From contig CAYHAM010000006.1 of assembly GCA_964354685.1 (NCBI GenBank), positions 9,523 to 73,522 of the forward strand: a stretch of DNA of 64,000 nucleotides. Direction: 5' to 3'. Below the pieces are notes generated by a model. The model was not told the origin of the DNA and searched no databases. It saw only the letters and a list, made by a program, of their open reading frames with translations. This document shows positions 1-64,000 of this stretch, one piece after another; the first letter of the stretch is position 1, and each line of letters opens with the position of its first letter. The position numbers were made by a program, and so were the translations under genes. The DNA comes from an uncultured Methanosarcinales archaeon (GTDB lineage: Archaea; Nanobdellota; Nanobdellia; Woesearchaeales; JAGVZT01).

Positions 1-3000
1 ATAAGCCAGACCTCCACTCTCCAAGAAGAAACCACCTCCTCTTTCAACATAACTTATAATCTCATCAACTTCAGAGGTGTCATTTAATATACCATTCAAC
101 ATATGATCTCCTAAACTCCACATAACAGCATCATATTCACTCATATTACTAGCATTGGGGCTTCCATTTGAGCTTGTGTTCCACTTGATATAAGAAACAT
201 CAATTGAGGTAATTGAACTAATCGCACTAGCAATCTCTTCATCATTGTTATCACTACCATGACCAGTTGTATCATCATCAACAACGATCATAAGACTCTT
301 ATCATCATCTGCCAAGAAAACACCCTCATTGCTTTCATTTTCATAACTGCTGGTAGTAACATTCACAGAAATATAATATCCTCCTTCAGATTCATTTAAA
401 TCAACAGCAAATGTGTAATTACCACTAGCATTTGTTATTCCGCTATTCTGCCAACTTCTTCCATCAAAGCTCCACATCATTAGAGAGATATTAGCGTTGT
501 TAACTGCTTGATCTGTTGAATCCATTACATTTATGGTTATATTAACACTCTGGTTGGGTTTGACTAGTGCATACTCATAGCCATCCACCAATATATTAAC
601 ATCAATTCCTCTATATAATATGAATTCTTGTCTAAAATACCGTGTTTGGTTTAACCCATCCTGATCTGTGTAATTTACCTGCACAGTTGCATTATATGTT
701 CCTGGCGCAATATTCTTTGGTATAAACAAGCTTGCCAAAGTCACATTTGAATCAGACATATTCAACTCAGGTATCTGATAACTAATTGGAATAAACCACC
801 ATTGCTTTGTGTTGTTTTCAATGTAAAGTGACACATTGATAATATCCAAATCAAAGCCACCAATGTTTGCAACAGTAGCATTAACATAGTAAATCTCCTC
901 ATTTGCAACAACTGTTGGTAAGGTGTAGTAAGCATTAACCTCTGCAAGACCAACTCCAATTGTTACAACCTGTTGTTTTGTTATTATATTGTTTGTGTTT
1001 GGATCAGTGTAATTGACTTCAATTGTGAAGTTGTATTCACCCCTTGTTGCATTTGAGGTATTAGCCCTAAACTCTGTGTAATTTAAACCTCTGGCAAGAA
1101 CAGACACATTTCTGCTATAATAATCAACATTCCAATAGTTCCAAGCATCACCACCAGACTCATTGATTATTGCTATAATACTAATACTCACATTGAAACC
1201 TTTGCTAAACCATGTGTTATTTAATGTGGTGTTTATTATTGAGGTTTCATTCCAATCAACAGAAGGTGGTGTTGCTGTGCTGATGGGTACTATTGTTGAT
1301 ACTGTAAAGAAAGTTGTGTTGTAACTATAGGCTCCGCTTCCGTAAGTTGAGTTTATAAGCACAGTGTAATTACCAGCAGAAGCATTTGATGCAACACTTG
1401 TATTAAACCTAACACTGGTGTTAGAACTAGCTAACATAAAACTAACATTATCTTCAGGAGTCCATGAAATCAAGCTGTATGCTGAATCTAAAATTGAAAT
1501 ATTGACAGTGACATTTACATTTCTAGATTGATGTGTGTTCTCTATGGTTGTATTAATCCCTAGCAAACCCCCTGGTTCAAGCTCTGTTAGGTTTACAAAA
1601 ACAGACCTTGTGAATATATTTTTAGTTACATTAAACTCTTCATTTCTATAGAATGTTGAATCGCTCACAATTGCAGTTGCATTTATTGGGTAACCACCTA
1701 ATGATGAATTTGCAGGCACTGAAACATTGAAGTTTGTTGAATTATAACCATTAAAACCTATGTTTACGAGGGATGAGGAAGGTATAACTGTCCATGCATA
1801 ATCCCCAACAACAAGGCTAACATTAACACCTGAGGCAGGAACATTACCCACATTAGTTACATTTAGAGTAAATTCTGAATCAAGGCCAATCGGTGTTTGT
1901 TCAGGTGAGATTATATCCAACAATAATATTATATCCTCTTCTATCTCTAAAACAATCTGTCCTGTTTTGTTCTTGCTCCTACCATTTGGATCAGTATAAT
2001 AATATGTATAATTTATTGAATAATTGTCAGGTAATGCATTTAAGTACGATTCAGGTGATGTGATTGTAAATGATGTGGTATTTGAACCACTACCACCCAC
2101 ATTCAAAATTCGCTCACTTGGAGAAATTGTCCACAAAACTGTCACATCCGAACCTGTAGAGTTTAGAACAATAATGTCTGTTACGTTAAATTGTACAGCA
2201 GATGAGAATCCATTTGATATTGTTATGTTTAGCTCCGAGCTCTCATTGATACCAATACTTGTGGGAGTTAGTTGATCTGTCTTAGATATTCCCACAAGCT
2301 TCAAAGTAGTAGCACCATATCTAAGTGCACCTATATTCGTGATATTACCAGTAGCCTTAATTGTGTAAGCACCAAATGACGCACTCTCATTCACCTCATA
2401 ACCCCCGCCAGAGTTATTCCAACTCAGTACTACTGAATTGATTGGTGCAATATTAGTAACATTATTTATCTCACTCCCATTTGGGCCAAAATCTTGATCA
2501 ACCTGGCTTGAATCCAAGATATCAATCCATACGCTGACATTATAATAGTTTACATCATTTATATTAGTAACATTGACATTAATCCAATCAATGATATCAC
2601 CAGGCTCAAGCTCTGATTGAGACCTAGTCACTGTCAAACTTATATCCTCTGTAACCTCAAAATCATCAGAAACATTCAAATACTCGCGCTCATTGCCATC
2701 AAAATCAATACTCACATTGGCAGAGTAATTGCCAACAATTGTGTTGCTTGGAACACTAACTGTAAAAACAACGTCATCACTACTGTTAAAGCTGATATTT
2801 GTAGATTGATTCTCAGAAGGAGAAATATTCCAATTCATTTCAAAGCCGGTGCTATTGTAAATCTTTAGAGTGAGGTTTACATTACTCAAATTTACATTAC
2901 CTATGTTATTTATTGTGATAGTCACATCAGAATCAACTCCTTTAGGCATATCAGGAGCATTAATACTTGCCGATATATTTTTGTAAGCATTCATTGTAAT

Positions 3001-6000
3001 TGTTGAATTAGTGGTCTTCTGCTTTGAAAAACCATTTGGATCAGTGTAATTAACAATAGCTTTTATTGTATAAACCCCGCTCTCAACATCAACTGGGTTG
3101 TTTGGTGGAGTGATATCAATGATTGTTGAATTAACAGCTCTGCCGCTTACATTTAACAAAATATTTCTTGGTTCAATGGTCCATAGCCCAGTATCATTTT
3201 TGTTATAGAAATCCCAGACCTCTGTTGAAATATTAAACCCAACAAGTGATGAGAAATTATTTAGGATACTAATATTAAACCCAGCATTTTCAAATAAATC
3301 AATATCAGAAATATTTAATGAAGAGCTAGCATCAACCAGAACAATTTCAAAGCTTGTCTCATTATAAGTTTTAGCACCATAACCCCATGTTGAATTTACT
3401 TGAACAATATATGCGCCAGTATTAGAACCTGCAGCAATGTAATAACCAGCCGAGTTGTTGTTCCAGCTCACAATACTAAAGGATCCTGAAGTGATATTGC
3501 TCACATTTATCTCAGAATCCAAAGGTCCAAAACTCTGATCAACATAGCTGCTATCAAAAATATTAACACTTGAATTAACAACATAACTCTCCTCGCCAGT
3601 GTTGTTGATCGTTGCATTGATCCATTCAATAAGGTCACCTGCCTCATACTCGCTATGAGCTACTTGTATGCTTGTTATAAATATGTCTTGAGTAACATTA
3701 GAAAGAGTATAATTTGTTTTTGAGTAACTAGTGTAATTAGCAACAGCAGTTATATTGTACTCTCCTAAGATGGCATTAGCAGGAACTGTTATATTAAAAT
3801 GTGTCTGATTACTTTTATTCAATACAATATCAACAACCTGAACACTTGGAACTATTGTCCAGCTCATTAGACTGCTAGTTGAATTGTAAATCAGTAGAGA
3901 AACATTTACATCCTCAAGATAAACATTGGCTAGGTTGTTGATAGTTACATTTATCCGCTTGGTTAATGACAATGGCAGTCTGTTTGGAGCAAACACACCA
4001 ACAGAGTAGTCTATAGACTCATTCACCTCAACAAATTGTGTTGTGTGCTTTGTCTTTGTTCTTCCATTAGGATCTATATAAACAACACTTGCATTTATTG
4101 TGTAATTACCAGCTTTTGCCAAATCATTTTCAGAAGGTGATGTCACAACAAAGCTAATAGTATCATTGGTGTTTGCAGCAATTGTTTTGTTCTCAGGCAA
4201 AGCAGGATTAAAGCTCCATTCATCTGTAACATCACTACCATCCTGATAAGTAATATTTATTATTGTGACATTATAGTTAACAGCACTACTCCATACATTT
4301 GATATATTGACAATGAAATTCATTGATTCACCAGGTAGTATTAATGAGTCATTCACTGTTGAATTGATCACAACTTGCAATATCCTAAAGGTAGTATCCC
4401 TTGTGACAGAATCAAGGCTATCTGGAGTAGAGGTTGCTCTAACAGTATAATTACCCAAAACAGTATCTTGGTGAATCGTATAACCATACGAAGAATTATC
4501 AAAAACAGCTTTTGCTGTTTGCCCTGTTGCAATGCTTGTGTTTGTTATATTCTCATAATCCAATGGCCCAAAGCTCTGCTCTTGGCCAGTGCTATTGAAT
4601 ATATTTATGGTGGTTGTTATGTTATGTGTTGTCTTTGCGAGATTTTTTATGCTTACAGTTATATTACTCAAGTTGTCTCCTGGCTCAAGCTCTGTTTGAC
4701 TCAAATTAACTGAGGTGATATTTATTGCCTCTGTTACATTAACATACACAGAATCCTGGGAAGAGCTACCAGCAGTTGCACTTGTAACAACAGTTATATC
4801 AGTTACCCCAACAACATCTGCACTCACATTCCAGGTTGTGTTCTCGCTCTGACCATTGTTTAGATCGCTTATGTTATGTATGGGGTCACTATTTGGCAAA
4901 CTCAAAGCACCAGAAATAATAATCTGGGCTTGCACCCCTAATATATTACCATTAATAGCAGTTACTGTAGCGTTTGTTGTGAACAAATCCCCTTGATAAA
5001 TCTGTTGATACTCTTGTGGATCAAATACTGACACATTAGCTATTCCTGCCTTTGCTAATATAAACAAGTTCTGTGGATTTTTTATATCAATAAATGTCAA
5101 GTTTAAAGTAGAATGCTCAAACACAATCCAGCTATCATCAGGATCAAGTATCCATCCATTATTCTCATAATAGCATTCGTACCTAATCTTAATCTCATCA
5201 TTATCATTAACATAATCTGACAAATCCCCAGAAATACCATACCTATCACTCACCTCATTACCACCATCATTTGTCCTCAAGTTGCCAATATCATCCCATG
5301 AGTTGCCTGTGTTGTTCCATAACTCCACATCCTGATCGCCCTGGGGAGCACCCTCAGCAGAGTCACCATCACAACCAGCAGGACTACCATCTGATCCATC
5401 ATGACAATAAACCAACATAAATGTCATATTTGTTATCAAATACTTAGACACATCCAATGAACTAATATCAAACACAAAAACACCATAACCATGAATGGTT
5501 CCTGTATCTGTTATGTCTCCAAAATACCAATAGTCGTTGTTATTAGCCCAGGTGTTTGAATAGTTGCCTCCACTCAACTGGAAAGATCCTGTGAGCTCTG
5601 AGCCGGCATCAGCAGTCTCAGGGCCAGTCAGATTCTGATTTAGGCCTTTGAATATGTAATAATCATTAACACTTGTGTTTAAAGTGAAGTTATTCAAAAT
5701 AGATACTCCAGAACTAACACTAGTCTCATCCCAAGTTATAACCCTATCATTGGCTATCCACCTACCATCACCAACATCTATGACATTCCAATTAGATGGA
5801 ACATAAACACTTGGATCTGCTCTATCTGTTAGTGTTGTTGTGCCAATGTTTGTTGAATTAAAAATAAATAACTCTGCTTCTCCCACATCCCTTGTTCTGT
5901 TGATAATATCAAATTCATAAGTTCCACCACTTTTAACAACAGTACTGTTTGGTCCTTCTGTGCTATAATTATAATTGCTTGCAACATCAAGGAACCTTGC

Positions 6001-9000
6001 TGTTGAATTAAACCAATAAACACCAGTAGTTGATTGGTTTGAATAATATCTAACCAAGGAATAATTTATATCTTGGATAGTGCCCACATCCCAAAACACT
6101 GTATCAGCTGTCATGTTTGACACACCGCCATCCAATGGACTTACATTACCATTTGTAAACCAGCTTGTGTCAAGATACTCTGTCAAATTTGTGTTGTAAG
6201 CAGGATCATTTCCATAATTGTATATATAAAATCTAACTAGCATATTTATGTTATTACCAACAAAAGGAGGTATTTCCCTTATTATCACCAAAAGTGGTTT
6301 AGAGCCCATCTCTATGTCAGTTGTTGTGATCTTTGTTGCAGTTATTGAATTTGGATCTGTGAACTCAACTGTAGAATTGATGTTGTAAACACCTGTTGAA
6401 CTATTTACAGTCACTAAGAATTGTCTTGAACTCTGAGAAGAGCTTGCTAAAGAGCTTATTGACTGACTTGTTGGAGACACCCTCCATGTTTGTGGGATAT
6501 CAGGTGTGATAGCAAGATTAGTTATTGTGTTTGCATAGTTATTGGTTATAGTTACAGTCAGTGTTGTTGTGCCATCAGGGCTTATTGGGTTTGGGTTAAA
6601 GTCAGATGTTATTTGTAACTCAACTGTTTTTACAGTGTCATCTCCACCAGAAGTTCTGTTACCATATTGATCCTCATAAATAGAATCAACATCCAAAGTG
6701 TCAATGCCAGATGTGTTTGAAGTCGCATTAAATGTTAGATTCATTGTTGAATCCATGTACAAAGGCCCACCAATATCTTGCCACTCAATTATTCTCAAGC
6801 TATCATTATAAACCCCTCCATTTGAGATGGTGCTCTCATCAACAACATAATTTGTTGGAATTGTTACATTAACATAATGTACATCACTCATATTATCCTC
6901 TCCATTGTTTGTCAAAATTAAAGTTAGCCTTGTCACATAATCCATTGTTATCTCAGATGGAACTATACTAAAGACCATGTTTGCCCTACCTTTGGCAAGC
7001 ACCTTAATATCCCTTAGGTCATTGGCACTACTTATAGAGGGAGGGGTTCTCTCATCAGACCAATTGGCAGTTGCATTGAATGCGTTCACAAATGTCTTAT
7101 CATCAAAGCATATAGGTGATGTTAAATTATAAAAAACCATTTGTTGCTCATTTGGTTGCAAAACCAAATTTTTCCAGGAGATTTTTCTAGTTGTGGAATT
7201 GTAACTAACATTTGAGAAATTTCCTTGTGTTATTGTGCTTGTGTTAACAGTGAAGTACGGCGAAGGCCCACTACAAGAATCATCAGTTATATCTTGTGTC
7301 AAATTGATTAGCACAGCTGTATCTGTAAATGTGTTTGAGAGTGTTATATTAAATTGATAGCTTGTATCAGAGCTAACTGCAGTTAGAACATTCTGAGACA
7401 ATGTAACATTTGTAACACCAAAGCTTCTCACAAACAACTCCTGCTCATTCCAATTCCTCAAGGTATAATTCCATCTATACTTAATTTCCCTAACTGTCAA
7501 ATTGGCTATTATGTTACATGCGCATGAACCAAAACCACATTGTTGGGTAGAGGTTGCACTGAATCTCAACCTATAATCATGGTTATCCTCTGTTATCAAA
7601 TCAACCTCTCCAAATGTTCTATTCGACCAACCATTAAAATCATTATTGGTTCCACTCTTATCAGAAATATTAAACAACCTTTTCAGCTGGTCATTGTCAT
7701 TATAAACATCAACATCATCATAATAAGTAGTTAGCGTATCTCCTGCACCAATTGTTGTATCCCAGAAAACAGAGGTGTTGAAAACCTGGATATACTTTTC
7801 AATAGCATCTGAAGGGGGTGTATTGTTAAATGTGTAACTCTCAGTTGTCTCATTGGTTACACTTGCTGAACATACTGCAAAGAAAACTGCAGTATCAGAA
7901 TCACTACCATAAATCCCCCAATCAGGAGCAATATTATCAGTATAACCTTGGCTCAAAAACTCTTGATCATAAGAGCCTTTTATTGTTATTGAGTAAGCAG
8001 CACTCTCATTCACAATTGCACTGAAATTTAACAAAGCAGTTCCACCAACTGCTATGCTACTACTCAGACTCCATGTAATTGACCTATTGGTTGAGTTCCA
8101 AGTTCCGCCACCGAAGTCTGTTATATTCCAATTGTTATCTGGGAAGGTAATTCTAACAAAACTACCTGCTGCAATTGTGGATGCGCCAATGTTTTTCACA
8201 CTAATATTAAACAAAATAATTTCATTGAAGTCAAACTCATCCGGAGTAATATTGAATTGATATGCAGGGTTAGAAGTCACATTAACAACAAATGCTTGGC
8301 TCTCATTCACTGTAAACCAACTATTAGTGGAGTTCTGGTACTTACCATACCATCTAAAACTACCAATGCCAGAACTATTTGATGTAATAACGTATTTAAC
8401 TGTCTTATAATAATCGGGGTATATATCTCCCAAAACAAATATCAAATTATTGCCAACTTTAGAACCACTTCCATTATCAACAACCGTCCATCCAGGCATT
8501 GTCTCATTTATTGTGACATTGTAAGCAGTAATGTCTCCTTTGTTGTAAACAGCAAGCAAAACGGTAAAGTTCGTGTTAGCCCCAACACTGCTGGGGACAC
8601 TCCTTAAAACAGACAGGTTTATAGCTCTAGTACCAGCCCCCTCACCGACCTCAAACAACTGCTCTGAAAGCCTTGGCACAATCCATTCAACCCTGTCAAT
8701 AGCACCATTGTCATCAGAATCGAAAAACATGACATTATATTCTGGATTATATGTTATATCCCTTGAAAATCCGCCAATAACATGATACAATCTTGGATCA
8801 ACTATATCTTCAGGAATATCTGTAAATGTCTTAACATTATAATAATGTATTGAAGCATTCGAATAGACCAAAACTTGTTTAAACCTATCCAACCTATTAA
8901 TACTGCTCTCTCTTTTCTGAGGAGGCTCTAGTGCCAATCTCTCATAAGTATAACCCCCAAGCAAATTCTTTTTGACTTTTATAATCTCTACAGGTTTGTT

Positions 9001-9726
9001 AATCTCTATATCCCCTTCTATTATCAATAAGGAATCATCCACTTTGGTTGTGGTAACACCTTCTGCAAAACTTCCGATCTCCTTCACCAAGGACTCGTTT
9101 ACCAAAACACCTTCTTTTGAAGTGTCAATCAACTTCTCAACATCATAACTATTAGCTTTTACCTGTGAATTCAATAGCACATTGCCTGACACAGCTTCTC
9201 TAAACTCAGGCATAACCATACCCAAAACAAATAATAGCAAAACAAAACTAAAACCAACTAAACTAATTGTTTTGGCAACTGTATTGGACTTTGTTTTATT
9301 TTCAGCATTTTCAATTAAGTTGTGCAGATATTTACACTCATCATAAAACTCTCTTTTAAAACCTTCAGATAAGTTATTATACTCAGAACAAATCTTATTA
9401 TAAATAGAAGAGGCCAATCCAACCTCTCCTTTATCCAAATGATGATATGTTTTATCAATAAGACTATAAATATAATCTCTATGCAGTACTTCTATTAATT
9501 CCTGCTTTGTCCTGGTCCTCTTAACACTTTTGGCAAGCTCTTTATCATCAAGCGAATCCTTTATCCACTTGCTAATCGCAAAGTTGAAGTAATAATTGAA
9601 AACATCATTATCTATATTAGCCAAGAACCTCTTCAACTCTAGAAGATTGTTTATCATAACACCCTCAATCTCCAAGCCCTTCTCGGCCTTGGTGTTCTCC
9701 ATCCACCATCTTTTTTGATTTTCCAT
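1..9726 (-). CDS. Giant membrane-anchored surface glycoprotein, partial (>3242 aa, 3' end outside window). Order: cytoplasmic DUF5752-like and helical N-terminus, one TM helix, many DUF11/CARDB/MG2-like Ig repeats, jelly-roll insert, GATase-I-like extracellular domain
   Basis: Not in the ORF track because there is no stop in the window. Hand translation from ATG 9726 gives MENQKRWWMENTKAEKGLEIEGVMINNLLELKRFLANIDNDVF..., TM ISLVGFSFVLLLFVLGMVM and DSDDNGAIDRVEWIVPRLSEQLFE. The same frame reads ...IISYVERGGGFFLESGGLAY at the window start. Sampled segments were open, and a premature stop would have produced a listed ORF. Confidence 0.9.
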   Translation of the reverse strand, partial: MENQKRWWMENTKAEKGLEIEGVMINNLLELKRFLANIDNDVFNYYFNFAISKWIKDSLDDKELAKSVKRTRTKQELIEVLHRDYIYSLIDKTYHHLDKGEVGLASSIYNKICSEYNNLSEGFKREFYDECKYLHNLIENAENKTKSNTVAKTISLVGFSFVLLLFVLGMVMPEFREAVSGNVLLNSQVKANSYDVEKLIDTSKEGVLVNESLVKEIGSFAEGVTTTKVDDSLLIIEGDIEINKPVEIIKVKKNLLGGYTYERLALEPPQKRESSINRLDRFKQVLVYSNASIHYYNVKTFTDIPEDIVDPRLYHVIGGFSRDITYNPEYNVMFFDSDDNGAIDRVEWIVPRLSEQLFEVGEGAGTRAINLSVLRSVPSSVGANTNFTVLLAVYNKGDITAYNVTINETMPGWTVVDNGSGSKVGNNLIFVLGDIYPDYYKTVKYVITSNSSGIGSFRWYGKYQNSTNSWFTVNESQAFVVNVTSNPAYQFNITPDEFDFNEIILFNISVKNIGASTIAAGSFVRITFPDNNWNITDFGGGTWNSTNRSITWSLSSSIAVGGTALLNFSAIVNESAAYSITIKGSYDQEFLSQGYTDNIAPDWGIYGSDSDTAVFFAVCSASVTNETTESYTFNNTPPSDAIEKYIQVFNTSVFWDTTIGAGDTLTTYYDDVDVYNDNDQLKRLFNISDKSGTNNDFNGWSNRTFGEVDLITEDNHDYRLRFSATSTQQCGFGSCACNIIANLTVREIKYRWNYTLRNWNEQELFVRSFGVTNVTLSQNVLTAVSSDTSYQFNITLSNTFTDTAVLINLTQDITDDSCSGPSPYFTVNTSTITQGNFSNVSYNSTTRKISWKNLVLQPNEQQMVFYNLTSPICFDDKTFVNAFNATANWSDERTPPSISSANDLRDIKVLAKGRANMVFSIVPSEITMDYVTRLTLILTNNGEDNMSDVHYVNVTIPTNYVVDESTISNGGVYNDSLRIIEWQDIGGPLYMDSTMNLTFNATSNTSGIDTLDVDSIYEDQYGNRTSGGDDTVKTVELQITSDFNPNPISPDGTTTLTVTITNNYANTITNLAITPDIPQTWRVSPTSQSISSLASSSQSSRQFLVTVNSSTGVYNINSTVEFTDPNSITATKITTTDIEMGSKPLLVIIREIPPFVGNNINMLVRFYIYNYGNDPAYNTNLTEYLDTSWFTNGNVSPLDGGVSNMTADTVFWDVGTIQDINYSLVRYYSNQSTTGVYWFNSTARFLDVASNYNYSTEGPNSTVVKSGGTYEFDIINRTRDVGEAELFIFNSTNIGTTTLTDRADPSVYVPSNWNVIDVGDGRWIANDRVITWDETSVSSGVSILNNFTLNTSVNDYYIFKGLNQNLTGPETADAGSELTGSFQLSGGNYSNTWANNNDYWYFGDITDTGTIHGYGVFVFDISSLDVSKYLITNMTFMLVYCHDGSDGSPAGCDGDSAEGAPQGDQDVELWNNTGNSWDDIGNLRTNDGGNEVSDRYGISGDLSDYVNDNDEIKIRYECYYENNGWILDPDDSWIVFEHSTLNLTFIDIKNPQNLFILAKAGIANVSVFDPQEYQQIYQGDLFTTNATVTAINGNILGVQAQIIISGALSLPNSDPIHNISDLNNGQSENTTWNVSADVVGVTDITVVTSATAGSSSQDSVYVNVTEAINITSVNLSQTELEPGDNLSNITVSIKNLAKTTHNITTTINIFNSTGQEQSFGPLDYENITNTSIATGQTAKAVFDNSSYGYTIHQDTVLGNYTVRATSTPDSLDSVTRDTTFRILQVVINSTVNDSLILPGESMNFIVNISNVWSSAVNYNVTIINITYQDGSDVTDEWSFNPALPENKTIAANTNDTISFVVTSPSENDLAKAGNYTINASVVYIDPNGRTKTKHTTQFVEVNESIDYSVGVFAPNRLPLSLTKRINVTINNLANVYLEDVNVSLLIYNSTSSLMSWTIVPSVQVVDIVLNKSNQTHFNITVPANAILGEYNITAVANYTSYSKTNYTLSNVTQDIFITSIQVAHSEYEAGDLIEWINATINNTGEESYVVNSSVNIFDSSYVDQSFGPLDSEINVSNITSGSFSIVSWNNNSAGYYIAAGSNTGAYIVQVNSTWGYGAKTYNETSFEIVLVDASSSLNISDIDLFENAGFNISILNNFSSLVGFNISTEVWDFYNKNDTGLWTIEPRNILLNVSGRAVNSTIIDITPPNNPVDVESGVYTIKAIVNYTDPNGFSKQKTTNSTITMNAYKNISASINAPDMPKGVDSDVTITINNIGNVNLSNVNLTLKIYNSTGFEMNWNISPSENQSTNISFNSSDDVVFTVSVPSNTIVGNYSANVSIDFDGNEREYLNVSDDFEVTEDISLTVTRSQSELEPGDIIDWINVNVTNINDVNYYNVSVWIDILDSSQVDQDFGPNGSEINNVTNIAPINSVVLSWNNSGGGYEVNESASFGAYTIKATGNITNIGALRYGATTLKLVGISKTDQLTPTSIGINESSELNITISNGFSSAVQFNVTDIIVLNSTGSDVTVLWTISPSERILNVGGSGSNTTSFTITSPESYLNALPDNYSINYTYYYTDPNGRSKNKTGQIVLEIEEDIILLLDIISPEQTPIGLDSEFTLNVTNVGNVPASGVNVSLVVGDYAWTVIPSSSLVNIGFNGYNSTNFNVSVPANSSLGGYPINATAIVSDSTFYRNEEFNVTKNIFTRSVFVNLTELEPGGLLGINTTIENTHQSRNVNVTVNISILDSAYSLISWTPEDNVSFMLASSNTSVRFNTSVASNASAGNYTVLINSTYGSGAYSYNTTFFTVSTIVPISTATPPSVDWNETSIINTTLNNTWFSKGFNVSISIIAIINESGGDAWNYWNVDYYSRNVSVLARGLNYTEFRANTSNATRGEYNFTIEVNYTDPNTNNIITKQQVVTIGVGLAEVNAYYTLPTVVANEEIYYVNATVANIGGFDLDIINVSLYIENNTKQWWFIPISYQIPELNMSDSNVTLASLFIPKNIAPGTYNATVQVNYTDQDGLNQTRYFRQEFILYRGIDVNILVDGYEYALVKPNQSVNITINVMDSTDQAVNNANISLMMWSFDGRSWQNSGITNASGNYTFAVDLNESEGGYYISVNVTTSSYENESNEGVFLADDDKSLMIVVDDDTTGHGSDNNDEEIASAISSITSIDVSYIKWNTSSNGSPNASNMSEYDAVMWSLGDHMLNGILNDTSEVDEIISYVERGGGFFLESGGLAY

Positions 9727-9741
9727 CTTACTTTTGTACAC

Positions 9742-11625
9742 TTATGACGCAACAGCCCCAAACACAACATATCCAGAGCAATTGCCTGCAACACCCAATG
9801 GAACACCCATCTTCCAGTACACTTCCTTTGTTGAATTAACACCATCCTGAGTTTTTTTAGCAAGATTAAATGTATCAACCTGCACAGCTGAGCTTGTGAG
9901 TTGACCCATTCCAGAGTAAGATACCCCAGAGCTCACGGAATATCTCTCTCTGTTTACTGAAATATTGCCTATTGTACAATTCATGCTCAAACCATCTCCC
10001 TTAAAAACAGCATACCCGTACAATGTTATATCAAGCTCCTTGTTACCAAGGTTTGTTACAGTTATGTTAACATCCTCTGTTGAATTGTCCCCTGCATTTA
10101 AACCAGAGTAGTTTATCTCATTTGGATACAAGGAAATGCCATACAACTCATTTATTGTTGTGCTTTTATTGTTTGAACCTACTAAGCTATTTACATCAAC
10201 TGCTGTCACATTACAAACCCATGAGGCATTATTTGCATAATACCAAACATCAAAAGAGCAAGAATAGTTGGCTTCATACGTGCCAGCATTAATCTGGCTA
10301 CAACTTATATTAGTATAATGATTGTTATTGTTGTCAGCACTATCAGACCAAATAGAATTGTCGTAAAAAGTTGAATTCACATTTGTTATTACGCTGATAC
10401 CATCTTGATGGCTCACAGTTGAATTGCAATAAACCTTTACACTTGAGCCCACATTCAACACAACTGGATCATCAACAACAACCTGGGTAACATTGGGATA
10501 ATAAACTTCAACAGTCAAATTATAGGTTGAGGAATTACCATCCCAACCATTTGAATCTGTACAGTTTATGCTCCATGTGTAATTACCATTACCAAAAACC
10601 CTTGAAAAGTTTTGAGTTATGTCCTCTTGTATTATTGTTTCAGATGCTCCATTCACAGAGCCATTAATAACAAGCGAACAACTGCTCACATTAGCCACAA
10701 AATCACTCACATTGTACTCCAAAACAACTGTTCGGGATGTGTTCCACTCACTATCATCACTTGGATTCTCTAAATTTATTACTGGAGGAGTTGTGTCAAC
10801 GTACAGTATCCTTATTTCAGAAGCATTCTCATTGTTGTTTGTTGAGTTATCTGTACAATTAATACTCCAATTGTATATATTGTCACCAATGTTTGTTATT
10901 GTAAAGTTTAAGGTAATACTTTCATTGATTGTTGAGTTAGTTTGATTAACATTACCATTTAATATCAAGCTACAGTTGCTAACATTATTCAGTGCATCAC
11001 TCACACTATAATAGAATGTCACATCACTTACCAAATTCCAATTGGCATTCTCTGGACCAACAAGATTTATTGATGGCCCTTGCAAATCTGAATAATTTAC
11101 CTCCAACCAAATCGTATCTATACTCGCAACCTCATTATCAGGTAATCCAACCTGCATCCCTTTCACACCAAGGTAAATCTTAGCTAACTCTTGCCAGCCA
11201 AGACTAGTTGTGATTTGATAATAATCATTCCTCAAACTAGCGCTTTGATTAGCAACACTAGAACCATTATAGGCGTTTCCATCAAGATTCTTCCATGTTG
11301 AGCCATTGTCTAAGCTATACTTCAATGTCAGCTCATCATTACCTATGACTGGATTAGAGAAGTTTGATCTCAGGGCAAGGTAAAGGTGGTGTATAGTTCC
11401 TGAACCAGGTAAATCAACAAAGTTGAAAGTATACAAACCATTACCATTGTCTGTTTCATCCCATGCAAGCATGTTATCAGGAGCCTCATCTGCTTCCTCA
11501 GGGCTGTTTGTCCAATTATCACCATAACTTCCAGAAGAAGCATAGTATTCTGAAACAGGTGCAATCACATCCTTCAAACTAATCAAAACTGCAATCAAAA
11601 TCAATATCACTAATACTTTTTTCAT
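9742..11625 (-). CDS. Secreted protein (627 aa): signal peptide, shared ~150-aa jelly-roll-like module, two Ig-like repeats, C-terminal two-domain unit homologous to the 324-aa protein at 29927-30901
   Basis: The ORF track starts at TTG 11640. ATG 11625 (MKKVLVILILIAVLISL) follows GAGGAG and the upstream stop. C-terminal motifs WYYANNASW.CNV, LSMNCTIGNI and YWK..(V/I)P are shared with 29927-30901. Confidence 0.9.
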   Translation of the reverse strand: MKKVLVILILIAVLISLKDVIAPVSEYYASSGSYGDNWTNSPEEADEAPDNMLAWDETDNGNGLYTFNFVDLPGSGTIHHLYLALRSNFSNPVIGNDELTLKYSLDNGSTWKNLDGNAYNGSSVANQSASLRNDYYQITTSLGWQELAKIYLGVKGMQVGLPDNEVASIDTIWLEVNYSDLQGPSINLVGPENANWNLVSDVTFYYSVSDALNNVSNCSLILNGNVNQTNSTINESITLNFTITNIGDNIYNWSINCTDNSTNNNENASEIRILYVDTTPPVINLENPSDDSEWNTSRTVVLEYNVSDFVANVSSCSLVINGSVNGASETIIQEDITQNFSRVFGNGNYTWSINCTDSNGWDGNSSTYNLTVEVYYPNVTQVVVDDPVVLNVGSSVKVYCNSTVSHQDGISVITNVNSTFYDNSIWSDSADNNNNHYTNISCSQINAGTYEANYSCSFDVWYYANNASWVCNVTAVDVNSLVGSNNKSTTINELYGISLYPNEINYSGLNAGDNSTEDVNITVTNLGNKELDITLYGYAVFKGDGLSMNCTIGNISVNRERYSVSSGVSYSGMGQLTSSAVQVDTFNLAKKTQDGVNSTKEVYWKMGVPLGVAGNCSGYVVFGAVAS

Positions 11626-11626
11626 T

Positions 11627-14608
11627 CTACTTCTCCTCAAACATCCTCAACGCCATCAATTTCTTATACACCTCTCCACAACTCTTGTAAACTTTGATCT
11701 TTAAATCCTTAGGTAGTTTTGAATAAACACTCTGCAACCTTTTGTAATCATCCATTGCTCCTTTTACATCATCATTCTTTATCTTTACCTCTACCTCTTT
11801 TACCAAACCATTGAATTCAATGAGATTCTTCTTAATTACATCCTCTTCTGTTTCTTTTCTTCCTTCCAATTTCTCGCTCTTCCCTTCACTCCCTTTTTTT
11901 CCTGTTTTCCCCTCTCTCCCCACAATTGTTGTGATTGTCTCTGATGTTGTGTCCTCCCCCTTTATCTTATCCATTGCCTCTATCTCACCCTTTGCAAGTT
12001 CATGCTTTTCCTTCCAAACATCCTCATCAACCCTCTTGTGATTGAACACTCCTCTAACAAATAAGAAATAATACAATATCAAAGCAACAATCAAGATTAG
12101 TCCAAGCATAATCATTATTGCCTCTGTTATTGAAAGCCCTAACTTCTCTGAAGATAACAAAGCAAAACCTGTAATTCCAATTCTATCTTTCAGCTCATCC
12201 TCTGGAATCTTACCTTCCAAGAACATGTTATAATCAAAGAGCACTAAAGTCCTTATCCTCTTTGCATTATCCAAGCCCGCATTTGAATTAATCACATACC
12301 ATATTCCTTCCCCAAACAAATCAGAAACTCTGAATCTTATTATAGGATCATTCTTGATTATGTTGTAATCACCATTCATAAATTCAATATCACTTGCAGA
12401 AGTTACAACTGCTTTCGGTATATACTCTACAACAACAATATTGTCATAACCAGACAACTCCTCATAACCCTTTTCTATCAAAATTGTCTTACTCTCTACA
12501 CTCTCATCTAAATAAGAAACCTCAACAATTCTAATCTCCTGTCCAATACTTATGTTACTAATCAGATTAGAATTGACCTCAATATACTCATTTCTCTGCT
12601 TTTCGCTATAGATTCCAAGAGGTAATTCGTTGATTATACTGACCATCTCTGTTCTATCAAAGATTTGTGTTGACTCTGACCTCTCTTTAACAACCAAATC
12701 AGCAGGTGTTGTTGTTTCTATTTGAGTTATTCTTGAGATTATCCTTGAGATTTTATTGTCAATCTCATTATCACTCAAATCAGAGTATCTCATTACCCTG
12801 AGCTCACCCACTAATAACTCAACCTCTTGCTTGCTCTGTTGCACTACATCCACCAAACCAAGCTTTGATATTGTGTCTTTCTCTAATTGATCCTTTCCAT
12901 TTAAATCAGATAGCACAAAATCTATATCCATATTCAATTTCTCAGCATCCCTTAACACACCATCAATTTTTTTAAGTGAATACTCTGAAATAAATATCTC
13001 TCTTATACTTCCATTACCAAGCTCAACAACACTTTGTTTTGCACTCTTATTGATTGTAATGTTCACCTCTGTTGAAAGAGCTCCTTCATTACCAGCAATA
13101 TCAACCGCACTAACCTTGTAGAAGTAATCGCTAACATTCTCATTGACCTCATCTGTGTAAGAGTTACCACTTACACTAACCAAGAAGTTAGCATAATTAA
13201 CATAAGGTTCCGCAGATCTATAAATATTGAAGTGGTCAACCTCTTCACCATCATAATACCATTTTAAACTAATCCTGCTTTTAGTCAACTTCTTGACATA
13301 CAAATCTTTTGGAGCTGGAGGAACAAGTGTGTCAACAATAAACAATCTACCATCTGTTATCTCTGTACCAACATTGCCCATAATATCCCTTGCCTCAAAC
13401 TCAAATGAACCAACAAGCTCATTAGACTTTTGAGTAACAATCATATAACCGCTCCACTCCTTACCAGAACCCTCGAGCGAAACCTCTTTTCTTCCATCAG
13501 TGTTATCAAACTTATAGTATAGCTTTGGAATTGGTTGTACCCTCTCAGATGTTTTCAATTTAACATTTATTATACCCTCCTTAATCCTCTCTTTATCAAC
13601 ATCAATCTCTATTGAAGCAGTTGGAGGCAAGTCTACTTCAAATTCAACCAAAGCCTTGCCAACATTGCCTGCACTGTCTTTACATTTAACATAAAACGTA
13701 TACACACCTTGATCTAAGCTTAGCTGTGTCTTATGAGTCAAAAGACTTCCACTCAAAGCCTCTGTCATGACCTCATAACCAATATCCTGCTTGTTAAATC
13801 TACAAACCACATTCTCATCTGTTGATATATTCAACATCACATCTTTTGAACTCACCACACCTTCTGGGGAGATTATTGTTAGGATAGGAACCTTTGTATC
13901 AACCACAAACTCAACCACTTCTGAATCTTCCATAACATTACTATAATGATCAACACATCTCACATAATAACTATAAACTCCATCAACAAGATTCAAAGAA
14001 TAGCTATGATATGTCTTGTTACCATCCATCTCATAGCCCATTGAATAATAATCAGTATCCAACACACTAAATCTACAATATGCATTCTCATCTGTTGTTA
14101 TTTCCAAACTAATGTTGTTTTTATTTATTGGACCAAAGGGTTTGCTTTCAATTATCTTGGGTGGTGCTGACCTTACAAACACCTTTGTGGAGCTATCATT
14201 CAGAGAGCTCTCACTAAAGTTATCTCCACTATAAACAACATAAACCAAATAGCTTCCCGCATTACCTTCATCACATCCAACAATCCAACTTGGTTCTACA
14301 GATGAATAACTCAAAGGTGCTATACTTCCTAAACCCACATCAACACCTGAAACATAAACCAAACCACTTTGATTAGCAGCAATGGTTGCAACAACATTAT
14401 TCAACGTGTAATTCTCCTTGTTGTATATCTCTCCAGCAGTTATCTGTGTGCTGTTAGGATAATTCCCACAAATATAAACCTCAGAAGGATACATGTTATC
14501 TGTTGAAATTATACTTGCATATGAATTTAGTAATATGAGTAAAATAGCTATCAACACAACTACTCCCTTCCTCTTTTCCAAAACCTCTCTCAAAATTGTG
14601 TTGTTCAT
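11627..14608 (-). CDS. Membrane-anchored surface protein (993 aa): signal anchor, Ig-like repeats, fibronectin type III-like domain, coiled coil, C-terminal TM helix and cytoplasmic helical tail
   Basis: ORF track. FN3-like LKW...VDHFNIYRS...YFYKVSAVDIAGNEGALS; TM AIMIMLGLILIVALILYYFLFV; ATGA overlap with the upstream RHH gene. Confidence 0.85.
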   Translation of the reverse strand: MNNTILREVLEKRKGVVVLIAILLILLNSYASIISTDNMYPSEVYICGNYPNSTQITAGEIYNKENYTLNNVVATIAANQSGLVYVSGVDVGLGSIAPLSYSSVEPSWIVGCDEGNAGSYLVYVVYSGDNFSESSLNDSSTKVFVRSAPPKIIESKPFGPINKNNISLEITTDENAYCRFSVLDTDYYSMGYEMDGNKTYHSYSLNLVDGVYSYYVRCVDHYSNVMEDSEVVEFVVDTKVPILTIISPEGVVSSKDVMLNISTDENVVCRFNKQDIGYEVMTEALSGSLLTHKTQLSLDQGVYTFYVKCKDSAGNVGKALVEFEVDLPPTASIEIDVDKERIKEGIINVKLKTSERVQPIPKLYYKFDNTDGRKEVSLEGSGKEWSGYMIVTQKSNELVGSFEFEARDIMGNVGTEITDGRLFIVDTLVPPAPKDLYVKKLTKSRISLKWYYDGEEVDHFNIYRSAEPYVNYANFLVSVSGNSYTDEVNENVSDYFYKVSAVDIAGNEGALSTEVNITINKSAKQSVVELGNGSIREIFISEYSLKKIDGVLRDAEKLNMDIDFVLSDLNGKDQLEKDTISKLGLVDVVQQSKQEVELLVGELRVMRYSDLSDNEIDNKISRIISRITQIETTTPADLVVKERSESTQIFDRTEMVSIINELPLGIYSEKQRNEYIEVNSNLISNISIGQEIRIVEVSYLDESVESKTILIEKGYEELSGYDNIVVVEYIPKAVVTSASDIEFMNGDYNIIKNDPIIRFRVSDLFGEGIWYVINSNAGLDNAKRIRTLVLFDYNMFLEGKIPEDELKDRIGITGFALLSSEKLGLSITEAIMIMLGLILIVALILYYFLFVRGVFNHKRVDEDVWKEKHELAKGEIEAMDKIKGEDTTSETITTIVGREGKTGKKGSEGKSEKLEGRKETEEDVIKKNLIEFNGLVKEVEVKIKNDDVKGAMDDYKRLQSVYSKLPKDLKIKVYKSCGEVYKKLMALRMFEEK

Positions 14609-14769
14609 TTTACCTTATCCAAAACCTTCTTGTCTTTTTCAAGAGCCTTTTCAATAGCCTTCTCCAAATACTCATTTAGGGTTAGACCCTTCAACACAGC
14701 AATAACCTTGGCTTTAGTATGAACATCATCCTTCAACGCTATGTTGACACGCTTTGCTCTCTTACTCAT
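14605..14769 (-). CDS. Ribbon-helix-helix DNA-binding protein 3 (54 aa)
   Basis: Hand translation MSKRAKRVNIALKDDVHTKAKVIAVLKGLTLNEYLEKAIEKALEKDKKVLDKVK shows the strand-helix-G-helix pattern. ATGA overlaps at both ends. Below the ORF-track size cutoff. Confidence 0.88.
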   Translation of the reverse strand: MSKRAKRVNIALKDDVHTKAKVIAVLKGLTLNEYLEKAIEKALEKDKKVLDKVK

Positions 14770-14921
14770 TTCACCAACTCCTTTAAAAGCCCCAAATCCT
14801 GCTTAACCTTATCCTCAATTGCCTGCTCAATATAATCCTGGATTGTTACACCTTTTAGGGTCGCCACTATCTTCAGCTGCTTATGAAGCTCCTCTTTCAT
14901 CCAGATATTTACCCGAGTCAT
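14766..14921 (-). CDS. Ribbon-helix-helix DNA-binding protein 2 (51 aa)
   Basis: Hand translation MTRVNIWMKEELHKQLKIVATLKGVTIQDYIEQAIEDKVKQDLGLLKELVK. ATGA overlaps at both ends; GGAGG upstream. Confidence 0.88.
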   Translation of the reverse strand: MTRVNIWMKEELHKQLKIVATLKGVTIQDYIEQAIEDKVKQDLGLLKELVK

Positions 14922-15085
14922 AGCTTGGCCTCCTTGATAAGATGCTTATCCTTCTCAACAGCCCTCTCAATAGCTTGCTCAAAATAATCATTCAAAGTGA
15001 TATTCTTAAGAACAGAAATAACCTTAGCTTTGGTGTGGGTTTCCTCTTTTAAGGCTAAATTGACCCTTTTTTTCTTTAATACCAT
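14918..15085 (-). CDS. Ribbon-helix-helix DNA-binding protein 1 (55 aa)
   Basis: Hand translation MVLKKKRVNLALKEETHTKAKVISVLKNITLNDYFEQAIERAVEKDKHLIKEAKL; about 60% identical to RHH3 by manual alignment. Confidence 0.88.
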   Translation of the reverse strand: MVLKKKRVNLALKEETHTKAKVISVLKNITLNDYFEQAIERAVEKDKHLIKEAKL

Positions 15086-15181
15086 ACATTATACCTTTTT
15101 TAATCAAAATCGAAGTTATATCTGCCTTTTTTTAACCACCACATACAACCCAACATCAAAAATAGCCCTTTTTAAAATTAA

Positions 15182-15230
15182 ATGATAAATATCATATAAA
15201 TATCTTTCTAATAAATATGACTTTTATCAT
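15182..15230. promoter_or_regulatory. BRE/TATA of the RHH operon flanked by two ATGA-N6-TCAT palindromic boxes
   Basis: Minus strand TAGAAAGATATTTATAT (15194-15210); ATGATAAATATCAT at 15182-15195 and ATGACTTTTATCAT at 15217-15230. Confidence 0.55.
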
Positions 15231-15284
15231 AAAATACTGCTTTAAGCAAAAACTTAATAAACAAAGCTCGCTTAGGGTGCTATA

Positions 15285-15584
15285 ATGAATCCTAAAAAGA
15301 AAAGCCAAACAAAGTTATCTAAAACAACTGGCATTATACTGCTTATACTCATTGCATCCTACATGCCGCTCCTTACAGGATGTTCTCAAGAGAAACACAT
15401 AACAATCCCAGCTGAGTGCGGAGCGATTATGGGATCACTCTTAAACAAGATTGAAACAGAAGAAGACTGCCGCGTGCAATGCAGAAACGAGTGCTTTGCA
15501 GTTGAATACGAGTTATCTAGAAGTGTTTTTGTGCAAAACAACGCAACAATGTGCAATTCTTGTGAATGTTATTGTAAAAAATAG
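15285..15584 (+). CDS. Small Cys-rich secreted/lipoprotein-like protein (99 aa)
   Basis: Hydrophobic leader ending LLTGC; C..QC...C and CNSCECYC motifs. Confidence 0.75.
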   Translation: MNPKKKSQTKLSKTTGIILLILIASYMPLLTGCSQEKHITIPAECGAIMGSLLNKIETEEDCRVQCRNECFAVEYELSRSVFVQNNATMCNSCECYCKK

Positions 15585-15665
15585 ATTTTCTTGACCAAAC
15601 AAAATTGTTAATTAAAGAAAAAATATAAAAAGACTAATTCCTTAGCAAAGTAGGGGGATTAAAAT

Positions 15666-16040
15666 ATGGCACAACAAAATCAAATATATAAATGCAGTAT
15701 TTGTGGAAACATAATTGAGGTACTGCATCCTGGAGCAGGAGAGCTTGTTTGTTGCGGAAAACCAATGGAATTACTTAAAGAAAAAACCAAGGATATTGGT
15801 CAAGAAAAGCATGTTCCGGTAATAGAAAAAACAAAAACAGGAATAAGAGTAAAGGTTGGTTCAGTTCCTCATCCAATGGAAGAGAAACATTACATTGAAT
15901 GGATAGAATTAATTGCAGATGGTGTTATTTACAGAAAATTCCTCAAGCCAGGACAAAAACCAGAAGCAGAATTCAACATAAAAGCAGAAAGAACTCAAGC
16001 AAGAGAGTACTGCAATATTCATGGATTGTGGGGATCTTAA
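15666..16040 (+). CDS. dfx: Desulfoferrodoxin (two-iron superoxide reductase)
   Basis: Desulforedoxin centre CSIC...VCCGKPM plus SOR ligands [16 protein letters not shown] and EYCNIHGLW; GGGGG ribosome-binding site. Confidence 0.97.
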
Positions 16041-16117
16041 AACAGAAAGTTTAAAAAAGTATATCTTAAATAATCTCTAAAAAAGGTGAGATCATAGAAA
16101 AACAACAACTTCTAAAG

Positions 16118-16324
16118 ATGCTGGAGACCAGCCTCTACTGGGAAGAGGAGTTCTTGATAAAATATGATACTGAAAACATGTGGGAGCTTCTTAAAACATT
16201 ACCAGAAGAAAAATTTGAGAAAATCAGAGAACTGTTTCAGGAGAACCTATCAGACACACAGAGACACTCTAAAATCCTTAAAGAACTAATGAAGAGAATT
16301 AGGAGTGATGAGTATGAGCTATGA
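16118..16324 (+). CDS. Short ferritin/rubrerythrin-like two-helix protein (half bundle)
   Basis: LYWEEEF...Y and SDTQRHSKIL resemble E..E / (D/E)..RH di-iron half-sites. The true start may be ATA 16094, just after GGTGA. Confidence 0.65.
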   Translation: MLETSLYWEEEFLIKYDTENMWELLKTLPEEKFEKIRELFQENLSDTQRHSKILKELMKRIRSDEYEL

Positions 16325-16511
16325 TGCTATAAACGACATGTTTAGAACTGTTCTTGAGCAAGAGGAGATGGTACTAAACCTATATTCAAAGATTGTGATG
16401 AAAGTTAAAAATCAGGAAGTTGTAACCTCACTTATGGAAATCATGAGAGATGAAGCTAGACACATAGAAAATGCAAAAAAGATTCTGGAGATATTAGTAG
16501 AAAGTGTGTAA
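16305..16511 (+). CDS. Short ferritin/rubrerythrin-like two-helix protein (half bundle)
   Basis: LEQEEMVLNLY...EIMRDEARHIE is a rubrerythrin-like half motif. Likely start ATG 16314, after GGAGTGA. Confidence 0.75.
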   Translation: MMSMSYDAINDMFRTVLEQEEMVLNLYSKIVMKVKNQEVVTSLMEIMRDEARHIENAKKILEILVESV

Positions 16512-16513
16512 TC

Positions 16514-18376
16514 CTATTTACCAACCCCTTCATCAATCCTTTTCTTGATATTTGAAACCCTCTCAACAATCTTGTGCTTTCTTGCAAGATAACCAACCAG
16601 CAGCTTTAGCTCTTCATCAATCTCTTGAAGCACCTTATCCTCACCAACCATTGATTTGTAATCTTCCCTTTCTCTAAGATTAGAGATTCCCACAATAAGC
16701 TCTTGCTCAATATCATACAAGCGTTGCTTTGTCTCTCTATTAGTTTGTAGTTTCCTAACATTGTTGTATAATCCAATAAGCTCTGGGAAGCTTTTAAGCA
16801 GATCGCTATTTGCCTTAGACAATTCATATATTCTCATAACCAACTTATCTTCAATCTTCTCTATAAGCTTACCCTCTACACTAGTGAGCTCTTTGAGTTG
16901 TTCTAAGTGAGTACCCAAAAGCTGTTTAATCTTCTTTCTCTTTCTCTCCTCATCATACCTTGTTAGATACAAGTAGAATGTGTAGAACACTATAAGTAAA
17001 ATTATTAATATAATTGCAGTTATTATCAAAGCAATTAAAATGTGCGGCCAACACCACCACAGCCAATAGCAATATGCAGCCAAGATTATTATTGTCAAAA
17101 CAATTAAAGAGTAAATCAAATACACTCTACGCATAATATTCTCATAATCCTCAACATTTATCCTCTTTTTGTATTTTAAAAAATACATAACAATATTGGT
17201 TATTATCATAACAACCGTCAAAGCAATTATTACAACCAATAATATCCACCATGGAAACAAGCCAAACTCTCTACAATCTTTTGGACAATCACAATTCTCA
17301 CCAGCATCGCAAACACCATCCCCACAAACAGGCTTTGGAACCTCCTCAAAAGGCAGCTTTGCATAAGCCTCTGCTTCAACAAATATCCTACAGGGTGGAC
17401 AAGGCCCACCGCAGTCTATACCTTCCTCACCTTGGTTTTGAATACCATCATGGCAAGTACCAGGTGGGATACAACTCTTTATTGTTACAGGCTTTTTCTT
17501 CTCTGTGCCGCAATTGTTTTTGTCATAGCATGTTCTTACTTGCGTTCCATTTTGGAAGCACTCTGACCACTCAGTGCAAACCCAGTCCTCCTTGCAAACA
17601 ACCTCTTCAACTTTTATTTCCTTTGCTCCTCCACCTCCTCCACCACCCCCAACAGCTCCCCCTGTAGGGCATGAGCCACAATCTTCAGAGCAAGTGGTAC
17701 AGCTCTCATAAATACTACAAAACATATCACCACAATAACCAGCCAGTATATCAAATCCAACTACTTGAGAAACACTAAAAAATCCATCGCTTACAGAAAT
17801 AGTGACAGAATAATTACCATCCTCACCTGTCGAAGGTGTAAAATTAATAAAACCTGTTAGCAAATTTATTTCAAACAAGCTGGTGTTATCATAATAATAT
17901 AAAGTGTCATTGTCCGGATCTGTTGCAGTAACGTTGTATTGGAATGGAACACCCACTACCAATGTTTGATTAGATATTGGCAACATTGAAGGAGGATAAT
18001 TCTCCCTTAAATCAACCCTTGAAAATCTCCCAGAAACCCAGCTATAATTACCAGAAGCTGATGCAGATCTGTTGTTTATTCTAAATGTTATATTCTCATC
18101 ACTCAAAGCCCCCTCATCCTCTGTTGTGTTTATATCATCACCATCACAACTCAACAAACCATAATAACCTTCTATACCAATAAAAAACATTCCGCAAAGA
18201 GTGCCATTTACATCATAAGCTGTTATGTTGGTGTTTACTGGTGCAGCTGTGCCATTAAATGTAACATTACCATAAAACTCTGCTGCTGGTGGAGGAATAC
18301 CAACTACAAAATCTGCTATAGTAAGCGCTAACAAAAACACCAAGATCAATAAAAAAATCTTTTTATAGATCATCAA
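16514..18376 (-). CDS. Cys-rich membrane protein (620 aa): N-terminal P..AEFYG domain, cadherin/He_PIG-like Ig domain, poly-Gly linker, Cys-rich repeats, three TM helices, cytoplasmic helical tail
   Basis: ORF track. CKEDWVCTEWSEC, CHDGIQNQGEEGIDCGGPCPPC and CGDGVC motifs; three hydrophobic segments. Confidence 0.85.
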   Translation of the reverse strand: MMIYKKIFLLILVFLLALTIADFVVGIPPPAAEFYGNVTFNGTAAPVNTNITAYDVNGTLCGMFFIGIEGYYGLLSCDGDDINTTEDEGALSDENITFRINNRSASASGNYSWVSGRFSRVDLRENYPPSMLPISNQTLVVGVPFQYNVTATDPDNDTLYYYDNTSLFEINLLTGFINFTPSTGEDGNYSVTISVSDGFFSVSQVVGFDILAGYCGDMFCSIYESCTTCSEDCGSCPTGGAVGGGGGGGGAKEIKVEEVVCKEDWVCTEWSECFQNGTQVRTCYDKNNCGTEKKKPVTIKSCIPPGTCHDGIQNQGEEGIDCGGPCPPCRIFVEAEAYAKLPFEEVPKPVCGDGVCDAGENCDCPKDCREFGLFPWWILLVVIIALTVVMIITNIVMYFLKYKKRINVEDYENIMRRVYLIYSLIVLTIIILAAYCYWLWWCWPHILIALIITAIILIILLIVFYTFYLYLTRYDEERKRKKIKQLLGTHLEQLKELTSVEGKLIEKIEDKLVMRIYELSKANSDLLKSFPELIGLYNNVRKLQTNRETKQRLYDIEQELIVGISNLREREDYKSMVGEDKVLQEIDEELKLLVGYLARKHKIVERVSNIKKRIDEGVGK

Positions 18377-18932
18377 CTTTCAAAGCCTCTGTTTCTTTAT
18401 GCAATTTTCTAATAGCCCTCCAAATCTTTCTAGCAACAACTGCTAGAATAAATGCTGCTATCAGCAACAAAACAAGCAAAAATCCAATGTAAAAACCTTG
18501 ATTTAATCTTTGAGGCTTTGGCTCCTCTAGCACAAGGATAGCTCTGTCAACATCACCCACAATAAGGTTAACCTCTCTAAAAGAGCCAGGCTTCCAAAAA
18601 ACAGATTCGTTGGTATTCATCTTGATTTCATTCACATAAAATGTTAGCCCCTCATTGTCTTCTGCACCCTCATCATTATCTGTTGAAGGATCATCACCTG
18701 CACAAGACAAGAACCCATATTCTCCCTCCTCTTCTAAAATTTTTTCTCCACACAAAACACCATCACTATCAAAAATTGCTATCTTTGTACCAGCAGACGC
18801 ATACTCTCCATCAACAATTATCCACCCATAAAACTCTGCTGCAACAGGTGGAATTGCAAAGCTGTATCTAACCAATGCTACTATCAAAAGCAAAACAATC
18901 ACAACTCCAACAAGCAATTTATTAGATTTCAT
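18363..18932 (-). CDS. Membrane protein (189 aa) with the same P..AEFYG...CG...YG.LSC.GDD domain as 16514-18376, plus a C-terminal TM helix
   Basis: IPPVAAEFYG...LCGE...GEYGFLSCAGDD aligns with IPPPAAEFYG...LCGM...GYYGLLSCDGDD. Confidence 0.85.
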   Translation of the reverse strand: MKSNKLLVGVVIVLLLIVALVRYSFAIPPVAAEFYGWIIVDGEYASAGTKIAIFDSDGVLCGEKILEEEGEYGFLSCAGDDPSTDNDEGAEDNEGLTFYVNEIKMNTNESVFWKPGSFREVNLIVGDVDRAILVLEEPKPQRLNQGFYIGFLLVLLLIAAFILAVVARKIWRAIRKLHKETEALKVDDL

Positions 18933-19633
18933 TATTCATCCACCATCCAAGTGTCATTCGCATTCATCTTTACCCAATAACCATACATTGGAGTTGTATT
19001 TACCAGATCATTTTGAGAGGGAGCAACACTAGGAGAATAAACCTTCCAATGATCAGCACTATCACTTGCATTGTACATATGCACAGAATCAAGGTTTGGA
19101 AGAACATCCACAAATGTCTCATTAACCAACCTTGTTTTGTTGCTTGGGTAACCAACAAGGTTCCAATCTTCAAATAAAAATATAATCCTTGGAAACTTTA
19201 ATGTTCCATTAAATACAAAACTATCATCATTTTCCATATTTATCCAATAACCCTCTTCAACAGAGATTGTACTTAAATCTTGGATAACCCATGATGGCAA
19301 ATCAGGCTTGTAAGCCTTCCATTTGTCAGAGGGATCATACCTATCATAAGTGTGTATTGAAACATAATTGTTATCCAAAGAGGACAAAACATTTGAAACA
19401 GACATATTGTTTGCCTCACAATAAACTGATATCAAATTCCATCCACTAACAAGATACAAAGAACAAGTTGAATTATAAAAATCACCAATAAACACTGTTG
19501 ATGCTGCCTTTCCTGTTAATCCAGGAAATTCTTTTAGATACAGTAATCTCAAAGCAAAAGGAGTTGCAATCAAAATAGCAACCAAGAAGATTATCACAAC
19601 CAGCCTTGATGAGCTATCACCTTTTATTTTCAC
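18932..19633 (-). CDS. Secreted protein (233 aa) with two GWNL(I/V)-type repeats
   Basis: SGWNLIS...EEGYWINM and EDWNLVG...MYGYWVKM; N-terminal TM helix; GTG start. Confidence 0.85.
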   Translation of the reverse strand: MKIKGDSSSRLVVIIFLVAILIATPFALRLLYLKEFPGLTGKAASTVFIGDFYNSTCSLYLVSGWNLISVYCEANNMSVSNVLSSLDNNYVSIHTYDRYDPSDKWKAYKPDLPSWVIQDLSTISVEEGYWINMENDDSFVFNGTLKFPRIIFLFEDWNLVGYPSNKTRLVNETFVDVLPNLDSVHMYNASDSADHWKVYSPSVAPSQNDLVNTTPMYGYWVKMNANDTWMVDE

Positions 19634-19684
19634 ACATATCTACCCCTTTCACTTTTCAAATTATAAATTACCTTTATCATTTTT

Positions 19685-19701
19685 CAATATAAATCTTTCG
19701 T
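19685..19701 (-). promoter_or_regulatory. BRE+TATA promoter for the 233/189/620-aa genes
   Basis: Minus strand ACGAAAGATTTATATTG, about 50 bp upstream of the start. Confidence 0.65.
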
Positions 19702-19790
19702 ACTTTTGACCATTTTGTATTGCCACTTAAAAATTACTACAAAGATATATAAATAAAAGCAAGGTTGTTGGTATCATCAAAAAGGGGTGG

Positions 19791-20489
19791 ATGGCTTTGG
19801 CTTTTTTGAGTATTGGCAAAAAGAAAACAGAGGAATCAGGTTCTGAAAAAGAACAACAACCAAAAAATTCTCCTAAACAGGAGATTCCAGATGAGTTGCC
19901 AACACTAAGCCAGGATGTTCTAAACGAAGCTATACCTGATAAGGCTACTTCTAACCCAAACCAAGAAGACATCCCAGATGAATTGCCATCCTTGGATTTA
20001 GAGGTTGAGAAGGCTCCTGAAAAACCCAAGCAAGAGAAAGAGGCTTTGGAAAAGCCTGCTCTAGAACCACTGGTAGTAAAACAAAGCCTAAAAGCTGAAG
20101 CAAAACCCTCTGGGCCCTCAAAACCCTTATCAGCACAAAGCTATTTTTACAAAATCGCAGACAAACTAAAGCAGAAACAGCCATCTGAAGATATACTAAA
20201 AGGTATGAAAAACTACTGGGACAACCAAAAGTTTGAAGAAGAAGAGCTAAAAACACAAACTCAAAAAGAGCTTGATGCAAGCTTGAGAGAAAAAATAATA
20301 GATCTCCAAGAGCTTGAGGCAAAATGGGTAGAACAAAGAAGAGAGCTTGAACATGCAAAGAACATGATCACATCTATAGAAGCAGACATTTCAATAAATT
20401 CAGAAGAACTCAGAACAATCCTGGACAAACTAGAAAAAGTAGAATCAATCTACAACAAAATAAAAAATCAACCCAAAGAGCAAAATTAA
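19791..20489 (+). CDS. Cytoplasmic acidic/Pro-rich protein with C-terminal coiled coil (232 aa)
   Basis: ORF track. IPDELP(T/S)L occurs twice; heptad-rich C-terminus; TATATAAATA and GGGGTGG upstream. Confidence 0.8.
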   Translation: MALAFLSIGKKKTEESGSEKEQQPKNSPKQEIPDELPTLSQDVLNEAIPDKATSNPNQEDIPDELPSLDLEVEKAPEKPKQEKEALEKPALEPLVVKQSLKAEAKPSGPSKPLSAQSYFYKIADKLKQKQPSEDILKGMKNYWDNQKFEEEELKTQTQKELDASLREKIIDLQELEAKWVEQRRELEHAKNMITSIEADISINSEELRTILDKLEKVESIYNKIKNQPKEQN

Positions 20490-20824
20490 TACAACCTACC
20501 CCCAACACCAACTTCTTTCTCAGGAATAATCAAGATACATTCTTTGCCTTTATCAGGAACTCCTAATACAAGAACTTCAGACATAAATGACCAGATCCTT
20601 TTAGGAGGGAAATTCACAACAGCTAGGATCAATTTTCCCTTTAATTCTTTCTTTGTATAGTTGCTACACAATTGAGCACTTGATTGCTTTATCCCAACCT
20701 CTTCTCCAAAATCAATCTTTAATTTGTATGATGGTTTTTTTGCTTCAGGAAAATCCTCTAATTCAACAACTCTTCCAACTCTAATGTCCAATTTTAGAAA
20801 ATCATCAAATGTAACCTGTTTCAT
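20486..20824 (-). CDS. csaA: CsaA/Trbp111-family OB-fold tRNA-binding and export chaperone
   Basis: FDDFLKLDIRVG...FPEAKKPSYKL.IDFG...KQSSAQL...VVNFPPK.I..FMSEVLVLG is the CsaA signature. Confidence 0.92.
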   Translation of the reverse strand: MKQVTFDDFLKLDIRVGRVVELEDFPEAKKPSYKLKIDFGEEVGIKQSSAQLCSNYTKKELKGKLILAVVNFPPKRIWSFMSEVLVLGVPDKGKECILIIPEKEVGVGGRLY

Positions 20825-20839
20825 ATTCTTTATACCAAT

Positions 20840-22579
20840 TCACTTCAACTCAGCACCACACTTCTCACAATACCTTCTCTTAGCAGGGTTCTTGTGCTTA
20901 CAAGCTGGACACTTCTTCTTCCTTCTCTTGATTAGCAGGAATATTATTATTAGTATTATAAACAACACAATTATAACTGGCGCTAGTGTATAAATCAAAT
21001 ACTCAATACCTCTATACCCCACAACAAACCTTCCCCTCTTTACCTTTACCAAGTTTTGTTCCCTTTCCCCATAATATGCAACCACCAAAACCTCTTCATT
21101 ATCCTCATAATCCTCTTCCTCAAGATCAACCTTTACTCTTATCTTCTTCTTCTCTCCCTTTTTTATAAACACAACCTTGTCAGAGCCAAAACTAAACCTC
21201 TCTCCTGCAATAACAATATCAACAAGCTCCAAATCAACATAAGTATCAACCTCTCCAATGTTCTTGATCTCTATGATAAACTCTTTTCTAACCTTATCAT
21301 ACACAACACTAACAATCTCTATCTCTGAGTTATCCATCACTTCTGTTAAGTTCACAATCATGGATATATCAATAATATATTCCAATGAGCGCTTTGACTC
21401 CCCATAAATAACATAAATATCAGCAGTTATATCCCCAAACATTGGCTCAACATCATAAACCAGTGTTCTATATTCAAGCCCATCCATAAATACAGGCTCA
21501 ACCTCTCCAACAGTTTGTATTTCTCCATCACCCCATGAGAGCCTGTACGTGCCTAAGAAATATGTTGCTAAATCAACATTGTTCCTAAATGTTACCTCAA
21601 GCTGGTTTGTTAGCTGATTGTAGAAAACACTAACAATCTCAAGGTTTAGTCTATAAGTAGGCAAGTAAAACAAGTCAAGTCCTTCAACAGGGCTTATTGC
21701 ATCCCCAGGAACCCTTGCACTCCTAGCAAACTTCACAAAAACACTGATCCCAGCCTGCCTTTTTATTGTTGTTGCTGTACCAACATACTGGTTGCCTATT
21801 AGCACACCAACCTCAATCCCAGCCTCTTTTATATACTCCCTAACCTGGTCAGGAACATTTGCACTACCAATGAAAATTACTGGCTCAGCCCCAGACATTA
21901 CCTCTGTCTCAATAAACTCACCATTTGTCAAAATAACCTGCTTTGTTGGTTTTAGTTCCATATATTTCTTCACAATCTCAATGTTGTTGTCAAACCTGTC
22001 TCCATCCTTGTTGATTATTTCAGGATTATAAATACTAAGGGCATCCTTCACCTCTCTGTTAACATATCCAAATAAGATCACTTTGTCAGGGTCTCTTGCT
22101 GCCAAAAAAGTAGCCACCTCTCCTATGTTGTTTCTATCAGCAAAAAGAACATAGCTCTTTGAAACCTGTGCATAAGGAGCAACAGAAATCGCATTGTACC
22201 CATAAGAATCATCAATCACAATAAAGTTCTTTATATCAGGAAGCCTTCTTGCAAGCTCAAGATTCACATTATCAAAAGTTAGCTCCTCTGCATCATAACC
22301 CCTTCCAGTAAGAACATTCTCATAACCAGTTACAAAAGGATACCTTGATGACGTTATCACCTGAAGAGATGCTCCTGCAGATAAGCCCTCTGTTAATATT
22401 GTTGAATGTCTTTGGCTAACCAAGAAATTGCTCGGGAGTCCTTGGAGGTTTGCATACTGAATAACTGAATACACATCCCTCCAATCCTCTGAGTTAGAAA
22501 TAATTTGATCTATTGCTGAAACAAAGAAGCTGTTCAATATCAGCAACAAAAAAGTAAACACCACTACCCTTTTTTTCAT
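20840..22579 (-). CDS. Membrane protein (579 aa) with cell-wall-binding-2 (CWB2)-like repeats, Ig-like domains, C-terminal TM helix and zinc ribbon
   Basis: YNAISVAPYA...YVLF, KVILFG and GDRFDNNIEIVKKY resemble CWB2 repeats. TM helix is followed by CPACKHKNPAKRRYCEKCG. Confidence 0.75.
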   Translation of the reverse strand: MKKRVVVFTFLLLILNSFFVSAIDQIISNSEDWRDVYSVIQYANLQGLPSNFLVSQRHSTILTEGLSAGASLQVITSSRYPFVTGYENVLTGRGYDAEELTFDNVNLELARRLPDIKNFIVIDDSYGYNAISVAPYAQVSKSYVLFADRNNIGEVATFLAARDPDKVILFGYVNREVKDALSIYNPEIINKDGDRFDNNIEIVKKYMELKPTKQVILTNGEFIETEVMSGAEPVIFIGSANVPDQVREYIKEAGIEVGVLIGNQYVGTATTIKRQAGISVFVKFARSARVPGDAISPVEGLDLFYLPTYRLNLEIVSVFYNQLTNQLEVTFRNNVDLATYFLGTYRLSWGDGEIQTVGEVEPVFMDGLEYRTLVYDVEPMFGDITADIYVIYGESKRSLEYIIDISMIVNLTEVMDNSEIEIVSVVYDKVRKEFIIEIKNIGEVDTYVDLELVDIVIAGERFSFGSDKVVFIKKGEKKKIRVKVDLEEEDYEDNEEVLVVAYYGEREQNLVKVKRGRFVVGYRGIEYLIYTLAPVIIVLFIILIIIFLLIKRRKKKCPACKHKNPAKRRYCEKCGAELK

Positions 22580-22620
22580 TTAAAAAACAACCCCCTCTAA
22601 CCATTGAAATATATCTGATT

Positions 22621-22638
22621 TATATATAAATCTATCGA
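22621..22638 (-). promoter_or_regulatory. BRE+TATA promoter for the CWB2-like/csaA unit
   Basis: Minus strand TCGATAGATTTATATATA, about 40 bp upstream of ATG 22579. Confidence 0.65.
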
Positions 22639-22669
22639 AAATCTTTTATTTTCGGAGATTTATATGCTT

Positions 22670-22872
22670 AGAAATTCCAAAAGAATTTCTGGCACACTAA
22701 AAAATCCTATGGATTTTTGGTGTCCCAGAAATCTGCAAAGCAGATTTCTAAGGATGTTCAAGAACCAATGGTTCTTGACACTCAGAAATTCAAAGAATTT
22801 CTTTTGTATAAATCTTTTGAAAACCTCTGGTTTTCAAGAGATTTACCTTCAGAAAATGCTTTGCATTTCTGA
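22670..22872. repeat. Intergenic array of seven back-to-back short inverted repeats (hairpins)
   Basis: AGAAATTC-CAAAA-GAATTTCT; AAAAATCC-TAT-GGATTTTT; AGAAATCTGC-AAA-GCAGATTTCT; TCAAGAACC-AAT-GGTTCTTGA; AGAAATTC-AAA-GAATTTCT; TAAATCTTTTGAAAACC-TCT-GGTTTTCAAGAGATTTA; TCAGAAAATGC-TTT-GCATTTCTGA. Confidence 0.92.
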
Positions 22873-22903
22873 CATATAGAAAAAGCACTGGTTTATACCT
22901 AGT

Positions 22904-23245
22904 TTATTCTACCTTTGGATCAAAGCTTGTAACCTCATTTTTTTTGCCATCTACCACAACCCTCGTCTTTGCCTGTTTTGTCTCATTATCAACTGTTGAA
23001 TAAACCATAACAATGAAATTCCAATCATCACCATACTTATAACTTTCAACAACATCCATGTTGTATTGTGGAATGCCGACTGTTCTGTTTTCCTCTGTTG
23101 TATAAAACTTTACCCTCTCTTGCAAAAAGAGCAGAGCTGTTTGCTCTGCCTCATCTTCAGATATGCTCTGACATCCGCAAACAAGTATAGAAAATAACAG
23201 GATAAAACTCAAAAACACGGTATATAAAAAGGTTCTTGTTTCCAT
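22904..23245 (-). CDS. Small secreted/lipoprotein-like protein (113 aa), possibly PepSY-like
   Basis: Hydrophobic leader ending VCGC; ISEDEAEQTAL helix and VVVDG..NEV hairpin. Confidence 0.75.
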   Translation of the reverse strand: METRTFLYTVFLSFILLFSILVCGCQSISEDEAEQTALLFLQERVKFYTTEENRTVGIPQYNMDVVESYKYGDDWNFIVMVYSTVDNETKQAKTRVVVDGKKNEVTSFDPKVE

Positions 23246-23269
23246 TCTCCATTATCGAAAGTTTTAGAC

Positions 23270-24034
23270 TTAAGACAATTCAACATAAAAATAATAATCT
23301 GTATGTGTTGTAGCAGGGCTACCATTCTCTGCTATTAACATCTGGAAATCATAGGTTGAATTTGCAGCATCATTTTTATAGCCATCAACATTATTCTCTA
23401 TCTTAGTTGCATATACTAAATTAGCACTTCCATCATAGAGCAAAACCTCCTCAAACCATTCTGTGGAGCTTTGGGTACTATCATTAATCCAGGTTTGTAT
23501 TGAATAGTTACAGGTATCCTGTATTATCTGAGTAGGCCCAGAATAAAATCCCCAATGGTCATTTGCATCATCATCAAAAGTATCATTTATTGCATCTCCT
23601 GGTGTGTTAGTTAAATTGTGGTGCATCTCTGTCATTTCATCAGAAACATGAGTTGAGTTTGCGCACCTCACGCCGCTCCAATTAATCATGCTTGAAGTTC
23701 TAGTAGCATAAACCTCTCCAGCAATTGTTGATATGTTCCATTCATATATTGAATAGTTGCTTGCATCCTCCAAAACATATGAACCAGTAACATTTCCAAC
23801 ATAGGCCTTCCAATGGGAATCTGCTTGCCTAGCATTGAGGATCAATGTTGCAATCACCCCACCAGTTATGCTAATATTATTCTCTAAAGTTGGGTTACCA
23901 GACGCAACTGATGTCTCGTTTCTAACATAAGTGATTACTGGTCCTGAGGGTACTGCTGCCCACACAACTCCAATTAAAATCACGCTAATAATTATGCAGG
24001 TAAAAATTAAAAATGATATATCTCTTACTCTCAT
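23270..24034 (-). CDS. Secreted ~250-aa subunit-like protein, subtype A (A1)
   Basis: Signal peptide, AVPSGP, WKAYVGNVTG, LEDASNYSIYEW, YDFQMLIAENG, terminal YYFYVELS. Confidence 0.92.
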   Translation of the reverse strand: MRVRDISFLIFTCIIISVILIGVVWAAVPSGPVITYVRNETSVASGNPTLENNISITGGVIATLILNARQADSHWKAYVGNVTGSYVLEDASNYSIYEWNISTIAGEVYATRTSSMINWSGVRCANSTHVSDEMTEMHHNLTNTPGDAINDTFDDDANDHWGFYSGPTQIIQDTCNYSIQTWINDSTQSSTEWFEEVLLYDGSANLVYATKIENNVDGYKNDAANSTYDFQMLIAENGSPATTHTDYYFYVELS

Positions 24035-24077
24035 TTTCTCACCTTCTCTCTTTTAATCAAGATTTTGAGATTGTTAA

Positions 24078-24830
24078 TCATGATATTTCAACATAAAAGT
24101 AATAGTTTGTTGCTGTTGAATCACCTTGGTGTCCGTCCTCTGCCACGAGCATTTGGAAATCATAATTCTCATTACCACTCTTGAACCCATCAGCACCGCC
24201 TTGCACAATCAATGCCACATAAATCAAAGAGCTATCACTCATGCTGTAAAGCAGTGTCTCATTAAAGTTCCTACTGGCATCTGGGGCATCATCCACATAC
24301 GTGCTTACAGTGAAATCACACTGATCTGCTAAGAAACCAGTGCTGCTCACATTAAATGCAGGATGTGTTGTCTCACCAAATGTCTCATTTATTCCATCCA
24401 CATCTTGGCCTATTCCTAAATTGAAGTCCAATGCACTCTCCTCACTTTCAACATGTGTTATGTTTGCACATATTACATTACCACTTGTCCAATTTATGCT
24501 ATTATTACGAGATGCATACACCTCGCCCTCAGGATCTGCAAGATCCCAGGTGTACATTGAATTGTTCAAAGCATCATCCAAAACAATTGTTCCACTAATA
24601 TTACCATAGTAACCTTGCCATCCTTGGGTTATTGTTGTTGTGTTTATACTCAGCTCTGAAACATTGCCAGCCTGGGCTTGTACACTTCTAGCAGCACCTG
24701 TTATTCTTCTTGAGGTGTTTAAAGTTGCCAAGCCCTCTGGTCCTGCTGGGTCATCTGCCAGTACACTTATAGCTAGCCAAGTTATCACTACCAAAAGCAA
24801 AACAACCCAAATCAGGTTCTTCGATCTCAT
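24078..24830 (-). CDS. Secreted ~250-aa subunit-like protein, subtype B (B1)
   Basis: The ORF track starts at TTG 24911; ATG 24830 (MRSKNLIWVVLL) gives a normal signal peptide. AGNVSEL, GWQGYYGNISG, EDGHQGD, terminal YYFYVEIS. Confidence 0.92.
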   Translation of the reverse strand: MRSKNLIWVVLLLVVITWLAISVLADDPAGPEGLATLNTSRRITGAARSVQAQAGNVSELSINTTTITQGWQGYYGNISGTIVLDDALNNSMYTWDLADPEGEVYASRNNSINWTSGNVICANITHVESEESALDFNLGIGQDVDGINETFGETTHPAFNVSSTGFLADQCDFTVSTYVDDAPDASRNFNETLLYSMSDSSLIYVALIVQGGADGFKSGNENYDFQMLVAEDGHQGDSTATNYYFYVEIS

Positions 24831-24907
24831 AATCTTGCTTCTCTCTCTTACAAACCTCCTTGCTCTAGGCTTTGGAGGCTTGAGTATAAAAAACAAAAAA
24901 TCAAGCC

Positions 24908-25669
24908 TCAACCTAGCTCAACATAAAAGTAATAGTTTGTTGTTGTTGTATCACCTTGGTGTCCGTCCTCTGCTACAATCATCTGGAAGTCATAGTTGTC
25001 TGTACCACTCTTGAACCCATCAGCACCACCTTGGTTGATTATTGCTGCATAAATCAAATCCGCATTACTACTGCTGTACAACAAAGTCTCGTTGAAGTCT
25101 CTTGTTCCATATGCGTCATTCACATACGTACTCACAGTGAAATTACATGTGTTAGCTGTAAAGCCAGTGCTACTCACATTAAACTCCGGATGACTATTCG
25201 TCTCATTGAACGTTTCATTAATTCCATCTACGTCTTGGCCTGTTCCTAAATTAAAGTTCAATGCTGTCTCTTCAGTTTCAATGTGTGTTATGTTTGCGCA
25301 GACTATGTTACCACTTGTCCAATTTACAGCGCTACTCTCCCTAGTTGCAAAAACCTCTCCATAAGGGTCTGCCCAGGTCCATGTATACATTGAGTTGTTC
25401 AATGCGTCATCTAGTACAATAGTTCCAGTAACATTACCGTAATAACCCTGCCATCCTTTTGTTACTGTTGTATGATTCATTGTCAACTCTGACACATTAC
25501 CAGCTTGAGCAGGTCTGCTCTGAGCTGTTGTACTAATTGTTCTCCTTGTTGAATTCAATGTTGCTATATCCTGTGGTCCAGTAGGATCGTCTGCAAGAAC
25601 AATGCCTGCTGTCAACAAAACAAACAGTGTCAACAATAGAACACCATAAATCCCCTCTCTCTTCATCAA
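24908..25669 (-). CDS. Secreted ~250-aa subunit-like protein, subtype B (B2)
   Basis: AGGAGGTGA ribosome-binding site; AGNVSEL, GWQGYYGNVTG, EDGHQGD, terminal YYFYVELG. Confidence 0.93.
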   Translation of the reverse strand: MMKREGIYGVLLLTLFVLLTAGIVLADDPTGPQDIATLNSTRRTISTTAQSRPAQAGNVSELTMNHTTVTKGWQGYYGNVTGTIVLDDALNNSMYTWTWADPYGEVFATRESSAVNWTSGNIVCANITHIETEETALNFNLGTGQDVDGINETFNETNSHPEFNVSSTGFTANTCNFTVSTYVNDAYGTRDFNETLLYSSSNADLIYAAIINQGGADGFKSGTDNYDFQMIVAEDGHQGDTTTTNYYFYVELG

Positions 25670-25774
25670 TTTTCACCTCCTTTCATCTTTTTATTAATAT
25701 TCAACTCCTTTAATTGGTTGAACATGATCCACTTTATGTATTCCCTATACATGTACGATTCATATTCCATCTTA

Positions 25775-26377
25775 TTAATCACCTCTCCTTTGTTTTAACA
25801 ATAATTTTTCAGGATCATAAAGAACATTAAGCATTTCAACTTCTGATAATTTTGGAATATCATCTTCTGTTTTTACTATAAGCTTCAACTTCTTAAGAGA
25901 AAGACCCTCTTTCTTCACTTTAGAAGCAGAATCAAGCACACCCTTTTTTGTAAAAACAAAAAGACTGGAACCATCAGTTACAATAGCCTTTATTTGCTTG
26001 ATTTCTGGCTTTATCTTCAGATAAAACCTTCCAATCTCCTCATGCAAAGTTTTATCTTCAACAAACCACGTACGAAGAACAAACTTGTGATAATCGCTCA
26101 AACTCAACAACTTTTTGTCTGCAAAACCATCAGTGGTTGCTATTAGGTAACCGAAATCATCGCTTAATGAAAATATGACCCTAGGCTTTCCTCTTTCTCT
26201 TTGAGGTATCCTCTTTTTTTTAACAATCCCAGCAGCTTCTAGCAATCTAAGCTGCTGGCTTATGTTGGCTATGGAGGTGTTTAGTTTTTCTGCAAGCTGT
26301 AAAGGGCTCTGACTTTGCCTAGAAATCTCCTCTAGTATCATCCATTTTGAGGATGTGAACAATCCTTCAAGTTCCAT
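25775..26377 (-). CDS. ArsR-like winged-helix regulator with a degenerate nucleotidyltransferase-like C-terminal domain (200 aa)
   Basis: SPLQLAEKLNTSIANISQQLRLLEAAGIV...RGKPR. The C-terminus (IKAIVTDGSSLFVF...VLYDP) has no intact GS..DxD motif. Confidence 0.8.
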   Translation of the reverse strand: MELEGLFTSSKWMILEEISRQSQSPLQLAEKLNTSIANISQQLRLLEAAGIVKKKRIPQRERGKPRVIFSLSDDFGYLIATTDGFADKKLLSLSDYHKFVLRTWFVEDKTLHEEIGRFYLKIKPEIKQIKAIVTDGSSLFVFTKKGVLDSASKVKKEGLSLKKLKLIVKTEDDIPKLSEVEMLNVLYDPEKLLLKQRRGD

Positions 26378-26441
26378 TACGCTTCCTCTTACGCTTACAA
26401 TTACACTTACGCTTACACTTACACTTACACTTACACTTATA
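26376..26441. repeat. Hexamer tandem repeat (CTTACR)n, 11 units (four imperfect), abutting the regulator's ATG
   Basis: ATTACG CTTCCT CTTACG CTTACA ATTACA CTTACG CTTACA CTTACA CTTACA CTTACA CTTATA. Confidence 0.95.
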
Positions 26442-26542
26442 CCAGTATTATTTTATCTCTACTTTCCCTCTCTGTACCTTATTTATACTAAACAAACCAT
26501 TAGTATACAAAATAATACCCTTCTTTACAAAAAATACAACTT

Positions 26543-26559
26543 GTATTTAAATCTTTCGT
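26543..26559 (-). promoter_or_regulatory. BRE+TATA promoter for the ArsR-B-B-A unit
   Basis: Minus strand ACGAAAGATTTAAATAC, nearly identical to the promoter at 19685-19701. Confidence 0.6.
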
Positions 26560-26724
26560 TTCCTTAATTTATTTCAGAAGTAGATTAATCTGGAATAGTA
26601 AATAAATAAAAATAGTTAATTAATTACTGAATTTGACGTTTATGGTGGCTTTAAGAACAAAATTCACATAATATAAATTCTAATTAACTATTTAATTAAT
26701 TAATATAATAAATTTATAATAAAA

Positions 26725-27450
26725 TTAAACTAATTCCACATAGAAGTAATATGCTGTTGAAGAAACAGGCCCTTCCCAGCCTTTTTCAGGCACAAGCATC
26801 TGGAAGTCATAATAACCTATGTCAAAACCAAGGGTTGTGTTCTCAATTATTGTTGTGTATACAATATAAGTACCATCCCACAACAAGATCTCCTGGAAGT
26901 TCTCTGTTGTTGTTTGAGGAGTGTCATTGATATATGTTATTAAAGTATAATCACAAACATCTTCATTGAACTCAACAGAACCTGTCCAGAAACTCTGATG
27001 AGTTGTTCTTGTAAATGTGTTGCTAATACTATCATCAGCTGAACTTGTATGGTTCATTGCTGTTTCCTCTTGAGAAACATGACTTGAGTTTGCACAAACA
27101 ATGCTGTCCCAATTAATAGTAGTGCTGCTCCTTGTTACATAAACCTCTCCAGCAACTGTTGAGATGCTCCACTCATATATTGAATAGTTGCTCGCATCCT
27201 CTAAAACAAGCTTTCCAGTTACGTTTCCAACATACGCCTTCCAATGTGGGTTTTGAGTTGTTGCATTAAGTACAATAGTTGTTATTGTGCCCCCAGTTGT
27301 GTTCAAAATTGTAGCAGACCTTGATGTTCCATTCTCAATACCAGTGATATTTATCTGAGGTCCAGTTGGAACTGCAGCTAGGACAAATGAAGCAATACTA
27401 ACTAACAAAATCAAAACTAAAATCCCTTTCCAATTATTATTATTTTGCAT
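26725..27450 (-). CDS. Secreted ~240-aa subunit-like protein, subtype A (A2)
   Basis: The ORF track starts at 27501; ATG 27450 (MQNNNNWKGILVL) overlaps the upstream stop and gives a signal peptide. AVPTGP, WKAYVGNVTG, terminal YYFYVELV. Confidence 0.92.
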   Translation of the reverse strand: MQNNNNWKGILVLILLVSIASFVLAAVPTGPQINITGIENGTSRSATILNTTGGTITTIVLNATTQNPHWKAYVGNVTGKLVLEDASNYSIYEWSISTVAGEVYVTRSSTTINWDSIVCANSSHVSQEETAMNHTSSADDSISNTFTRTTHQSFWTGSVEFNEDVCDYTLITYINDTPQTTTENFQEILLWDGTYIVYTTIIENTTLGFDIGYYDFQMLVPEKGWEGPVSSTAYYFYVELV

Positions 27451-27955
27451 CTTTCCTCTTCTCATTTGCCCTATGGTAAGCAGTCCAGATTGTCCTATCA
27501 TCCCTATTCAGCAAGATAGCTATCTTGCTGAAACTCAAATTATGATCATCCTTCAAAAAGCACACAATTGTTTCAAGAACACTGATCTCTCGGACTCTTA
27601 AAAGTGAAACTGGGATTTGATATTCAGCACTTGCAATCAAGCTATGTGGAAAAGCCTTTGGCAGCTTCTGCCTTGATTTGTGATAAACAACACCAATTGT
27701 GCTCTTGCTCCTGTTTGTTAACCCAGAAATCTCATATATACTAAGCCCAAGGTTCTCCTTCAAATACTTGACAATCACCTCAAAACCACCAAGCCTTCTG
27801 ATACTTAAAACAGAAATAGGTATTAGATAATCCTCCTCTTTTCTCAACAAAAGCCTCTCAATATCCTTCTTAGAAACATCATACTCCTGCTTTAGGTACT
27901 CAAAGAACAAGGATACAAGCTGCTTCTCATCAATTGATGCTTTATCTTGGCCCAT
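27440..27955 (-). CDS. Tandem (duplicated) helix-turn-helix protein (171 aa)
   Basis: Internal repeat IPISVL...IVKYLKENLGLSIYEISGLTNRSKSTIGVVYHKS / IPVSLL...IVCFLKDDHNLSFSKIAILLNRDDRTIWTAYHRA, a sigma region 4-like HTH. Confidence 0.85.
   Translation of the reverse strand: MGQDKASIDEKQLVSLFFEYLKQEYDVSKKDIERLLLRKEEDYLIPISVLSIRRLGGFEVIVKYLKENLGLSIYEISGLTNRSKSTIGVVYHKSRQKLPKAFPHSLIASAEYQIPVSLLRVREISVLETIVCFLKDDHNLSFSKIAILLNRDDRTIWTAYHRANEKRKDAK
27507..27532. repeat. Perfect 26-bp palindrome inside the tandem-HTH gene
   Basis: TTCAGCAAGATAG|CTATCTTGCTGAA. Confidence 0.95.
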
Positions 27956-27965
27956 TTAGTAACTC

Positions 27966-28053
27966 TTTATTATGTAAGTTTATATATTTATTATGTAAGT
28001 AAAACAATCTATAAAAATATCTTATAAATCATCATCTTATTTACTATGTAAGT
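27966..28053. promoter_or_regulatory. Three 14-bp direct repeats TTTAYTATGTAAGT upstream of the tandem-HTH gene
   Basis: Copies start at 27966, 27987 and 28040 (spacings 21 and 53 bp); the third has one mismatch. Confidence 0.7.
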
Positions 28054-28182
28054 AACATATATTTAAAGGTTTCTATTTTGAATACATTATAAGCCTCTTC
28101 TGCTCAAAACCGAAAATATTAAAACCCCTTTATTTTGCCAAAGTAATCTATCAACAACTTTTGTTGAAGAAATGAGGGGAAA

Positions 28183-29349
28183 ATGAGAATAGGTTTGTTT
28201 TGTTCAGATCCTTTTTACTTTCCAGGGGGTATCCAGGAGCATGTTAAAGGACTATATGATTTCCTAGTCAAGAGAGGTCATTATGTTAAGGTGCTAGTCC
28301 CAAGATACAAAAAAGGTGAGTATTATGGAAGAGATTTTATACTGATTGGCAACTCCAAGTCAATTTCAGGAAATGCTGGCTCAAGCAATCTTAGCTACTG
28401 TTTTAAAACATCAAAACTCAAAGCTCTTCTGAAAAAAGAGGATTTTGATATTATCCATCACCACAACCTAGGATTTTTCTTAGGACTACAGCTTCTAAAT
28501 TCATCAGACTCTCTGAACATCATAACCATCCACACCTCTTTAGATGGAAGCAGATTCTATAGGTTTAACCAAAAACTCTTTAATCTTTGGATTAAAAATT
28601 ATGTTGTAAAAAAATTTGCAGGTGGAATCTTAATATCAAAACACGTAGGGGAACTCATAGATTTAAACAACTTACTGAAGGGACAAAACAAACCAATTTC
28701 AATAATCCCAAATGGAATTAACCTAGACAGATTTAAACCCACAAACAAAAAAATTGACAAGTTCCAAGACAGTATGATAAATCTGCTCTTTGTAGGGAGA
28801 ATTGAGAAGAGAAAAGGACTACCTTATCTAATCAAGGCTTTTGATATGGTCAAAAAGAGGAATAAAAATTCTAGATTAATTATTGTTGGTGATGGGCGTG
28901 ACAAAGAAAAATGTCAGAAAATAGTAAGAAAAAACAAAACAAAGGATGTTGTATTTGTTGGACAGATTTCTAATGATGATCTCCCTAACTACTATGCAAC
29001 CGCAGACATATTCTGCTCACCAGCACTCTATGGCGAGAGTTTTGGGATTGTGCTTTTAGAAGCCATGGCATCTGGTAAGCCGGTTGTTGCTTTTGCTAAT
29101 CAAGGTTACAAAAAAGTTTTGATTGGTGATGGAGGAAAATTCTTAGTTGAACCTAAAAATATAGTAGGGTTAGCTAGGAAATTAGAAATATTGATTAATG
29201 ACAAAAATTTGAGAAAAGATATGGGTAAATGGGGGATAAGAGAAGCAAAGAAATACTCTTGGAACAATATAGGAAAACAAGTAGAAAACTTCTACATAAA
29301 AGTATTAGAAAAAAATAAGAATGAGGTGAGCTTGTGGAAGAAAACATAA
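28183..29349 (+). CDS. GT4-family glycosyltransferase (PimA-like)
   Basis: GGIQEHV, FVGRIEKRKG, ESFGIVLLEAMASGKPVVA; CCGAAAATATTAAAA upstream. Confidence 0.93.
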   Translation: MRIGLFCSDPFYFPGGIQEHVKGLYDFLVKRGHYVKVLVPRYKKGEYYGRDFILIGNSKSISGNAGSSNLSYCFKTSKLKALLKKEDFDIIHHHNLGFFLGLQLLNSSDSLNIITIHTSLDGSRFYRFNQKLFNLWIKNYVVKKFAGGILISKHVGELIDLNNLLKGQNKPISIIPNGINLDRFKPTNKKIDKFQDSMINLLFVGRIEKRKGLPYLIKAFDMVKKRNKNSRLIIVGDGRDKEKCQKIVRKNKTKDVVFVGQISNDDLPNYYATADIFCSPALYGESFGIVLLEAMASGKPVVAFANQGYKKVLIGDGGKFLVEPKNIVGLARKLEILINDKNLRKDMGKWGIREAKKYSWNNIGKQVENFYIKVLEKNKNEVSLWKKT

Positions 29350-29690
29350 ACAAAGCACTAATTTTTATTGCGAACATGATATTTTGGGTTCACACCCTTG
29401 GAATGATTTTTGTTCTTTATGGTGTGCTACGCCCTTTTCATGGAATGCTCTGGAACATCCATTTGTTGGTAACTATTTCAATAATTGTTGGTGTCATCAT
29501 AAACGAATGCCCTTTAACAACATTTGAGAGGAGGATAAGAAGGAAAGCAGGCCAAAGAAACGTGCCAAACAGAGGCTCTAGATATTTAGAGGTTTTTTAT
29601 AATTACACCAAGATAAAACTCCCAAACTCAACAATGAGAATCATTGGTTTGATTATCTTTATTTTAGGTATGGCTGCCCATTTAATATAA
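29334..29690 (+). CDS. DUF2784-like small membrane protein
   Basis: Three hydrophobic segments with H..., ECPLTTFERRIRRKAG and GSRYLE motifs. Confidence 0.7.
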   Translation: MEENINKALIFIANMIFWVHTLGMIFVLYGVLRPFHGMLWNIHLLVTISIIVGVIINECPLTTFERRIRRKAGQRNVPNRGSRYLEVFYNYTKIKLPNSTMRIIGLIIFILGMAAHLI

Positions 29691-29754
29691 TATAAGTTTT
29701 AATTTAATATAAGTGATTTATTATAGATGAAGATCGATTAATAGTTGTTTTAAA

Positions 29755-29925
29755 TCAGCTCCTAAGCTCTTTAACAAGCTCTTCAAACTCTTGCATAACC
29801 TCTTGCTTTGTTAATATGCCTTCCTTTTCAAGCAAATTTATCATTGCCTCCAGCTTTATCTCTAGCTCACGCAACTTGCCTTTGTTTGAAAGAACCTCTT
29901 CCCCAAGAACTTTTAAATCAACCAT
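29755..29925 (-). CDS. Small helical protein (56 aa), SHOCT-like motif
   Basis: Hand translation MVDLKVLGEEVLSNKGKLRELEIKLEAMINLLEKEGILTKQEVMQEFEELVKELRS; ATG is 1 nt after the 324-aa stop. Not in the ORF track. Confidence 0.75.
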   Translation of the reverse strand: MVDLKVLGEEVLSNKGKLRELEIKLEAMINLLEKEGILTKQEVMQEFEELVKELRS

Positions 29926-29926
29926 C

Positions 29927-30901
29927 TTAAACAACAGCAGAGAATGTTACTGTTCCATTGCAGAATCCCCTGGCAGAGCCAATAGGAATTCTAAGCTTCC
30001 AATATGTTGTGTTTGTTGAATTCAAATTAGCACCATCACCATCATCAACTTTTTGCAGAATCTTGTAACTAGGTATACCTAATGGCAACTTTTCATCTGT
30101 TAAATTCCACATGGCAGTGTCAAAATCCTTAGCACTAGTAACATTATACCTAAGATTACTGATTGTTATATTGCCAATTGTACAATTCATAGACAAGTTA
30201 TCACCATCTACAACTCCATACCCGTCAAGAGATAGGTTGATGTGTACATTTCCCGTGTTTGTAACATTAACATTCTTTTCCCCTGCGTTTGTTGTTGTTT
30301 CCCCAGGCGTCATCTCCCCAAAATCAATCAAATTTGTGGAAAGATTCAAAGCAGCTAGTTGGGTTATTGTAGGAGGTGTAGCATCAATAGATGTGTTAGA
30401 AATATTACTAGAATCCCTAGCAGACACATTACAATTCCACGAGGCATTGTTAGCATAATACCAAACACTGAAATTGCATGAGATTGCTAAAGCAGATACA
30501 TTTATTGAAGAGTTTGAGCAGGTTGTGGAAAAATAATGATAGTTATTATCATTTGCTGAGCTTGAGTTATAACTTGTTGCATCATAAATAGTTGCATTTA
30601 CTGCAGTTATATCACCCAAACCATTTAAATCATTAATTGTAGCATTACATCTTAGCAATTCAGTTGTGCCTTCACTCAAACCAATACTAGCTTGATCCCC
30701 GTCATCATGCTCGTACAACACAACCTGAGTAATAGTTGGTCCAATATTAGTAACATTAACCCTTGACTCAATAGATGTATTGTCATAGTAAGCAGCATTA
30801 CTTGTATCACTTATTGATACTAATAGATAGATACCTAATATTGTAAATAAAAATATGCAAGACAATGCCAACAATTGCTCTTTTTTCATTGTAATTTTCA
30901 T
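29927..30901 (-). CDS. Secreted protein (324 aa), second subunit-like family: Ig domain plus SCPU/WxL-like terminal domain
   Basis: Signal peptide; IDFG...NVTNTGN...LSMNCTIGNI...YWKLRIP...GFCNGTVTFSAVV. Homologous to the C-terminal half of 9742-11625. Confidence 0.88.
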   Translation of the reverse strand: MKITMKKEQLLALSCIFLFTILGIYLLVSISDTSNAAYYDNTSIESRVNVTNIGPTITQVVLYEHDDGDQASIGLSEGTTELLRCNATINDLNGLGDITAVNATIYDATSYNSSSANDNNYHYFSTTCSNSSINVSALAISCNFSVWYYANNASWNCNVSARDSSNISNTSIDATPPTITQLAALNLSTNLIDFGEMTPGETTTNAGEKNVNVTNTGNVHINLSLDGYGVVDGDNLSMNCTIGNITISNLRYNVTSAKDFDTAMWNLTDEKLPLGIPSYKILQKVDDGDGANLNSTNTTYWKLRIPIGSARGFCNGTVTFSAVV

Positions 30902-30922
30902 TTTACCTTCTCTTTTCTATAT

Positions 30923-31702
30923 TTACGATAACTCAACATAAAAGTAATAATCTGTTTGTAATGTAGCAGGGCTGCCATTCTCTGCTATCAGCATCTGAAA
31001 ATCATAGGTTGTATTTGCAGCATCATTTTTATAACCATCAATATTGTTTTCTATCTTAGTTACATATATTAAATTAGCACTCCCATCATAAAGCAAAACC
31101 TCGTCAAACCATTCTGTGGAGCTTTGGGCACTATCATTAATCCATGTGTTGATTGAATAATTACAGGTGTCAGTAATTATATGACTACTACCTGCCCAAA
31201 AATCCCAATGGTCATTTCCATCATCATCAAAAGTGTTATTCATTGGATCATCAGGAGTGTTTGTTGTGTTGTGGTGCATATCTGCCATTTCATCTGCAAT
31301 ATGTGTTGAGTTTGCACACACCACATTATCCCAACTAATGGTACTTGAAGTTCTAGTAGCATAAACCTCTCCACCAACTATTGACACACTCCACTCATAT
31401 ATTGAATAATTGCTTGCATCCTCCAAAACATATGCTCCAGTAACATTTCCAACATAAGCCTTGTAATGAGGGTTTGCCTGCCTTGCTGTGAGCCTCAATG
31501 TAATAATCCTACCTCCTTTACTATCATTGTTATCTTCCACTGTTGGAACACCTGATGCTGCTGATGTTTCATTGCTAACCCACTCCAAACTTGGTCCTGT
31601 CGGAACAGCAGCAAATACACTCTTTATCAAAGTCAATGTTACTAATACAGCAATGACTAATACCAATACCAATTCCACTTTTTCTCTACTTGTCCTTGTC
31701 AA
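30923..31702 (-). CDS. Secreted ~250-aa subunit-like protein, subtype A (A3)
   Basis: TTG start 6 nt after GGTGA; AVPTGP, YKAYVGNVTG, terminal YYFYVELS; 11 N-x-S/T sequons counted. Confidence 0.92.
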   Translation of the reverse strand: MTRTSREKVELVLVLVIAVLVTLTLIKSVFAAVPTGPSLEWVSNETSAASGVPTVEDNNDSKGGRIITLRLTARQANPHYKAYVGNVTGAYVLEDASNYSIYEWSVSIVGGEVYATRTSSTISWDNVVCANSTHIADEMADMHHNTTNTPDDPMNNTFDDDGNDHWDFWAGSSHIITDTCNYSINTWINDSAQSSTEWFDEVLLYDGSANLIYVTKIENNIDGYKNDAANTTYDFQMLIAENGSPATLQTDYYFYVELS

Positions 31703-31741
31703 ACCATATCACCATAAATTTAAAAGAGCAAAAACTACTCT

Positions 31742-32500
31742 TTACTCAATTTCAACCCAAAAGTAATAATCTACAGGGCTTGTGTCACCATCATGTCCAT
31801 CTTCTCCAACTAGCATCTGGAAGTCATAGTTGTCTGTGCCAGTCTTGAACCCATCAGAGCCACCTTGATGGATAAATGCCATGTAAATCATCCCATTGTC
31901 AGAGCTGCTCCAAAGCAAAGTTTCATTAAAATTCCTGCTCGCATCTACCGCATCATTCACATAAGTGCTCACAACGAAATCGCACTCATCAGCTGCAAAT
32001 GTGTTGTTTCCAACACTAAAGAAAGGATGAGTTGTAAGGTTGAATGTCTCATTGATACCATCTACATCTTGCCCTAAGTTGTTGAAGTTGAGTCTAGTTT
32101 CTTCTGTTTGAATCTCTGTTATATTTGTACAATGCACATTGGGATCAGTCCAATTCACACTATTGTTCCTAGTTGCGTAAATCTCACCCTCAGGATCAGC
32201 CAAGTCCCATGAATACATTGTGTTGTTGAGTGCATCATCTAATGTTATAGTACCACTAATATTACCATAGTAACCCTGCCAACCCCTGGTTACCACAGTG
32301 GCACTCATGTTTAGCTCACTCACATTACCAGCCTCTGCCTGTATATACCTTACACCAGCATAGGGTCTTCTAGATACATTTATTATAGTAAATTCCTGGT
32401 TTGGAGGCGTAGGCACGTTTTGATATCCTGCCAAAACAGAAACTGCTATTAAAGCAAATACCAATATTATTATTGTCCAGTTTGCAATTGTCTTCTTCAT
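31742..32500 (-). CDS. Secreted ~250-aa subunit-like protein, subtype B (B3)
   Basis: GAGGTGATC ribosome-binding site; GWQGYYGNISG, EDGHDGD, terminal YYFWVEIE. Confidence 0.93.
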   Translation of the reverse strand: MKKTIANWTIIILVFALIAVSVLAGYQNVPTPPNQEFTIINVSRRPYAGVRYIQAEAGNVSELNMSATVVTRGWQGYYGNISGTITLDDALNNTMYSWDLADPEGEIYATRNNSVNWTDPNVHCTNITEIQTEETRLNFNNLGQDVDGINETFNLTTHPFFSVGNNTFAADECDFVVSTYVNDAVDASRNFNETLLWSSSDNGMIYMAFIHQGGSDGFKTGTDNYDFQMLVGEDGHDGDTSPVDYYFWVEIE

Positions 32501-32572
32501 TGAAGATCACCTCTTTTTAAAGTATAAAAATTCGGATTTTTTCCTTGATTAAAAGGAACATGATGTTTAGAA

Positions 32573-32797
32573 TCAGGATTTGTATGCAGCATTTTTCACA
32601 TTACCTCTTTCTTTTACAATAGACATTTTCTCTATATTCTTCTCATTGATGATAATAGTACCAAGATCACCATCAATCTTTACAAACCCATTTTCAATTG
32701 CCTCTAGCCTTCCGCGAGCAATCTTAAACTGAGAACCATCTCTGTAGGGAGCTTTGACTTCCTCACCTAAGAATTCCTCAAAAATGCTTTTTGGCAT
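32573..32797 (-). CDS. Small Sm/LSm-fold-like protein (74 aa)
   Basis: Helix then beta pattern FLGEEVKAPYRDG..IARGRLEAIENGFVKI...TIIINEKNIEKM resembles the Sm1/Sm2 motifs. Confidence 0.6.
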   Translation of the reverse strand: MPKSIFEEFLGEEVKAPYRDGSQFKIARGRLEAIENGFVKIDGDLGTIIINEKNIEKMSIVKERGNVKNAAYKS

Positions 32798-32853
32798 TTG
32801 CGTTCACCATAACCTTGCTTTTTCTTTGGCGTTGTAATAAACTATTATACAAA

Positions 32854-32919
32854 TATAATATTTACTATTTCGGTATACAAAAACATATACTCATATATAA
32901 ATATTTCGGTTTAGTATAT
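32854..32919 (-). promoter_or_regulatory. 66-bp promoter block, copy 1 (identical to 34165-34230)
   Basis: Minus strand ATATACTAAACCGAAATATTTATATATGAGTATATGTTTTTGTATACCGAAATAGTAAATATTATA contains BRE+TATA and ACCGAAATA twice. Confidence 0.85.
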
Positions 32920-33054
32920 TAAAATAGGATTTTAAATAGGCAGATATTGTGATTAAGTAATTAATTAATTTAATAAGTAAATTAATATCTTGATTATTGA
33001 TATAACTAACTTTAACACAATAATATAAGTATTCAAAAGAGTAAAAACTGCTCC

Positions 33055-33813
33055 TTACTCAATCTCAACCCAAAAGTAATAATCTACAGGGCTTGTGTCA
33101 CCATCATGCCCATCCTCTGCCACGAGCATTTGGAAGTCATAATTGTCTGTTCCTGTTTTAAAACCATCAGAGCCACCTTGGTGGATAAATGCCATGTAAA
33201 TCATCCCATTATCAGAGCTGCTCCAAAGCAAAGTTTCATTAAAATTCCTGTTTGCGTCTACAGCATCATTTACATATGTACTAACAGTAAAGTTACATTC
33301 ACTTGCTGTGAAAGTATTGTTCCCAACACTGAAAGCAGGATGCGTTGTAAGACTAAATGTTTCATTTATACCATCCATATCTTGCCCCAAATTGTTAAAG
33401 TTGAGCCTAGTTTCTTCTGTTTGAATCTCTGTTATATTTGTACAATGAATATTAGGATCAGTCCAATTTACACTACTATTCCTAGTTGCGTAAATCTCAC
33501 CCTCAGGATCAGCCAAGTCCCATGAGTACATTGTATTGTTGAGTCCATCATCTAAAGTTATAGTACCACTAATATTACCATAATAACCCTGCCAACCCCT
33601 GGTTACCACAGTGGTACTAATATTTAACTCACTCACATTACCTGCTTCTGCTTGTATTGATCTTACACCCGCATAAGGTCTCCTAGAAACATTCAATATA
33701 CTAAACTCCTCGTTTGGGGGCGTAGGTACATTCTGGAATTCTGCTAGAACAGAAACTGCTGCTAGAGCCAAAACCAAAATTATAAGTACCCAGTTTGCAA
33801 TTGTCTTCTTCAT
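33055..33813 (-). CDS. Secreted ~250-aa subunit-like protein, subtype B (B4); recent duplicate of B3
   Basis: Same length (252 aa) as B3 and roughly 85-90% identical by eye; same ribosome-binding site. Confidence 0.93.
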   Translation of the reverse strand: MKKTIANWVLIILVLALAAVSVLAEFQNVPTPPNEEFSILNVSRRPYAGVRSIQAEAGNVSELNISTTVVTRGWQGYYGNISGTITLDDGLNNTMYSWDLADPEGEIYATRNSSVNWTDPNIHCTNITEIQTEETRLNFNNLGQDMDGINETFSLTTHPAFSVGNNTFTASECNFTVSTYVNDAVDANRNFNETLLWSSSDNGMIYMAFIHQGGSDGFKTGTDNYDFQMLVAEDGHDGDTSPVDYYFWVEIE

Positions 33814-33882
33814 TGAAGATCACCTCTTTTTATAATTCCAAGATCTAGATTTCCTTGACTAATAGGAACATAAGTTTTAAAA

Positions 33883-34104
33883 TCAGGATTTATAGAAATC
33901 ATTCTCTAACACTCCGCTTACCTTTACTTTTGACATTTTCTTTATGCACTTACTATTGATGGCCAAAAAAGCACATCATCAACATTAACAAAACATTTAC
34001 ACTTGCCTAAAGCCTTTAACGAGAAATCCTGAACAGATAGCCATAACTCTGTCTATTGTTGTAATCTCTTCACCCAAGAATTCTGTAAATAAACTCTTTT
34101 CCAT
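33883..34104 (-). pseudogene. Decayed copy of the LSm-like gene
   Basis: Starts MEKSLFTEFLGEEI and ends AINSKCIKKMSKVK...FYKS*, matching the intact copy. The middle carries frameshifts and several stop codons. Confidence 0.9.
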
Positions 34105-34164
34105 TTTCATTCACTCTTTCTCGTTTACCCTTAATCTTTTTCTTTTACTCTAACATTAAACTGC

Positions 34165-34230
34165 TATAATATTTACTATTTCGGTATACAAAAACATATA
34201 CTCATATATAAATATTTCGGTTTAGTATAT
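34165..34230 (-). promoter_or_regulatory. 66-bp promoter block, copy 2
   Basis: Base-for-base identical to 32854-32919; offset 1311 bp. Confidence 0.85.
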
Positions 34231-34340
34231 CAAACCAGAATTTAGATTTACTAGACACATATATCGGTTTAATTTAATAAATAATTAACTAGTAAAGTAA
34301 ATTAACTAAATAAAATAAAAAAATTAATTAAGTTAATAAA

Positions 34341-37300
34341 CTACTTTAGTTCAATATAGAACGAGACACTATTATATATACTCTCTTTATACTCTCTTAG
34401 CCTTGCAGGCACCCTTATTTCATAATCATATACCCCGTACTTACCTTGGCTTTGAACATTTACCTTTGTTATGAACACAAGATCTTGAGTGCCATTGTAC
34501 TCTCCATTGTTTGGATCACTGTAATCCCACAATATCCCAGTAATAAAGTTGGAAGTATTTGTTGAGTTAGCTATGGACACATTTGTTATATTAACACCAT
34601 ATATAACAAAACTTATTTTCAATTTTGGAACACCATTATTAGTGTAGAGCTTATAAACTGAGTCATTTGCAGTTGACATGTTCATAGCATTATCTATCTC
34701 TGCAAAGTCATTGTTTGCAGTTAGGTTAGAGGTGTTTATACCTATTGCTTGCAGGCTTGTCCAACTAACATCAGCACCTGTTTCTACAACAAAAATATTG
34801 CCCCCACTTGAGCTATTCCACGCTATTTCAGACAAATTCTCAACAGTACTTAAAACAACCTTTCCAGAAGCATTCCCATAGTAAACATGCCATGATGGCA
34901 TATAATAGGTTGTGTTTGCATAGTTGTTGTTCTCATAGAGCTCAAATATAGTACCATTTGTTCCTATAGGTGGATCAACAACAACATAAATATAGTGAGC
35001 ACCAATCATTGGAGTCCATGTAACATTTACTGTCTTGTTTGAGTTGTTGCCACTTGGATCTGTCAAGTTACCTATTGTAACATTCACATTTATTTGGCTT
35101 CCATTATCCCAATCACCATCAAAGAACTGCACAGTTATATTATAAGCATCAGAACCGCCAATATTATATATAGTAGCAAATATTGTAATATTCTCTCCCT
35201 CAACAGCTGAGTAATCGCTAAAAGTTATATCAGTGCTTTGCAAAGTCAAGTCAGGAGGTCTTATCCATATTTGCCAAGTTAAAGACGAGTTCTCATTACC
35301 ATAATAATCAGTACAATTCACACTCCAATTATGCCACCCACCTTGTGGAATCCTTGGATAAAAAGGATTGATTGTATCTTCTAAAATTGGTGGATAATGA
35401 GTATCATCCACAACCCCATCAATAATCAATGAGCAGTTTGCAATGCTGCTATGTGTATCATTAACAATATATGTGAAAACAACAGAACTATTTGCCTCAG
35501 ATCCATTTGGTGGCGTGTTAAGCTGAATGCTTGGAGATGCCTCATCATAAGTCAACTCAAAAAAAGAATGATTGTAAGTATTTTTGTAAAGGGTTTTTGT
35601 TCCAAGCGACACTGCTGTGTAATTGCCAGTTGGTTTGCCAGAAACATTCCATGAATATGACCAAAGCCCATCTGAACCAGTCTGTCCAGAGCTTTTATTA
35701 ATCCAAACACTCAAGCTTCCAACACTTGAGGATACTCCTGTAGTCACTCTACCATATCCGGTTATATTCACAGCATCCCAACCAAACCAATCCGAGGTTC
35801 CATAATCAGCTTTTACATTTGATGAGGTGAATCTTATGGTGAGTGCTTCGCTACAGCTTACTCCACTTACAATACACAAATCTTGCATCACAAACTCAGC
35901 TCTTGTTCCCATACCAGCTGTGGTTCCAATCTCACACGCTTCATCATTCAGACAGTCTGAAATCAATCTCAAAGTTGCATCACTGTCATTCACAAACACA
36001 GCAGAACCCTCCCCACTGTCCATTGAGGCTGCAGCTTGATAATATGAGAGATTCATAGCAACACAAACTCTGCCACCACAGGGTGTTGCATTGACAAATT
36101 TAAACAATCCATCTCCTGTTGAGGTGGTGTGCCTCTCTATTCCTCCTGTTGATTCAAACCCTCTCAACCCACTAGTATTCATATCTGTTGATGAACAAAC
36201 ACCATAACTAGTAGAGGACTCACTTTCAACGCAAGCATCAAAGCCATCATAAGGATCACTATCAATACACTCATAACTTCCATTTGTTGGGCAAGATCCA
36301 TTGTACATCCGGAAGTTGGTGCCTACCTCAAAATTATCATAAAGGATAGAATATGGATACAAATTATTTGGCCAAGAATAACTTGGCTGAGTTGCTTGTG
36401 AATTATTATAATACACAAAGTACCGATTTTCATTAATAGCATTTGCTGAAACACTTCCGATAAAGAGTATCTCACAATACGTTGAATTATCCCCTCCAGT
36501 CACATTAACAGGAACCTCTTTGCTTGAGTTTGTCTCTATTACCCTTATCTCATTTACACAACTAGATATATTCCCATTCAATCCAGTAACACTCACCCCT
36601 ATAGTTTCATTTACCCTTTCTCTGTTTTCTGTCTCACTCAAAAATATTGGCTTTCTTCTCTGCCAAGAAATGTTCCACCAAGGTACAGTGCTATTACCCA
36701 AGATTATATCTAACGTAACATTCGTATCCAATGGGTCATGTGTTGCATCTGTTGTGTTGGTTGTTATGTTTGCAACATCAGCAAGTTCATTCCCCATTTC
36801 ATACTTGGCTTTGTTATTAGAAACATTAACATGCATAATATATTGTATATTCACTGTTAATAGCCTTGTCTCTGATGTGTTTTGATGGAAGCTATTATCA
36901 AAATCATCAAAGCAAGTTATATTCCAATAATAGCCACCATTTGTCATGTTTGTCACATTGAATTGCAATGTTTGGTCTTCAGGCATTGGAGCATACATAG
37001 TATTATTTATTGTTCCACCAATTATTAATGAACAGTTTGTAATGCCTGAAGCAACATCTACAACACTGAACAAAAAGTACACATTACCATCAGCATCCTC
37101 TGCTCCAGGACTAGGCGAGATCAAACTAATGCTAGGACCATTGTTGTCAATTTTAATGTTTGTATGAGTATTATTATTACCAACATTGCCCAATGTGTCA
37201 TTTGCAAAAGCCAAAAATTGATAGCTATCTCCATCTGCTAAGCTACTAATATCCCAGCTGCAATTATAAGGAGCATTGCCATCATCATCAACACAAGCTA

Positions 37301-40300
37301 AATTCCAAGATGCTGCTGGGCCAGTCCTATACTCAAATCTTACCACGCTAATATTCCCAATCCCAATATCAACAACACTTGCATTCACCATATAGGTTGA
37401 GCCAGAGATATCCCCAAGGTTTGGTGGTCTATCAAGGGTTGTGGTTGGACCAGTGCTTTCGATATAAACATTTCTAAACTCAGAACCATTTTTATTACCT
37501 AGCATGTCCGTACAATTTATACTCCAATTATAAGCACCTTCATCAAGGTTGTACAAACTGAAGTTCTGGATTTGGTCCTCCTGCACACTAAAATTTGTTT
37601 GGTTAATACTTCCATTAATTACCAGTGAACAATTCCTAATATCACTAGTCAAATCACTCACATTATAATAGAAGGTAACATTCTCCACAAAATATTCATT
37701 GTCAGCAGGCGCCTCTAATTTAATACTAGGTGCTGTTCTGTCAATAGTAATATTATAGTTTGTATTATAATCTCCCCAATTTCCAATTGTATCGTTAGCT
37801 CTAACTCTGACTTGATAACTGCTGCTATCTCCATAATCTGTGAAATTCCATAAGCACTCAAAAGGCACTCCATCTGTGTCATTGCAAGCATTCTTCCATG
37901 TTGCTGTGTTATTTTCCCTAAACTCAAACACAACCCCACTTATATTACCTATCTCATTGTCTATTACAGACGCATTCACTGTGTATGAATTTACAGTTAG
38001 GTTAGTATAATTCTGAGGTTTATCCAAAATTGAAACAGGCCCTGCTGTGTCAAATCCAACAATTATTGTGTTATTGTTCTTCAAACCATTATCGTCAGTA
38101 ACTGTCAGCATTAAATAACAATCTAGTGTGTTGTTAGCACACTGTTCTTGAGTAGAGGTGTTAAATGTGCAATTTGCATCCGCACTGTCACATATTGTCA
38201 TTGGTGAAGTAAAATCCGCATTGTCATCAAGTTGGAAAAGATAATTGCTAATGCTTCCATCAGAATCATAAGAAGCAGAACCATTCAACACAACACTAAA
38301 CCCAAGCCATGTATTATTAGCAGGATAAATCCAGTTTGCAAAAGGATGGTCATTGATTGTAAGATTAACATCACCGGAAAAAACTGTGGCGCTATTATTA
38401 CTCGTAACCTTACATCTAATCCCAAAAACATTGTTACCAGAATCTTGCCCACTAGTTATATTAAAGGTGCGATTGCATGCATCTCCACCAATCGTTAAAT
38501 TTCCGCAAATAAAACTATCTTCATCATTTATTAAGTCTATGGTTGAAGTTGTAATATCCTGCCATGAACTATCTTTGTATTGTACAAACAAAACAACATC
38601 AGTACAATTCAAAGCACCTGGCTCACACCTTACACTGCAATTCATCTCAAATGTATAGTTGGTAGTTTCACTTGATTCATTAACTTCAATATCAGAGGTT
38701 GGATAAGTCATATTAATACTCAAGTTTCCTGCAGCAGTAACATTCCAAGTTAAGCCAATATCTAAGGAAGCCAAATTGGCTGCAGAGTCATTTGCATAAG
38801 CTATTGTCCAGTTGTATTGGCCAGAGAATTGTAATAGATACTCTGTAGAATAAACATTATCACCATTTTGACTATCACAAGAACTTGTTTCATTGTCATA
38901 TAAGGTTATGTTTATTGCAGGTTGACCTGGATTTAAGATATTAGCAAGCACCTTATCAACACCAGAGTAAGTATCTGTGACAGTTATATTTAAACACACA
39001 TAATCATTCACATCAAACGTATTGTTATCTATATTTGGATTGCTCAACTGGGGATCTGTTGTATCAACACCAATTGTCCTTGTCTCTGATTCATTCATGT
39101 TGTAATTACTGCTATTGTCATAACAGCGTATGCTCCAATTAAAGTAAACAGTGCTGTACTCGACCCTTAACCAAATCGCATCTATGCTTACAATCTCATT
39201 ATCAGGCAAACCAACCTGCAAACCCTCTACCCCTAAATATATCTTGCTTAAATCATCCCAATCAAGATAAGCAGTAATTGGATAATAATCATTTCTTAAA
39301 CTGCTACTTTGGTTAGCAATACTAGAACCGTTATACGAAGTTCCATCCAAATTAAGCCAAGTTGTGCCATTATCCAAGCTATACTTCAAAGTCAACTCAT
39401 CATTGCCAATACCAGCTGCTGAAAAGTTAGATCTCAAAGCAAGGTAAACATTGTTAATTGCCCCACTACTTGGCAAGCCAGAGAAGTTTGCTGTAAACAG
39501 TTCATTACCATTATCAGTCTCGTCCCATGCAACAACATTATCAGGAGCCTCATCTGCTTCCTCCGGATTGTTTGCCCAATCACCACTATAAGAGTCAGCA
39601 GGAGCATAAAAATTTGTTGTAGTTGAGTTATCCAGATCTTCAGTAAAGTTTAAAGTCTGCTCTTTAATAATAGTATAATTGGTTTGAGAAATCACTCCAC
39701 CAATTATTAGAGAACAATTCTCCACACCAGATCCAGAATCATTAACACTATAATAAAATGTGACAGTTGTACTAGTGCTCCAGGCATCATCTTCAGGATT
39801 GACGACCTCAATACTTGGTCCATAATTATCTGAACAAACACAACTACCTGCCTGACAAGTGCCATCTAAGAAAGCCCCACAATCATTATCACATTCAGTA
39901 TCATTACATTGTGCAGGATTATTTCCATCCCACACATCTCCAATCTGCAAAGTATCATTCAAAATTGTTGTTGTTCCATTAGCACAATCATCACTCCTAT
40001 CAGCATAGGTAACCCCAGAATCATAATAGATAGTACCTGAATCTGTACATTCAGATGAACAAGGAGCAGTTGGAGCAGGAGAATAATCACCACTTTGATT
40101 ACTGGTCGCATTACAGTAATCACAATAATCCTCTCTCAAAACACCTGAAGAGCTTAGATTAGCTCCAAAAGTATCCAAGCATTGTCTGCTCCAGTAACAT
40201 GTCTGAGTCTCATTTGGATTTGTTCTATCATCATAACCACAAGCCCCGCCATCATAATCATCAATACAAAACTCTGGTGCATCCTCGCTGTTCTGCACCC

Positions 40301-43300
40301 AAGCACAAGAGTCATTGCATGCCTTGTCATAATAACAAATATTATCAACAACACTAGGTGTTGTGTCATTGTCAACATCACAGCTCGCTTCGCAACCAAC
40401 ATCACAATCAGCTGCAACACTACCACAACTCCCTCCTTCTAAATAAACATAATCTCCACAATCAGTTGATGATCCAGTACAACCAAAGTTCCCAGAATCT
40501 TGATCACCACTTGAACAGCTCTGATCAATTGCATAATAGCTACAATTATAACCAGTATGAGTTGAGGTACTTGCACTCAGGTTAGCACCTTGATTTTGAT
40601 CAGCACAGTACACCCAAACCCCCCACAAGTTTGAAGAATCACAGCTTCTGTAATCATTAGTTGTGTTACACAACCTGTAATTCACATCATAAGTATAACC
40701 TGTGTTGTTGTAAACACAATCATCTGCATCACCACTACAATACCAACCGGTGTATATATAACTTGTGTCATTAATACATTTACCAGTATCAGCCCCCCCT
40801 CCGCAAACCTCATCATCATTGCCATCACCATACGCCTTACCAGAACAAGGGTAACCAGTTAGCTCGTCATTACCACAATCCTGTAGAATATTACAATATT
40901 GGTTATCAGGACAATCAGTATGCACATCGCACAATATATCAACAGCAATATTAACATTAGTTGTTGTATTATCAGCCCAACCATTTGTCGAGTTACAAGC
41001 AACATACAAATATGTTTCATTTATTGGAAATTGGCTACCACTCCAAGCACAGCTTATATTTGTTGTGCCATTTCCACTACAATTAGTGTTATCACTCATA
41101 TCAGCATAGCTCTCATCAGAGCCACTCATCCTACAATTCCCATTCTTGTTGAGTGTTAAATTTACTATAGGAGATCTCTGCACAGTTGTCCAAGGAGATT
41201 CTGTATCCTCACCAACTGCTGTAACTGTCTTCTCAATAGGGGCAGCATCAACAGTAACAGTATAATTAACATCATACCAATCTGACAAACCTGTTTGGTC
41301 AAAACACTGGATATTCCACCAATATGTCCCATCTTTTACACTCACTGCTATCTTTGTCTTTGTGTTGTTTGCCACATTGTAGACAGTGGCATTTGGCAAC
41401 CAAGTGCCATTAAAATTGGCCCACAAAGTACAATTTGCTAAAACAATGTCATGGCTGTCAGTAACAGTGAAATTAAAATCTATTGGTAAACTCATAACAA
41501 TTGTGTTATTACCAGGATAATCAAGTGAGGTAACATTTGGTGGATTTGCAAAACCAGTTATATTAATGCTATCCCAGAAACACCAGTCTGCTCTTCCATC
41601 AGCTGTACCACCTATATGGATTGAAATATTCTCAGACAAATTGATTCCACTCAATGAAGACAGATTTACATTAAAGAAGGTATAACCAGCTGGTGTTGGA
41701 GGAGTAGTGTCTGCCCTTGCATGATCACAGGCAGCACCATTAGCACATTCGTAGATTGTTGCAGTACTATTAGAGTCATTTACCCAAATCCTACAAAACT
41801 CACTAGCATCTAAGCTTGCAGCATAATGATAACCCCTCACATTTATATTATCATATTTGCTTGGATCAAACTTGTATATCAAACCACCTCCCCAATTAAA
41901 ACCATCCATCTCTTGCATAAGTAAAGAATAACCCACAACCCCATAGTTGTTTATACACATATCAAAGCTATCTGCATCATAGGCATCACTACAATTATTG
42001 AACTCACCCCAAGGAATGTTTTGAGTACATCCTGCTGAAGTAGGGCATTCTGTATTAGTGCTCGCATTCAAAAAATCATTAGTAAAATCTTCAAACATTA
42101 TTCCCAAGAATGTTGGGTCAACTGCTAGGTACCAATACCTAAACTCTGTGAATATCCCTCCATTATAATAAACCATAGCCTTCCCAATCTTGTACAGCTC
42201 AGGGCTTACAAATGGTGGTCTTGCAGAGTAACTAACAACTGAATTGTTACTCAAATCACTCCAAGATAATATTTTTCTATTATCAGCAAGGCTCTCAACA
42301 GCCCCTCCATTATCTAGAACAGTGAAGTTGAGTGGCAATGACTCAGAAAAATCAAATGATACCTCATCAACATAGGAGACAATCTTAATTGAAGATGTGA
42401 ATGCACCCATCCAAGGATCAGTTGTAACAGGTGTCTGCCTCAAAATATCAAACTCATAAAACTCTTTAACAGTAAAGTATGAGAACATCGTATTATTAAC
42501 ATTACTCCCAGTTGCATAAACAACCATAGAGTAATTGCCCTCGGTATTTGTAAGAGAATAATTAGTTTCATAGATGCCTCTCTGAGTCTCAATTATTGTG
42601 TTTTGTTTTGTAGACAACCATGTTGAAAAATTGGTTGGATTGGTAATCATTAAATCAACACTAGCGTCCTTAACCAAGTGACCATCCTTGTCTAAAACAA
42701 CAATTATGATCTCAGCAACCTCTCCTGGATGATAGATAGACCTCTTTGTGTTAATACTTGCAACACCTGTTTCAGCATAACCAGGATCCTCTTTTGTTAT
42801 TGTGAATGAATACTCTTGCCCTGGAATGATGTCCATAACCTTCTTCCACTCGCCATCACACACCTCTGCCTCAAAGTTCCAGTCCTCGCACTTGTACAGC
42901 TCCTCGCCCTTAGCAACAACACTAACAACACCACTTGTAAAATTCAACCTTGTTGGATCAATTGCATAAACCTGTATCCATACCTTGTTTTTAACAGAAG
43001 GAATCTCTTTTGAAACAGCAGCCAAACCAAGATCAATATTATCTTTCTTAATCTCCAAATCCTTGAACTCTATCTTTTTAATTGGAGTCTCTTCAGGAAT
43101 TATCTCAGCATCATACAAACCATGAGTTAAATTCTCAATTGATTTAAAACTCCCACCAGTCTTCCTATTGTAAAACAATCCTTCAGCTCTTATATTCCTG
43201 CCAGCAACACTCTTGATATCAAACTTACTAATCTTCCCCTCTATTTTCTTCTCTATTTGGACTTCTATTCCTTCTTCTTTTATCTCTTCTTCAATCACTT

Positions 43301-43949
43301 GTCCTGATACAGCTTCTTTAACAACAAAACTGGTAGAATCAATAACAACACCATTAAACCTTGCTAAAATTGTGTAATTACCAACATCTTTTGGAACAAA
43401 AATCATAATTCTATCTGGTTGACCCAAAAACTCATACTCCTTTCCCTCAAACTCCACTATAATCCTTTCTCCAGCCACTATACCTCCAACATGTTGTATA
43501 ACCACATTCTCTCCCAAAGAATAAACCATTTTGTCAGTTTTTATGATTCTTTTACTTGTCACTATCTTCTCTTCTTCCCCTTTCCCTTCTTTCACTATTT
43601 CAAAGCTCACATCATCAATCAAATCCAAAGTAACATGGTTCACTAGCTTTATTGTATAACTGCCTTCTTTTCTTGGTATAAACTCAATACACTTTTCCAA
43701 ATTACCCATGTACTGATAAACATCTTCTTCCACAATCACAAAAAGAGACAAATCCCCAAAATCATCTACGCCAATACAAACATTAACAGAATCTCCTAGA
43801 GCATAACTTGTTTTATCAACACTTAGTATCCCTCTTGGCTGAAAGAATTCTTCTTCAAAACCCTTGATGCTTATTATTTGGAGTATAAACAACATCATAA
43901 TTGACACTACAAAAATCCATTTTTCTTTCCTAACCATCTCTTCTATCAT
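34341..43949 (-). CDS. Giant secreted adhesin-like glycoprotein (3202 aa): N-terminal AIDP...DPGYAE domain, MG2-like domain, jelly-roll domains, ~38-Cys region, Ig repeats, DUF2341-like domain, CARDB, C-terminal subunit-like domain
   Basis: ORF track. Signal peptide and no C-terminal TM helix; ends YYGNASG...YDYEIRVP...FYIELK. ATGA overlap with the 5598-aa gene. Confidence 0.93.
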   Translation of the reverse strand: MIEEMVRKEKWIFVVSIMMLFILQIISIKGFEEEFFQPRGILSVDKTSYALGDSVNVCIGVDDFGDLSLFVIVEEDVYQYMGNLEKCIEFIPRKEGSYTIKLVNHVTLDLIDDVSFEIVKEGKGEEEKIVTSKRIIKTDKMVYSLGENVVIQHVGGIVAGERIIVEFEGKEYEFLGQPDRIMIFVPKDVGNYTILARFNGVVIDSTSFVVKEAVSGQVIEEEIKEEGIEVQIEKKIEGKISKFDIKSVAGRNIRAEGLFYNRKTGGSFKSIENLTHGLYDAEIIPEETPIKKIEFKDLEIKKDNIDLGLAAVSKEIPSVKNKVWIQVYAIDPTRLNFTSGVVSVVAKGEELYKCEDWNFEAEVCDGEWKKVMDIIPGQEYSFTITKEDPGYAETGVASINTKRSIYHPGEVAEIIIVVLDKDGHLVKDASVDLMITNPTNFSTWLSTKQNTIIETQRGIYETNYSLTNTEGNYSMVVYATGSNVNNTMFSYFTVKEFYEFDILRQTPVTTDPWMGAFTSSIKIVSYVDEVSFDFSESLPLNFTVLDNGGAVESLADNRKILSWSDLSNNSVVSYSARPPFVSPELYKIGKAMVYYNGGIFTEFRYWYLAVDPTFLGIMFEDFTNDFLNASTNTECPTSAGCTQNIPWGEFNNCSDAYDADSFDMCINNYGVVGYSLLMQEMDGFNWGGGLIYKFDPSKYDNINVRGYHYAASLDASEFCRIWVNDSNSTATIYECANGAACDHARADTTPPTPAGYTFFNVNLSSLSGINLSENISIHIGGTADGRADWCFWDSINITGFANPPNVTSLDYPGNNTIVMSLPIDFNFTVTDSHDIVLANCTLWANFNGTWLPNATVYNVANNTKTKIAVSVKDGTYWWNIQCFDQTGLSDWYDVNYTVTVDAAPIEKTVTAVGEDTESPWTTVQRSPIVNLTLNKNGNCRMSGSDESYADMSDNTNCSGNGTTNISCAWSGSQFPINETYLYVACNSTNGWADNTTTNVNIAVDILCDVHTDCPDNQYCNILQDCGNDELTGYPCSGKAYGDGNDDEVCGGGADTGKCINDTSYIYTGWYCSGDADDCVYNNTGYTYDVNYRLCNTTNDYRSCDSSNLWGVWVYCADQNQGANLSASTSTHTGYNCSYYAIDQSCSSGDQDSGNFGCTGSSTDCGDYVYLEGGSCGSVAADCDVGCEASCDVDNDTTPSVVDNICYYDKACNDSCAWVQNSEDAPEFCIDDYDGGACGYDDRTNPNETQTCYWSRQCLDTFGANLSSSGVLREDYCDYCNATSNQSGDYSPAPTAPCSSECTDSGTIYYDSGVTYADRSDDCANGTTTILNDTLQIGDVWDGNNPAQCNDTECDNDCGAFLDGTCQAGSCVCSDNYGPSIEVVNPEDDAWSTSTTVTFYYSVNDSGSGVENCSLIIGGVISQTNYTIIKEQTLNFTEDLDNSTTTNFYAPADSYSGDWANNPEEADEAPDNVVAWDETDNGNELFTANFSGLPSSGAINNVYLALRSNFSAAGIGNDELTLKYSLDNGTTWLNLDGTSYNGSSIANQSSSLRNDYYPITAYLDWDDLSKIYLGVEGLQVGLPDNEIVSIDAIWLRVEYSTVYFNWSIRCYDNSSNYNMNESETRTIGVDTTDPQLSNPNIDNNTFDVNDYVCLNITVTDTYSGVDKVLANILNPGQPAINITLYDNETSSCDSQNGDNVYSTEYLLQFSGQYNWTIAYANDSAANLASLDIGLTWNVTAAGNLSINMTYPTSDIEVNESSETTNYTFEMNCSVRCEPGALNCTDVVLFVQYKDSSWQDITTSTIDLINDEDSFICGNLTIGGDACNRTFNITSGQDSGNNVFGIRCKVTSNNSATVFSGDVNLTINDHPFANWIYPANNTWLGFSVVLNGSASYDSDGSISNYLFQLDDNADFTSPMTICDSADANCTFNTSTQEQCANNTLDCYLMLTVTDDNGLKNNNTIIVGFDTAGPVSILDKPQNYTNLTVNSYTVNASVIDNEIGNISGVVFEFRENNTATWKNACNDTDGVPFECLWNFTDYGDSSSYQVRVRANDTIGNWGDYNTNYNITIDRTAPSIKLEAPADNEYFVENVTFYYNVSDLTSDIRNCSLVINGSINQTNFSVQEDQIQNFSLYNLDEGAYNWSINCTDMLGNKNGSEFRNVYIESTGPTTTLDRPPNLGDISGSTYMVNASVVDIGIGNISVVRFEYRTGPAASWNLACVDDDGNAPYNCSWDISSLADGDSYQFLAFANDTLGNVGNNNTHTNIKIDNNGPSISLISPSPGAEDADGNVYFLFSVVDVASGITNCSLIIGGTINNTMYAPMPEDQTLQFNVTNMTNGGYYWNITCFDDFDNSFHQNTSETRLLTVNIQYIMHVNVSNNKAKYEMGNELADVANITTNTTDATHDPLDTNVTLDIILGNSTVPWWNISWQRRKPIFLSETENRERVNETIGVSVTGLNGNISSCVNEIRVIETNSSKEVPVNVTGGDNSTYCEILFIGSVSANAINENRYFVYYNNSQATQPSYSWPNNLYPYSILYDNFEVGTNFRMYNGSCPTNGSYECIDSDPYDGFDACVESESSTSYGVCSSTDMNTSGLRGFESTGGIERHTTSTGDGLFKFVNATPCGGRVCVAMNLSYYQAAASMDSGEGSAVFVNDSDATLRLISDCLNDEACEIGTTAGMGTRAEFVMQDLCIVSGVSCSEALTIRFTSSNVKADYGTSDWFGWDAVNITGYGRVTTGVSSSVGSLSVWINKSSGQTGSDGLWSYSWNVSGKPTGNYTAVSLGTKTLYKNTYNHSFFELTYDEASPSIQLNTPPNGSEANSSVVFTYIVNDTHSSIANCSLIIDGVVDDTHYPPILEDTINPFYPRIPQGGWHNWSVNCTDYYGNENSSLTWQIWIRPPDLTLQSTDITFSDYSAVEGENITIFATIYNIGGSDAYNITVQFFDGDWDNGSQINVNVTIGNLTDPSGNNSNKTVNVTWTPMIGAHYIYVVVDPPIGTNGTIFELYENNNYANTTYYMPSWHVYYGNASGKVVLSTVENLSEIAWNSSSGGNIFVVETGADVSWTSLQAIGINTSNLTANNDFAEIDNAMNMSTANDSVYKLYTNNGVPKLKISFVIYGVNITNVSIANSTNTSNFITGILWDYSDPNNGEYNGTQDLVFITKVNVQSQGKYGVYDYEIRVPARLREYKESIYNSVSFYIELK

Positions 43950-46900
43950 TTTATCTCAACATAAAATGTCACACTGTTTTGGGTATTTGGTTGTATATAT
44001 CCTCTTAACATAGCAGGAACCCTAATCTCAAAATCATAAACCCCATACATACCTGTTTTATTCTCATTAACCTTTGTGATAAACACAACATCTTGGGTAC
44101 CATTATATTCTCCATTGTTCGGATCATTGTAATCCCATAAAATTCCAGTAACAAAGTTTGATGTGTTTGTTGAGTTAACAATTGCAACATTGTTGATTGT
44201 GTTGCCATAAGCAACCCAGCCCATTGATAATCTCACACCCCCATTCTCAGTCCATGTCGTGTTTATTGAATCAGGATTCTGAGTCATGTTCATAGCAGTA
44301 TCTGCCTCATCAAAGTCATCCATCTGCAGGCCATTGATTGTATCCCTTGATACTGCCTGTAAACTATCCCACTTGACTATGCTATCAGAATCAACAACAT
44401 AGATGTTACTATTTGTATAATTACTAACATTCCAATCAAACAACGACATGTTTGTTGTGTCATAGAGCTGTAACAATCCTGTAATATTACCAATCACTAT
44501 CTCATATGAGCCAACAATGATTATATTATAAGCAAGGTTGTTAGACTCATTTGCCTCAACAATTGAACCATTTGTTGCCAAAGGCGGATCAACCACAACA
44601 TAGATGTTTGTGGACCCCATCTTGACAATATATGTAGTATTTACAGTTGCATTTGTCCCTAGAGGTAAGCTGTTAATTGTCTTGTTCCCGTTTATTTGAT
44701 TGTCACTACCTGGATAACCTTCAAAGAATTGCACTGTTATATTAGCAGCGTCCCCATTACCAATATTGTAAATTGTTGCATTGATTGTTACATTTTGACC
44801 TTCACTAAATGAGGTTTGATTGAACACAATATCTGAATTATTCAACGTAAGATCAGGCACCTCAATAAAGTAAGACCTTGTTTCACTTGTGTTCCAATTT
44901 CCTGCATTATCCCAACAAGTAACATTCCAATAATGCCATCCAGGACCCTGATCAGTTGCAATTGTTGAAACTTCAGTGTTGTTCAATGCACTGAAGTTTG
45001 CCCTATAAACAGAACCATCAATAGTCAAATTACATGTAAGATTATCATCAAGATTGTCAATTACAGTAAAGTTTAATTCAACAGAGGTAGATGAACTGTT
45101 GTGACCCTCCTCTGGATAAGTTAAATTAATAGAAGGCTTTGTAATATCAACATAAATTGTTATTGGTGTTGAATTTCTAATATTATTAACATTATCAAAT
45201 GCCTCGAGTATAATCTCATGCGATCCTTCCCCAACACCCACTAAATTTGTTGAGTTTGTACTACCATTGGTAGCAGTACCATTCACATTCTTTACTCCGT
45301 CAACATAGAATGTATAGTTTAAAACCTGATCAAGATTATCAGTTATATTGAAATAAATTGTTGGAGTAGTGGTATTAAACCATGTGCCATTAGCAGTTTC
45401 AATGTATGGATATGGTGCAATAATATCAACATACAAAGTGCGATTACTCGTAATTGTATACATATGTTGCGATGTATTATCATAACACTCAACAGCCCAA
45501 CTATAGCTTCCATTTAAATAATACACTGTGAAGTTGTTCATTGCATTGTTAATTATCTCTGTATTATTCTTTGTATCATTTATTTGTCCATCTAGTAACA
45601 AACTACAGTTCTCAATTCCAGTATCATCACTCACATTAAAATAGAAAGTCTGGTTCTCAACATTAGTCCAATTATTATCCGCTGGGCTGACCAATGTTAT
45701 ATTTGGAGCTATATACACAAAGAAATGTTTGGTCTCACTAGTGTTAATATTGGTGGCATTATCCCAACAACTCACATTCCAATAATAAGTTGTCTCATTC
45801 AACCAAGAAACTGTTGTATTGATCTCAGAGCCATTATTAGCAGCAAAATTCTCTCTGATTACACCATTATTCAAAGTGAGATTACACCTCATTTCATTAT
45901 CCATATTATCAGTAACTGTGAAATTCAAGTCAATTATTGTGTTTGTGTAATTCAATCCATTAGATGGATAAACCAAATTAATTGAGGGATTTATTTTATC
46001 AACCCTCAACAACCAGGTACTGCTATTACCCTCTGCACCGAACACGTCAGTACAATTAACACTCCAGTTATAGAATTTTGTGGCAATGTTCACAACACTA
46101 AAGTTATTCATTGCATTGTTAATTATCTCTGAGCTGTTCTTTGTGTCATTGATTACCCCATTCAATATCAAGGAACAATTTCTAATACCAGTAGTATCGT
46201 TCACTATAAAGTAGAATGTCTGATTCTCTGCATTACTCCATGAACCATTAGGAGGATTAACCAATGTAACATTTGGTGGAACAGCAAGATTAAATGTTCT
46301 TGTTTCACTGGTATTAATATTGCTAGCATTATCCCAACAACTCACATTCCAATAATAAGAACCCTCAACACTTCCAGTGTATGTTGTTTTAATCTCTGTG
46401 TTGTTATCAGCAACAAAATTCTCCCTATACACAGAACCATTCACAGTCAAGTTACACCTCAACTCATCATCCATATTATCAATGACAGTGAAATTCAAAT
46501 CAAGTGTGAATGATGTAGAATTATAACTCTCTTGTGGCCATGTCAAATTAATACTTGGTAAGATCCTATCAAGGTTTAGTCTCCAAGTTGTGCTATTACC
46601 TCTGGTATTAAAGTCGTCATAACACTCAACAGACCAATTGTAGAGGTTTGATTTTATATTATACACAGTGAAATTGTTTTTGGCATTATTTGTTACCTCA
46701 CTGCTATTTTTTGTAACATTAACCAGCCCATTGAGTATCAATGAGCAATTGTTAATACCAGTATCATCGCTCACATTGAAGTAAAAGGTCTGATTCTCAG
46801 CATTGCTCCAACTATTGTCTGGTGGACTGTCAAGGATTACAATAGGTGGAATAACAACATTAAATGATCTTGTTTCACTGGTATTAATATTGCTAGCATT

Positions 46901-49900
46901 GTCCCAACATGTAACATTCCAATAGTATGTGCCTTCACCAGTAGCAGTATAGGTTGTATTAATCTCTGAATTATTAGCAGCAGCAAAATTCTCTCTATAC
47001 ACAGAGCCATTAACAGTTAAATTACATCTCATCTCATCATCCATATTATCAATTACACTGAAATTAAGATCAAGGGTGAGCGAACTAGAATTATAACCGT
47101 TTACAGGCAGAGTTAGGTTAATGAATGGTTTTATCCTATCAACCTTTAACAACCACGTTGTGCTATTGCCTTCAACATACAAGGAGGTGTTATCAGTGCA
47201 ATTCACACTCCAGTTGTAATACCCTGATTTGATATCATAAACAGTAAAATTATTTACAGCATTGTTTGTTATCTCACTACTGTTCCTTGTATCATTAATT
47301 TGCCCATTAAATATCAAGCTGCAATTCTCAATTCCAGTATCATCACTCACATTGAAATAGAAAGTTATATTCTCACTATTATTCCAAGTGTCATGTGCAG
47401 GAACTATTAACTCCACAACCGGAGCCAGATACACATTAAAACTCCTTGTTTCACTTATATTCCAGTTTGTTGCATTATCTACGCAAGTGACATTCCAATA
47501 ATACGTTGTCTCATTCAAACCACTAATAGTTGTATTAATCTCAGTATCAACATATGCAACAATATTTTGCCTATAAACATCACCATTTAGGGTTAGATTA
47601 CAAATAAGCTCACTATCCAAATTATCACTAACAGAAAAGTTCAACTCAATTGTTGTTGAGGTTGTATTAACTCCTTGTGGTGGGTAAGTTAGATTAATAG
47701 AAGGTTTGGTTGTATCAATATAAATTATTATTGGTGTTGAGTTCACAACATGCCCTGCCTCATCACTTGCCTCCAAAACAAGCTCATAAACACCATCTGT
47801 TTTTGAGCTTAGGTTAATTGAAGTTGTAGTGCCATTGTTCACACTGCCATTGGCCTCATGGCTCCCATTTACATATAGAGTATAATTTAAAATGTCATCT
47901 AAATTGTCAGTTATATTAAACAATATTTCAGGAGTTGTGTCATTAAACCATGTTTGATTAGCAGTCTCAAAAATAGGAGATGGATTGCTCAAGTCTATAT
48001 TTACCTTTAGAGATGTTGAATTCTTACTCCTACTCAAATTATCAGTAGCCTGCACAATTATATAATGCACACCCTCACTCAATGTAACATTCAACAGCTT
48101 GCTCACATTATCACTAGCACTACCATTCTGGCCATTAAGGATACCATCAACAAATATGCTGTAATTGATAGATCCATTGGTAAAGTCCTGAAGTGTAAAG
48201 TTTATCTCAACTGTTTCATTATCTTGCCAAGAGTCATTCTGAGGGCTATTTATTGTAGAAATAAGCACAGATATGTTTGTTGTGGCATTGTTGTTGCTCT
48301 CATTAAGCTCAGCTATATTATCATCAGGATCAACAACAACCCAAATTGTATGATAACCAGCAGTGATAATCCATGAAATATTAAAAGTGACTGTTGCATT
48401 ATAACCAACATCTTTTGTATTATTTCCTATAAATGTTCCACTTCCAGGTAAGCCATCCCAAAACTCAACCAATACATTACTTGCATCAATCCCCCCAATA
48501 TTGCTAACATTGGCAAATATTGTAATATTCTCATTTAGATCAGGATTACTATTGTTAAAAGAGATCATAGAATTGTTGATAAACAAATCAGGCTGATTTA
48601 TTGTGAAATTGCCAGTAAAGCTTGTGTTGCTATTACCCAAATCATCAACACATGATACACTCCAGTTGTGAGCACCATCTGCTAATCCATTAACCTCTAC
48701 TAGGAAATTAGTACCACTCGTATTTGTAATGTTTGTAACATTTACAGCACTATCAATAGTGAGGTTACAAGTGATGTTTATTCCAGGTGCATCTGTTGGC
48801 GTCCAGTTGAATGTTATATTGTTATAATTGATTGCTTGTCCTTCACCAGGATAATTAAGTACTATCGATGGTCCAAGAGTATCTATTGTAAAGTTCTCAT
48901 AAGGTGCTGTGTAAGGATTTAGATCAGGAGCTTCATCTATACATTCTACACTCCAATTGTAATACCCATCCGAAATGTTTGTAAGATCAAAGTAATTGGG
49001 TTCATTCCTCTCTATACTTGAATCGCTATTATTGAACACCCCATTAATATATAATGAACAATTATTAAATCCAAAATAGTCATACGGAGTATAATTAAAT
49101 GTCATATCTTGACTAGTTGTTCTATAATTGTCTATAGGGAAATTCAAAGTAACATTTGGAGGAGCTTCAACTGTGAAGTTTATCAAAATGTATGAATTAG
49201 TATTATTTGCATGGTCAATACAGGTTACTGACCAATTGTAATTGCCATCATATAACTCACTATACCTTGTAACTGTGCTTCCATTTGAAACACTAACATT
49301 TTCCCATTCCACACTATCTACAACAGTAATATTACATATTAACTCATCATCTAAATTATCTGTGACCGAAAAACTGAAAGTTACATTATTCCAAGTAACA
49401 GTTTCGTTATTGTATGGAGTGATTATCGTGATGTTTGGGGAAGTAGTATCTATTATCAATTGCCTTTGAGGCGATCCTGTTCCCTCCAGTTCATAAATAT
49501 CAGTAGCATTTATAGTCCAATAATACAAACCATCTTCTGAAAAATTGAATAAAAATGAATTTTTCTCACCATTCTCAAGACTCGTGTCATTCTCAGTTTT
49601 AACATTATTTATTATGAGAGACGCATTTCCCAGACCATCAGCATCAACAGGGATATAAGTAAAATTTACATTTTCACGATAATCCAAAATGGTCCCATTA
49701 TCAGGACTCACCAGAGCTATATAAGGGGGATTGTATATTGTAAAATTCCTTGTCTCACTTGTATTGGTATTGTAAGCATCATCCCAACAGGTTAAATTCC
49801 ACCAATATACACCATCCAAATTTATTGTTATAGTCTGGTTAATAACAGAGCCATTAATTGCGGGGATGTTTGATTCATTAACCTCACCATCTAGTGTCAA

Positions 49901-52900
49901 GTTACAATAGAGTAAATTAGAAACATCATCTGTCACTGTAAAATTGAATTTTATTAATGGTCCGAAAACAGATGCATTAGGTAGTGGTGAGTGTAATGTT
50001 ATAGTTGGTTCAGTACTATCAATAACAAATCTTCTAACAGGAGACGCAAGTGTACTTAAACCTGAGAGATCAGTACAGTTAACTGTCCAATTGTAAAAGC
50101 CTGGATTGAGTCCAATCAGAGTAAAATTATTTTGATAACCATTGTTGATTGATGAGTTGGTTTGGTTTATTTCATTATCCAATATAAGATCACAATTATT
50201 AAATCCGGTATTATCTGTAGGAGTGTAATATAGAGTAATATCTCCTAAACTCTGTGAGTGGTTGTCCTCAGGGGAATTTAGTTCAACACTTGGGGGAGAA
50301 CTAACATTTATGCTTCTAGTCTCACTTGTGTTCCAATTTCCAGCATCATCAACACAAGTTATGTTCCAATAACTTACCCCATCAGGGATATTATTTATAG
50401 GTCTTGATGTTAGTGACCCGTTGTTAGCGTTGAAATTCTCATCATACACACCACCATTAATAGTAATATTACACACTAATATCTTATCAGCATCAAGATT
50501 GTCAGTGACTGTAAAGTTAAAATAAATAGTACTTTGATTAGTTGAATGATTGTCTTCAGGCGCATATAAAACTATGCTTGGTTTTGTGAAATCAATAAAA
50601 AACCATCTTTCAGTAGCCTGTACAGTTAAATTACTGATATCAGTCACATTTACAGTCCAGTTATATCTCCCCTCCACTAGATTTCCTACTGTGAATGTAC
50701 TAATTTCACCATTCCCAACCTCTGAGCTACTATCATTCCAAACACTATTTATATATAAATCAGCCTTTGTAACATCGTTGTTGTCAGTTGCATTGTATTG
50801 TAAATCTATTGATGTTGAATTCTGTGAGTAATTATCAGGTGTCACAAGTGTCACATTTGGTGGAAGATCAATAATGCTGAAGTTTATTGTCTTACTGGTA
50901 TTAAAGTTGCCAGCATTATCAACACAAGCAACATTCCAAGAATGATTCCCTTGTTCTAAACTTCCTATTGGACGAGATGTTAATGAAGCATTATTTGAAC
51001 TAAAATTGGCGTCCTCAACAGTCGAATCTATTGTTATGTTACAAATTAAGACAGAATCAAGATTATCAAAAACTGTAAAGTTGAATAATATTGTACCAAC
51101 GTAGAAAGTTGAATTCTCATCTGGTGCTGCTAAATTAATCGATGGTTTTGTTGTATCAACTGTTAATGTCCTATTAGTATTACCCCAATCGTAATTATCA
51201 TCATCATCATACGCTAGACAGTTCCAAATATAAATCCCCTCTTGTAAAGTTCTAGTGAAAGTAGTACTATTTGATGTCCCACCTATGTTGTTGGTACCAT
51301 TTGCTCTAAAGGTACCATTAAAATTTGCATAAAGAGTCATATTAAATAATCCATTATTATCTGTGGCAGAACAATTAAATACAACTGATGGATTATTTGT
51401 TGCGGAATTATTATTTGGGCTTACTAATGTAACCACTGGTGGAACACTTGAAGTATCTTCTATTGTAATATATATATGATCTGTTTCATTGTGACCAACA
51501 TATATAGGATATTGTGTTGAATTGAAAATAACATAGAATTCATGTGTTGTACCAATACCACCTGTGGCATTCACATCCCATGTTATTTGACAGCTTCTGC
51601 CATCAACCATTCCACCAAGACAACTATCATCTGATTTATTTTGTGGATTGGAATCAATTGTATAAAATGGTTCGGTTCCATTTATTGTAGATACCATCCC
51701 ACTCTTAATCAGATACTCCCAACCAACTGTTAGGTTTGCATAATCAATAATCATAATTATGTCATCATCTGCATCAGTATCACCACAAACACTTGTTCCA
51801 AATACTCTCCACTTAATTGTAATTATATTATCATCAGCATAACTGCTATTGATTGTTTTTCTGTATCTGAAAGTATTATAATCATCAGCATCTCCCCATC
51901 CAGGAGCAGAGGCATCTGTCCCAAGGTTTATTTCGCTGCCTGCACCACACTCGCTTCCAACAGTTGAAACACAATCCAATTTTTCATACCCATCTGGCCC
52001 CAAAATCCACATATCAAAGCTTCCTCCACCAGTTCCGTCATCAAATTCAGGATTATCACCATTGTCACAATTATTGCTTGTTAAAACCTCATCACCATGC
52101 CAGCACCCACCCCAAGTGATTGTCACATTCTTCAAGTATTCAGGATTTAAATCGCTAACATTGAATGATAATGTGGCATTTAATTCACAATCATAAGGCT
52201 CAGCATTAGTAAGATTTTGAAATCCTGTTTCCCATGAATTAGATGAAGTGCATGTTCCACCTGTACAATCTGCAACAAGGGTATCTGAATAATCACCAGC
52301 ATCTGCTTGAGTATATGTCCCATCTGAGTAAGTTGATAGGCTATCTGTATAAGCAGAATAGTAGTTTAATGGGTCAACTGCAACCAACCAAGGCCTTGCT
52401 TCTTCAAAAAACTGACCATCATGCAAAATATAAGATTCTAGTTTATACCTATTTGGAGAGATCTTGGGAATCTTCGCCTGATAACTCACTGTTGAGTTGC
52501 CTCTAAGGTCAGACCAAATGATTTGTGTTTCCTTATCTGAATACCATACGTAAGCATTATTAGCCTCAATGATCTCCCACTCTGAAGGAATGGTCTCAAC
52601 AAAACTGTATTGATTGGTTCCTTCCAATGAATTAATGTGTATTGTTGATTCAAAGTCACTTTCCCAGGGATCTATAGCAATTGGAGTTTCTCTTATAATA
52701 TCAAAAACATAATCCTCTTTCACCTCAAATAAGGTGTACAGCACATCTTTAACGCTACTATTTATTGTAGTAATTTCCAAACCATAAACTCCTTCAATTT
52801 GTAAAGGACCATATACAAATTCATAAAGCCCAGGTCTTAGCTCTTTGAATTGAGATGAATAAACTCTTTCTTTTGTTCCATCTGGCTTTGTTATTGTTAA

Positions 52901-55900
52901 TTGTAGGTTCTCATTAGAAACAAATTCTCCTTTCTTATCAAGAACTATGGAGATCAATTCAGCGCTTTCCCCCAGTCTATAGATTGGCTTTTTAGAATTT
53001 AAGGTAATTAAACCATTAGGATATCTGGAGTTTCCTACCTTCTTATTTGTTTGAACATCGTTAATTATAACATCTCCTACTATATCCTCTACTCTTTTCT
53101 CATATACTGGTTCTGTTATTGGAGAATAGGATTTTTGCATTGATATTGGATACTGATGAGGGTCTAATATTGCCTCAACATCCCCACATTCTCCTCCAAC
53201 ACAGCTAACCTGGGCTGTGAAACTAAAGAACTCATCCTTTTCAACAGAAATATCACCATCTGGATCAACAAGAGAAACCACTAAAGTACCCCAAGGAATA
53301 GTCCAGTTTGTATAGTCAATGTCTATGCTTGATTCATTATCCATACACAATGCATCAATTCTAAATTCACCTGAATCATTTATTTTAGTGGTTTTATTAA
53401 TAATCCACCAATCACTATTATTTGTAAAAGTTGTATTTGTATAAAATAAGTTAGAGTCAGGAATATTTGTCAAATTAACTGTTACATTTACAACCGTGAA
53501 ATAATCGCTAGTACAATTTACTCTTATTGCAGTGAGGCTGTCATTGAATGACAAACCTGAACATGCACCCCATGAGCCATTATTAATTTGGCATTGTATC
53601 TCATTAATCTCTGGTGGCTTTGTTGCAACAATCGTTACATTAGATGAATTTACTTGAGAACCATGGCCATCATTATCAAATGGAATTACACCACACCACC
53701 ATGTTTCTCCTAGAGATGTATTTTCACTGCTTAAAATTGAATAAGTTTGAACTCCATTTGAAACATTCATTAACTGAGAATATATTAAAACACTACTATT
53801 ATACCAGCTTATATTGGCTGAAAGTGTATCAAAATAATTTGCATCAATTATAGTAAAATTACAATAGAGATCTTCTTCTGGTAAAGGATACAAAGGAGTT
53901 AATAATATATATGAAACATTTGGCAGAACATTTTGAATTATGGTTATATTAATTCTGCTAGTAGTTGCTGAAGAAACATAGCTTGAATAATTCTCAGCAT
54001 CATAGGTTACAAAAAACTCCCATGGAATTCCAGTAAGACCAGTGGCATTAACTTGCCAAGTTGTATTACAACTTGAACCACTCTTCATATTTGCTAGACA
54101 GGAATTGTTTTGATAAAACATAGGGTTTGCTGTAACTGTGTAAAAAGGATCTCCTGAATTCATTGGTATTATACCCTTGTTTTGAGGAATTTCCTGTTCC
54201 AATTCTACTGTTGGTTGTGGGTAAACATACTTTCTGATTTCTATTGTTCTTACTCTGTGTTCGTTTGTGCTTCCTCCTGTTCTTCCTCCTAAAAAGAAAT
54301 AGTTACCTGCTGTACTCTGCGGACTTGAATCTGTCCCATTCACTCTTAAAACCCCATCATAATAGATCAATGCATTCGCTCTAGTACCATTATTGTAAAA
54401 ATATACTGAAAGATTGTGCCATTGTGAATCATCCAATGCAGCAACAGGGTTCCACTCAGCAATAGAAGGACCATTATCAGTAGTACTTTTTGTAAATGCT
54501 ACTCTTTCATCTGGATCTGTCCATTCATCAACAGTAAAGTGATAACCATCATTTACAATATCTTCTCTGCCTGAACTTACAGATGTATCGTGTACACCTA
54601 TCCATGTAGAATCAGCTCCTGTTCCACCGCCTGCCCAGGTTTCATATCTACCGTAAAAACCAGGTCCTGGATTTTTTAGCCAGTATAGATAACCCAACTG
54701 ATCATTAGCAACAGGAGTAAGCCTTACCCCTACTGTTGAATCTACATACGCTGCAGAACCAGTAAGGCTCCCGCTTGGAGGACCTGACATATCCTCGTAT
54801 AAAAACAGTGTTTCTGTTCCATTGCTCTGGCTTTGTGCTGTAGAATTACCATAATAAACATAAATTGAGGCATTGCCATAGGCGCTGAGTGAGTACTCCA
54901 CCCATATTAAAGTTGAACTTGTATTGCAACCATATTCAACCCAATAATCCAATTCATTATTTGAACTGTCCACGAATCTTACATCTCCACAGTCACTCCT
55001 CATTTTACCAGCAGAAATAAGAGATTGCGTATTCAAGGTTACATTGAATTGATAATCTGTAAGTATATTGTTTGATTTCTCTGTAAGATTAATCTTTCTT
55101 CTGTAATCCCAGGATGTGTTCCACCAATTCTCAGGGTCAAGTGTTGCACTTACATATCCACACTCTCCCCCAGTACAATTTACTCTTGCCGTAAAATTAA
55201 AGAATTTGTTCTGAGTAACGTTTATATCTTCGTTAGGGTTAATTAATTCTACGACCAAACTTCCCCAAGGAACTGTCCAATTGGATGATCCTGAACCGGA
55301 AGTGCTGGAGTTATCATAACATGTTACTGAGAGGTTAAATGTTCCTGAGTCAGTTATTGTAATGTCAGTATTATTGAAAACAAAATAACCTGTTGAATTA
55401 TCATTGGTATAGTTATTGAAAAAAGTATATGAATCCTCAACATTGATTAATGTAAACGTCGCATTTACAACATAACCATCAGGATCTGTGCAATCAGCCC
55501 TTACTGCTTTTAAACTGTCTCCATATAAAATATTCTCACATTGAGTCCAGGTTGAGCCATCTTCATAACACCAAATCTGGTTGACCACAGGAGGTTGGGA
55601 TGCCAGAATTTGAATAGCAGAAGAGTTAACCTGTGTTCCATATTCTATTTGATCATATGGTGTAACACCACAATGCCAGTACTCACCACTGGAAGTGTTT
55701 CCTGAATTTAAGATAGCATTAGTTTTAACTCCACTAGTTACACTAACAACTTCTGAATAAGATAAAGCACTTCCCTTATACCAACTTACATTAGCGGTTA
55801 ATGTATCCAGAGCACTGGAATCTGATACTGTAAATGTACAATTTAAATCATCACTTGGACTTGGTAGTAATGGATCTATTGAAACTGAATCAACTGTTGG

Positions 55901-58900
55901 TGCAATGTTGTTGATTATTGTAATGTTTACTGCAGATGTATTAACAGCGCTAACATTTGCAGAGTAATTCATCGATGCATATGTAACAAAGAACTCCCAA
56001 GTTGTATTAGCACTACCTGTCGCGTTGACTTGCCAGGTTGTATCACAATTGTTACCATCTGTCATATTAGCTAAACAATATCTATAAGAAGAGTTCATAG
56101 GATTATCAGAAGTTGTGTAGAATGGAGTTCCAGAATTCAAAGGGACTACTCCTTTACCAGAATTATTTTCTTCACTTCCTAAAGTATAACTCGGAGCACT
56201 ACTCATTGCTTTATATACTCTTAAATCATCGTATTCTGCTTTTGGAGTTCCTGTATTTGTGTTTGAAGCAGTTAATCCATAATAACCTGAATTTCTTGAA
56301 CCACCTGAAGCCACATTTGCATAATTCCATGAACTTGGCTCAGCAGTTATTGCTAACCAAACTTTATTCCAAGTATTTTGCCCTATGATCATAAATTTAT
56401 GATAATACCAAGTGTTTTGATTCCACGCATAACTTCCTTCCTGGAACCAAGAAACCCCATCATTTAACAAATCTAATTCTCCTGAAGCCCCGTCATTATT
56501 ATGTAATAATGAACAATAACCTCTTCCTGCTCCTCCTGAACCATCCATTCTTAAAGAAGGGCCGAACCTATAAGCATCGCCATCAGTCCATTGAGTAATT
56601 TGCATTTTAACAACAATAACACCATTAGTAAAAGAAGGACTTGAACCTAAATAATCTATTAATAATTTATTTGGGTCTCCAGAACCTCCTGAAGCAACTA
56701 ACTTATTATTAGTTATGTTCCATGTAGCTCCGCCAACACTACTATAATTAGCCTCTGTTGTAATATCTGGTTTGTCGGTTCTATTAAAATCATCCCAATA
56801 CATATAGACTAAATTATAATCATAAGTAGGAGTACTTGCACCAGAATTTCCATAATATAAAAAAACAGTATCTTTTTTCTGAGAAGCGCTTAAATCTGTT
56901 TTAAAATGAATTATTGTATTTGCAGTGTTATTTGTGTTAGGTTCAATATGATAAGCAATCTCAGTACCATTTTCTATTATTCTTAAATCACTCATATCAG
57001 CATTCATCTTACCTGCAGAGACCAAAGTCTGAGTATCAATAGAAACATTGGTTGTCCAATTACTAACTGCACTTCCAGAATTTTCTGTTATATTAATTTG
57101 CATCCTATAATCCCAATTTGAATTCCACCAGTTTGTAGGGTCAAGTGTCGCATTTACATCCCCGCACTCTCCACCACTACAAGTAACTCTTGCTGTGAAA
57201 TTAAAGAAACGATTTCTAGTAACATTAACATGAGTAGAAGGACTAATCAATTGAGCAGACAAATTACCATAAGGAATGCTCCAATTGATATCCTCTTCCA
57301 TTACAGGATTTTCCCTGCAAGTGATATGCAAGTTAAACAATCCAGAATCATATATTGTCATATCTGAAACATCATACTCCCAATACTCACTACTGTAATT
57401 AACCCTTAACCAAATAGCATCTATGCTTGCAACCTCATCATCAGGCAAACCAACTTGCATGCCCTCAACTCCTAAGTATATGTTGCTCAAATCACTCCAG
57501 CTAAGACTACCAGTGATCTGGTAATAATCATTTCTCAAACTACCACTCTGGTTTGCAACACTAGCACCATTATAAGCAGTTCCATCAAGATTCTTCCATG
57601 TTGTGCCACCATCTAGACTATATTTTAATGTTAGCTCATCATTACCTATAGCTGGATTAGAAAAGTTTGATCTTAGTGCTAAATAAACCTTGTTGATAGT
57701 ACCAGCCTCTGGTAACCCAACAAAATTATGAGTATATAACTCATTCCCATTATCAGTTTCGTCCCATGCAACTGCACTATCTGGCTGATTATCAGCCTCT
57801 TCAGGGCTATTTGCCCAATCACCACCATAAGAGTTTGCATACAGATTCAATTCTGAACCAGATTCATTTGTTAATGTAGCATTAAAGTACACTTTGTTAT
57901 CATCAACATTCTTAAGCATAAAAGAAACATTGCTTATTGACCCGCCAGAATTAGAAGTACAGTTTGTTCTCACACTATCAAGCGTATCCCCAAATGCAAT
58001 AGTTGTGCAATTAACCCATCCAACACCAGCTTTATAACAACTTGTGTTGCTGATTGTTGGTAGAACCTCAACAGTGATATTTGTGTGGGTGTTGTTATTA
58101 CCAATATTACCTATTGTGTCATTTGCAAAAGCCCTCACCTGATAAGAATTACCACTACTTAACCCAACCATGTTCCATGTGCATTCATACATTGGACCAG
58201 AATTGTCACTACATATAAACCCCCATGATGCAGTTGAATTTTTCCTATAATAGAAAGAAACAGTGTCTACATTGGATAATGCATCAGTAGCACTTGCATT
58301 TACAGTATAAGTGGCTGTTGAAATATTTGTGAAGTTCTGGGGTCTGTCAAGAGTGGTTGTTGGCCCTGTTCTATCAATTGTAATAGTATAATTGGTAGAA
58401 TACCAATCATCATTAGGAACAGTTGCATTATCCCAGCACCTTATGTTCCAAATATATTTGCCATCTGATGGATTGACTGTAATGTTTGTATTTGTGTTAT
58501 TTGTCACATTAAAAGCAGTACCCTGAATTGTCCAACCAGATATATTCATGTAAAGGCTGCAGTTCTGTATTGTATGATCATCCGTGGCTGTGAAGTTGAA
58601 ATTAACTGATGTTGAAGTGATATTTGCCCCATTAGATGGATAATTTAAAGATGTTACATTTGGTGCACTATCCCAACTACAACCACACAATGTGCAGTTA
58701 GTCTGGCCACTATGGCTTCCACAACTGCTTGGTGTTCCAGAACATTGATATACTCGTTTTATTATCAAAACCCCATCAACATGGCCATAATCACCAGCCT
58801 CAATATCGTCATTATCCCACTCAATTCTAAAACCATTATAGAAATACTGGGAATCTGTAATTGTATCTGTGTAATGCCCCCATGTGCCACCATCATTTAA

Positions 58901-60742
58901 TGTGCTTTGTTCATTCCAACTACTGCTACTATTAAGATAATCAATAGTAAATTCACTGTCACTGTTAACAGACTCATAATAATAGAAATCAATATAAATC
59001 GCATCTGCATCTGAGTAATCTCCAGTAGGCGTCATCAGCCAAGTGTTAATTCCACCACCAGAACCATCAAACCTTGCTGACCAACTTCCATTAGAGGCCC
59101 TTGCATTTGACCTGCTCCATTGAGTGTCATCTATCTCCCAATTGGTTGGAGGGAATGTGGCACCTTCAAATGACTCATTAACCATAGTTGTGTTAACAAG
59201 AACCCATGCACACCCACACGCCAAACAATCATTTTGATTATTGTGATTACTACAGTTGCTTGGAGTCCCTCCACAAAGACCAGCTTCATTATATGCATAC
59301 TTAGTATCATTCCCAAACTTGAATTCCAACGTATGTTTACCACATGTCAAAACCTTGCTTATTTCATACCCTGTTTCATCACAGCTGTAGTTAGAAATGA
59401 ACACACTGTTATTTATCCATTCATATTCCAAAACATTGTTTCCACATCTTGTTTCCAAAAACTTTAAGTCATTATCCTCATTCACATTGCTCCAAGTTGT
59501 GCCATTAAAAACAGTTATTGTCAAATCAGCCATGCCTGTTGTGTTAAACCTAACCTCCCAGTTGCCACCAACAGTAGGATAGCTCTGAACATCAATTATT
59601 GTGATATCTGTCTCAGCATAACCAGGATCATCGGGTGTTAATACAAACGAATACTCTTGCCCTGGCACAATATCCATCAACTTCTCCCATGTGCCTTCAC
59701 AAATCTGTTCTTCAAAGTTCCAATCCTTACACTTGTATAATTCATTACCCTCTGCAACTGCTGTAACAACTGCTCTTGAGAAATTTAGCTCAGTTGGATC
59801 TATTGCATAAATCCTTTGCACACCTTTACCTCTAAGTTCCGGAATATCTTTTTGGACCTCATCTATCTTCAGATTAATCCCTTCCTCTTCAATCAACAAC
59901 CCATCAAAACTTATACTCTTAACAATATTACTCTCAAAACCTAACTCAACATTTACAAAACCACCAACATCTTCAATAGAATTGATATTGTAATCAATGA
60001 ACTCTCCATCTCTTTTTATTAACTTCAAAGCTTGCTTTAGCTCTTCTGAAACATTAATCTGAGGTTCAACTGGTTCCTCTTTAAAAACAACCCAGAAAAT
60101 CTTTTCTATTACACTGTTGTCTTCAAGTGTTATCACAACCTTATACTCACCCACCTGCTTTGGTATGAAAACAATCTTCTCATTAAACTCCCCAAGGTAA
60201 TGTAAACTATTGTTCCCAAACCATATCACAAGACTTGAAACATTAACATTCAGCCTAATATACACCCCTTCTCCTAAATTGTAACTGATCTTATCTATGC
60301 TTATTACATCATTCGATAGATTATCACTCTCATCTAATTCAATCTCAACCTCTTGCTCACCTCCTTCATCACTGGCTATGTCAACAACATAAAAATTAGA
60401 GGCTGTTATTGTTCCATCCTCTTTATCAAGCAGCTTAACTGTATAATTACCAGGAACCTTTGGCTTAAACACAGTAACAGTTCTAACATTCCCCGCGTAC
60501 CTATAAACTTGATCTCCATGAATTATGAAAAGCTCTTTGCCTTCAATTGGTCCCAAAACATGTATGAAAACATCTTCACCAGTAGAATAGTATATCTTTT
60601 CAATAGACAATTTTTCTTGATTTGATTCAGATGCAATCCCACTTATTGAAGCATAACCGATTATTATAATACCTAAGATTAATATGATTAATAAAATCTC
60701 CAAGTTCTTATTCATGCCTTTAATACTCATCTCTTTTTTCAT
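43946..60742 (-). CDS. Giant secreted adhesin-like glycoprotein (5598 aa): N-terminal AIDP...DPGYAE and VQSYP.VGGNW domains, MAM-like domain, two DUF2341 plus ConA/L-lectin-like units, MG2-like domain, ~22 Ig repeats, two CARDB domains, C-terminal subunit-like domain
   Basis: ORF track. WWN..WDYR DUF2341-type starts; RLTP...QLG / GGGTGAD lectin-like motif; ends GNITG...YDFEIRVP...FYVEIK; no C-terminal TM helix. Confidence 0.93.
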   Translation of the reverse strand: MKKEMSIKGMNKNLEILLIILILGIIIIGYASISGIASESNQEKLSIEKIYYSTGEDVFIHVLGPIEGKELFIIHGDQVYRYAGNVRTVTVFKPKVPGNYTVKLLDKEDGTITASNFYVVDIASDEGGEQEVEIELDESDNLSNDVISIDKISYNLGEGVYIRLNVNVSSLVIWFGNNSLHYLGEFNEKIVFIPKQVGEYKVVITLEDNSVIEKIFWVVFKEEPVEPQINVSEELKQALKLIKRDGEFIDYNINSIEDVGGFVNVELGFESNIVKSISFDGLLIEEEGINLKIDEVQKDIPELRGKGVQRIYAIDPTELNFSRAVVTAVAEGNELYKCKDWNFEEQICEGTWEKLMDIVPGQEYSFVLTPDDPGYAETDITIIDVQSYPTVGGNWEVRFNTTGMADLTITVFNGTTWSNVNEDNDLKFLETRCGNNVLEYEWINNSVFISNYSCDETGYEISKVLTCGKHTLEFKFGNDTKYAYNEAGLCGGTPSNCSNHNNQNDCLACGCAWVLVNTTMVNESFEGATFPPTNWEIDDTQWSRSNARASNGSWSARFDGSGGGINTWLMTPTGDYSDADAIYIDFYYYESVNSDSEFTIDYLNSSSSWNEQSTLNDGGTWGHYTDTITDSQYFYNGFRIEWDNDDIEAGDYGHVDGVLIIKRVYQCSGTPSSCGSHSGQTNCTLCGCSWDSAPNVTSLNYPSNGANITSTSVNFNFTATDDHTIQNCSLYMNISGWTIQGTAFNVTNNTNTNITVNPSDGKYIWNIRCWDNATVPNDDWYSTNYTITIDRTGPTTTLDRPQNFTNISTATYTVNASATDALSNVDTVSFYYRKNSTASWGFICSDNSGPMYECTWNMVGLSSGNSYQVRAFANDTIGNIGNNNTHTNITVEVLPTISNTSCYKAGVGWVNCTTIAFGDTLDSVRTNCTSNSGGSISNVSFMLKNVDDNKVYFNATLTNESGSELNLYANSYGGDWANSPEEADNQPDSAVAWDETDNGNELYTHNFVGLPEAGTINKVYLALRSNFSNPAIGNDELTLKYSLDGGTTWKNLDGTAYNGASVANQSGSLRNDYYQITGSLSWSDLSNIYLGVEGMQVGLPDDEVASIDAIWLRVNYSSEYWEYDVSDMTIYDSGLFNLHITCRENPVMEEDINWSIPYGNLSAQLISPSTHVNVTRNRFFNFTARVTCSGGECGDVNATLDPTNWWNSNWDYRMQINITENSGSAVSNWTTNVSIDTQTLVSAGKMNADMSDLRIIENGTEIAYHIEPNTNNTANTIIHFKTDLSASQKKDTVFLYYGNSGASTPTYDYNLVYMYWDDFNRTDKPDITTEANYSSVGGATWNITNNKLVASGGSGDPNKLLIDYLGSSPSFTNGVIVVKMQITQWTDGDAYRFGPSLRMDGSGGAGRGYCSLLHNNDGASGELDLLNDGVSWFQEGSYAWNQNTWYYHKFMIIGQNTWNKVWLAITAEPSSWNYANVASGGSRNSGYYGLTASNTNTGTPKAEYDDLRVYKAMSSAPSYTLGSEENNSGKGVVPLNSGTPFYTTSDNPMNSSYRYCLANMTDGNNCDTTWQVNATGSANTTWEFFVTYASMNYSANVSAVNTSAVNITIINNIAPTVDSVSIDPLLPSPSDDLNCTFTVSDSSALDTLTANVSWYKGSALSYSEVVSVTSGVKTNAILNSGNTSSGEYWHCGVTPYDQIEYGTQVNSSAIQILASQPPVVNQIWCYEDGSTWTQCENILYGDSLKAVRADCTDPDGYVVNATFTLINVEDSYTFFNNYTNDNSTGYFVFNNTDITITDSGTFNLSVTCYDNSSTSGSGSSNWTVPWGSLVVELINPNEDINVTQNKFFNFTARVNCTGGECGYVSATLDPENWWNTSWDYRRKINLTEKSNNILTDYQFNVTLNTQSLISAGKMRSDCGDVRFVDSSNNELDYWVEYGCNTSSTLIWVEYSLSAYGNASIYVYYGNSTAQSQSNGTETLFLYEDMSGPPSGSLTGSAAYVDSTVGVRLTPVANDQLGYLYWLKNPGPGFYGRYETWAGGGTGADSTWIGVHDTSVSSGREDIVNDGYHFTVDEWTDPDERVAFTKSTTDNGPSIAEWNPVAALDDSQWHNLSVYFYNNGTRANALIYYDGVLRVNGTDSSPQSTAGNYFFLGGRTGGSTNEHRVRTIEIRKYVYPQPTVELEQEIPQNKGIIPMNSGDPFYTVTANPMFYQNNSCLANMKSGSSCNTTWQVNATGLTGIPWEFFVTYDAENYSSYVSSATTSRINITIIQNVLPNVSYILLTPLYPLPEEDLYCNFTIIDANYFDTLSANISWYNSSVLIYSQLMNVSNGVQTYSILSSENTSLGETWWCGVIPFDNDGHGSQVNSSNVTIVATKPPEINEIQCQINNGSWGACSGLSFNDSLTAIRVNCTSDYFTVVNVTVNLTNIPDSNLFYTNTTFTNNSDWWIINKTTKINDSGEFRIDALCMDNESSIDIDYTNWTIPWGTLVVSLVDPDGDISVEKDEFFSFTAQVSCVGGECGDVEAILDPHQYPISMQKSYSPITEPVYEKRVEDIVGDVIINDVQTNKKVGNSRYPNGLITLNSKKPIYRLGESAELISIVLDKKGEFVSNENLQLTITKPDGTKERVYSSQFKELRPGLYEFVYGPLQIEGVYGLEITTINSSVKDVLYTLFEVKEDYVFDIIRETPIAIDPWESDFESTIHINSLEGTNQYSFVETIPSEWEIIEANNAYVWYSDKETQIIWSDLRGNSTVSYQAKIPKISPNRYKLESYILHDGQFFEEARPWLVAVDPLNYYSAYTDSLSTYSDGTYTQADAGDYSDTLVADCTGGTCTSSNSWETGFQNLTNAEPYDCELNATLSFNVSDLNPEYLKNVTITWGGCWHGDEVLTSNNCDNGDNPEFDDGTGGGSFDMWILGPDGYEKLDCVSTVGSECGAGSEINLGTDASAPGWGDADDYNTFRYRKTINSSYADDNIITIKWRVFGTSVCGDTDADDDIIMIIDYANLTVGWEYLIKSGMVSTINGTEPFYTIDSNPQNKSDDSCLGGMVDGRSCQITWDVNATGGIGTTHEFYVIFNSTQYPIYVGHNETDHIYITIEDTSSVPPVVTLVSPNNNSATNNPSVVFNCSATDNNGLFNMTLYANFNGTFRANGTNNIGGTSNSTTFTRTLQEGIYIWNCLAYDDDDNYDWGNTNRTLTVDTTKPSINLAAPDENSTFYVGTILFNFTVFDNLDSVLICNITIDSTVEDANFSSNNASLTSRPIGSLEQGNHSWNVACVDNAGNFNTSKTINFSIIDLPPNVTLVTPDNYSQNSTSIDLQYNATDNNDVTKADLYINSVWNDSSSEVGNGEISTFTVGNLVEGRYNWTVNVTDISNLTVQATERWFFIDFTKPSIVLYAPEDNHSTNQSTIYFNFTVTDNLDADKILVCNITINGGVYDENFNANNGSLTSRPINNIPDGVSYWNITCVDDAGNWNTSETRSINVSSPPSVELNSPEDNHSQSLGDITLYYTPTDNTGFNNCDLILDNEINQTNSSINNGYQNNFTLIGLNPGFYNWTVNCTDLSGLSTLASPVRRFVIDSTEPTITLHSPLPNASVFGPLIKFNFTVTDDVSNLLYCNLTLDGEVNESNIPAINGSVINQTITINLDGVYWWNLTCWDDAYNTNTSETRNFTIYNPPYIALVSPDNGTILDYRENVNFTYIPVDADGLGNASLIINNVKTENDTSLENGEKNSFLFNFSEDGLYYWTINATDIYELEGTGSPQRQLIIDTTSPNITIITPYNNETVTWNNVTFSFSVTDNLDDELICNITVVDSVEWENVSVSNGSTVTRYSELYDGNYNWSVTCIDHANNTNSYILINFTVEAPPNVTLNFPIDNYRTTSQDMTFNYTPYDYFGFNNCSLYINGVFNNSDSSIERNEPNYFDLTNISDGYYNWSVECIDEAPDLNPYTAPYENFTIDTLGPSIVLNYPGEGQAINYNNITFNWTPTDAPGINITCNLTIDSAVNVTNITNTSGTNFLVEVNGLADGAHNWSVSCVDDLGNSNTSFTGNFTINQPDLFINNSMISFNNSNPDLNENITIFANVSNIGGIDASNVLVEFWDGLPGSGTFIGNNTKDVGYNATVTFNISWIITAGYHTIWVVVDPDDNIAELNESNNNATTNISVLISTINSPQNDSWQDNETVEINFTLQDFTNGSINYSIFVDGILNGQNGSASDNVSKLLNVTLSEGVHYIIVQATDNLSRSKNSTSLKVNIDLSNPSPIFETANQTWFNDTTPEILFNITDNLDDILNYTLYVNGSHEANGSVNNGTTTSINLSSKTDGVYELVLEASDEAGHVVNSTPIIIYIDTTKPSINLTYPPQGVNTTSTTIELNFSVSDNLDSELICNLTLNGDVYRQNIVAYVDTEINTTISGLNETTYYWNVTCVDNATNWNISETRSFNVYLAPVVELIVPAHDTWNNSENITFYFNVSDDTGIENCSLIFNGQINDTRNSSEITNNAVNNFTVYDIKSGYYNWSVNCTDNTSLYVEGNSTTWLLKVDRIKPFINLTLPVNGYNSSSLTLDLNFSVIDNMDDEMRCNLTVNGSVYRENFAAANNSEINTTYTATGEGTYYWNVTCWDNASNINTSETRSFNVVIPPIVILDSPPDNSWSNAENQTFYFNVSDDTGINNCSLILNGLVNVTKNSSEVTNNAKNNFTVYNIKSNLYNWSVECYDDFNTRGNSTTWRLNLDRILPSINLTWPQESYNSTSFTLDLNFTVIDNMDDELRCNLTVNGSVYRENFVADNNTEIKTTYTGSVEGSYYWNVSCWDNASNINTSETRTFNLAVPPNVTLVNPPNGSWSNAENQTFYFIVNDTTGIRNCSLILNGVINDTKNSSEIINNAMNNFSVVNIATKFYNWSVNCTDVFGAEGNSSTWLLRVDKINPSINLVYPSNGLNYTNTIIDLNFTVTDNMDNEMRCNLTLNNGVIRENFAANNGSEINTTVSWLNETTYYWNVSCWDNATNINTSETKHFFVYIAPNITLVSPADNNWTNVENQTFYFNVSDDTGIENCSLLLDGQINDTKNNTEIINNAMNNFTVYYLNGSYSWAVECYDNTSQHMYTITSNRTLYVDIIAPYPYIETANGTWFNTTTPTIYFNITDNLDQVLNYTFYVDGVKNVNGTATNGSTNSTNLVGVGEGSHEIILEAFDNVNNIRNSTPITIYVDITKPSINLTYPEEGHNSSSTSVELNFTVIDNLDDNLTCNLTIDGSVYRANFSALNNTEVSTIATDQGPGWHYWNVTCWDNAGNWNTSETRSYFIEVPDLTLNNSDIVFNQTSFSEGQNVTINATIYNIGNGDAANITVQFFEGYPGSDNQINGNKTINSLPLGTNATVNTTYIVKMGSTNIYVVVDPPLATNGSIVEANESNNLAYNIIIVGSYEIVIGNITGLLQLYDTTNMSLFDWNVSNYTNSNIYVVDSDSIVKWDSLQAVSRDTINGLQMDDFDEADTAMNMTQNPDSINTTWTENGGVRLSMGWVAYGNTINNVAIVNSTNTSNFVTGILWDYNDPNNGEYNGTQDVVFITKVNENKTGMYGVYDFEIRVPAMLRGYIQPNTQNSVTFYVEIK

Positions 60743-60746
60743 CTTT

Positions 60747-61304
60747 TCAAATAGGCATATTTTTTAGCCTAAGCTCTTTCTCAACCTCCTTAACAAACTC
60801 AAAATATCTTTCAAAACCATAAACTATGACATGATCTTGTAAAACATCTTTATTTAGCAACAAATCAAGAAAACCTTCTTTACCAACAACAGTGCTCTGG
60901 AAGCCTTGGATAACTATTGAATATTGGGGGTCCTCAAGAACAAAGACTATCTTTTCTTTGCTAAGCAAAACACAATGGATTGTCCTTTTGCTTATCTCTT
61001 TTTTCAATAGCTCCAAGGCCCCTCTGAGCTCTGCGTTCCTTTTCAAGAACATATCTTTTTTCTCAATCTCAATAAGTGAAAGAAGAATTAGGCACTTATC
61101 ATTATCCAGATTAAGTGAACATAAATGAGAAGAGCCCAAAACAATCTTCTTGAGTATGCCATCATCAATCAGATAAGATACTCTTTTGTTAACATAAGGA
61201 TAAGTCTTATTTAGTATTTTTGCTATTTGATTAATGCTATAAAAAGCCACCAAGTTCTTAGAAAACGCTTCAACTATCTCTATATCAACATCGCCAATTA
61301 TCAA
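60747..61304 (-). CDS. Winged-helix protein with a degenerate nucleotidyltransferase-like domain (185 aa), first gene of the giant-protein operon
   Basis: YSINQIAKILNKTYPYVNKRVSYLIDDGIL...G.SHLCSLNL; C-terminal HVIVYGFERYF with no catalytic GS/DxD; TTG start. Confidence 0.75.
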   Translation of the reverse strand: MIIGDVDIEIVEAFSKNLVAFYSINQIAKILNKTYPYVNKRVSYLIDDGILKKIVLGSSHLCSLNLDNDKCLILLSLIEIEKKDMFLKRNAELRGALELLKKEISKRTIHCVLLSKEKIVFVLEDPQYSIVIQGFQSTVVGKEGFLDLLLNKDVLQDHVIVYGFERYFEFVKEVEKELRLKNMPI

Positions 61305-61370
61305 TCTAGGACCCTTTTTGAGTTGTTATATCTTTTTAGATATAATTATATATGCTTTTCAATATAACCT

Positions 61371-61387
61371 ATATATAAAGCTTTCGG
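61371..61387 (-). promoter_or_regulatory. BRE+TATA promoter for the wHTH-5598-3202 operon
   Basis: Minus strand CCGAAAGCTTTATATAT. Confidence 0.7.
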
Positions 61388-61528
61388 AAATCTATGGATT
61401 TCCGAGACCCGGAAAAGCACAGCTTTTCCTATGTTTTGGTTTTGATAGTTTTTCTTCGTTATTCTTTGAGAATATAGAACTAGAATCACCACGAGTTGCC
61501 TCTATCGTGGTTAAACACTTGCAACTCG
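61384..61528. repeat. Intergenic hairpin cluster
   Basis: TCGGAAATC-TATG-GATTTCCGA; GGAAAAGC-ACA-GCTTTTCC; TATTCT-TTG-AGAATA; CGAGTTGC...GCAACTCG. Confidence 0.75.
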
Positions 61529-61600
61529 CGAATTTTGATGTTAATAATAAAAAATTATTCATAAGAAAGAGTGGTAATTATATTTTAAATCTTTATTCTA

Positions 61601-62455
61601 TTAAATCTTGATCTCTCTCTCAAAATCAAGCTCAGGGAGCTTATCAGGAGCCTCTTTAGAATCAATATTTACAATTAGTCCACTTGATTTTGTCTTCTTC
61701 TTTTTTGCAAAAAACTCAAAAAACATAGGTTTTTTCACATCACCACTCTTAACTTCCAATTCTCCTATTTCAAGATTTAGCCTCTCAATCTCTTTTTCAT
61801 ACATGTCTCTTATTTTTTTAATTTCACCATCATGGGCACTTTTTATATCTTCTATATCTTCTTCGTATCTCTCTCTTAATTTTTCTGTCTCTTCCTCATA
61901 CCTCTCCACTATTCCTTTTATCTCATTCTCATAATTCTCTTTTATTTTCTTCAGATCTTTTATCTCTTTTTCTAATTCCTTGATATTTTCATCATATTGT
62001 TTTCTCTCACCTTCAATCAACTTATTTAGCTCCTCTAAATCCTTCCCTTTTGATACAAGCTGATCCTTTATCTCTTTCAACTCTGAATGCATAGACTCAT
62101 TCTCATTCTTATATTTTAATAACTCATTAGATAATTTTAATAACTCGTTAGATAGCCCTTCTCTCTCAATATTTGGTTCTTCAATTATTTTGTTGATCTT
62201 TATTTTCACACCAGGTGATGATATCTGTAGTTGGTTTATTTTGTGATGGAGCTCCGCACATTTCTCATAAACATCACCCTTCCCAGCCTTAAGCTCTTTG
62301 TAAAGCCCCTCTAATTCAACATAACCCTCAGAAGCCCTAAGGTAATCATTATTTTCAATGTAGTTAGAAATCCTATCTATCAAAGCATAGGCATGCTCCA
62401 AATCAGCATCCGCTGTTTCTGTCTTACCTTTTCTAACAAAAGAAAAAAACCTCAC
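61601..62455 (-). CDS. Cytoplasmic coiled-coil protein (284 aa) with N-terminal helical module
   Basis: ORF track. E/K-rich heptads; GTG start; C-terminal APDKLPELDFE. Confidence 0.82.
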   Translation of the reverse strand: MRFFSFVRKGKTETADADLEHAYALIDRISNYIENNDYLRASEGYVELEGLYKELKAGKGDVYEKCAELHHKINQLQISSPGVKIKINKIIEEPNIEREGLSNELLKLSNELLKYKNENESMHSELKEIKDQLVSKGKDLEELNKLIEGERKQYDENIKELEKEIKDLKKIKENYENEIKGIVERYEEETEKLRERYEEDIEDIKSAHDGEIKKIRDMYEKEIERLNLEIGELEVKSGDVKKPMFFEFFAKKKKTKSSGLIVNIDSKEAPDKLPELDFEREIKI

Positions 62456-62529
62456 TTTGACCCTCTTTTTCCTTTATAAAACATTTTAACAATGACCTAT
62501 ATTTATATCTTTTTGTAAAACCTATTAAT

Positions 62530-63630
62530 CTATACTTCCACCTCTTCTTCTTCTTCTTTTTCTCCTGACCCAATCCCTTCAATATTTACCTCATCTCCCT
62601 CTCCACCTTCGCCCTCCTTCTTCTCTTTTTTTGAGATCTTTGATTTTAGCCACTTCACAAAATTTGTTTTCTTCTTCTCCTTCTTCTTCTTTTCCTGCTC
62701 TTCCTCTATCTTTTTCCTAAAAAGTTCCTCTAACTCCTTAAGGTTCTTCTCAAGATGTGGAGACTCTTTTGTTAAATCCTTCAATGTATCCTCAAGCCTC
62801 CCAAGATCCTTAAATCTCTTATCAAACTTCTCAATAAACCCTTCCTCAAAATCAACAAACACCCTATTCAACAAAGATATGGCCCTTGTTGTATGGTCCT
62901 CAAACTCCTTTGAGGTTGTTATGAGCTTCTCAACCTCCTTTTTCTCAGCTTTTTCAATAACCTTAACCTTTAAATCATCAAAATCTTTCATTAATTTGTT
63001 TAAATTCTTAGAATTATCTTTAACAGAATCCTCAAGCTCAGTCAGCTCCCTAACCCTCTTTTGGAAATCTATAAAGATACTCTCTATCTTATCAGAGTGT
63101 CTCTCTGCAGTGCTCTTCACAGTTTTTATATTAATCAGCTCCTTCTTAACCTCTTCACTCAACTTGACAATATCATCAATCCCCCTAAACACATTCATCT
63201 GATTCCTAAGCTCCTTAAGCTCTTTTAGGATTGTCTCCATCCTCGCTTCATTGCTCTCAATATTTGCCTTTAGAACCTCAATCCTAACATCTTCCTTTCT
63301 CATTTCAGTCATAAGCTTGTCTGGTTGTACTGCCTCAACAAGATCAACTGCTTTTGTTGTTTTAACCTGAATCTGCTGCAAATCTTTGTTAGTTTCAATA
63401 ATCATACCCCTAAGCTCACCAATCATCTCATTGATCCTAGAAAACCTCTCCCCAAACACCTTTCTAATCTCACCAAAAGAATCCATCTGGGCCTTGAGCC
63501 TTGTTAGTTCTGCCTCAACATTTATTGACCCAGTGCTAGCTTTTACATCTGTTTTGGTAACCTCTTTTACCTCTTCAACTGCTTGCTTACCCTCACCGCC
63601 TTGTTCTTTCTTTTTCCCAAAAAGTGCCAT
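62530..63630 (-). CDS. Long coiled-coil protein (366 aa)
   Basis: ORF track. Continuous heptad pattern, MALFGKKK N-terminus, acidic tail. Confidence 0.85.
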   Translation of the reverse strand: MALFGKKKEQGGEGKQAVEEVKEVTKTDVKASTGSINVEAELTRLKAQMDSFGEIRKVFGERFSRINEMIGELRGMIIETNKDLQQIQVKTTKAVDLVEAVQPDKLMTEMRKEDVRIEVLKANIESNEARMETILKELKELRNQMNVFRGIDDIVKLSEEVKKELINIKTVKSTAERHSDKIESIFIDFQKRVRELTELEDSVKDNSKNLNKLMKDFDDLKVKVIEKAEKKEVEKLITTSKEFEDHTTRAISLLNRVFVDFEEGFIEKFDKRFKDLGRLEDTLKDLTKESPHLEKNLKELEELFRKKIEEEQEKKKKEKKKTNFVKWLKSKISKKEKKEGEGGEGDEVNIEGIGSGEKEEEEEVEV

Positions 63631-63782
63631 AAAATACCTCTTTCAGATTAAACCATATCTATGTTTTTTATAAACTTTTTGTTGATTAATTGAAAAAGCA
63701 TATCTTGTCTTTTAAGGCAAGGATAGGTTTCCTTTTTCAGTGGTCAACAGCCTCTTTGTTAAAATATTACGCTTTTTCAATT

Positions 63783-63875
63783 ATGGAAAAACCCGTTTTT
63801 GGTTTTTCCATTCCGAAAAATTGAAAATCAATTTTTCGTTACCAACATACCTCGTCATTTATGACGAGGTTGTTG
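63783..63875. repeat. Three adjacent hairpins at a gene end
   Basis: ATGGAAAAACC-N7-GGTTTTTCCAT; CGAAAAATTGA-AAA-TCAATTTTTCG; ACCTCGTCAT-TT-ATGACGAGGT extended by CAACA/TGTTG. Confidence 0.85.
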
Positions 63876-64000
63876 ATTTCTCCTTTAATCTTTTTATCAT
63901 ATCCACTATTTTTTGATAATATTTATCTTTTTCATCCTTTGGTAACAATGTGTAAACAGTCTGCAACTGTTTATATATACCTGCTGCCTCCTCAAAATTT
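63859..64000 (-). CDS. 3' end of a gene entering from outside the window; terminal helical module
   Basis: Hand translation ...NFEEAAGIYKQLQTVYTLLPKDEKDKYYQKIVDMIKRLKEKSTTSS*, stop at 63859-63861. Confidence 0.8.
   Translation of the reverse strand, partial: NFEEAAGIYKQLQTVYTLLPKDEKDKYYQKIVDMIKRLKEKSTTSS

Follow-up and report, generated by a model that had tools for sequence, protein, structure and literature searches.

A two-domain module occurring as a free secreted glycoprotein and as the C-terminus of diverse payload-bearing proteins in Woesearchaeales

Two beta-sandwich domains make up a self-contained unit, the C module, which is met in two forms. One is a small secreted protein with heavy glycosylation (free C); the other is an invariant tail at the very C-terminus of proteins carrying diverse payloads (payload-C). 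Both forms are encoded in the stretch of 64,000 nucleotides analysed here (the window), the former next to genes for A and B subunits of the YYFYVEL family. We propose, with about even confidence, that the C module serves Woesearchaeales-type DPANN archaea as a lineage-specific device for attachment or assembly in a cell-surface system of several proteins. DPANN archaea are believed to rely on attaching physically to their hosts; the molecules involved are almost unknown and the giant surface proteins are mostly unannotated.

The C module and its carriers

A first-pass annotation of the window had noted that the C-terminal stretch of a 627-aa protein resembles a separate 324-aa protein. BLASTP bore this out, aligning residues 382-630 of the 632-aa ORF with residues 55-323 of the 324-aa ORF (39% identity, 269 columns, E 6e-49). 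The longer ORF occupies 9742-11640 on the minus strand and measures 627 aa when counted from the ATG at codon 6. The motifs singled out in the first pass (CNSTV/CNATI, DNN..HY, WYYANNASW.CNV, LSMNCTIGNI and YWK..P.G..G.C.G.V.F.AV) all lie in the alignment, and the interval assigned to the shared region is the span of the C module (Table 1). The module is about 270 residues long; that of the 632-aa protein matches positions 36-307 of the 308-position family profile (E 2e-77). A third full copy ends the 4152-aa giant 1 (G000:C6:6808-7614); located 1.9-2.7 kb outside the window, beyond its start, it was not visible in the first pass. On another contig, a 445-aa protein terminates in a fourth, divergent copy (E 8e-10). 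The copies share 37-40% identity and belong to different clades, on which grounds recent gene conversion was rejected as the source of the similarity.

Table 1. Positions of the features discussed (window coordinates, except the last row, which refers to contig C6)
Feature	Coordinates	Strand	Remarks
Giant 1 (4152 aa), window portion	1..9741	-	Cytoplasmic N-terminal region, one TM helix, long ectodomain
C module, two beta-sandwich domains	9742..10510	-	C-terminus of 632-aa protein; stops 2 residues before the stop codon
Two Ig-like spacer repeats, residues 185-381 of 632-aa protein	10498..11088	-	Weak Big_7 / DUF4625 matches
N-terminal payload domain, residues 30-184 of 632-aa protein	11089..11553	-	Similar to internal domains of giants
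993-aa membrane protein	11627..14608	-	Ig-like ectodomain, C-terminal TM, cytoplasmic tail; 14-nt overlap with start of 632-aa gene
Free C (324 aa)	29927..30901	-	Signal peptide, N-terminal extension, domain 1 (~55-175), domain 2 (~176-324)
N-terminal extension of free C, residues 37-54	30740..30793	-	Consensus N-x-[ST]-V-x-[ST]-x-[VL]-N-[VI]-T-N; candidate docking/donor strand
A-type YYFYVEL subunit gene	30923..31702	-	Directly upstream of C
Two B-type YYFYVEL subunit genes (31742-32500, 33055-33813)	31742..33813	-	Head of B-B-A-C unit
A/B-type terminal domain of 3202-aa giant	34341..35141	-	Profile E 2e-71
A/B-type terminal domain of 5598-aa giant	43946..44746	-	Alignment, 23% identical to first A subunit; ends TFYVEIK
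P4 gene	C6:5540-6754		Directly follows giant 1

The AF2 model of free C (pLDDT 91.4) comprises two 8-strand sandwiches, and the module is extracellular, glycosylated and cysteine-stabilised. N-glycosylation sequons reach 7.1 per 100 aa in free C versus 0.93 genome-wide. The N-terminal extension is amphipathic, strand-like and conserved on one face: among 123 free members, the alternate positions 44, 46, 48, 50 and 52 have entropies of 0.8-1.6 bits, compared to 3.0 in the signal peptide. In the AF2 monomer the extension is unpaired, with no strand assigned (pLDDT 56-79).

The family comprises 3483 cluster representatives at E<=0.001, and in our order and phylum samples every C-positive genome lies within the order of the window. 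A word-index search with free C retrieved 71 homologues, mostly unnamed; the named ones are all 'hypothetical protein' of Woesearchaeota or Nanoarchaeia. Searches of single proteins and of all 46 C members against Pfam, NCBIfam and PDB sequences returned nothing specific. A search of sequencing runs gave one soil DNA run, with 7% of words, and no RNA run.

Payload-C proteins range from 445 to over 5000 aa. Their C module ends at most 7 residues from the C-terminus in all 64 representatives examined, and it is strictly C-terminal in 20 of 20 fetched loci. It is also their best-conserved part, above variable N-terminal payloads: among the ~600-aa relatives, identity is 34-62% in the module versus 18-55% in the payload. 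The tree of C requires at least seven switches between free and fused forms, and the C module therefore behaves as a cassette.

The payload domain of the 632-aa protein has counterparts inside two giants, at 75% identity in the 5598-aa giant and 71% in the 3202-aa giant, whereas most other ~600-aa C-tailed proteins have a non-homologous payload. The spacer repeats of the 632-aa protein share 31-41% identity with repeats of the giants. The proposal that this protein is a cargo-bearing version of the small one is supported by the placement and conservation of the module beneath variable payloads. In other genomes, at least seven C loci contain or adjoin a homologue of the neighbouring 993-aa membrane protein.

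Linkage with A and B subunits and with P4

The location of the 324-aa gene directly behind a B-B-A array, as read in the first pass, was confirmed: the A gene is separated from free C by a 21-nt spacer with a GAGAAGGT ribosome-binding-like site ahead of the ATG. Of 30 free-C loci from different genomes, 23 have an A/B gene as the immediate upstream neighbour, mostly arranged B-A-C, and this arrangement is conserved across the many GTDB families sampled within the order. The triad can be repeated, up to twice per locus, and the fullest clusters read B-A-C-(payload-C)-P4 (e.g. G085 and G164).

The link between C and the YYFYVEL family was put to the test by co-occurrence and holds. A/B are present in 58 of 67 genomes with a strong C match (Fisher p 2e-19), and in 54 of 57 at C E<=1e-60 (p 2e-22). 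Conversely, the A/B-positive genomes number 119, and 52 to 65 of them, depending on the C threshold, are without C. Since C almost never occurs without A/B whereas A/B often occur without C, the distribution fits C as an accessory of an A/B-based system. The two families are not related by hhalign beyond an N-x-G-N-V turn.

The A/B family, of which there are many separately encoded copies, parallels C in having free copies and tails of giants. The tail of the 5598-aa giant was not among the profile matches listed and is less well supported than that of the 3202-aa giant. Sequon density is 6.5 per 100 aa in C, 4.8 in A/B and 0.6 in P4.

P4, at ~400 aa, comprises three beta-sandwich domains and is held in the membrane by a C-terminal TM helix. 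Its gene typically comes after a payload-C gene; it adjoins payload-C in 13 of 20 loci examined, and in 5 of 30 it is next to free C. Sixteen members searched against Pfam, NCBIfam and PDB sequences gave nothing specific: the Pfam matches were to CARDB, Wzt_C and DUF7507, and to WxLIP_HBD in one member of 16 only (E 0.061). PapD/Caf1M-type chaperones were looked for among the Foldseek matches of P4; the top 50 hold ASH/Hydin-type Ig arrays, integrins and the like, and no chaperone-usher chaperone, pilin or TasA. RbmA and an in-situ pentameric S-layer protein structure are also among the matches. P4 and C are unrelated by hhalign apart from the N-x-G-N-V turn. P4 paralogues also stand beside proteins without detectable relation to C, so P4 is not a C-specific partner. 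Proteins upstream of two other P4 paralogues (contig C5) were examined as candidates ending in C-like domains and rejected by hhalign (probabilities 8% and 0.5%).

Two rival readings bear on these data. A, B and C could form a two-dimensional surface coat (S-layer-like lattice) or matrix into which the tails insert large proteins. The multiplicity of A/B copies, the heavy glycosylation and the S-layer structure among the P4 matches are compatible with this, and the repeated triad suggests a defined stoichiometry rather than a major/minor pilin ratio. However, the protein family is found in only about one third of the genomes of the order and A/B also occur without C, both odd for an essential coat, and no lattice-forming homologue was detected. 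We consider a coat improbable. It is still harder to credit, and in our opinion very improbable, that the C module is merely a stable terminal Ig-like cap without specific partner, spread by duplication and shuffling, and that the synteny stems from shared regulation of surface genes. Ig-like domains are indeed abundantly shuffled in these genomes. Yet the strict C-terminal placement, the conservation above the payloads, the one-faced extension and the gene order kept across the many sampled families point to a constrained interaction.

Fold searches and possible functions

The first pass had likened the shared domain to SCPU/Csu/WxL-type pilin folds and named TasA for comparison; our searches do not support any of these folds. 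Against PDB and BFVD, the C model gave only generic tandem Ig-like Foldseek matches (TM 0.17-0.27); the two-domain model probably blurs per-domain matches. No pilin, TasA, AbpA or chaperone-usher chaperone appears in the top 50. Pfam likewise gave no TasA / Peptidase_M73-type match for C, and the WxL domain (PF13731) had no match at E<=1 in 46 C-family members or the 632-aa protein. The sole resemblance to WxL is a W-[KR]-L-x-x-P motif close to the C-terminus. Judged indirectly, from the strand count of the high-pLDDT model, neither C domain would resemble the incomplete Ig fold of donor-strand systems. As to usher or PapD-like chaperone genes, the neighbours of C carry only Ig-like, HTH, GT4 and zinc-ribbon domains. 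Archaea as a rule have no outer membrane.

The Foldseek matches include, at TM ~0.2, the ligand-binding regions of SdrG, SdrD and FnBPA and the matrix protein RbmA. The SdrG region and RbmA, at 7-14% identity, are among the best; the SdrG-type match has an E of about 1e-4 (TM about 0.21). Such matches raise the alternative that the module forms a head at the distal end which binds a ligand or host, like the tandem Ig-like region of staphylococcal MSCRAMMs, free C being a secreted or P4-held binder. The extracellular, glycosylated, cysteine-stabilised nature of the module suits such a role, as does the type II topology of giant 1, which places it furthest from the cell. But the fold matches are weak and generic, and binding heads are usually variable, whereas here the module is invariant and the N-terminal domains vary. 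The fixed B-A-C order and the dependence on A/B are left unexplained, and A/B show the same pattern of free copies plus tails. A binding head is thus, to our judgement, unlikely.

We return to the attachment or assembly module as the preferred reading. An invariant tail under variable payloads is probably how such proteins plug into one cell-surface assembly. The C module would dock protein to protein, with free C and payload-C entering the same structure as A and B. For a strand that would dock into a neighbouring subunit, the strongest candidate is the conserved amphipathic N-terminal extension of free C, which payload-C versions lack as a free end; free C would then be a connecting or minor subunit, and payload-C proteins acceptor-only ends. 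P4 may be a membrane-anchored partner acting either as anchor or as assembly chaperone. On this view the 632-aa protein and giant 1 would both be adhesin-like cargo carriers, the first small and the second very long; giant 1, membrane-anchored at its N-terminus, is a poor fit to a simple free tip-adhesin model. Of the earlier proposal, the free subunit plus cargo-bearing version tied to A/B is supported by the tails and the co-occurrence; the suggested fold is not supported, and a fibre with C as its minor subunit, adaptor or terminator is at most putative. Counted against attachment are the occurrence of A/B without C in about half of A/B-positive genomes, the count of eight strands in each C domain, P4 paralogues beside proteins without relation to C, the lack of hhalign relation of C to A/B or P4, and the lack of a pilin-type Foldseek match.

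A more specific mechanism, which we regard as doubtful, is a chaperone-guided strand-exchange filament of Woesearchaeales' own. In this scheme conserved N-terminal strands would link the subunits B, A and C, P4 would serve as membrane-anchored chaperone or nucleator, and C- or A/B-tailed proteins would form acceptor-only adhesin ends. Giants of 3000 to 5600 aa would count among such ends. The likeness of the filament to the WxL/Elr pili of Bacillota and to the Pam pili of CPR bacteria would reflect convergence or a very distant relationship. If strand exchange is correct, the membrane-anchored-chaperone pilus pathway of Bacillota and CPR bacteria extends to Archaea, for which no report was found in the literature searched.

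Newly defined here are a second invariant tail module, the conserved operon that surrounds it (B-A-C, payload-C, P4) and, on the genomes sampled, its confinement to a single order. The module offers a handle to annotate thousands of hypothetical proteins, and its presence as a tail a rule to spot cargo-bearing surface proteins in these genomes. Free C, the C tail, A, B and the P4 ectodomain form a small soluble set whose interactions can be tested in vitro without cultivation.

Comparison with known surface systems

MSCRAMMs (SdrG N2-N3) and Vibrio cholerae RbmA resemble C in having sandwiches of Ig-like or FnIII-like type in tandem. SdrG-type MSCRAMMs are characterised by DEv-IgG tandem domains with a latch strand and by an LPxTG wall anchor; C has neither an LPxTG anchor nor a sequence relation to them. 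Placement within the protein and mode of anchoring also differ, and the TM score is only ~0.2.

Chaperone-free donor-strand filaments are described in archaea: Sulfolobus threads, Pyrobaculum bundling pili (AbpA/TasA-like) and Pyrodictium cannulae (PMC9715654, PMC12518558). From the parts of these sources drawn on here, they too are archaeal and built of glycosylated beta-sandwich subunits, which polymerise via an N-terminal strand. C has no sequence or fold match to them, and the same parts describe neither cargo-bearing versions with a C-terminal subunit module nor a dedicated membrane-anchored partner.

The Pam pilus of CPR bacteria combines two-domain PamA/B pilins with a linker donor strand, membrane-anchored PapD-like chaperones PamC/D and RbmA-like PamR, a tandem beta-sandwich whose additional N-terminal strand is suggested to enter a pilin (PMC13278184). 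In a comparison made from that paper's description alone, both systems belong to ultra-small episymbiont lineages, have C-terminally TM-anchored assembly factors (in the C system a candidate one, P4) and lack a trans-envelope machine, and RbmA turns up in the Foldseek matches of C as well as of P4. In contrast to the bacterial Pam, the C system has an archaeal host and free C has no TM helix.

By architecture, the closest analogues would be chaperone-usher tip adhesins and the WxL/Elr pili of Bacillota. Chaperone-usher pili (FimH, PapG; archaic Csu/SCPU) likewise have a free subunit whose domain also forms the C-terminal half of a receptor-binding protein, and their free subunits bear an N-terminal extension. 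The C system differs in that the top 50 fold matches include neither a pilin nor a PapD-type chaperone, that no usher is encoded beside C, and that an outer membrane would, as is the rule in archaea, be absent.

WxL/Elr (Csc) clusters, such as elrABCDE of E. faecalis, encode a small WxL protein, a large WxL protein and WxLIP (DUF916/DUF3324), the membrane-anchored chaperone of a donor-strand pilus with fold matches to CsuC, Caf1M or CfaA (10.64898/2026.10.17.759780, PMC10599100, PMC1534035), and the pilus system is reported as confined to Bacillota (preprint 10.64898/2026.10.17.759780). No sequence relation links it to C, with no WxL or DUF916 match. By strand count C has two complete-looking sandwiches, where WxL is one incomplete Ig-like sandwich with a hydrophobic acceptor groove that a neighbour's strand fills; P4 has three domains with ASH/Hydin-type fold matches, not chaperone-usher chaperones; and the C system has an archaeal host, no sortase or LPxTG anchor, and a second subunit family, A/B. 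The likeness lies in the architecture: a small module-only protein with an amphipathic N-terminal strand, large proteins with a variable N-terminal payload and the module most C-terminal, an adjacently encoded ~400-aa Ig-like protein with a C-terminal helix in the membrane, and several loci or paralogues per genome.

A module found free and as a protein tail

The first-pass annotation had proposed that the tail of a large protein is related to a stand-alone protein encoded behind subunit genes of the YYFYVEL family (types A and B, hereafter A/B). This similarity is real: the 632-aa ORF aligned with the 324-aa ORF over 269 columns with 39% identity (residues 382–630 versus 55–323, E 6e-49), clearly a long and non-random sequence match containing all the motifs quoted at the time. 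The 324-aa gene does follow a B-B-A series, after a 21-nt spacer that contains GAGAAGGT, a ribosome-binding-like site. The finding reaches past the part of the 632-aa gene where it was first recorded. A whole-assembly search of the shared module, called C, returned a third full copy, the last ~270 residues of a 4152-aa protein (giant 1), and a fourth, divergent copy (E 8e-10) at the end of a 445-aa protein on contig C8.

Positions of the features (window positions unless a contig is named; the window corresponds to G000:C6:9523-73522)
Feature	Position	Strand	Remarks
632-aa ORF	9742-11640	minus	627 aa counted from first ATG; C-tailed
N-terminal domain of 632-aa protein	11089-11553	minus	matches 5598-aa giant 963-1117 and 3202-aa giant 1447-1599
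993-aa membrane protein	11627-14608	minus	overlaps start of 632-aa gene
GT4-family glycosyltransferase	28183-29349	plus	convergent with 3′ end of free C gene
324-aa ORF (free C)	29927-30901	minus	aligned with C-terminal part of 632-aa ORF
A gene	30923-31702		directly before free C gene
B gene	31742-32500		between first B and A
B gene	33055-33813		heads B-B-A-C
Giant 1 gene	start 9741; end C6:6805, outside window		terminal C copy
P4	G000:C6:5540-6754	minus	404 aa; directly downstream of giant 1, ~2.8-4.0 kb before window start
Truncated ORF	G000:C6:1-1138	minus	contig start, outside window; two genes past P4
Three P4 paralogues	G000:C8:46045-48520 and G000:C5:12298-19222		each directly downstream of a secreted protein

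No match to C was found in Pfam, NCBIfam or PDB sequences, even when 46 aligned members were scanned singly at E ≤ 1. A word-index search gave 71 homologues, most of them unnamed and the named ones all ‘hypothetical protein’ of Woesearchaeota or Nanoarchaeia, and an exhaustive search with a profile retrieved 3483 cluster representatives at E ≤ 0.001 (819 at E ≤ 1e-30). Matches occurred in 95 of 301 sampled genomes of the window's order (67 at E ≤ 1e-30); the 27 positives in a phylum sample of 201 genomes were all from this order. The C family is without Pfam or NCBIfam counterpart, solved structure or description in the literature searched.

The AlphaFold2 model of free C, obtained with a 46-sequence alignment, was confident (mean pLDDT 91.4), with a signal-peptide helix ahead of two eight-stranded beta-sandwich domains. 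Five cysteines vary little or not at all, and N-x-S/T sequons reach 7.1 per 100 residues, compared to 0.93 for the genome's ORFs. Foldseek against the PDB returned solely generic tandem Ig-like matches (TM 0.17–0.27; DUF4466, SdrG/SdrD/FnBPA, RbmA, integrins, Fabs), with a similar outcome for BFVD. Since no CsuA/B, CS1, TasA or WxL-type structure was among the top 50 PDB matches, the SCPU/Csu/WxL-type fold suggested earlier is unsupported.

C as a C-terminal cassette

In 64/64 fused proteins, ranging from 364 to 5014 aa and drawn from the word-index and profile-search returns plus this genome's three copies, C ended at most 7 residues from the C-terminus; the same placement was seen in 20/20 fused loci fetched from different genomes. 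Among ~600-aa relatives of the 632-aa protein, C was the best-conserved region (34–62% identity), and N-terminal domain identity was at noise level, this domain often being another one entirely. The two-domain C is conserved and strictly C-terminal beneath variable payloads.

The 632-aa protein, too, is a mosaic: its Ig repeats and C match the end of giant 1 with 37% identity, and its N-terminal domain (residues 30–184) has internal counterparts in the 5598-aa and 3202-aa giants, at 75% and 71% identity, respectively. The latter two values are far above the 27–54% identity between these proteins' Ig repeats, which suggests that a domain passed recently, by transfer or gene conversion, from cargo proteins of one tail family to those of the other. 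A maximum-likelihood tree of 176 C modules required at least 7 switches between free and fused states on well-supported branches (14 by parsimony), the state being far more clustered than by chance; the window's two fused copies fall in an all-fused group and its free copy in an all-free clade. From its placement, its conservation over the payload, the mosaicism and these switches, C behaves as a cassette repeatedly placed under differing payloads.

Genomic partners of C

A/B was present in 119 of the 301 genomes of the same order sample, in 58 of the 67 strong-C genomes (Fisher p 2e-19) and in 54 of the 57 with C at E ≤ 1e-60 (p 2e-22), so that the co-occurrence on which the first-pass annotation had staked its proposal holds. 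C was missing from 52 to 65 of the 119 A/B-positive genomes, the number varying with the threshold for C. Because C rarely occurs without A/B, but A/B often without C, C seems to be an accessory to a system based on A/B.

In 23 of 30 free-C loci (one per genome), the gene immediately upstream, in the same orientation, was an A/B gene. Typing of neighbours with A and B profiles gave the order B-A-C in about 20 free-C loci, with a few B-B-C-A, and the B-A-C unit was repeated in larger regions, for instance twice in genomes G078 and G099. In the loci concerned (L058 and L060, respectively), B-A-C or B-B-C-A occurs twice in tandem with HTH-sized ORFs (~140–220 aa) between; such units resemble cassette-like variant copies, each with its own regulator. 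The 3202-aa giant carries a clear A/B-type terminal domain (profile E 2e-71). The end of the 5598-aa giant aligns likewise at 23% identity but was absent among the profile matches listed, which makes its case weaker. On this basis A/B and C follow one rule in common, free copies and tails, in support of the proposed logic of a free subunit and its cargo-bearing version.

The gene downstream of giant 1 encodes P4, in which a signal peptide precedes three beta-sandwich domains and a basic tail follows a C-terminal TM helix (AF2 pLDDT 88.3). P4 homologues adjoin payload-C (xC) genes in 13/20 loci and directly follow free C in 5/30, the fullest clusters being B-A-C-xC-P4 (e.g. G085, G164). Here the cluster is in two parts: B-B-A-C stands at 29.9–33.8 kb and the remainder at the left end, where RHH genes and the genes of the 993-aa and 632-aa proteins, giant 1 and P4 overlap or abut. 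Named P4 relatives are ‘hypothetical protein’, save one JGI FlaG-type label. The commonest weak Pfam match in the P4 family is CARDB (10/16 members); a WxLIP_HBD match in one of the 16 (E 0.061) was taken as chance. The best fold matches of P4 were ASH/Hydin-type Ig arrays, with no chaperone-usher chaperone among the top 50, and its median sequon density is 0.6 per 100 aa versus 6.5 in C and 4.8 in A/B. Of the secreted proteins next to the three further paralogues, one is the 445-aa lamin-tail-domain-like protein that bears the divergent C tail, one is Cys-rich (587 aa) and one is a subunit of 241 aa. As the last two have no detectable relation to C, P4 is a general partner type, not specific to C, and P4-type proteins may serve several surface systems.

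In at least 7 other genomes, the C loci or their flanks also hold homologues of the 993-aa membrane protein, which may be another conserved component. The GT4 gene (Glycos_transf_1, E 1e-41) is a possible source of a dedicated glycosylation enzyme for the sequon-rich proteins. Beyond P4, the truncated ORF combines a signal/anchor, an extracellular beta-sandwich, a TM helix and a HerA/FtsK-type P-loop ATPase (DUF87, E 1e-10); a membrane ATPase with an outward domain near a surface-protein cluster is unusual.

Possible role of C and comparison with known systems

Free C is probably co-transcribed in the B-A-C unit; the module depends on A/B in its occurrence and is frequently adjacent to a membrane-anchored Ig-array protein. 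We give even chances to a reading in which C would serve in attachment or assembly, both free C and the payload-C proteins would belong to one surface structure with A and B, P4 would act as membrane-anchored anchor or chaperone, and the N-terminal extension of free C would dock into a neighbour. That C is instead a distal binding head, the main rival reading, is suggested by giant 1 being a type II membrane protein; heads, however, are normally the variable part and the B-A-C order would be left unexplained, and we hold this rather unlikely. An S-layer-like lattice is a weaker, quite improbable alternative to the attachment module, and a partner-less cap domain, also weaker than the distal head, is hardly to be expected.

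The extension comprises ~12 residues, from the predicted signal-peptide cleavage site to an invariant Pro55, with the consensus N-x-[ST]-V-x-[ST]-x-[VL]-N-[VI]-T-N. Positions 44, 46, 48, 50 and 52 are conserved (entropy 0.8–1.6 bits in 123 free members, compared to a mean of 3.0 bits in the signal-peptide region), and the intervening positions are polar with two conserved sequons. Judged by sequence, such a pattern is characteristic of a beta-strand with one putatively buried and one exposed, glycosylated face. The monomer model assigns no strand there (pLDDT 56–79); where C is fused, the equivalent positions form the final strand of the Ig domain before it. The extension is the best sequence-based pointer to strand docking, and stays a hint because both C domains look complete by strand count. 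The boldest reading, an archaeal chaperone-guided strand-exchange filament, is doubtful.

We class the C system as a modular surface system with a common C-terminal, putative attachment module. The sequence and fold searches run gave no support for membership in the WxL, chaperone-usher, TasA or MSCRAMM families, nor did comparison with the published description for the Pam family. A second analogue by that description is the Pam pilus of CPR bacteria, with membrane-anchored chaperones and an RbmA-like terminator bearing an extra N-terminal strand (PMC13278184). In architecture, the WxL system of Bacillota comes closest; it has both a small WxL protein and a large one ending in a WxL domain behind a variable payload, together with a membrane-anchored DUF916/DUF3324 protein (PMC10599100, PMC1534035). 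The likeness of the C system to these systems is confined to its parts list.

Follow-up and report, generated by a model that had tools for sequence, protein, structure and literature searches.

CopG/RepB of pMV158 is a small ribbon-helix-helix (RHH) protein encoded by the first cistron of the operon that it represses, and omega of pSM19035, also a small RHH protein, reads short direct or inverted repeats placed at a fixed short period. Both serve bacterial plasmid copy-number or maintenance functions from a single gene copy each, the omega boxes being 7-bp heptads. TraY is a single-chain double-RHH protein, as is AvtR. ParG recognises short core boxes that are arrayed with AT-rich spacers between them (PMC3130281), with the box spacing set by helical-backbone contacts and recognition being cooperative (PMC3413123). 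Among archaeal examples, SvtR of SIRV1 represses both its own promoter and the gene encoding a large structural protein (tail fibre) and has been proposed to spread from high-affinity sites into the BRE/TATA element, and AvtR uses its two non-identical units as one asymmetric DNA-reading module (PMC5569661). CdrS, a small archaeal RHH protein, is co-transcribed with the structural cell gene ftsZ2 and encoded directly upstream of it; the pair is conserved across a large clade of Euryarchaeota and CdrS is reported absent from DPANN (PMC7439475).

The locus described here lies in a 64-kb stretch of archaeal DNA, which was analysed as a whole and is hereafter called the window. An earlier note had described three paralogous genes of 51-55 aa joined to one another and to a 993-aa gene by ATGA overlaps, and the open reading frames were found exactly where it had placed them. 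RHH-A (14918-15085, minus strand, as are all features given below; 55 aa) and RHH-C (14605-14769; 54 aa) are near the family consensus, with ribbons KRVNLAL and KRVNIAL respectively and the motif HTKAK in both. RHH-B (14766-14921; 51 aa) is a divergent paralogue with ribbon TRVNIWM and the motifs HKQLK and TIQDY, and the earlier readings of the three ribbons (RVNLAL, RVNIWM and RVNIAL) were confirmed. Pairwise identity is 47% for A/B and 59% for A/C. The triplet heads the operon in the order A-B-C followed by the 993-aa gene, again as claimed, and every join is a 4-nt ATGA overlap (A/B 14921-14918, B/C 14769-14766, C/993-aa gene 14608-14605). Shine-Dalgarno-like sequences, AAGGAGG for B and AAGGAG for C, are located within the preceding gene at a distance of 7-14 nt, that of RHH-B being encoded in the C-terminal codons KEAKL of RHH-A; the three RHH genes and the 993-aa gene are tightly, probably translationally, coupled. 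The dN/dS values calculated for each RHH copy (NG86, four lineages) ranged from 0.06 to 0.27 with dS up to 0.5-1.0, and RHH-A, B and C are real genes, each copy being under purifying selection. All three proteins are shorter than the 60-aa default of ORF listers.

An AF2 model of the RHH protein (pLDDT 89.9) displayed an extended N-terminus, two helices (14-26 and 31-45) and a short C-terminal helix (47-54). The best Foldseek matches in the PDB were all RHH proteins (CopA, ORF56, Arc, AtaR, PutA-RHH, CopG and SvtR; TM 0.6-0.87), and a [GN]-[ILV]-T turn is found in A, B and C, whose predicted fold places them in the ribbon-helix-helix (Arc/MetJ/CopG) superfamily. None of the curated models covers the family: every RHH match in Pfam fell under the gathering score, the best being that of RHH-B with ParD (25.8 bits, cutoff 27.3), and for the five operon proteins NCBIfam returned no above-threshold match and no family and PADLOC assigned none.

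The RHH profile retrieved 224 homologues. The metagenome scan with this profile was productive, and a genome-contig scan with the 993-aa family gave just 3 loci. The assemblies bearing homologues belong to Woesearchaeota, Pacearchaeota and 'Nanoarchaeota' (DPANN). Among 61 non-redundant RHH loci, 47 extend at least 600 nt downstream, and in 40-41 of these a homologue of the 993-aa protein is encoded directly after the RHH gene. The RHH gene is usually single-copy and is the first cistron of the operon in most family members; the usual second gene encodes a membrane protein of 850-1050 aa with an Ig/FN3 ectodomain and two TM helices, and the two genes overlap by 4 nt in several loci, the window among them.

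The search for the triplet in related genomes, as the earlier note had proposed, recovered A-B-C in six lineages, with gene order and overlaps unchanged, and in two of these the partner protein is only 45-49% identical; all three copies, and not only one, are conserved. The triplet is a lineage-specific tandem expansion in which the regulator gene was duplicated twice in tandem to give A, B and C, and it represents a tripled version of a DPANN regulator whose conserved partner is the 993-aa protein. The family has undergone tandem duplication on three or more occasions (L016/L053, L050/L068 and the triplet), leaving one divergent copy each time. An orphan RHH clade (L061, L063, L065 and L069) has no partner gene.

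Homologues are publicly named 'HicB family', and weak sub-threshold Pfam matches point to ParD, the HicB C-terminus, ParG, CcdA and CopG_antitoxin; on this basis the proteins might be seen as orphan or degenerate type II antitoxins (ParD, HicB or CopG-antitoxin-like), or as RHH proteins derived from a plasmid or virus, with no role in a surface operon. We consider this extremely unlikely. No toxin gene is adjacent, in agreement with the earlier note (no toxin domain by Pfam, NCBIfam or PADLOC), and the conserved neighbour is instead the large membrane protein found in 40-41/47 loci. With 51-55 aa the proteins comprise the RHH domain only, devoid of both a toxin-neutralising tail and the HicB N-terminal domain, and base composition is uniform at about 35% GC and gives no hint of a mobile element. 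A type II antitoxin of the ParD, CopG-antitoxin or RelB-like kind was rejected on the grounds that the 993-aa membrane protein lies downstream and that the RHH proteins end about 10 residues past helix B. HicB was rejected since they match only the C-terminal RHH part of its model (profile 18-51 of 51) and no hicA-like ORF occurs. The public 'HicB nuclease/antitoxin' names of the family are thereby corrected.

In the 993-aa partner (11627-14608), an N-terminal TM segment or signal anchor (16-34) precedes five Ig/FN3 beta-sandwich domains, a helical bundle and an alpha/beta domain. A TM helix (833-851) then leads into a cytoplasmic helical tail of 142 aa, whose last ~70 residues form a predicted helical bundle (pLDDT 71-85). 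Foldseek analysis of the model returned generic Ig/FN3 arrays alone, which do not distinguish an S-layer protein, an adhesin or a receptor. The following gene (9742-11625), with its ATG at 11625, 1 nt past the 993-aa stop, encodes a secreted or anchored, Ig-like protein of 627 aa with 6.4 N-X-S/T sequons per 100 aa, and in L004 and L006, too, a conserved counterpart of its C-terminal part follows the partner gene. The ATG of a giant gene (1-9726), cut by the window edge and having at least 3,242 codons, lies 15 nt past the 627-aa stop; its product shows one TM helix (154-172) and 5.9 sequons per 100 aa. When two distant loci were read further downstream, a large gene (more than 1,000 aa, cut by the locus end) occurred in L004 and was lacking in L006; the giant gene is therefore not a constant part of the module but a lineage-specific addition.

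The RHH gene adjoins the partner gene family-wide, with the 4-nt overlap in several loci, and RHH identity (55-70%) far exceeds that of the ectodomain partner (24-32%). Together with the long cytoplasmic tail and its predicted terminal bundle, these features might indicate a membrane-linked signalling pair, in which the tail would bind or sequester the RHH protein and the state of the surface, such as assembly or host-cell contact, would be passed on to transcription. The tail itself, however, is weakly conserved, the orphan RHH clade does without a partner and simple autoregulation accounts equally well for the synteny, so that we judge such a pair very improbable. A BLAST search of the tail against the other window proteins gave a weak, probably compositional match to a 284-aa ORF (61601-62455), which was rejected as evidence.

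The upstream region that had been proposed for EMSA holds a conserved operator-like array. A predicted promoter, GAAAGATATTTATAT (15194-15208), is the window version of the family-wide BRE/TATA element aNA-GAAAAGTATTTAAAT; it is near the archaeal consensus, is nearly invariant in four triplet lineages and is found in L075 and L077 as well. From the usual archaeal TATA-to-start distance, transcription would begin near 15172. Candidate operator O1, ATGATaaaaGTCAT (15217-15230), contains a pair of AT(C/G)AT boxes, spaced 9 bp from centre to centre, at positions -20 and -11 counted from the start of the BRE/TATA 15-mer, and candidate operator O2, ATGATatttATCAT (15182-15195), contains another such pair with the same spacing at +15 and +24, its first box extending into the 3' end of the TATA box. 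Across the triplet lineages the O1-BRE-TATA-O2 block hardly changes, whereas DNA further upstream varies. A sigma-70 promoter and terminator scan was uninformative for an archaeon.

The same arrangement recurs across the family. TCAT occurs exactly 8 nt after the TATA box in 27/45 RHH promoters versus 1/32 other promoter-like matches, and that sole match (L056) is itself an RHH promoter. Over 46 upstream regions, TCAT was followed by TCAT at 9 nt 28 times (0.5 expected), ATGA by TCAT at 10 nt 21 times (0.4 expected) and TCAT by ATGA at 8 nt 10 times (0.3 expected), all three spacings corresponding to 9 bp centre to centre. When positions are counted from the promoter, the box centres show maxima at -74, -65, -56, -47, -38, -20, -11, +15, +24, +33 and +42. 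The strict two-box pattern reaches a density of 7.2 per kb in DNA upstream of RHH genes, compared with 0.039 per kb elsewhere, a 186-fold enrichment; the looser pattern TSATN5TSAT, most of whose matches come from GAT-rich coding sequence, is of no use unless the AT-rich spacer is required, and was discarded. Canonical boxes are absent in some family members (L016, L053 and L052). The locus thus displays the short boxes, at a fixed period and overlapping its own promoter, that characterise an autoregulatory RHH operon.

Ribbon and box change together across clades, with the partner gene retained. In this comparison, noticed post hoc and based on four classes that are clades with few independent events, [KR]R[VI]N ribbons pair with TCAT (23 per kb), QLNIR ribbons with TAGCA at an 8-bp period (20 per kb versus 0.6 in the main class), KxV[NHY]IKI ribbons with ACTTA (15 versus 3.2) and KKVHIQ ribbons with GTAAT (10 versus 3.9, a weak contrast). 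An automatic search for periodic 5-mers, noisy because orientation was ignored, gave partial support to the pairing. Together, the phased near-palindromic boxes and the covariation lend indirect support to an intertwined RHH dimer that would read DNA via its paired ribbons.

On this evidence, family, synteny and boxes are best read as those of an autorepressor acting on its own operon promoter, an interpretation that we hold to be likely. RHH dimers would bind the 5-bp near-palindromic AT(C/G)AT boxes, one dimer per box, at sites exactly 9 bp apart, in either orientation and in a fixed register that flanks a strong BRE/TATA promoter on either side. Occupied boxes abutting or overlapping the TATA box and start site (O2, 15195-15182) would then hinder TBP, TFB and RNA polymerase, and the operon would repress itself and hold surface-protein output steady. 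That a first cistron under a very strong promoter would repress itself is plausible, and the box arrays of ParG, omega and MetJ type, together with archaeal RHH autorepressors, offer precedent (PMC3130281, PMC3413123, PMC5569661). That A, B and C bind DNA, and that they do so to repress and not to activate, is what we infer, as is any heteromer; the boxes upstream of the BRE could equally serve activation. A search for RNA runs containing window sequence found none.

Autorepression does not in itself account for three copies. The ribbon Arg and Asn (R-x-N) are common to A, B and C, and R7 and N9 are invariant in a 35-sequence alignment of the main clade. The third outward-facing ribbon position is free to vary (A, Q, E, K, G, R, S or P) in single-copy orthologues that keep the AT(C/G)AT box, so that RHH-A and RHH-C probably have the same specificity. 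RHH-B is distinguished by a Trp at this position and by HK[QK]LK in place of HTKAK, both present in 5/5 B sequences read (window/L013, L001, L002, L075 and L077), and by an Ala-to-Leu change at a nearly invariant position of helix A. Given the conserved Trp and the helix-A changes, RHH-B is probably modified in its role, which could concern an altered box or flank preference or a partnership with A or C.

Between promoter and coding region, a conserved 5'-leader block (TGTTGGGT ... GTGGTTAAAAAAGGCAGA; 15100-15156) is readable as an 18-codon upstream ORF (MLGCMWWLKKGRYNFDFD), and this candidate ORF ends 14 nt ahead of the RHH-A ATG. The leader shows no conserved secondary structure (consensus -1.85 kcal/mol, single-sequence z-score just -2.2), and neither Rfam (whole window at the gathering threshold; 14900-15400 in E-value mode) nor tRNA scans gave a match.

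These features bear on the suggestion, put forward in the earlier note as up to six homo- and heterodimers that differ in specificity, that coupled synthesis would yield A/B/C heterodimers, or cooperative homodimer assemblies, which would read different types of box and so control the surface operon in a graded or combinatorial manner. Three copies with ATGA coupling have long been retained in six lineages, RHH-B keeps its outward Trp and Ala-to-Leu change, and three or more tandem duplications in the family have each left one divergent copy; cooperative binding to composite sites is known for RHH proteins that differ in ribbon but share a backbone (PMC3413123), and a second conserved block, which lies in the leader of the triplet loci and was not seen in the single-copy upstream regions inspected, could be an extra site. 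Nevertheless, the R-x-N positions are identical in the three copies, the third ribbon position varies in single-copy orthologues with the same box, the triplet lineages have canonical AT(C/G)AT at all four boxes, and within the 64 kb the strict operator pattern is confined to the operon's own promoter, bar one coding-sequence match. This confinement points to autoregulation of one promoter and not to a combinatorial regulon, and the suggestion appears rather unlikely. A broader scheme, which we consider improbable, would make the RHH proteins and the surface protein a dedicated co-evolving DPANN unit with an asymmetric A/B/C hetero-oligomeric repressor, B being specialised and availability being set by the tail; if true, the promoter of the adhesin/giant-protein operon would receive a direct signal of surface assembly or host-cell contact.

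Most DPANN archaea are uncultivated; they live attached to other cells, and huge surface proteins take up much of their small genomes. To our knowledge, very little is known of how the genes for these surface proteins are regulated. Here, a regulator-operator pair is definable from sequence alone as a 52-aa protein together with 5-bp boxes that recur at a 9-bp period and in a fixed register around BRE/TATA. The ribbon variants and their matching boxes provide a natural 'specificity table', and the recurrent expansion to two or three tandem copies could show how homodimeric repressors evolve into heteromeric ones; each of these points is accessible to experiment by means of synthetic genes and oligonucleotides, with no need to culture the organism. 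Our literature search returned no description of the pairing of an RHH gene with a gene of the 993-aa type and no natural RHH heterodimer of paralogues.

Among the described systems, ParG (plasmid TP228, PDB 1p94) is the best PDB sequence match, KRVNVNFDEEKHTRFK aligning to KRVNIxLxxxxHTKAK, and the family profile matched it with E = 0.009 (KRVNV/HT aligned). ParG has a flexible N-terminal tail and an ATPase partner, ParF, and acts in plasmid partition, whereas the present family combines AT(C/G)AT at a 9-bp period with an archaeal BRE/TATA and a surface-protein partner. A centromere-binding protein of ParG type was rejected, as no ParA-family match was found in the neighbours searched and just 2-6 residues precede the ribbon. 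CopG and omega differ from this locus in box sequences and periods and in its three gene copies. CdrS shares the fold and is set apart by synteny, there being no adjacent ftsZ and an Ig/FN3 membrane protein as neighbour in 40-41/47 loci. SvtR (PDB 2kel) is a structural match and a weak match to the RHH profile (E = 0.09), but it is viral, is encoded by a single gene and uses an imperfect inverted repeat ~80 nt from the promoter. Finally, the units of AvtR and TraY are fused in one polypeptide, whereas A, B and C are separate coupled cistrons; the asymmetric module of those proteins is what a hypothetical A/B or B/C heterodimer would be.

Three small genes encoding ribbon-helix-helix (RHH) proteins lie in tandem on the minus strand at 14605-15085, as had been read in the earlier note, namely RHH-A (55 aa, 15085-14918), RHH-B (51 aa, 14921-14766) and RHH-C (54 aa, 14769-14605). 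On our reading of the sequence, ATGA overlaps join A to B, B to C and likewise C to the ORF of a 993-aa membrane protein, here called the partner (14608-11627, minus strand), and the three ribbons were read identically as RVNLAL, RVNIWM and RVNIAL for A, B and C respectively. RHH-A is 47% identical to B and 59% to C, and the sequences AAGGAGG and AAGGAG, contained within the preceding gene, are found 7-14 nt before the starts of B and C respectively. Further downstream, the most likely start of a 627-aa gene is the ATG at 11625, 1 nt past the stop of the 993-aa gene, and a giant gene of at least 3,242 codons starts at the ATG at 9726, 15 nt past the 627-aa stop, and leaves the window. There is no room for a promoter between these later genes, and the operon continues through the 627-aa and giant genes. 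DNA sequencing runs that turned up for this organism came from metagenomes of drinking water and of sediment. The GC content is about 35% across the whole window, where no further member of the RHH family occurred, the front of a second giant operon (60742-34341) included. This second operon, on the minus strand at 34341-60742, encodes proteins of 5,598 aa and 3,202 aa joined by an ATGA-type overlap at 43946-43949, and ORFs of 185 aa (60747-61304) and 284 aa (61601-62455) are located upstream of it.

Four lines of evidence establish RHH-A, -B and -C as genuine genes. A profile built from the three proteins returned 224 matching proteins of 51-66 aa, the named ones coming from Woesearchaeota, "Nanoarchaeota" or unclassified-archaeon assemblies and one labelled "bacterium"; the family consensus is KRVNIxLxxxxHTKAKVIAVLKxITLNEYxEKAIEEAxEKDKxxLxKxK, with 55-70% identity across the clade. 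Among four lineages carrying the triplet (the window and loci L013, L001 and L002), with dS values of up to about 0.5-1.0, NG86 dN/dS ratios were 0.06-0.27 for A, 0.08-0.27 for B and 0.12-0.25 for C. Loci L075 and L077 keep the A-B-C order, the overlaps and the Trp residue of B, with partners 45-49% identical to that of the window. An AF2 model of the RHH protein, calculated from a 35-sequence alignment (pLDDT 89.9), displays an extended N-terminus, helices at 14-26 and 31-45 and a short C-terminal helix at 47-54, and its top Foldseek matches in the PDB are all RHH proteins (CopA(SO), ORF56 of pRN1, Arc, AtaR, PutA-RHH, CopG and SvtR).

The family is outside the coverage of curated models: Pfam matches to A, B and C were all below threshold (ParD, ParG and the HicB C-terminus), and NCBIfam and PADLOC gave no above-threshold match. 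The nearest solved protein by sequence is ParG (E = 0.009), the ribbon and the following His-Thr of the two proteins being aligned. Several homologues (P0027, P0030, P0045, P0051 and others) are publicly named "predicted HicB family RNase H-like nuclease" or "HicB family antitoxin", names that are misleading because family members consist of the RHH domain alone.

The key result on what the RHH genes belong to came from their genomic context. In three distant genomes (L004, L006 and L009) one RHH gene lies directly upstream of a protein of 846-971 aa, 26-30% identical to the window's partner over 600-840 residues. Scanning metagenomes with the RHH profile added 61 loci; after removal of redundancy the survey comprised 61 loci with an RHH gene, 47 of which extend at least 600 nt downstream. 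In 40 of these 47, or 41 when L072 is counted, the gene directly after the RHH gene encodes a homologue of the 993-aa protein. Exceptions comprise two loci that are short or unclear and a clade (L061, L063, L065 and L069) in which the RHH gene stands alone ahead of unrelated ORFs, with no partner homologue present. Members of this orphan clade, including L067, carry the ribbon [KR]KVNIGL and TLQEY, and canonical TCAT pairs are absent from them.

The partner opens with a transmembrane helix or signal anchor at its N-terminus, followed by five domains of beta-sandwich type (Big_13, FN3), then a helical bundle, an alpha/beta domain, a transmembrane helix at 833-851 and a 142-aa cytoplasmic tail at 852-993 with helices predicted at its end (AF2 pLDDT 77.7). 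Sequence and fold searches returned generic Ig/FN3 matches alone, and the public names are "fibronectin type III domain-containing" or "hypothetical".

A single RHH copy is present in 53 loci of the survey, two copies in four and three in four, and L075 and L077 represent two more triplet lineages beyond these. The search for the triplet in related genomes suggested by the earlier note recovered A-B-C in L013, L001, L002, L075 and L077 besides the window, and conservation extends to all of A, B and C (dN/dS at most 0.27) rather than to a single copy. In a neighbour-joining tree, which with about 50 residues is indicative at most, A, B and C form separate clades, each including the four lineages in the tree, and the two-copy loci are placed away from them, suggesting that tandem duplication occurred at least three times.

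A near-consensus archaeal promoter, aNA-GAAAAGTATTTAAAT, precedes the first RHH gene in about 45 loci, and its predicted version in the window is GAAAGATATTTATAT (15208-15194, minus strand). Of 45 RHH promoters, 27 have a TCAT box exactly 8 nt past the TATA box, compared with one of 32 other promoter-like matches, that single case being itself an RHH promoter. In 46 non-redundant upstream regions of 200 nt, with dinucleotide shuffles giving the expectation, box pairs were confined to single, sharp distances: TCAT to TCAT at 9 nt (28 observed, 0.5 expected), ATGA to TCAT at 10 nt (21 against 0.4) and TCAT to ATGA at 8 nt (10 against 0.3). All three distances correspond to near-palindromic AT(C/G)AT boxes in either orientation, 9 bp from centre to centre, and box centres cluster at -74, -65, -56, -47, -38, -20, -11, +15, +24, +33 and +42 relative to the promoter 15-mer. 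Within the 260 nt that precede RHH genes, the density of a strict two-box pattern is 186 times that in the rest of 308 kb of DNA. Matches in this remaining DNA fall mostly within coding sequence, with one in the spacer that separates the RHH gene from the partner in L026 and another in the RHH promoter of L060.

The window contains four boxes, two in each of the predicted operators O1 (ATGATaaaaGTCAT, 15230-15217, minus strand) and O2 (ATGATatttATCAT, 15195-15182, minus strand), the first box of O2 overlapping the end of the TATA box. A 52-nt block with O1, the promoter and O2 is nearly invariant across triplet lineages, and the DNA further upstream is variable. In L016, L053 and L052 the promoter is kept and TATAA/ATTAT-type repeats replace the TCAT boxes past the TATA box, which may represent another operator change; L016 and L053 are two-copy loci with a divergent upstream copy (KRINIQLPDEIHAKAK...PLS).

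The best available evidence that the RHH protein reads these boxes is covariation between ribbon and box. Where the ribbon departs from [KR]R[VI]N, a clade retains promoter, periodic layout and partner gene and has different boxes. TCAT/ATGA occurs at 23 per kb in the main class ([KR]R[VI]N), TAGCA with an 8-bp period at 20 per kb with ribbon QLNIR (0.6 in the main class), ACTTA at 15 per kb with KxV[NHY]IKI and KKVNVAI (3.2 in the main class) and GTAAT at 10 per kb with KKVHIQ (3.9 in the main class, a weak contrast). As further caveats, the box cores were picked after inspection and the ribbon classes are clades.

The RHH genes fit a classic autorepressor, although that the proteins bind DNA, and that they repress as opposed to activate, is inferred. 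One RHH dimer would occupy each box, adjacent dimers would bind cooperatively with the helical backbone setting the spacing, and boxes filled beside or over the TATA box and the start site would block assembly of the pre-initiation complex. The conservation and coupling of A, B and C argue that the duplication is functional. The proposal that the three ribbons confer different specificities is weak for A versus C, as the R-x-N ribbon positions are common to all three. The third outward-facing ribbon position is Ala in A and C, and single-copy orthologues with the same box have A, Q, E, K, G, R, S or P there. RHH-B is distinct in having Trp at this position, HK[QK]LK instead of HTKAK, so that a nearly invariant Ala becomes Leu, and TIQ instead of TLN, all uniform in the five B sequences read. 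The role of B may lie in heterodimers, in cooperative mixed assemblies or at a separate site.

The 5' leader of all six triplet lineages contains an upstream ORF of 17-25 codons (MLG-x3-WLKK(A/G)(E/R)..., ATG or GTG start), with 18 codons in the window (15100-15156, minus strand) and an equivalent place in L013, L001, L002, L075 and L077. It ends 13-14 nt before the RHH-A ATG in five lineages and overlaps the RHH-A start in L077. In the window and L013 the second half of the peptide differs from the others by a frame shift with length and stop unchanged, hence this ORF may be a DNA or RNA element (TGTTGGGT ... GTGGTTAAAAAAGGCAGA) rather than a conserved peptide. No counterpart was seen in those upstream regions of single-copy loci that were inspected. 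Many single-copy loci (L006, L017, L018, L020, L025, L033, L035, L042, L044, L046, L049 and L053) have another conserved element in the leader, TTTAGTATAC, which lies 20-40 nt past the TCAT boxes, is often doubled as GTATAC-N6-GTATAC and is absent from triplet lineages; as the hexamer is self-complementary, the element may form a hairpin or serve as a further protein site.

On the opposite side, a divergent 99-aa lipoprotein-like gene (MNPKK...LLTGCSQ, 15285-15584, plus strand) starts 54 nt from O1, with a conserved TATA-like TTAATAAAC about 23-33 nt before its ATG (upstream region 15239-15284). In L001 a small opposite-strand gene of 105 aa is placed equivalently, so control by the RHH boxes might extend in both directions. 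A desulfoferrodoxin gene (window 15666-16040, plus strand; L001 551-925; L002 92-466), whose L001 and L002 orthologues contain Pfam Desulfoferrod_N and Desulfoferrodox, and small rubrerythrin-like ORFs (window 16118-16511) adjoin the operon; both are syntenic in close relatives and consistent with an anaerobic lifestyle. An Ig-like membrane protein of 570-620 aa (window 16514-18376, minus strand; L004 4029-5798; L009 162-1877; 26-30% identity) near the module in distant genomes suggests that the conserved neighbourhood may exceed two genes.

Literature searches found no paper describing the RHH-partner gene pair or the RHH family. Parallels are provided by ParG/parH, with short-box arrays and AT-rich spacers (PMC3130281), by engineered RHH factors, in which backbone contacts dictate box spacing and different ribbons give combinatorial binding on composite sites (PMC3413123), and by SvtR, a repressor both of its own promoter and of a gene for a large structural protein, which may act by spreading into BRE/TATA (PMC5569661). 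CdrS, an archaeal small RHH protein co-transcribed with the structural cell gene ftsZ2 and reported absent from DPANN (PMC7439475), offers an archaeal precedent for the association of a small RHH with such a gene. RHH autorepressors whose operators consist of tandem boxes are an already known kind. New are the dedicated pairing, throughout a DPANN clade, of an RHH with a large surface protein, the predicted operator phased at 9 bp about an archaeal promoter, the covariation of ribbon and box, and the conserved, translationally coupled version with three RHH paralogues.

Follow-up and report, generated by a model that had tools for sequence, protein, structure and literature searches.

What is the row of hairpins that fills a single gene spacer in a small archaeal genome, and how did it come to be there? 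The locus lies within the window, by which we mean the whole 64,000-nt stretch of DNA that was analyzed, and the original prediction had described seven stacked hairpins at positions 22670-22872, reading them as a REP/BIME-like element, a structured RNA or processing site, or a cruciform array bound by protein. The host genome measures 1.28 Mb (36% GC, 13 contigs), is rated 100% complete and bears an archaeal SSU rRNA; the host is a Woesearchaeota-type (DPANN) archaeon.

All seven hairpins are present in the sequence as described, with 3-nt loops in six of the seven and four stems that start with AGAAAT or AGAAAA. The interval holds for these seven, but its left edge has to be moved, as an eighth hairpin sits outside it; the array thus comprises eight adjoining hairpins, named M0 to M7, at 22624-22872. 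It fills most of the 324-nt spacer that separates the stop of a 113-aa ORF (22904) from the start of a 579-aa ORF (22579), both on the minus strand. It is not a CRISPR, as had been stated, and contains no direct-repeat family, only inverted repeats that differ from each other in sequence.

M0 (22624-22665), which appears in both the inverted-repeat listing and the folds, has an outer stem, ATATAAATCT/AGATTTATAT, built from two TATA-box-like motifs, and an inner stem, CGAAAAT/ATTTTCG. It is followed by M1 (22670-22690; AGAAATTC caaaa GAATTTCT) and by the only two modules that were assigned a strand, both plus: M2 (22694-22723), a 13-bp stem with a T.G wobble, a bulged A and the loop TAT, and M3 (22724-22753), with the loop AAA. 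M4 (22755-22780) reads (TGT)TCAAGAACC aat GGTTCTTGA(ACA), with the loop AAT; it is repeated at C1:154782, C5:34140 and C3:135379 of the host genome and is also encountered after the core unit described below in a related genome, G117. M5 (22784-22802; AGAAATTC aaa GAATTTCT) has the loop AAA, and M6 (22809-22845), a 17-bp stem with the loop TCT that is likewise recovered in the folds (TAAATCTTTTGAAAACC tct GGTTTTCAAGAGATTTA), is a second TATAAATCT-type module, like M0. The last module, M7 (22849-22872; TCAGAAA(A)TGC ttt GCATTTCTGA, loop TTT), is similar to the second hairpin of the core unit; M2 directly precedes it in a close relative.

RNA folding of the plus strand yielded -88.2 kcal/mol, versus -40.3 +/- 4.1 kcal/mol in shuffles (z = -11.7), and similar deviations were obtained for the minus strand (z = -9.5) and with DNA parameters (z = -11.8); none of 200 shuffles matched the stability of the array. 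Logan contigs of the individual runs ERR3804374 and ERR3804373 agree with the window at every base as far as 22676 and again from 22737, terminating exactly inside hairpins M1 and M3, so that the MAG assembly is the sole source of bases 22677-22736. The per-run assemblies also reproduce both array edges without difference, among them the right junction of the core unit. Palindromes of this kind interrupt de Bruijn assembly, in agreement with the many copies of the unit found at contig ends in relatives.

The downstream flanking gene (579 aa, 20840-22579, minus strand; from the ORF listing) has only a weak zinc-ribbon match in Pfam. Its orthologues in relatives display 43-57% identity, the range that also characterizes the proteins of the closest species representatives at this locus, and the relatives that carry orthologues of this flanking gene were deposited as Candidatus Woesearchaeota or Nanoarchaeota MAGs. 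The upstream flanking gene (113 aa, 22904-23245, minus strand; from the same listing) has no Pfam match, and an identical protein, together with its downstream DNA, is present in a Logan contig. Its stop codon lies 32 nt from M7 and is followed on the minus strand by a T5 run (22885-22881), with a T6 run further in. The array is located upstream of a TATA-like box of the 579-aa gene, the palindrome GATTTATATATAAATC (22617-22632), in which a TATA-box-like motif (TTTATATA) can be read on both strands. On the minus strand this palindrome lies ~43-45 nt before the ATG, with a ribosome-binding-like GAGGGGG motif in between, and it is a candidate promoter of the 579-aa gene. In the genome, GATTTATATA occurs 30 times and AGATTTATA/TATAAATCT 114 times.

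The array does not behave as a conserved 5' leader of the 579-aa gene, and this explanation was rejected: a hairpin array is absent within 650 nt upstream of the orthologous gene in eight GTDB relatives, and in the two for which ORFs were mapped, the upstream spacers measure 59 and 131 nt.

The window array is the largest hairpin cluster of the host genome, and one among many. Perfect hairpins, counted with a stem of at least 8 and a loop of 3-7, number 356 genome-wide versus 139 in shuffles, and 185 of the 356 fall in the 13% of the genome that lies outside long ORFs. Three-nucleotide loops account for 50% of intergenic hairpins versus 25% of those inside ORFs, and a 5'C..G3' closing pair is found in 93 intergenic hairpins versus 9 in ORFs. 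Intergenic hairpins are also polarized, with an A-rich 5' arm and a T-rich 3' arm (100 versus 44, p = 3e-6). A search for AGAAAT...ATTTCT hairpins, the check that had been proposed for this locus, did reveal an excess, but a modest one (16 versus 7 expected), the real signal being carried by the broader xRAAAA...TTTTYx class. About a quarter of the spacer DNA (~37.5 kb of 155.5 kb) matches another spacer, yet DPANN genomes are among the smallest and most compact cellular genomes. The array is clearly neither unique nor unconserved, since its hairpins are dispersed in the genome and its core unit is conserved across the order.

Intergenic repeats of the host are dominated by a separate family of ~57 copies with the core CTAGCGAGTTGCTAGTGCTCAACTAAAATAAAGGCAACTCGTGGTGATGC, found for example at C3:13070-13120 and in ~50 other spacers. 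This family is unrelated to the core unit of the array, and both end in TGGTG after a hairpin.

M2 and M3 are the part of the array that has relatives elsewhere, and together they form a 60-nt core unit (22694-22753) whose sense strand is the plus strand of the window; it is delineated by BLAST, by a covariance model, by its flanks and by its exact absence from other arrays. Its first hairpin (22694-22723) has an ACAC/GTGT foot, a conserved T.G wobble, a bulged base, an A5/T5 stem and a variable tip. The second (22724-22753) has a CC/GG foot, extended by a third pair between T22723 and A22754, then a 1x2 internal loop, and above it an AGAAAT/ATTTCT stem with a C-AAA-G tip.

Of 151 genomes of the order, 44 contain several BLAST matches to the core unit, at 78-88% identity. 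An alignment of 20 sequences was folded with RNAalifold, which returned the two hairpins with compensatory changes in 11 of 19 pairs, and the covariance model built from this alignment, R1, identified ~12-14 core-unit loci in the host genome. Among 201 sampled genomes, R1 had matches in 71, which cover 66 of the 170 genera of the order; single genomes reach at least 24 matches (both strands counted), many of them at contig ends. In a phylum-wide sample, 69 of 72 positive genomes came from this order, and the core unit is thus almost confined to it.

The structure was then evaluated with a hand-written fold and one copy from each of 30 genomes, where 97.9% of cells are paired and changes on both sides of a pair affect 14 of 22 pairs (84 cells). 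These 30 sequences were gathered with a model that already contains the structure, and the set gathered by BLAST gives the same pattern. None of 500 shuffles reached the pairing of the core-unit alignment, and sliding the partners by 1-3 columns lowered pairing to 32-55%. The foot of hairpin 2 illustrates the exchange of paired bases, appearing in different alignment rows as TCC/GGA, CCC/GGG, TGC/GCA, CAC/GTG or AAC/GTT, and the A5/T5 runs hardly ever change to G-C. The claim of the original prediction that stems differ in sequence while pairing is kept therefore holds for M2 and M3, across 30 genomes. The T.G wobble is retained in 21 of the 30 sequences, with the bulged base next to it, and the 1x2 internal loop is conserved as well. 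Since these irregularities are conserved, the unit has a sense strand, which corresponds to the plus strand of the window.

The flanks outside ACACT...AGGA are unrelated between genomes, which indicates that the unit is discrete. It starts with ACACT, and the preceding 4-6 nt vary in the 30 genomes, in which we found no conserved head tetranucleotide (GTAG or similar) by the hairpin, no conserved target tetranucleotide or fixed insertion target evident in the flanks, and no conserved promoter upstream. In the host genome, copies are diverged (70-90% identity). A weaker unit-like match (37 bits) at C4:48050-48129 lies inside a long ORF, and may be either an in-frame copy or the sign of a spurious ORF. 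In the aligned copy from genome G138 (L065:1456-1637), the unit ends in ...GAGGATG, and this ATG opens an ORF that encodes a typical signal peptide (MKKLIAAILLVLAVLPAALA), so that the conserved AGGATG tail can supply or abut a start codon.

The core unit is missing from otherwise comparable arrays. The nearest paralogous array, at C1:154741-154879, displays the order M0, M1, M4, an M5-like hairpin and the start of M6 at 81-91% identity, its M0 lying at C1:154837-154875, and lacks exactly the 60 nt that correspond to window positions 22694-22753. The junction reads CTGGC|ATGTTC and is ambiguous by a single base; therefore there is no target duplication. A 93-nt contig from a marine sediment metagenome (X5) joins window positions 22657-22693 to 22754-22809 with one mismatch, and thus corresponds to an array minus the 60-nt unit, with the same boundaries as in the paralogue, although at 93 nt it cannot be assigned to a locus. 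The flanking genes in X5 are only ~87% identical, so this near-identical fragment comes from a more distant genome or from another locus. In another X5 contig an M0-like hairpin is joined straight to M5. In a soil relative (X6), whose flanking genes are ~88-97% identical and in the same order, the contig that covers the spacer begins within the 579-aa gene, includes M0, M1 and M2 and continues from 22722 directly at 22849; M3-M6, 126 nt in all, are thus absent from it. M1 is found in the paralogous array as well as in contigs of both metagenomes. In genomes of the same genus (g134), which are ~70% identical and not syntenic around the element, an empty site was not found.

Larger composites are found in relatives. 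Genome G146 contains five near-identical multi-hairpin elements of ~245 nt, and G252 contains seven, of ~218 nt, with the ends TTATGCAAAAAAT...GCATTTTTATGAT. Both kinds have a unit-like double hairpin inside, sharp ends and unrelated flanks, and lack a target duplication; they represent recent amplification in these relatives. A classic MITE was rejected as an explanation, since target duplication is seen neither at the 60-nt unit, with its 1-nt ambiguity, nor at the G146 and G252 composites. In G117 the module order of the window recurs beside tRNA-gene-like sequence.

The host genome itself contains a four-hairpin element in two copies (C1:146649-146797 and C8:37130-37280), consisting of ATCACAAAAATCCGCC..GGCGTATTTTTG, the unit, and then CAGAAACGGC ttt GCCGTTTTTT AGCAT. 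Its ATCA(C/T)AAAAAT terminus reappears at the ends of elements in G252, G117 and G126.

Which enzyme could move such a unit? There is no transposase near the array, in line with the original prediction, and a search for the HUH/RAYT nuclease that had been proposed as a check came back empty, PF01797 (Y1/IS200/RAYT) being absent from the 100%-complete host genome. TnpB was not found in this genome either, where the search returned only a sub-threshold zinc-ribbon match. Y1 is present in 68 of 201 genomes of the order, and occurs in 37 of 81 genomes that carry the unit versus 37 of 130 that do not (odds ratio 2.1, p = 0.012); this association is weak and could reflect general mobile-DNA load. 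Conversely, 44 of the 81 carriers are without Y1, among them the closed genome G023, which has 11 unit matches.

Proximity between the two is rare. When 24 Y1 loci were scanned with the full model, 22 had no unit-like hairpins within 2 kb, and such hairpins were located near Y1 in 2 of the ~27 loci examined, those of G146 and G126, where they lie inside the reading frame and not at element ends. No autonomous IS or TnpA with ends matching the unit was found among the Y1 loci examined. The two Y1 genes concerned (L077:1854-2474 in G146 and L070:2473-3070 in G126) belong to genomes of two families, share 92% DNA identity with mostly third-codon-position changes, and represent one lineage. Their common N-terminal extension includes a 51-nt double hairpin (CAGAAATC..GATTTCTG GGATGC CAAAAATC..GATTTTTG), a degenerate copy that preserves the reading frame in G146 but is interrupted by a TGA in G126; it looks like an insertion into the Y1 gene rather than an element end. 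The notion that the unit is an end of an IS200/IS605 element is unsupported, as the hairpins in G126 and G146 lie in a coding extension and the neighboring ORFs are mutually unrelated and are not TnpB. A third locus, in G148, was set aside, the hairpins there being adjacent to a RelA/SpoT-like gene; a 369-aa RelA/SpoT-domain protein (L071:2082-3191) is encoded between the Y1 gene and a four-hairpin array.

We compared the array to known systems of small palindromic repeats. The literature that was searched contains no description of this hairpin family; all that it offers is a general census that noted a high density of MITEs in a Woesearchaeal genome (PMC11602168).

The closest parallel is with the REP/BIME/REPIN sequences of Enterobacteria and Pseudomonas, which are mobilized by RAYT and are also short, imperfect, extragenic palindromes that occur in tens of copies per genome and in mosaic arrays. 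Here, the 185 intergenic perfect hairpins, ~12-14 unit loci and many arrays correspond to such short, high-copy extragenic palindromes, and the arrays are mosaics of different hairpins in which whole modules are present or absent; some alternate two types (C1:238926-239086), which the window array does not. Both systems lack target duplication, have strand-specific irregularities in their hairpins and could double as transcript-end structures. The differences are that the host is archaeal (DPANN), that the mobile unit consists of two different hairpins in tandem and not of one REP or an inverted pair, that there is no GTAG/CGTC-type head, and that RAYT/Y1 is missing from the host genome and from 44 of 81 carriers. 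Moreover, the unit is conserved across a whole order, unlike REPs, which are species-specific. Of the three original readings, REP/BIME-like fits best: it stands for distribution and modular architecture and fails for the nuclease gene and the head motif; the array is an analogue of REP/BIME and not a member.

PATEs, the miniature IS200-IS605 elements of Haloquadratum walsbyi, are similarly hairpin-based, without classic terminal inverted repeats or target duplication, and Y1 is found in a third of the genomes related to our host, mildly associated with the unit. Nevertheless, as opposed to PATEs, no autonomous IS with matching ends was found for the unit, 22 of 24 Y1 loci are without unit-like hairpins within 2 kb, and no conserved target tetranucleotide is evident. 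At 60 nt, the unit would also be far shorter than the known functional pairs of left and right ends of IS200/IS605. In its behavior it is comparable to a very small element of the REP or PATE type.

Other resemblances are looser. Rickettsia palindromic elements (RPEs) likewise inhabit a small, reduced genome and can lie within ORFs without disturbing the frame, which is paralleled here by the degenerate copy in frame in the Y1 gene and by the unit of the window, exactly 20 codons in length; however, RPEs measure 100-150 bp, are bacterial and are mostly coding insertions, whereas here intergenic copies are in the majority. BOX elements of Streptococcus pneumoniae and Correia/NEMIS of Neisseria share modularity, a variable number of modules and stable folds near gene ends that can alter the expression of neighboring genes, but there is no sequence relation, and the terminal inverted repeats and TA duplication that characterize Correia elements are not seen here. 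As for the attC sites of integrons, the sequence varies while a folded single-strand structure is conserved, with unpaired bases that mark the strand; unlike attC, there are neither cassettes nor an integrase, and copies are dispersed and do not form one gene-cassette array.

We consider it probable that the array is a mosaic in the manner of BIMEs, assembled from mobile DNA that is not autonomous and depends on hairpins; this DNA is probably inactive now in this host, and maybe the array serves incidentally to stop transcription from either side. Small hairpin-forming modules of several kinds, none of them coding, would have piled up in the spacer that runs from the stop of the 113-aa gene to the promoter of the 579-aa gene. 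At least one of them, the 60-nt core (22694-22753), would be a discrete mobile unit seated in an older module string, M0-M1-M4-M5. The fold of the core is kept by selection across the order, which points to its recognition as a folded single strand. The recognizing agent would most likely be a trans-acting, structure-specific DNA enzyme that generates no target-site duplication, in the 'peel-and-paste' style of HUH/Y1 proteins, and by analogy a Y1 enzyme acting in trans would be the best candidate. As the host has neither Y1 nor TnpB and its copies have diverged to 70-90% identity, these copies are probably relics that no longer move, and the array would now change mainly by loss or gain of whole modules. 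Each module has an A-run/T-run stem, which leads to hairpins and oligo-T tracts on both strands; these should impede transcription that continues past the upstream gene into the promoter of the 579-aa gene, and a secondary terminator or insulator effect thus appears likely on the basis of sequence.

A bolder version of this model, which we put forward only tentatively, is that the unit is the minimal substrate of a structure-specific, single-strand DNA mobilization system that is restricted to Woesearchaeales and independent of Y1/RAYT. The wobble, the bulge and the internal loop would be its recognition marks. The unit would insert at the foot of other hairpins, which would make arrays its favored landing sites, and the host would have come to employ these as two-way insulators of transcription. 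Against a mobile origin speaks the identity of the unit, ~85% across families whose proteins are ~50% identical, which is high for a selfish element and could also reflect a function for the host.

Could usefulness to the host, and not selfish mobility, account for the spread of the modules? They could be bidirectional archaeal terminators or insulators, selected to part tightly packed transcription units. Archaeal RNA polymerase stops at oligo-T tracts, and the polarity of A-run 5' arms and T-run 3' arms is strongly non-random and reads alike on both strands. The A/T runs are in addition the most invariant columns of the unit, almost never flipping to G-C, and the array lies between a stop codon and a promoter-like TATA palindrome. 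The distribution of hairpins is at odds with such a role: their density per kb amounts to 0.96, 0.9 and 1.28 in convergent/tandem spacers versus 1.19 in divergent ones, where no terminator is needed. Since density is equal in divergent, convergent and tandem spacers, the hairpins are not simply terminators, and simple termination was rejected as the main explanation. The orthologous spacers of the eight relatives do without the array, proliferation in relatives is indicated by amplified copies of almost the same sequence and by others that lie at contig ends, and a degenerate copy lies in frame inside an ORF. We therefore regard termination or insulation as an unlikely origin of the modules.

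Alternatively, the 60-nt unit, or the M1-M4 string, could be a multi-copy small RNA or a protein-bound, cis-acting RNA motif that is made from the plus strand. Strong covariation, the conserved U.G wobble, the bulge and the internal loop, a consistent strand asymmetry and high sequence conservation across the order are all what a structured RNA would display, and a TATA-like motif (22659-22666, plus strand) lies ~25-30 nt upstream of the window's copy of the unit. However, the triloop hairpins with C-G closure fold equally well as DNA and as RNA. Rfam models had no hit in 21500-24000 with the cutoff relaxed to E <= 1, nor did any reach its gathering score across the entire window, and scanning for tRNA and tmRNA genes was likewise negative. 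Neither a promoter nor flanks are conserved upstream of the unit in the 30 genomes, and copies in the host genome occur in either orientation relative to neighboring genes, which argues against a strand-specific cis-RNA role; the reading as a structured RNA or processing site is also weakened by a hairpin density that is the same in divergent spacers. RNA genes, moreover, do not typically occur in dozens of copies per genome, lie at contig ends or vary by indels of whole modules, and overall we consider an RNA function to be quite improbable.

That the palindromes are binding sites of dimeric DNA-binding proteins, in double-stranded or cruciform form, and thus nucleoid, replication or recombination sites, appears very unlikely. 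The palindromes are indeed perfect, with short spacers, and clustered in arrays, and the BIMEs of E. coli bind IHF and gyrase. Nonetheless, stem tips vary while pairing is kept, with at least 6 pair combinations at several positions, as would fit if pairing, and not a fixed half-site, is what matters; a wobble and a bulge, both conserved, make the palindromes asymmetric, and no candidate protein was found.

Finally, it is scarcely credible that the array encodes a small basic protein (a 71-aa ORF in the ORF listing, 22664-22879, plus strand, open over all seven hairpins, with GGAG 7 nt before the ATG and the 60 nt of the unit in frame) or is an assembly artefact (its middle 60 nt lie outside the two independent contigs), because the paralogue's counterpart frame, read from its sequence, closes after 29 codons and the frame in X6 is disrupted by the 126-nt gap together with a single inserted base, so that the ORF, for which the chance of such an opening in any frame is ~0.04, was rejected as a gene and is probably accidental, and because both array edges are identical in per-run assemblies and the module order is repeated in G117.

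The interest of the core unit lies in a combination of features: a fold kept by compensatory changes throughout an order, exact turnover of a 60-nt block without duplication, and persistence in genomes without a known hairpin-specific transposase, which suggest either a new mobilization enzyme or an unrecognized role of folded DNA or RNA in the host. Such repeats also fragment metagenome assemblies, can sit in frame in ORFs and create spurious ORFs, and recognizing them therefore improves the annotation of a poorly known lineage.

Elsewhere in the window, at 34341-60742, two giant ORFs of 3202 and 5598 aa occupy the minus strand, and proteins with Ig-like domains are encoded upstream of them; the region is a surface-protein cluster that has no relation to the array.

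Follow-up and report, generated by a model that had tools for sequence, protein, structure and literature searches.

The window, i.e., the complete stretch of 64,000 nucleotides that was analysed, possesses a GC content of 35%, and all genes of the system described here are located on its minus strand. In the order of transcription the array starts with two giant genes: G2 (43946..60742) encodes a secreted protein of 5598 aa with Big_13, Big_7, CARDB, two DUF2341 and MG2-like domains, and G1 (34341..43949) encodes a secreted protein of 3202 aa with MG2-like, Big_7 and Big_3_3 domains. Both giants end with a CARDB domain (about 44534-44857 in G2, about 34914-35255 in G1) that is followed by the core of a family of small secreted subunits (43949-44510 and 34344-34895, respectively). 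Next come three of these small subunits themselves, two of subfamily B (33055..33813, 252 aa, and its recent duplicate 31742..32500, 252 aa) and one of subfamily A (30923..31702, 259 aa), and the third component of the cassette, F (29927..30901), a protein of 324 aa which carries 23 N-X-S/T sequons and in which a flexible linker joins an N-terminal hydrophobic helix to two beta-sandwich domains of the Ig-like type. The stretches 31742-32500 and 30923-31702 share one reading frame, with two stop codons in the joint stretch. Between F and the next gene of the system two unrelated plus-strand genes are inserted, one for a glycosyltransferase of the GT4 family and one for a small membrane protein. 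The array then continues with S (27440..27955), a sigma-70 region-4-like HTH protein which recurs directly upstream of an A gene, a subfamily A subunit (26725..27501, 258 aa), H (25775..26377), an ArsR/MarR/HVO_A0114-like winged-helix regulator which recurs directly upstream of a B gene, two subfamily B subunits (24908..25669, 253 aa, and 24078..24911, the latter probably starting at 24830, which gives 250 aa and agrees with the public gene call P0001) and a last subfamily A subunit (23270..24034, 254 aa).

The earlier note had confined the system to positions 23270-60742; the conserved cluster was found to reach beyond this range, to about position 9742. Here, still on the minus strand, L (22904..23245) encodes a secreted, possibly lipoprotein-like protein of 113 aa that in part of the related loci likewise comes after the final A gene, while M (20840..22579, 579 aa) is a candidate membrane anchor with signal peptide, large ectodomain, C-terminal TM helix and cytoplasmic zinc ribbon that was identified in 29 of 82 related loci. 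Three conserved membrane proteins follow, namely x233 (18932-19633), x189 (18363-18932) and x620 (16514-18376), the last of which is Cys-rich with three TM segments and a coiled coil and has its N-terminal ectodomain in common with x189. Both subsequent genes recur in related loci: x993 (11627-14608) combines Ig-like domains with a TM helix and a coiled coil, and Fbig (9742-11640, 632 aa) possesses Ig-like repeats and an F domain at its end. Past Fbig lies a third giant, G3, which is cut by the window edge; it was rejected as a further member of the giant family, as it shows no similarity to G1 or G2 and has a type II membrane topology. No chaperone, usher, sortase or signal-peptidase-like gene was identified in the locus when all neighbouring genes were scanned with Pfam and NCBIfam, genes for an ATPase, a platform protein or a prepilin peptidase were likewise not found there, and tRNA and Rfam scans of the window gave no matches.

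The seven small paralogs of about 250 aa, to which the earlier note had drawn attention as a secreted family with a common motif and two Cys residues, were confirmed on both counts. Each matches the family HMM with an E-value of 1e-94 to 1e-101, and their alignment contains 49 invariant columns including W/Y.GN, GE, the two Cys, YDFQM and YYF.VE. They fall into two old subfamilies, whereby A comprises the genes starting at 23270, 26725 and 30923 and B those starting at 24078, 24908, 31742 and 33055. Every small protein possesses a Sec-type signal peptide with an A-x-A-like site, which is followed by a conserved mature start (A|xPxGP) and by an N-terminal extension, hereafter the arm, of about 46 aa (mature residues 1-46) that holds short alternating-hydrophobic segments such as FSILNVS and VITYVRN. 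A polar motif (D.IN.TF..H, D202 and E209) is conserved in the small family in addition to the disulfide. Each subunit carries 10-13 N-X-S/T sequons, several of which are conserved family-wide, and one of these conserved sequons is the GN(V/I)(S/T) motif pointed out in the earlier note; the sequon density of the secreted proteins amounts to 4-6 per 100 aa as compared to 0-1 for their cytoplasmic neighbours. An assignment as type IV pilin or archaellin was rejected, as the hydrophobic segment precedes the conserved mature start and PilB/PilC-type genes are missing from the locus.

The relation between the giants and the small proteins was likewise borne out. The C-terminal ~185 aa of both giants were found to be homologous to the core of the small proteins, profile-profile alignment with hhalign yielding a probability of 97.4% (E 1.2e-11) with the window sequences only and of 98.7% (E 2.7e-16, 165 columns) with deeper alignments, and all seven small proteins are also retrieved by an HMM whose only input was the two giant ends. 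As this homology is restricted to mature residues 47-228, the ~46-aa arm is without counterpart in the giants. The notion that a CARDB domain takes the place of the extension was confirmed too, since the Pfam CARDB match (PF07705; 35.2 and 37.5 bits against a gathering cut-off of 22.7) ends a few residues before the core in both giants; in relatives, CARDB plus core also occurs in standalone proteins of 305-352 aa. No C-terminal hydrophobic segment was detected in either giant, so that the claim that they are without a C-terminal membrane anchor holds. G1 and G2 share their N-terminal ~400 aa and their C-terminal ~420 aa. The two Cys residues and the D.IN.TF..H motif are absent from the giant-type domain. 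The N-terminal hydrophobic segment of G1 does not show an obvious AxA site. The lectin-bearing character that the earlier note had attributed to the giants is suggested by only the two DUF2341 matches in G2, a domain the fold of which we take to be concanavalin-like.

Within related loci, the giant-type domain terminates about 35 large ORFs (470 to >3250 aa, many of them cut by the locus edge), where it was found at the extreme C-terminus throughout. The stop codon follows exactly one residue past the final strand in 216 of 231 small proteins and in 27 of 28 giant-type proteins. In the related loci, complete G proteins start with a cleavable signal peptide of the Sec type that has an AxA site, and a TM anchor is missing from them. 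A different arrangement was identified in at least 15 other large proteins (15 representatives, 468-2359 aa), which end in a B-type domain and keep the whole arm internally. The arm is immediately preceded by a conserved domain in these proteins, the junction reading '...DYASI..GPxxxNITVIxSERR'. As these B-type fusions keep the arm internally, it is reasoned to be part of the domain and not a dedicated free donor strand. One large protein ending in a B-type domain, P0344, is encoded away from any B-A-F cassette, and tandem-domain fusions were not found among 290 domain-bearing ORFs.

Structure prediction for the mature B subunit encoded at 33055..33813 (AlphaFold2, 119-sequence alignment) yielded a compact monomer with a pLDDT of 92.3 and a pTM of 0.86, with about twelve strands and two short helices in residues 50-228, while residues 1-49 are without regular secondary structure and yet confident (82-87), with a beta-bridge at residue 7. 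The earlier note had anticipated an incomplete beta-sandwich that is filled by the extension of a neighbour; the B monomer model gives no positive sign of it, being compact and confident with the extension ordered (pLDDT 82-87). Nor was a likeness to chaperone-usher pilins, TasA/AbpA or CanA recovered, as Foldseek of the B model against PDB and BFVD returned nothing at E<=0.001, TM-scores reached at most 0.18, and none of these proteins was among the PDB matches listed. The best PDB match has an E-value of 0.57, and the Sulfolobus thread subunit 7pnb_A appears at rank 19 (E 4.8, TM 0.11), i.e., at the level of noise. The predicted fold of the domain hence is apparently new and resembles nothing in PDB or BFVD, and by these tests the modelled small protein belongs to no known pilin family. 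Direct-coupling analysis with 338 sequences (Neff 286) identified couplings between the arm and the C-terminal strand (5P-219V and 1V-222E), which would look alike for contacts in cis and in trans. It furthermore revealed pairing of the C-terminal strand with strand 78-83 and couplings of arm residues 26-35 with residues 43-50. The arm-strand couplings agree with the beta-bridge at residue 7 of the model, indicating that the arm runs along the edge strand at the C-terminus. In the standalone subunit the evidence leans towards a contact in cis: with a compact, confident monomer model and an ordered arm the couplings are explained most simply in this way, and the B-type fusions described above retain the whole arm. 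The corresponding edge of the giants, having no arm of its own, would provide the geometry that is needed for the exchange of arm and strand among subunits and for the docking of a subunit arm onto a giant.

That the family is undescribed, as had been supposed, was supported by all searches carried out: it is without Pfam, NCBIfam or PDB match, and no account of it was found in the literature searched. Pfam, NCBIfam and PDB-sequence searches returned nothing meaningful for the small proteins, F or M, and a Pfam scan of all 119 family members revealed no consistent weak family. A survey of DPANN protein families reported most lineage-specific families to be unannotated and predicted to be membrane-bound or extracellular; the present family is not described there (PMC8204110). 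A large protein database holds 985 relatives, all of them 'hypothetical' and none with a Pfam domain, and those among them that are named are labelled Woesearchaeota, Nanoarchaeota or DPANN. An exhaustive profile search yielded 1360 clusters at 50% identity, while a sensitivity-limited pattern scan of 185,579 species genomes, one per GTDB species, gave 408 confirmed matches, nearly all of them in Woesearchaeota, Nanoarchaeota or Pacearchaeota MAGs. Searching sequencing runs identified no RNA runs with the window or with locus L055 and one soil DNA run with 8% of the words. A viral or capsid origin was rejected, given that BFVD matches were missing and that the context is conserved and chromosomal.

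Conserved gene neighbourhoods, for which the earlier note had proposed to test, were identified, with gene order being kept across 80 loci of Woesearchaeota/Nanoarchaeota genomes. These loci (plus three duplicate copies) were labelled ORF by ORF with local HMMs and phmmer and counted over 81 non-duplicate sources; having been gathered by similarity to a B-type subunit, they yield counts that carry an ascertainment bias towards the context of B. Usually, a large protein ending with CARDB and core is followed by B, A and the two-Ig protein F, with HTH regulators and membrane proteins nearby, an arrangement which can be written as 'G B A F' and '(S A) H B (B) A F M x233 x620 x993'. In total 126 B, 116 A, 59 F and 31 G genes were counted, A and B thus occurring at about 1:1. 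B is succeeded by A 67 times, as opposed to six cases of A succeeded by B, F comes after A 45 times, H stands ahead of B 36 times and S ahead of A 23 times, and 27 of 30 G-type genes have a B gene at most three positions downstream. Several cassettes occur per genome, each equipped with its own regulator. F represents a second unannotated family, the kinship of which with the small family was rejected (hhalign 9%). In the F model (pLDDT 93.1) the N-terminal hydrophobic helix is connected by a flexible linker to two Ig-like sandwiches, the structural matches of which are generic tandem-Ig proteins only (integrin, Fab, SdrG/SdrD, RbmA); as modelled, F is adhesin- or scaffold-like. Its domain also terminates larger proteins, including that encoded at 9742-11640.

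Taken together, the cluster probably builds a cell-surface attachment structure, for which a fibre is one candidate geometry. Within the overall reading of the earlier note, the homology between giants and subunits, the missing extension, the lack of an anchor and the novelty of the family stand, while the donor-strand pilin fold found no support and the analogy to FimH is weakened. Anchorless large proteins regularly adjoin small proteins with the same terminal domain, and the simplest explanation for this is that the shared domain serves as an assembly and tethering module. We hence suggest, with a probability of roughly 0.45, that it represents a new homotypic module by which secreted adhesins without an anchor are attached to an assembly of A and B, perhaps together with F. 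Accordingly, the locus would specify a system, typical of DPANN archaea of the Woesearchaeota type, for assembly and display at the cell surface. Its key element would be a beta-rich domain of ~185 aa with conserved N-glycosylation sequons that occurs in two forms. In the first, it constitutes the standalone secreted A and B subunits, each with an N-terminal arm of ~46 aa; in the second, it is the last domain of large secreted multi-Ig/CARDB/DUF2341 proteins, with CARDB in place of the arm. A and B are assumed to come together in a glycoprotein assembly outside the cell, be it a fibre, a coat or a discrete complex, to which F and/or M may provide the link with the membrane. Having lost their signal peptide by cleavage and possessing no anchor of their own, the large proteins would become tethered via their terminal copy of the domain. 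The likeliest contact is suggested to be formed by the N-terminal arm of a subunit, which would pack along the C-terminal edge strand of its neighbour, an edge that would be unoccupied in the giants.

Several findings are consistent with the assembly module: the giant ends are homologous to the core of the subunits only, with CARDB abutting it, the family is large and unannotated, the G-B-A-F order is conserved with A and B at about 1:1, and the domain is always placed at the extreme C-terminus of the ~35 large ORFs, with a fixed end after the final strand. Moreover, the complete large proteins carry a Sec signal peptide and no TM anchor, the arm couples with the C-terminal strand, and the model of F is adhesin- or scaffold-like. 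On the other hand, the monomer model is compact with an ordered arm and the couplings are simplest in cis, the B-type large proteins keep their arm with P0344 even lying outside any B-A-F cassette, and the small proteins could be soluble or ligand-binding versions of the giants' module. A separate reading was considered, in which the domain would bind a ligand in a lectin-like manner or bind the host envelope, being exposed at the far end of an N-terminally held stalk in the giants, whereas the small proteins would be secreted or loosely attached binders and no polymer would be formed. The N-terminal hydrophobic segment of G1 could then be a signal anchor, the polar motif (D.IN.TF..H, D202, E209) and the disulfide could form a binding site, and the many paralogs with regulators of their own would suit alternative specificities. 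However, a shared ligand site is unlikely because the giant-type domain is without the polar motif that is most conserved and without the Cys pair, other complete G-type proteins have clear cleavable signal peptides, the strict C-terminal position points to packing, and the fixed B-A-F order with A and B at 1:1 across distant genomes fits a heteromeric structure better than fast-evolving binders. A ligand-binding role without assembly is considered unlikely.

The donor-strand fibre proposed by the earlier note assumes that the small proteins polymerise head-to-tail, with the extension of one subunit completing the fold of the next, and that the giants are FimH/PapG-like tips whose pilin-like end lacks the donor strand. 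The architecture of the giants, in which the adhesive part comes first and a subunit-like domain without extension last, the alternating-hydrophobic segments of the extension (FSILNVS, VITYVRN) and the coupling of the arm with the C-terminal edge strand speak for it, the G-B-A-F order can be read as tip, shaft, adaptor and base, and chaperone-free fibres of Sec-secreted glycoproteins provide archaeal precedent. Yet no donor-strand pilin was recovered as similar by Foldseek, PDB gave no match by sequence either, and the monomer is predicted to be complete and confident with an ordered extension. Besides, 15 large proteins keep the extension internally, the locus holds no chaperone, usher, sortase or signal-peptidase-like gene, and no tandem-domain fusion occurs among the 290 domain-bearing ORFs. 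Such a fibre is thus considered unlikely, and the FimH analogy appears apt for the CARDB-type giants, which end in a core without extension, but not in general, given the 15 large proteins that retain the extension. Similarly doubtful is a more specific version, namely a new surface fibre of alternating A and B subunits that would be joined by exchange of the arm onto the C-terminal edge strand of the neighbour, would have F or M at its base and would present adhesin tips of 0.1-0.6 MDa via the arm-less domain, acting as the host-capture apparatus of a major symbiont lineage that is uncultivated. Host capture by a DPANN symbiont would in itself be a plausible, if speculative, function. The least likely of the arrangements weighed here is a two-dimensional coat of A and B, i.e., an S-layer-like lattice or sheath that would be anchored by F or M and would integrate the large proteins via the same domain, much as the cell-wall proteins of C. 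difficile have CWB2 modules in common with its S-layer protein. The small, sequon-rich, secreted subunits, the two obligate subfamilies and the membrane-anchored partners in the locus would suit a coat, and lattices often make use of N-terminal arms exchanged between neighbours, which the present arm could provide. For an S-layer gene, however, it would be unusual to occur in several separately regulated cassettes per genome, the family yielded 408 confirmed matches in the sensitivity-limited pattern scan of 185,579 species genomes, and in a Woesearchaeota metatranscriptome study S-layer protein genes with an annotation of their own were listed among the most highly expressed (PMC11606122), an annotation which the small family does not carry.

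In its logic, the system resembles several known ones. With chaperone-usher pili (FimH, PapG) the system has in common small paralogous secreted subunits with an N-terminal extension and large adhesive proteins which end in a copy of the subunit without this extension, here the CARDB-type giants. It differs from them in that the family shows neither fold nor sequence similarity, the predicted monomer of the subunit is already complete, chaperone and usher are missing in this single-membrane archaeon, and other large proteins of the family keep the extension internally. Chaperone-free assembly is known from the Sulfolobus thread (Saci_0406), a donor-strand fibre of a Sec-secreted glycoprotein (bioRxiv 10.1101/2022.04.26.489512), and archaeal bundling pili and cannulae are reported to be chaperone-free donor-strand fibres as well (PMC9245690; bioRxiv 10.1101/2024.12.30.630787). 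Like the thread, the Pyrobaculum bundling pili (AbpA, TasA-like) and the Pyrodictium cannulae (CanA), the present system relies on a Sec signal and on small, beta-rich, sequon-rich subunits, with no recognisable assembly machinery in the locus and with paralogous minor subunits nearby. Unlike these filaments, to which neither homology nor a fold match was found (7pnb_A as quoted above), it comprises two obligate subfamilies plus a two-Ig partner and has large proteins that carry the domain. CWB2, found in cell-wall proteins of C. difficile, and SLH are modules which abundant small surface proteins have in common with many large adhesin-like proteins. Such sharing of a module would explain how the giants are retained without a membrane anchor, but the present fold appears unrelated, and the module is single-copy and always located at the extreme C-terminus. 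As the fold and sequence tests fail and machinery genes are not present, the system is a member of none of the classes compared, i.e., chaperone-usher pili, archaeal donor-strand filaments and CWB2/SLH. The SPEARE proteins of Nanohaloarchaeum antarcticus are giant DPANN surface proteins thought to mediate host contact; they resemble the present giants as very large secreted multi-domain proteins of a symbiont lineage, whereas in the latter a terminal domain provides the link to a series of small paralogs whose operon is conserved.

Woesearchaeota and their relatives account for a large share of archaeal diversity; we know, however, of no cultivated member and of no established mode by which they contact a host. 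To judge from the literature searched, the system described here has not been reported previously; it is worth experimental follow-up, which would be feasible without culture, and a marker HMM derived from the locus could serve to find the system together with its giant cargo proteins in metagenomes. Should its subunits form a strand-exchange fibre, this would represent a further independent invention after chaperone-usher pili, type V pili, TasA/AbpA filaments, threads and cannulae. The locus thus provides a concrete, widely conserved and as yet unannotated candidate for the attachment apparatus of Woesearchaeota-type archaea, which consists of a domain without fold match in PDB or BFVD, a fixed B-A-F cassette and the rule that anchorless large adhesins end in that same domain.

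Among the large proteins carrying a domain of the small-protein family, this domain lies at the extreme C-terminus, the sole exceptions being two proteins of ~1200 aa (L037, 1336-4869; L043, 2227-5841), which match the family weakly (E about 1e-5) and near the N-terminus instead. Large proteins (468-2359 aa) ending in a domain of subfamily B keep the N-terminal arm, i.e., the extension of the small proteins (P0260, P0322, P0334, P0335, P0338, P0339, P0344, P0350-P0352, P0358, P0362, P0364, P0382 and P0383; locus L083), and in these their B-type domain is preceded by a conserved domain with the pattern CNITF..M.YN...Y.YNR.F..G...F.I.C...DYASI. The gene neighbours of P0344 encode an integrase and a KaiC-like ATPase instead of a B-A-F cassette. 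The same positional rule was observed for the domain of F, the third cassette component, which occurs standalone (~325 aa) or as last domain of larger Ig-repeat proteins of 590-855 aa (loci L001, L011, L028, L036, L057 and L076); within the window it ends the Ig-repeat protein encoded at 9742-11640 on the - strand.

Next to this gene, a third giant ORF (1-9726, - strand) continues past the window start, with its C-terminus lying outside the window. A cytoplasmic N-terminus of ~147 aa leads into a single TM helix (near residue 150), beyond which lies an ectodomain matching NPCBM_assoc, DUF4625 and MG2-like domains. The encoded protein, of at least 3242 aa, is similar to neither G1 nor G2, the two giants ending in the small-family core.

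The conserved membrane proteins x189 and x620 (16514-18932, - strand) have a ~110-aa N-terminal ectodomain in common (IPP.AAEFYG...), and both were kept adjoining x233, a further membrane protein of the cluster, in 12-16 related loci. Beyond this ectodomain, x620 possesses a He_PIG/Big_9 Ig domain and a region rich in cysteine (25 Cys, pattern CGDGVCD..E.C.CP.DC); it also has three TM segments, and a coiled coil on the cytoplasmic side. The ectodomain of membrane protein M (20840-22579, - strand) appears by eye to contain three alpha/beta repeats resembling cell-wall-binding repeat 2, a likeness for which Pfam gave no detection in M. After these putative repeats, CARDB-like sandwiches seem to come next, ahead of a TM helix and of a zinc ribbon in the cytoplasm. 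Lys/Glu-rich, coiled-coil x232 (19791-20489, + strand) is apparently cytoplasmic and recurs in related loci, where it immediately follows a G protein in 8 instances and immediately precedes a B gene in 6.

Opposite to the surrounding cluster, the + strand at 28183-29690 encodes a GT4 glycosyltransferase together with a small protein of 3-4 TM segments. As homologs occur in only 2/82 and 0/82 related loci, respectively, the pair looks like a lineage-specific insertion. By eye, three tandem 51-55-aa paralogs (14605-15085, - strand) look like ribbon-helix-helix (CopG/Arc-type) proteins, and a 124-aa protein (15666-16040, + strand) looks like a desulfoferrodoxin or superoxide reductase.

Finally, the two near-identical B genes each have, ~340-430 nt upstream, one copy of an 89-nt repeat (32844-32932 and 34155-34243; 91% identity), within unusually long intergenic regions of ~530 nt. 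The duplication unit measures 1311-1313 nt, and the repeat may be a common promoter or regulatory element.
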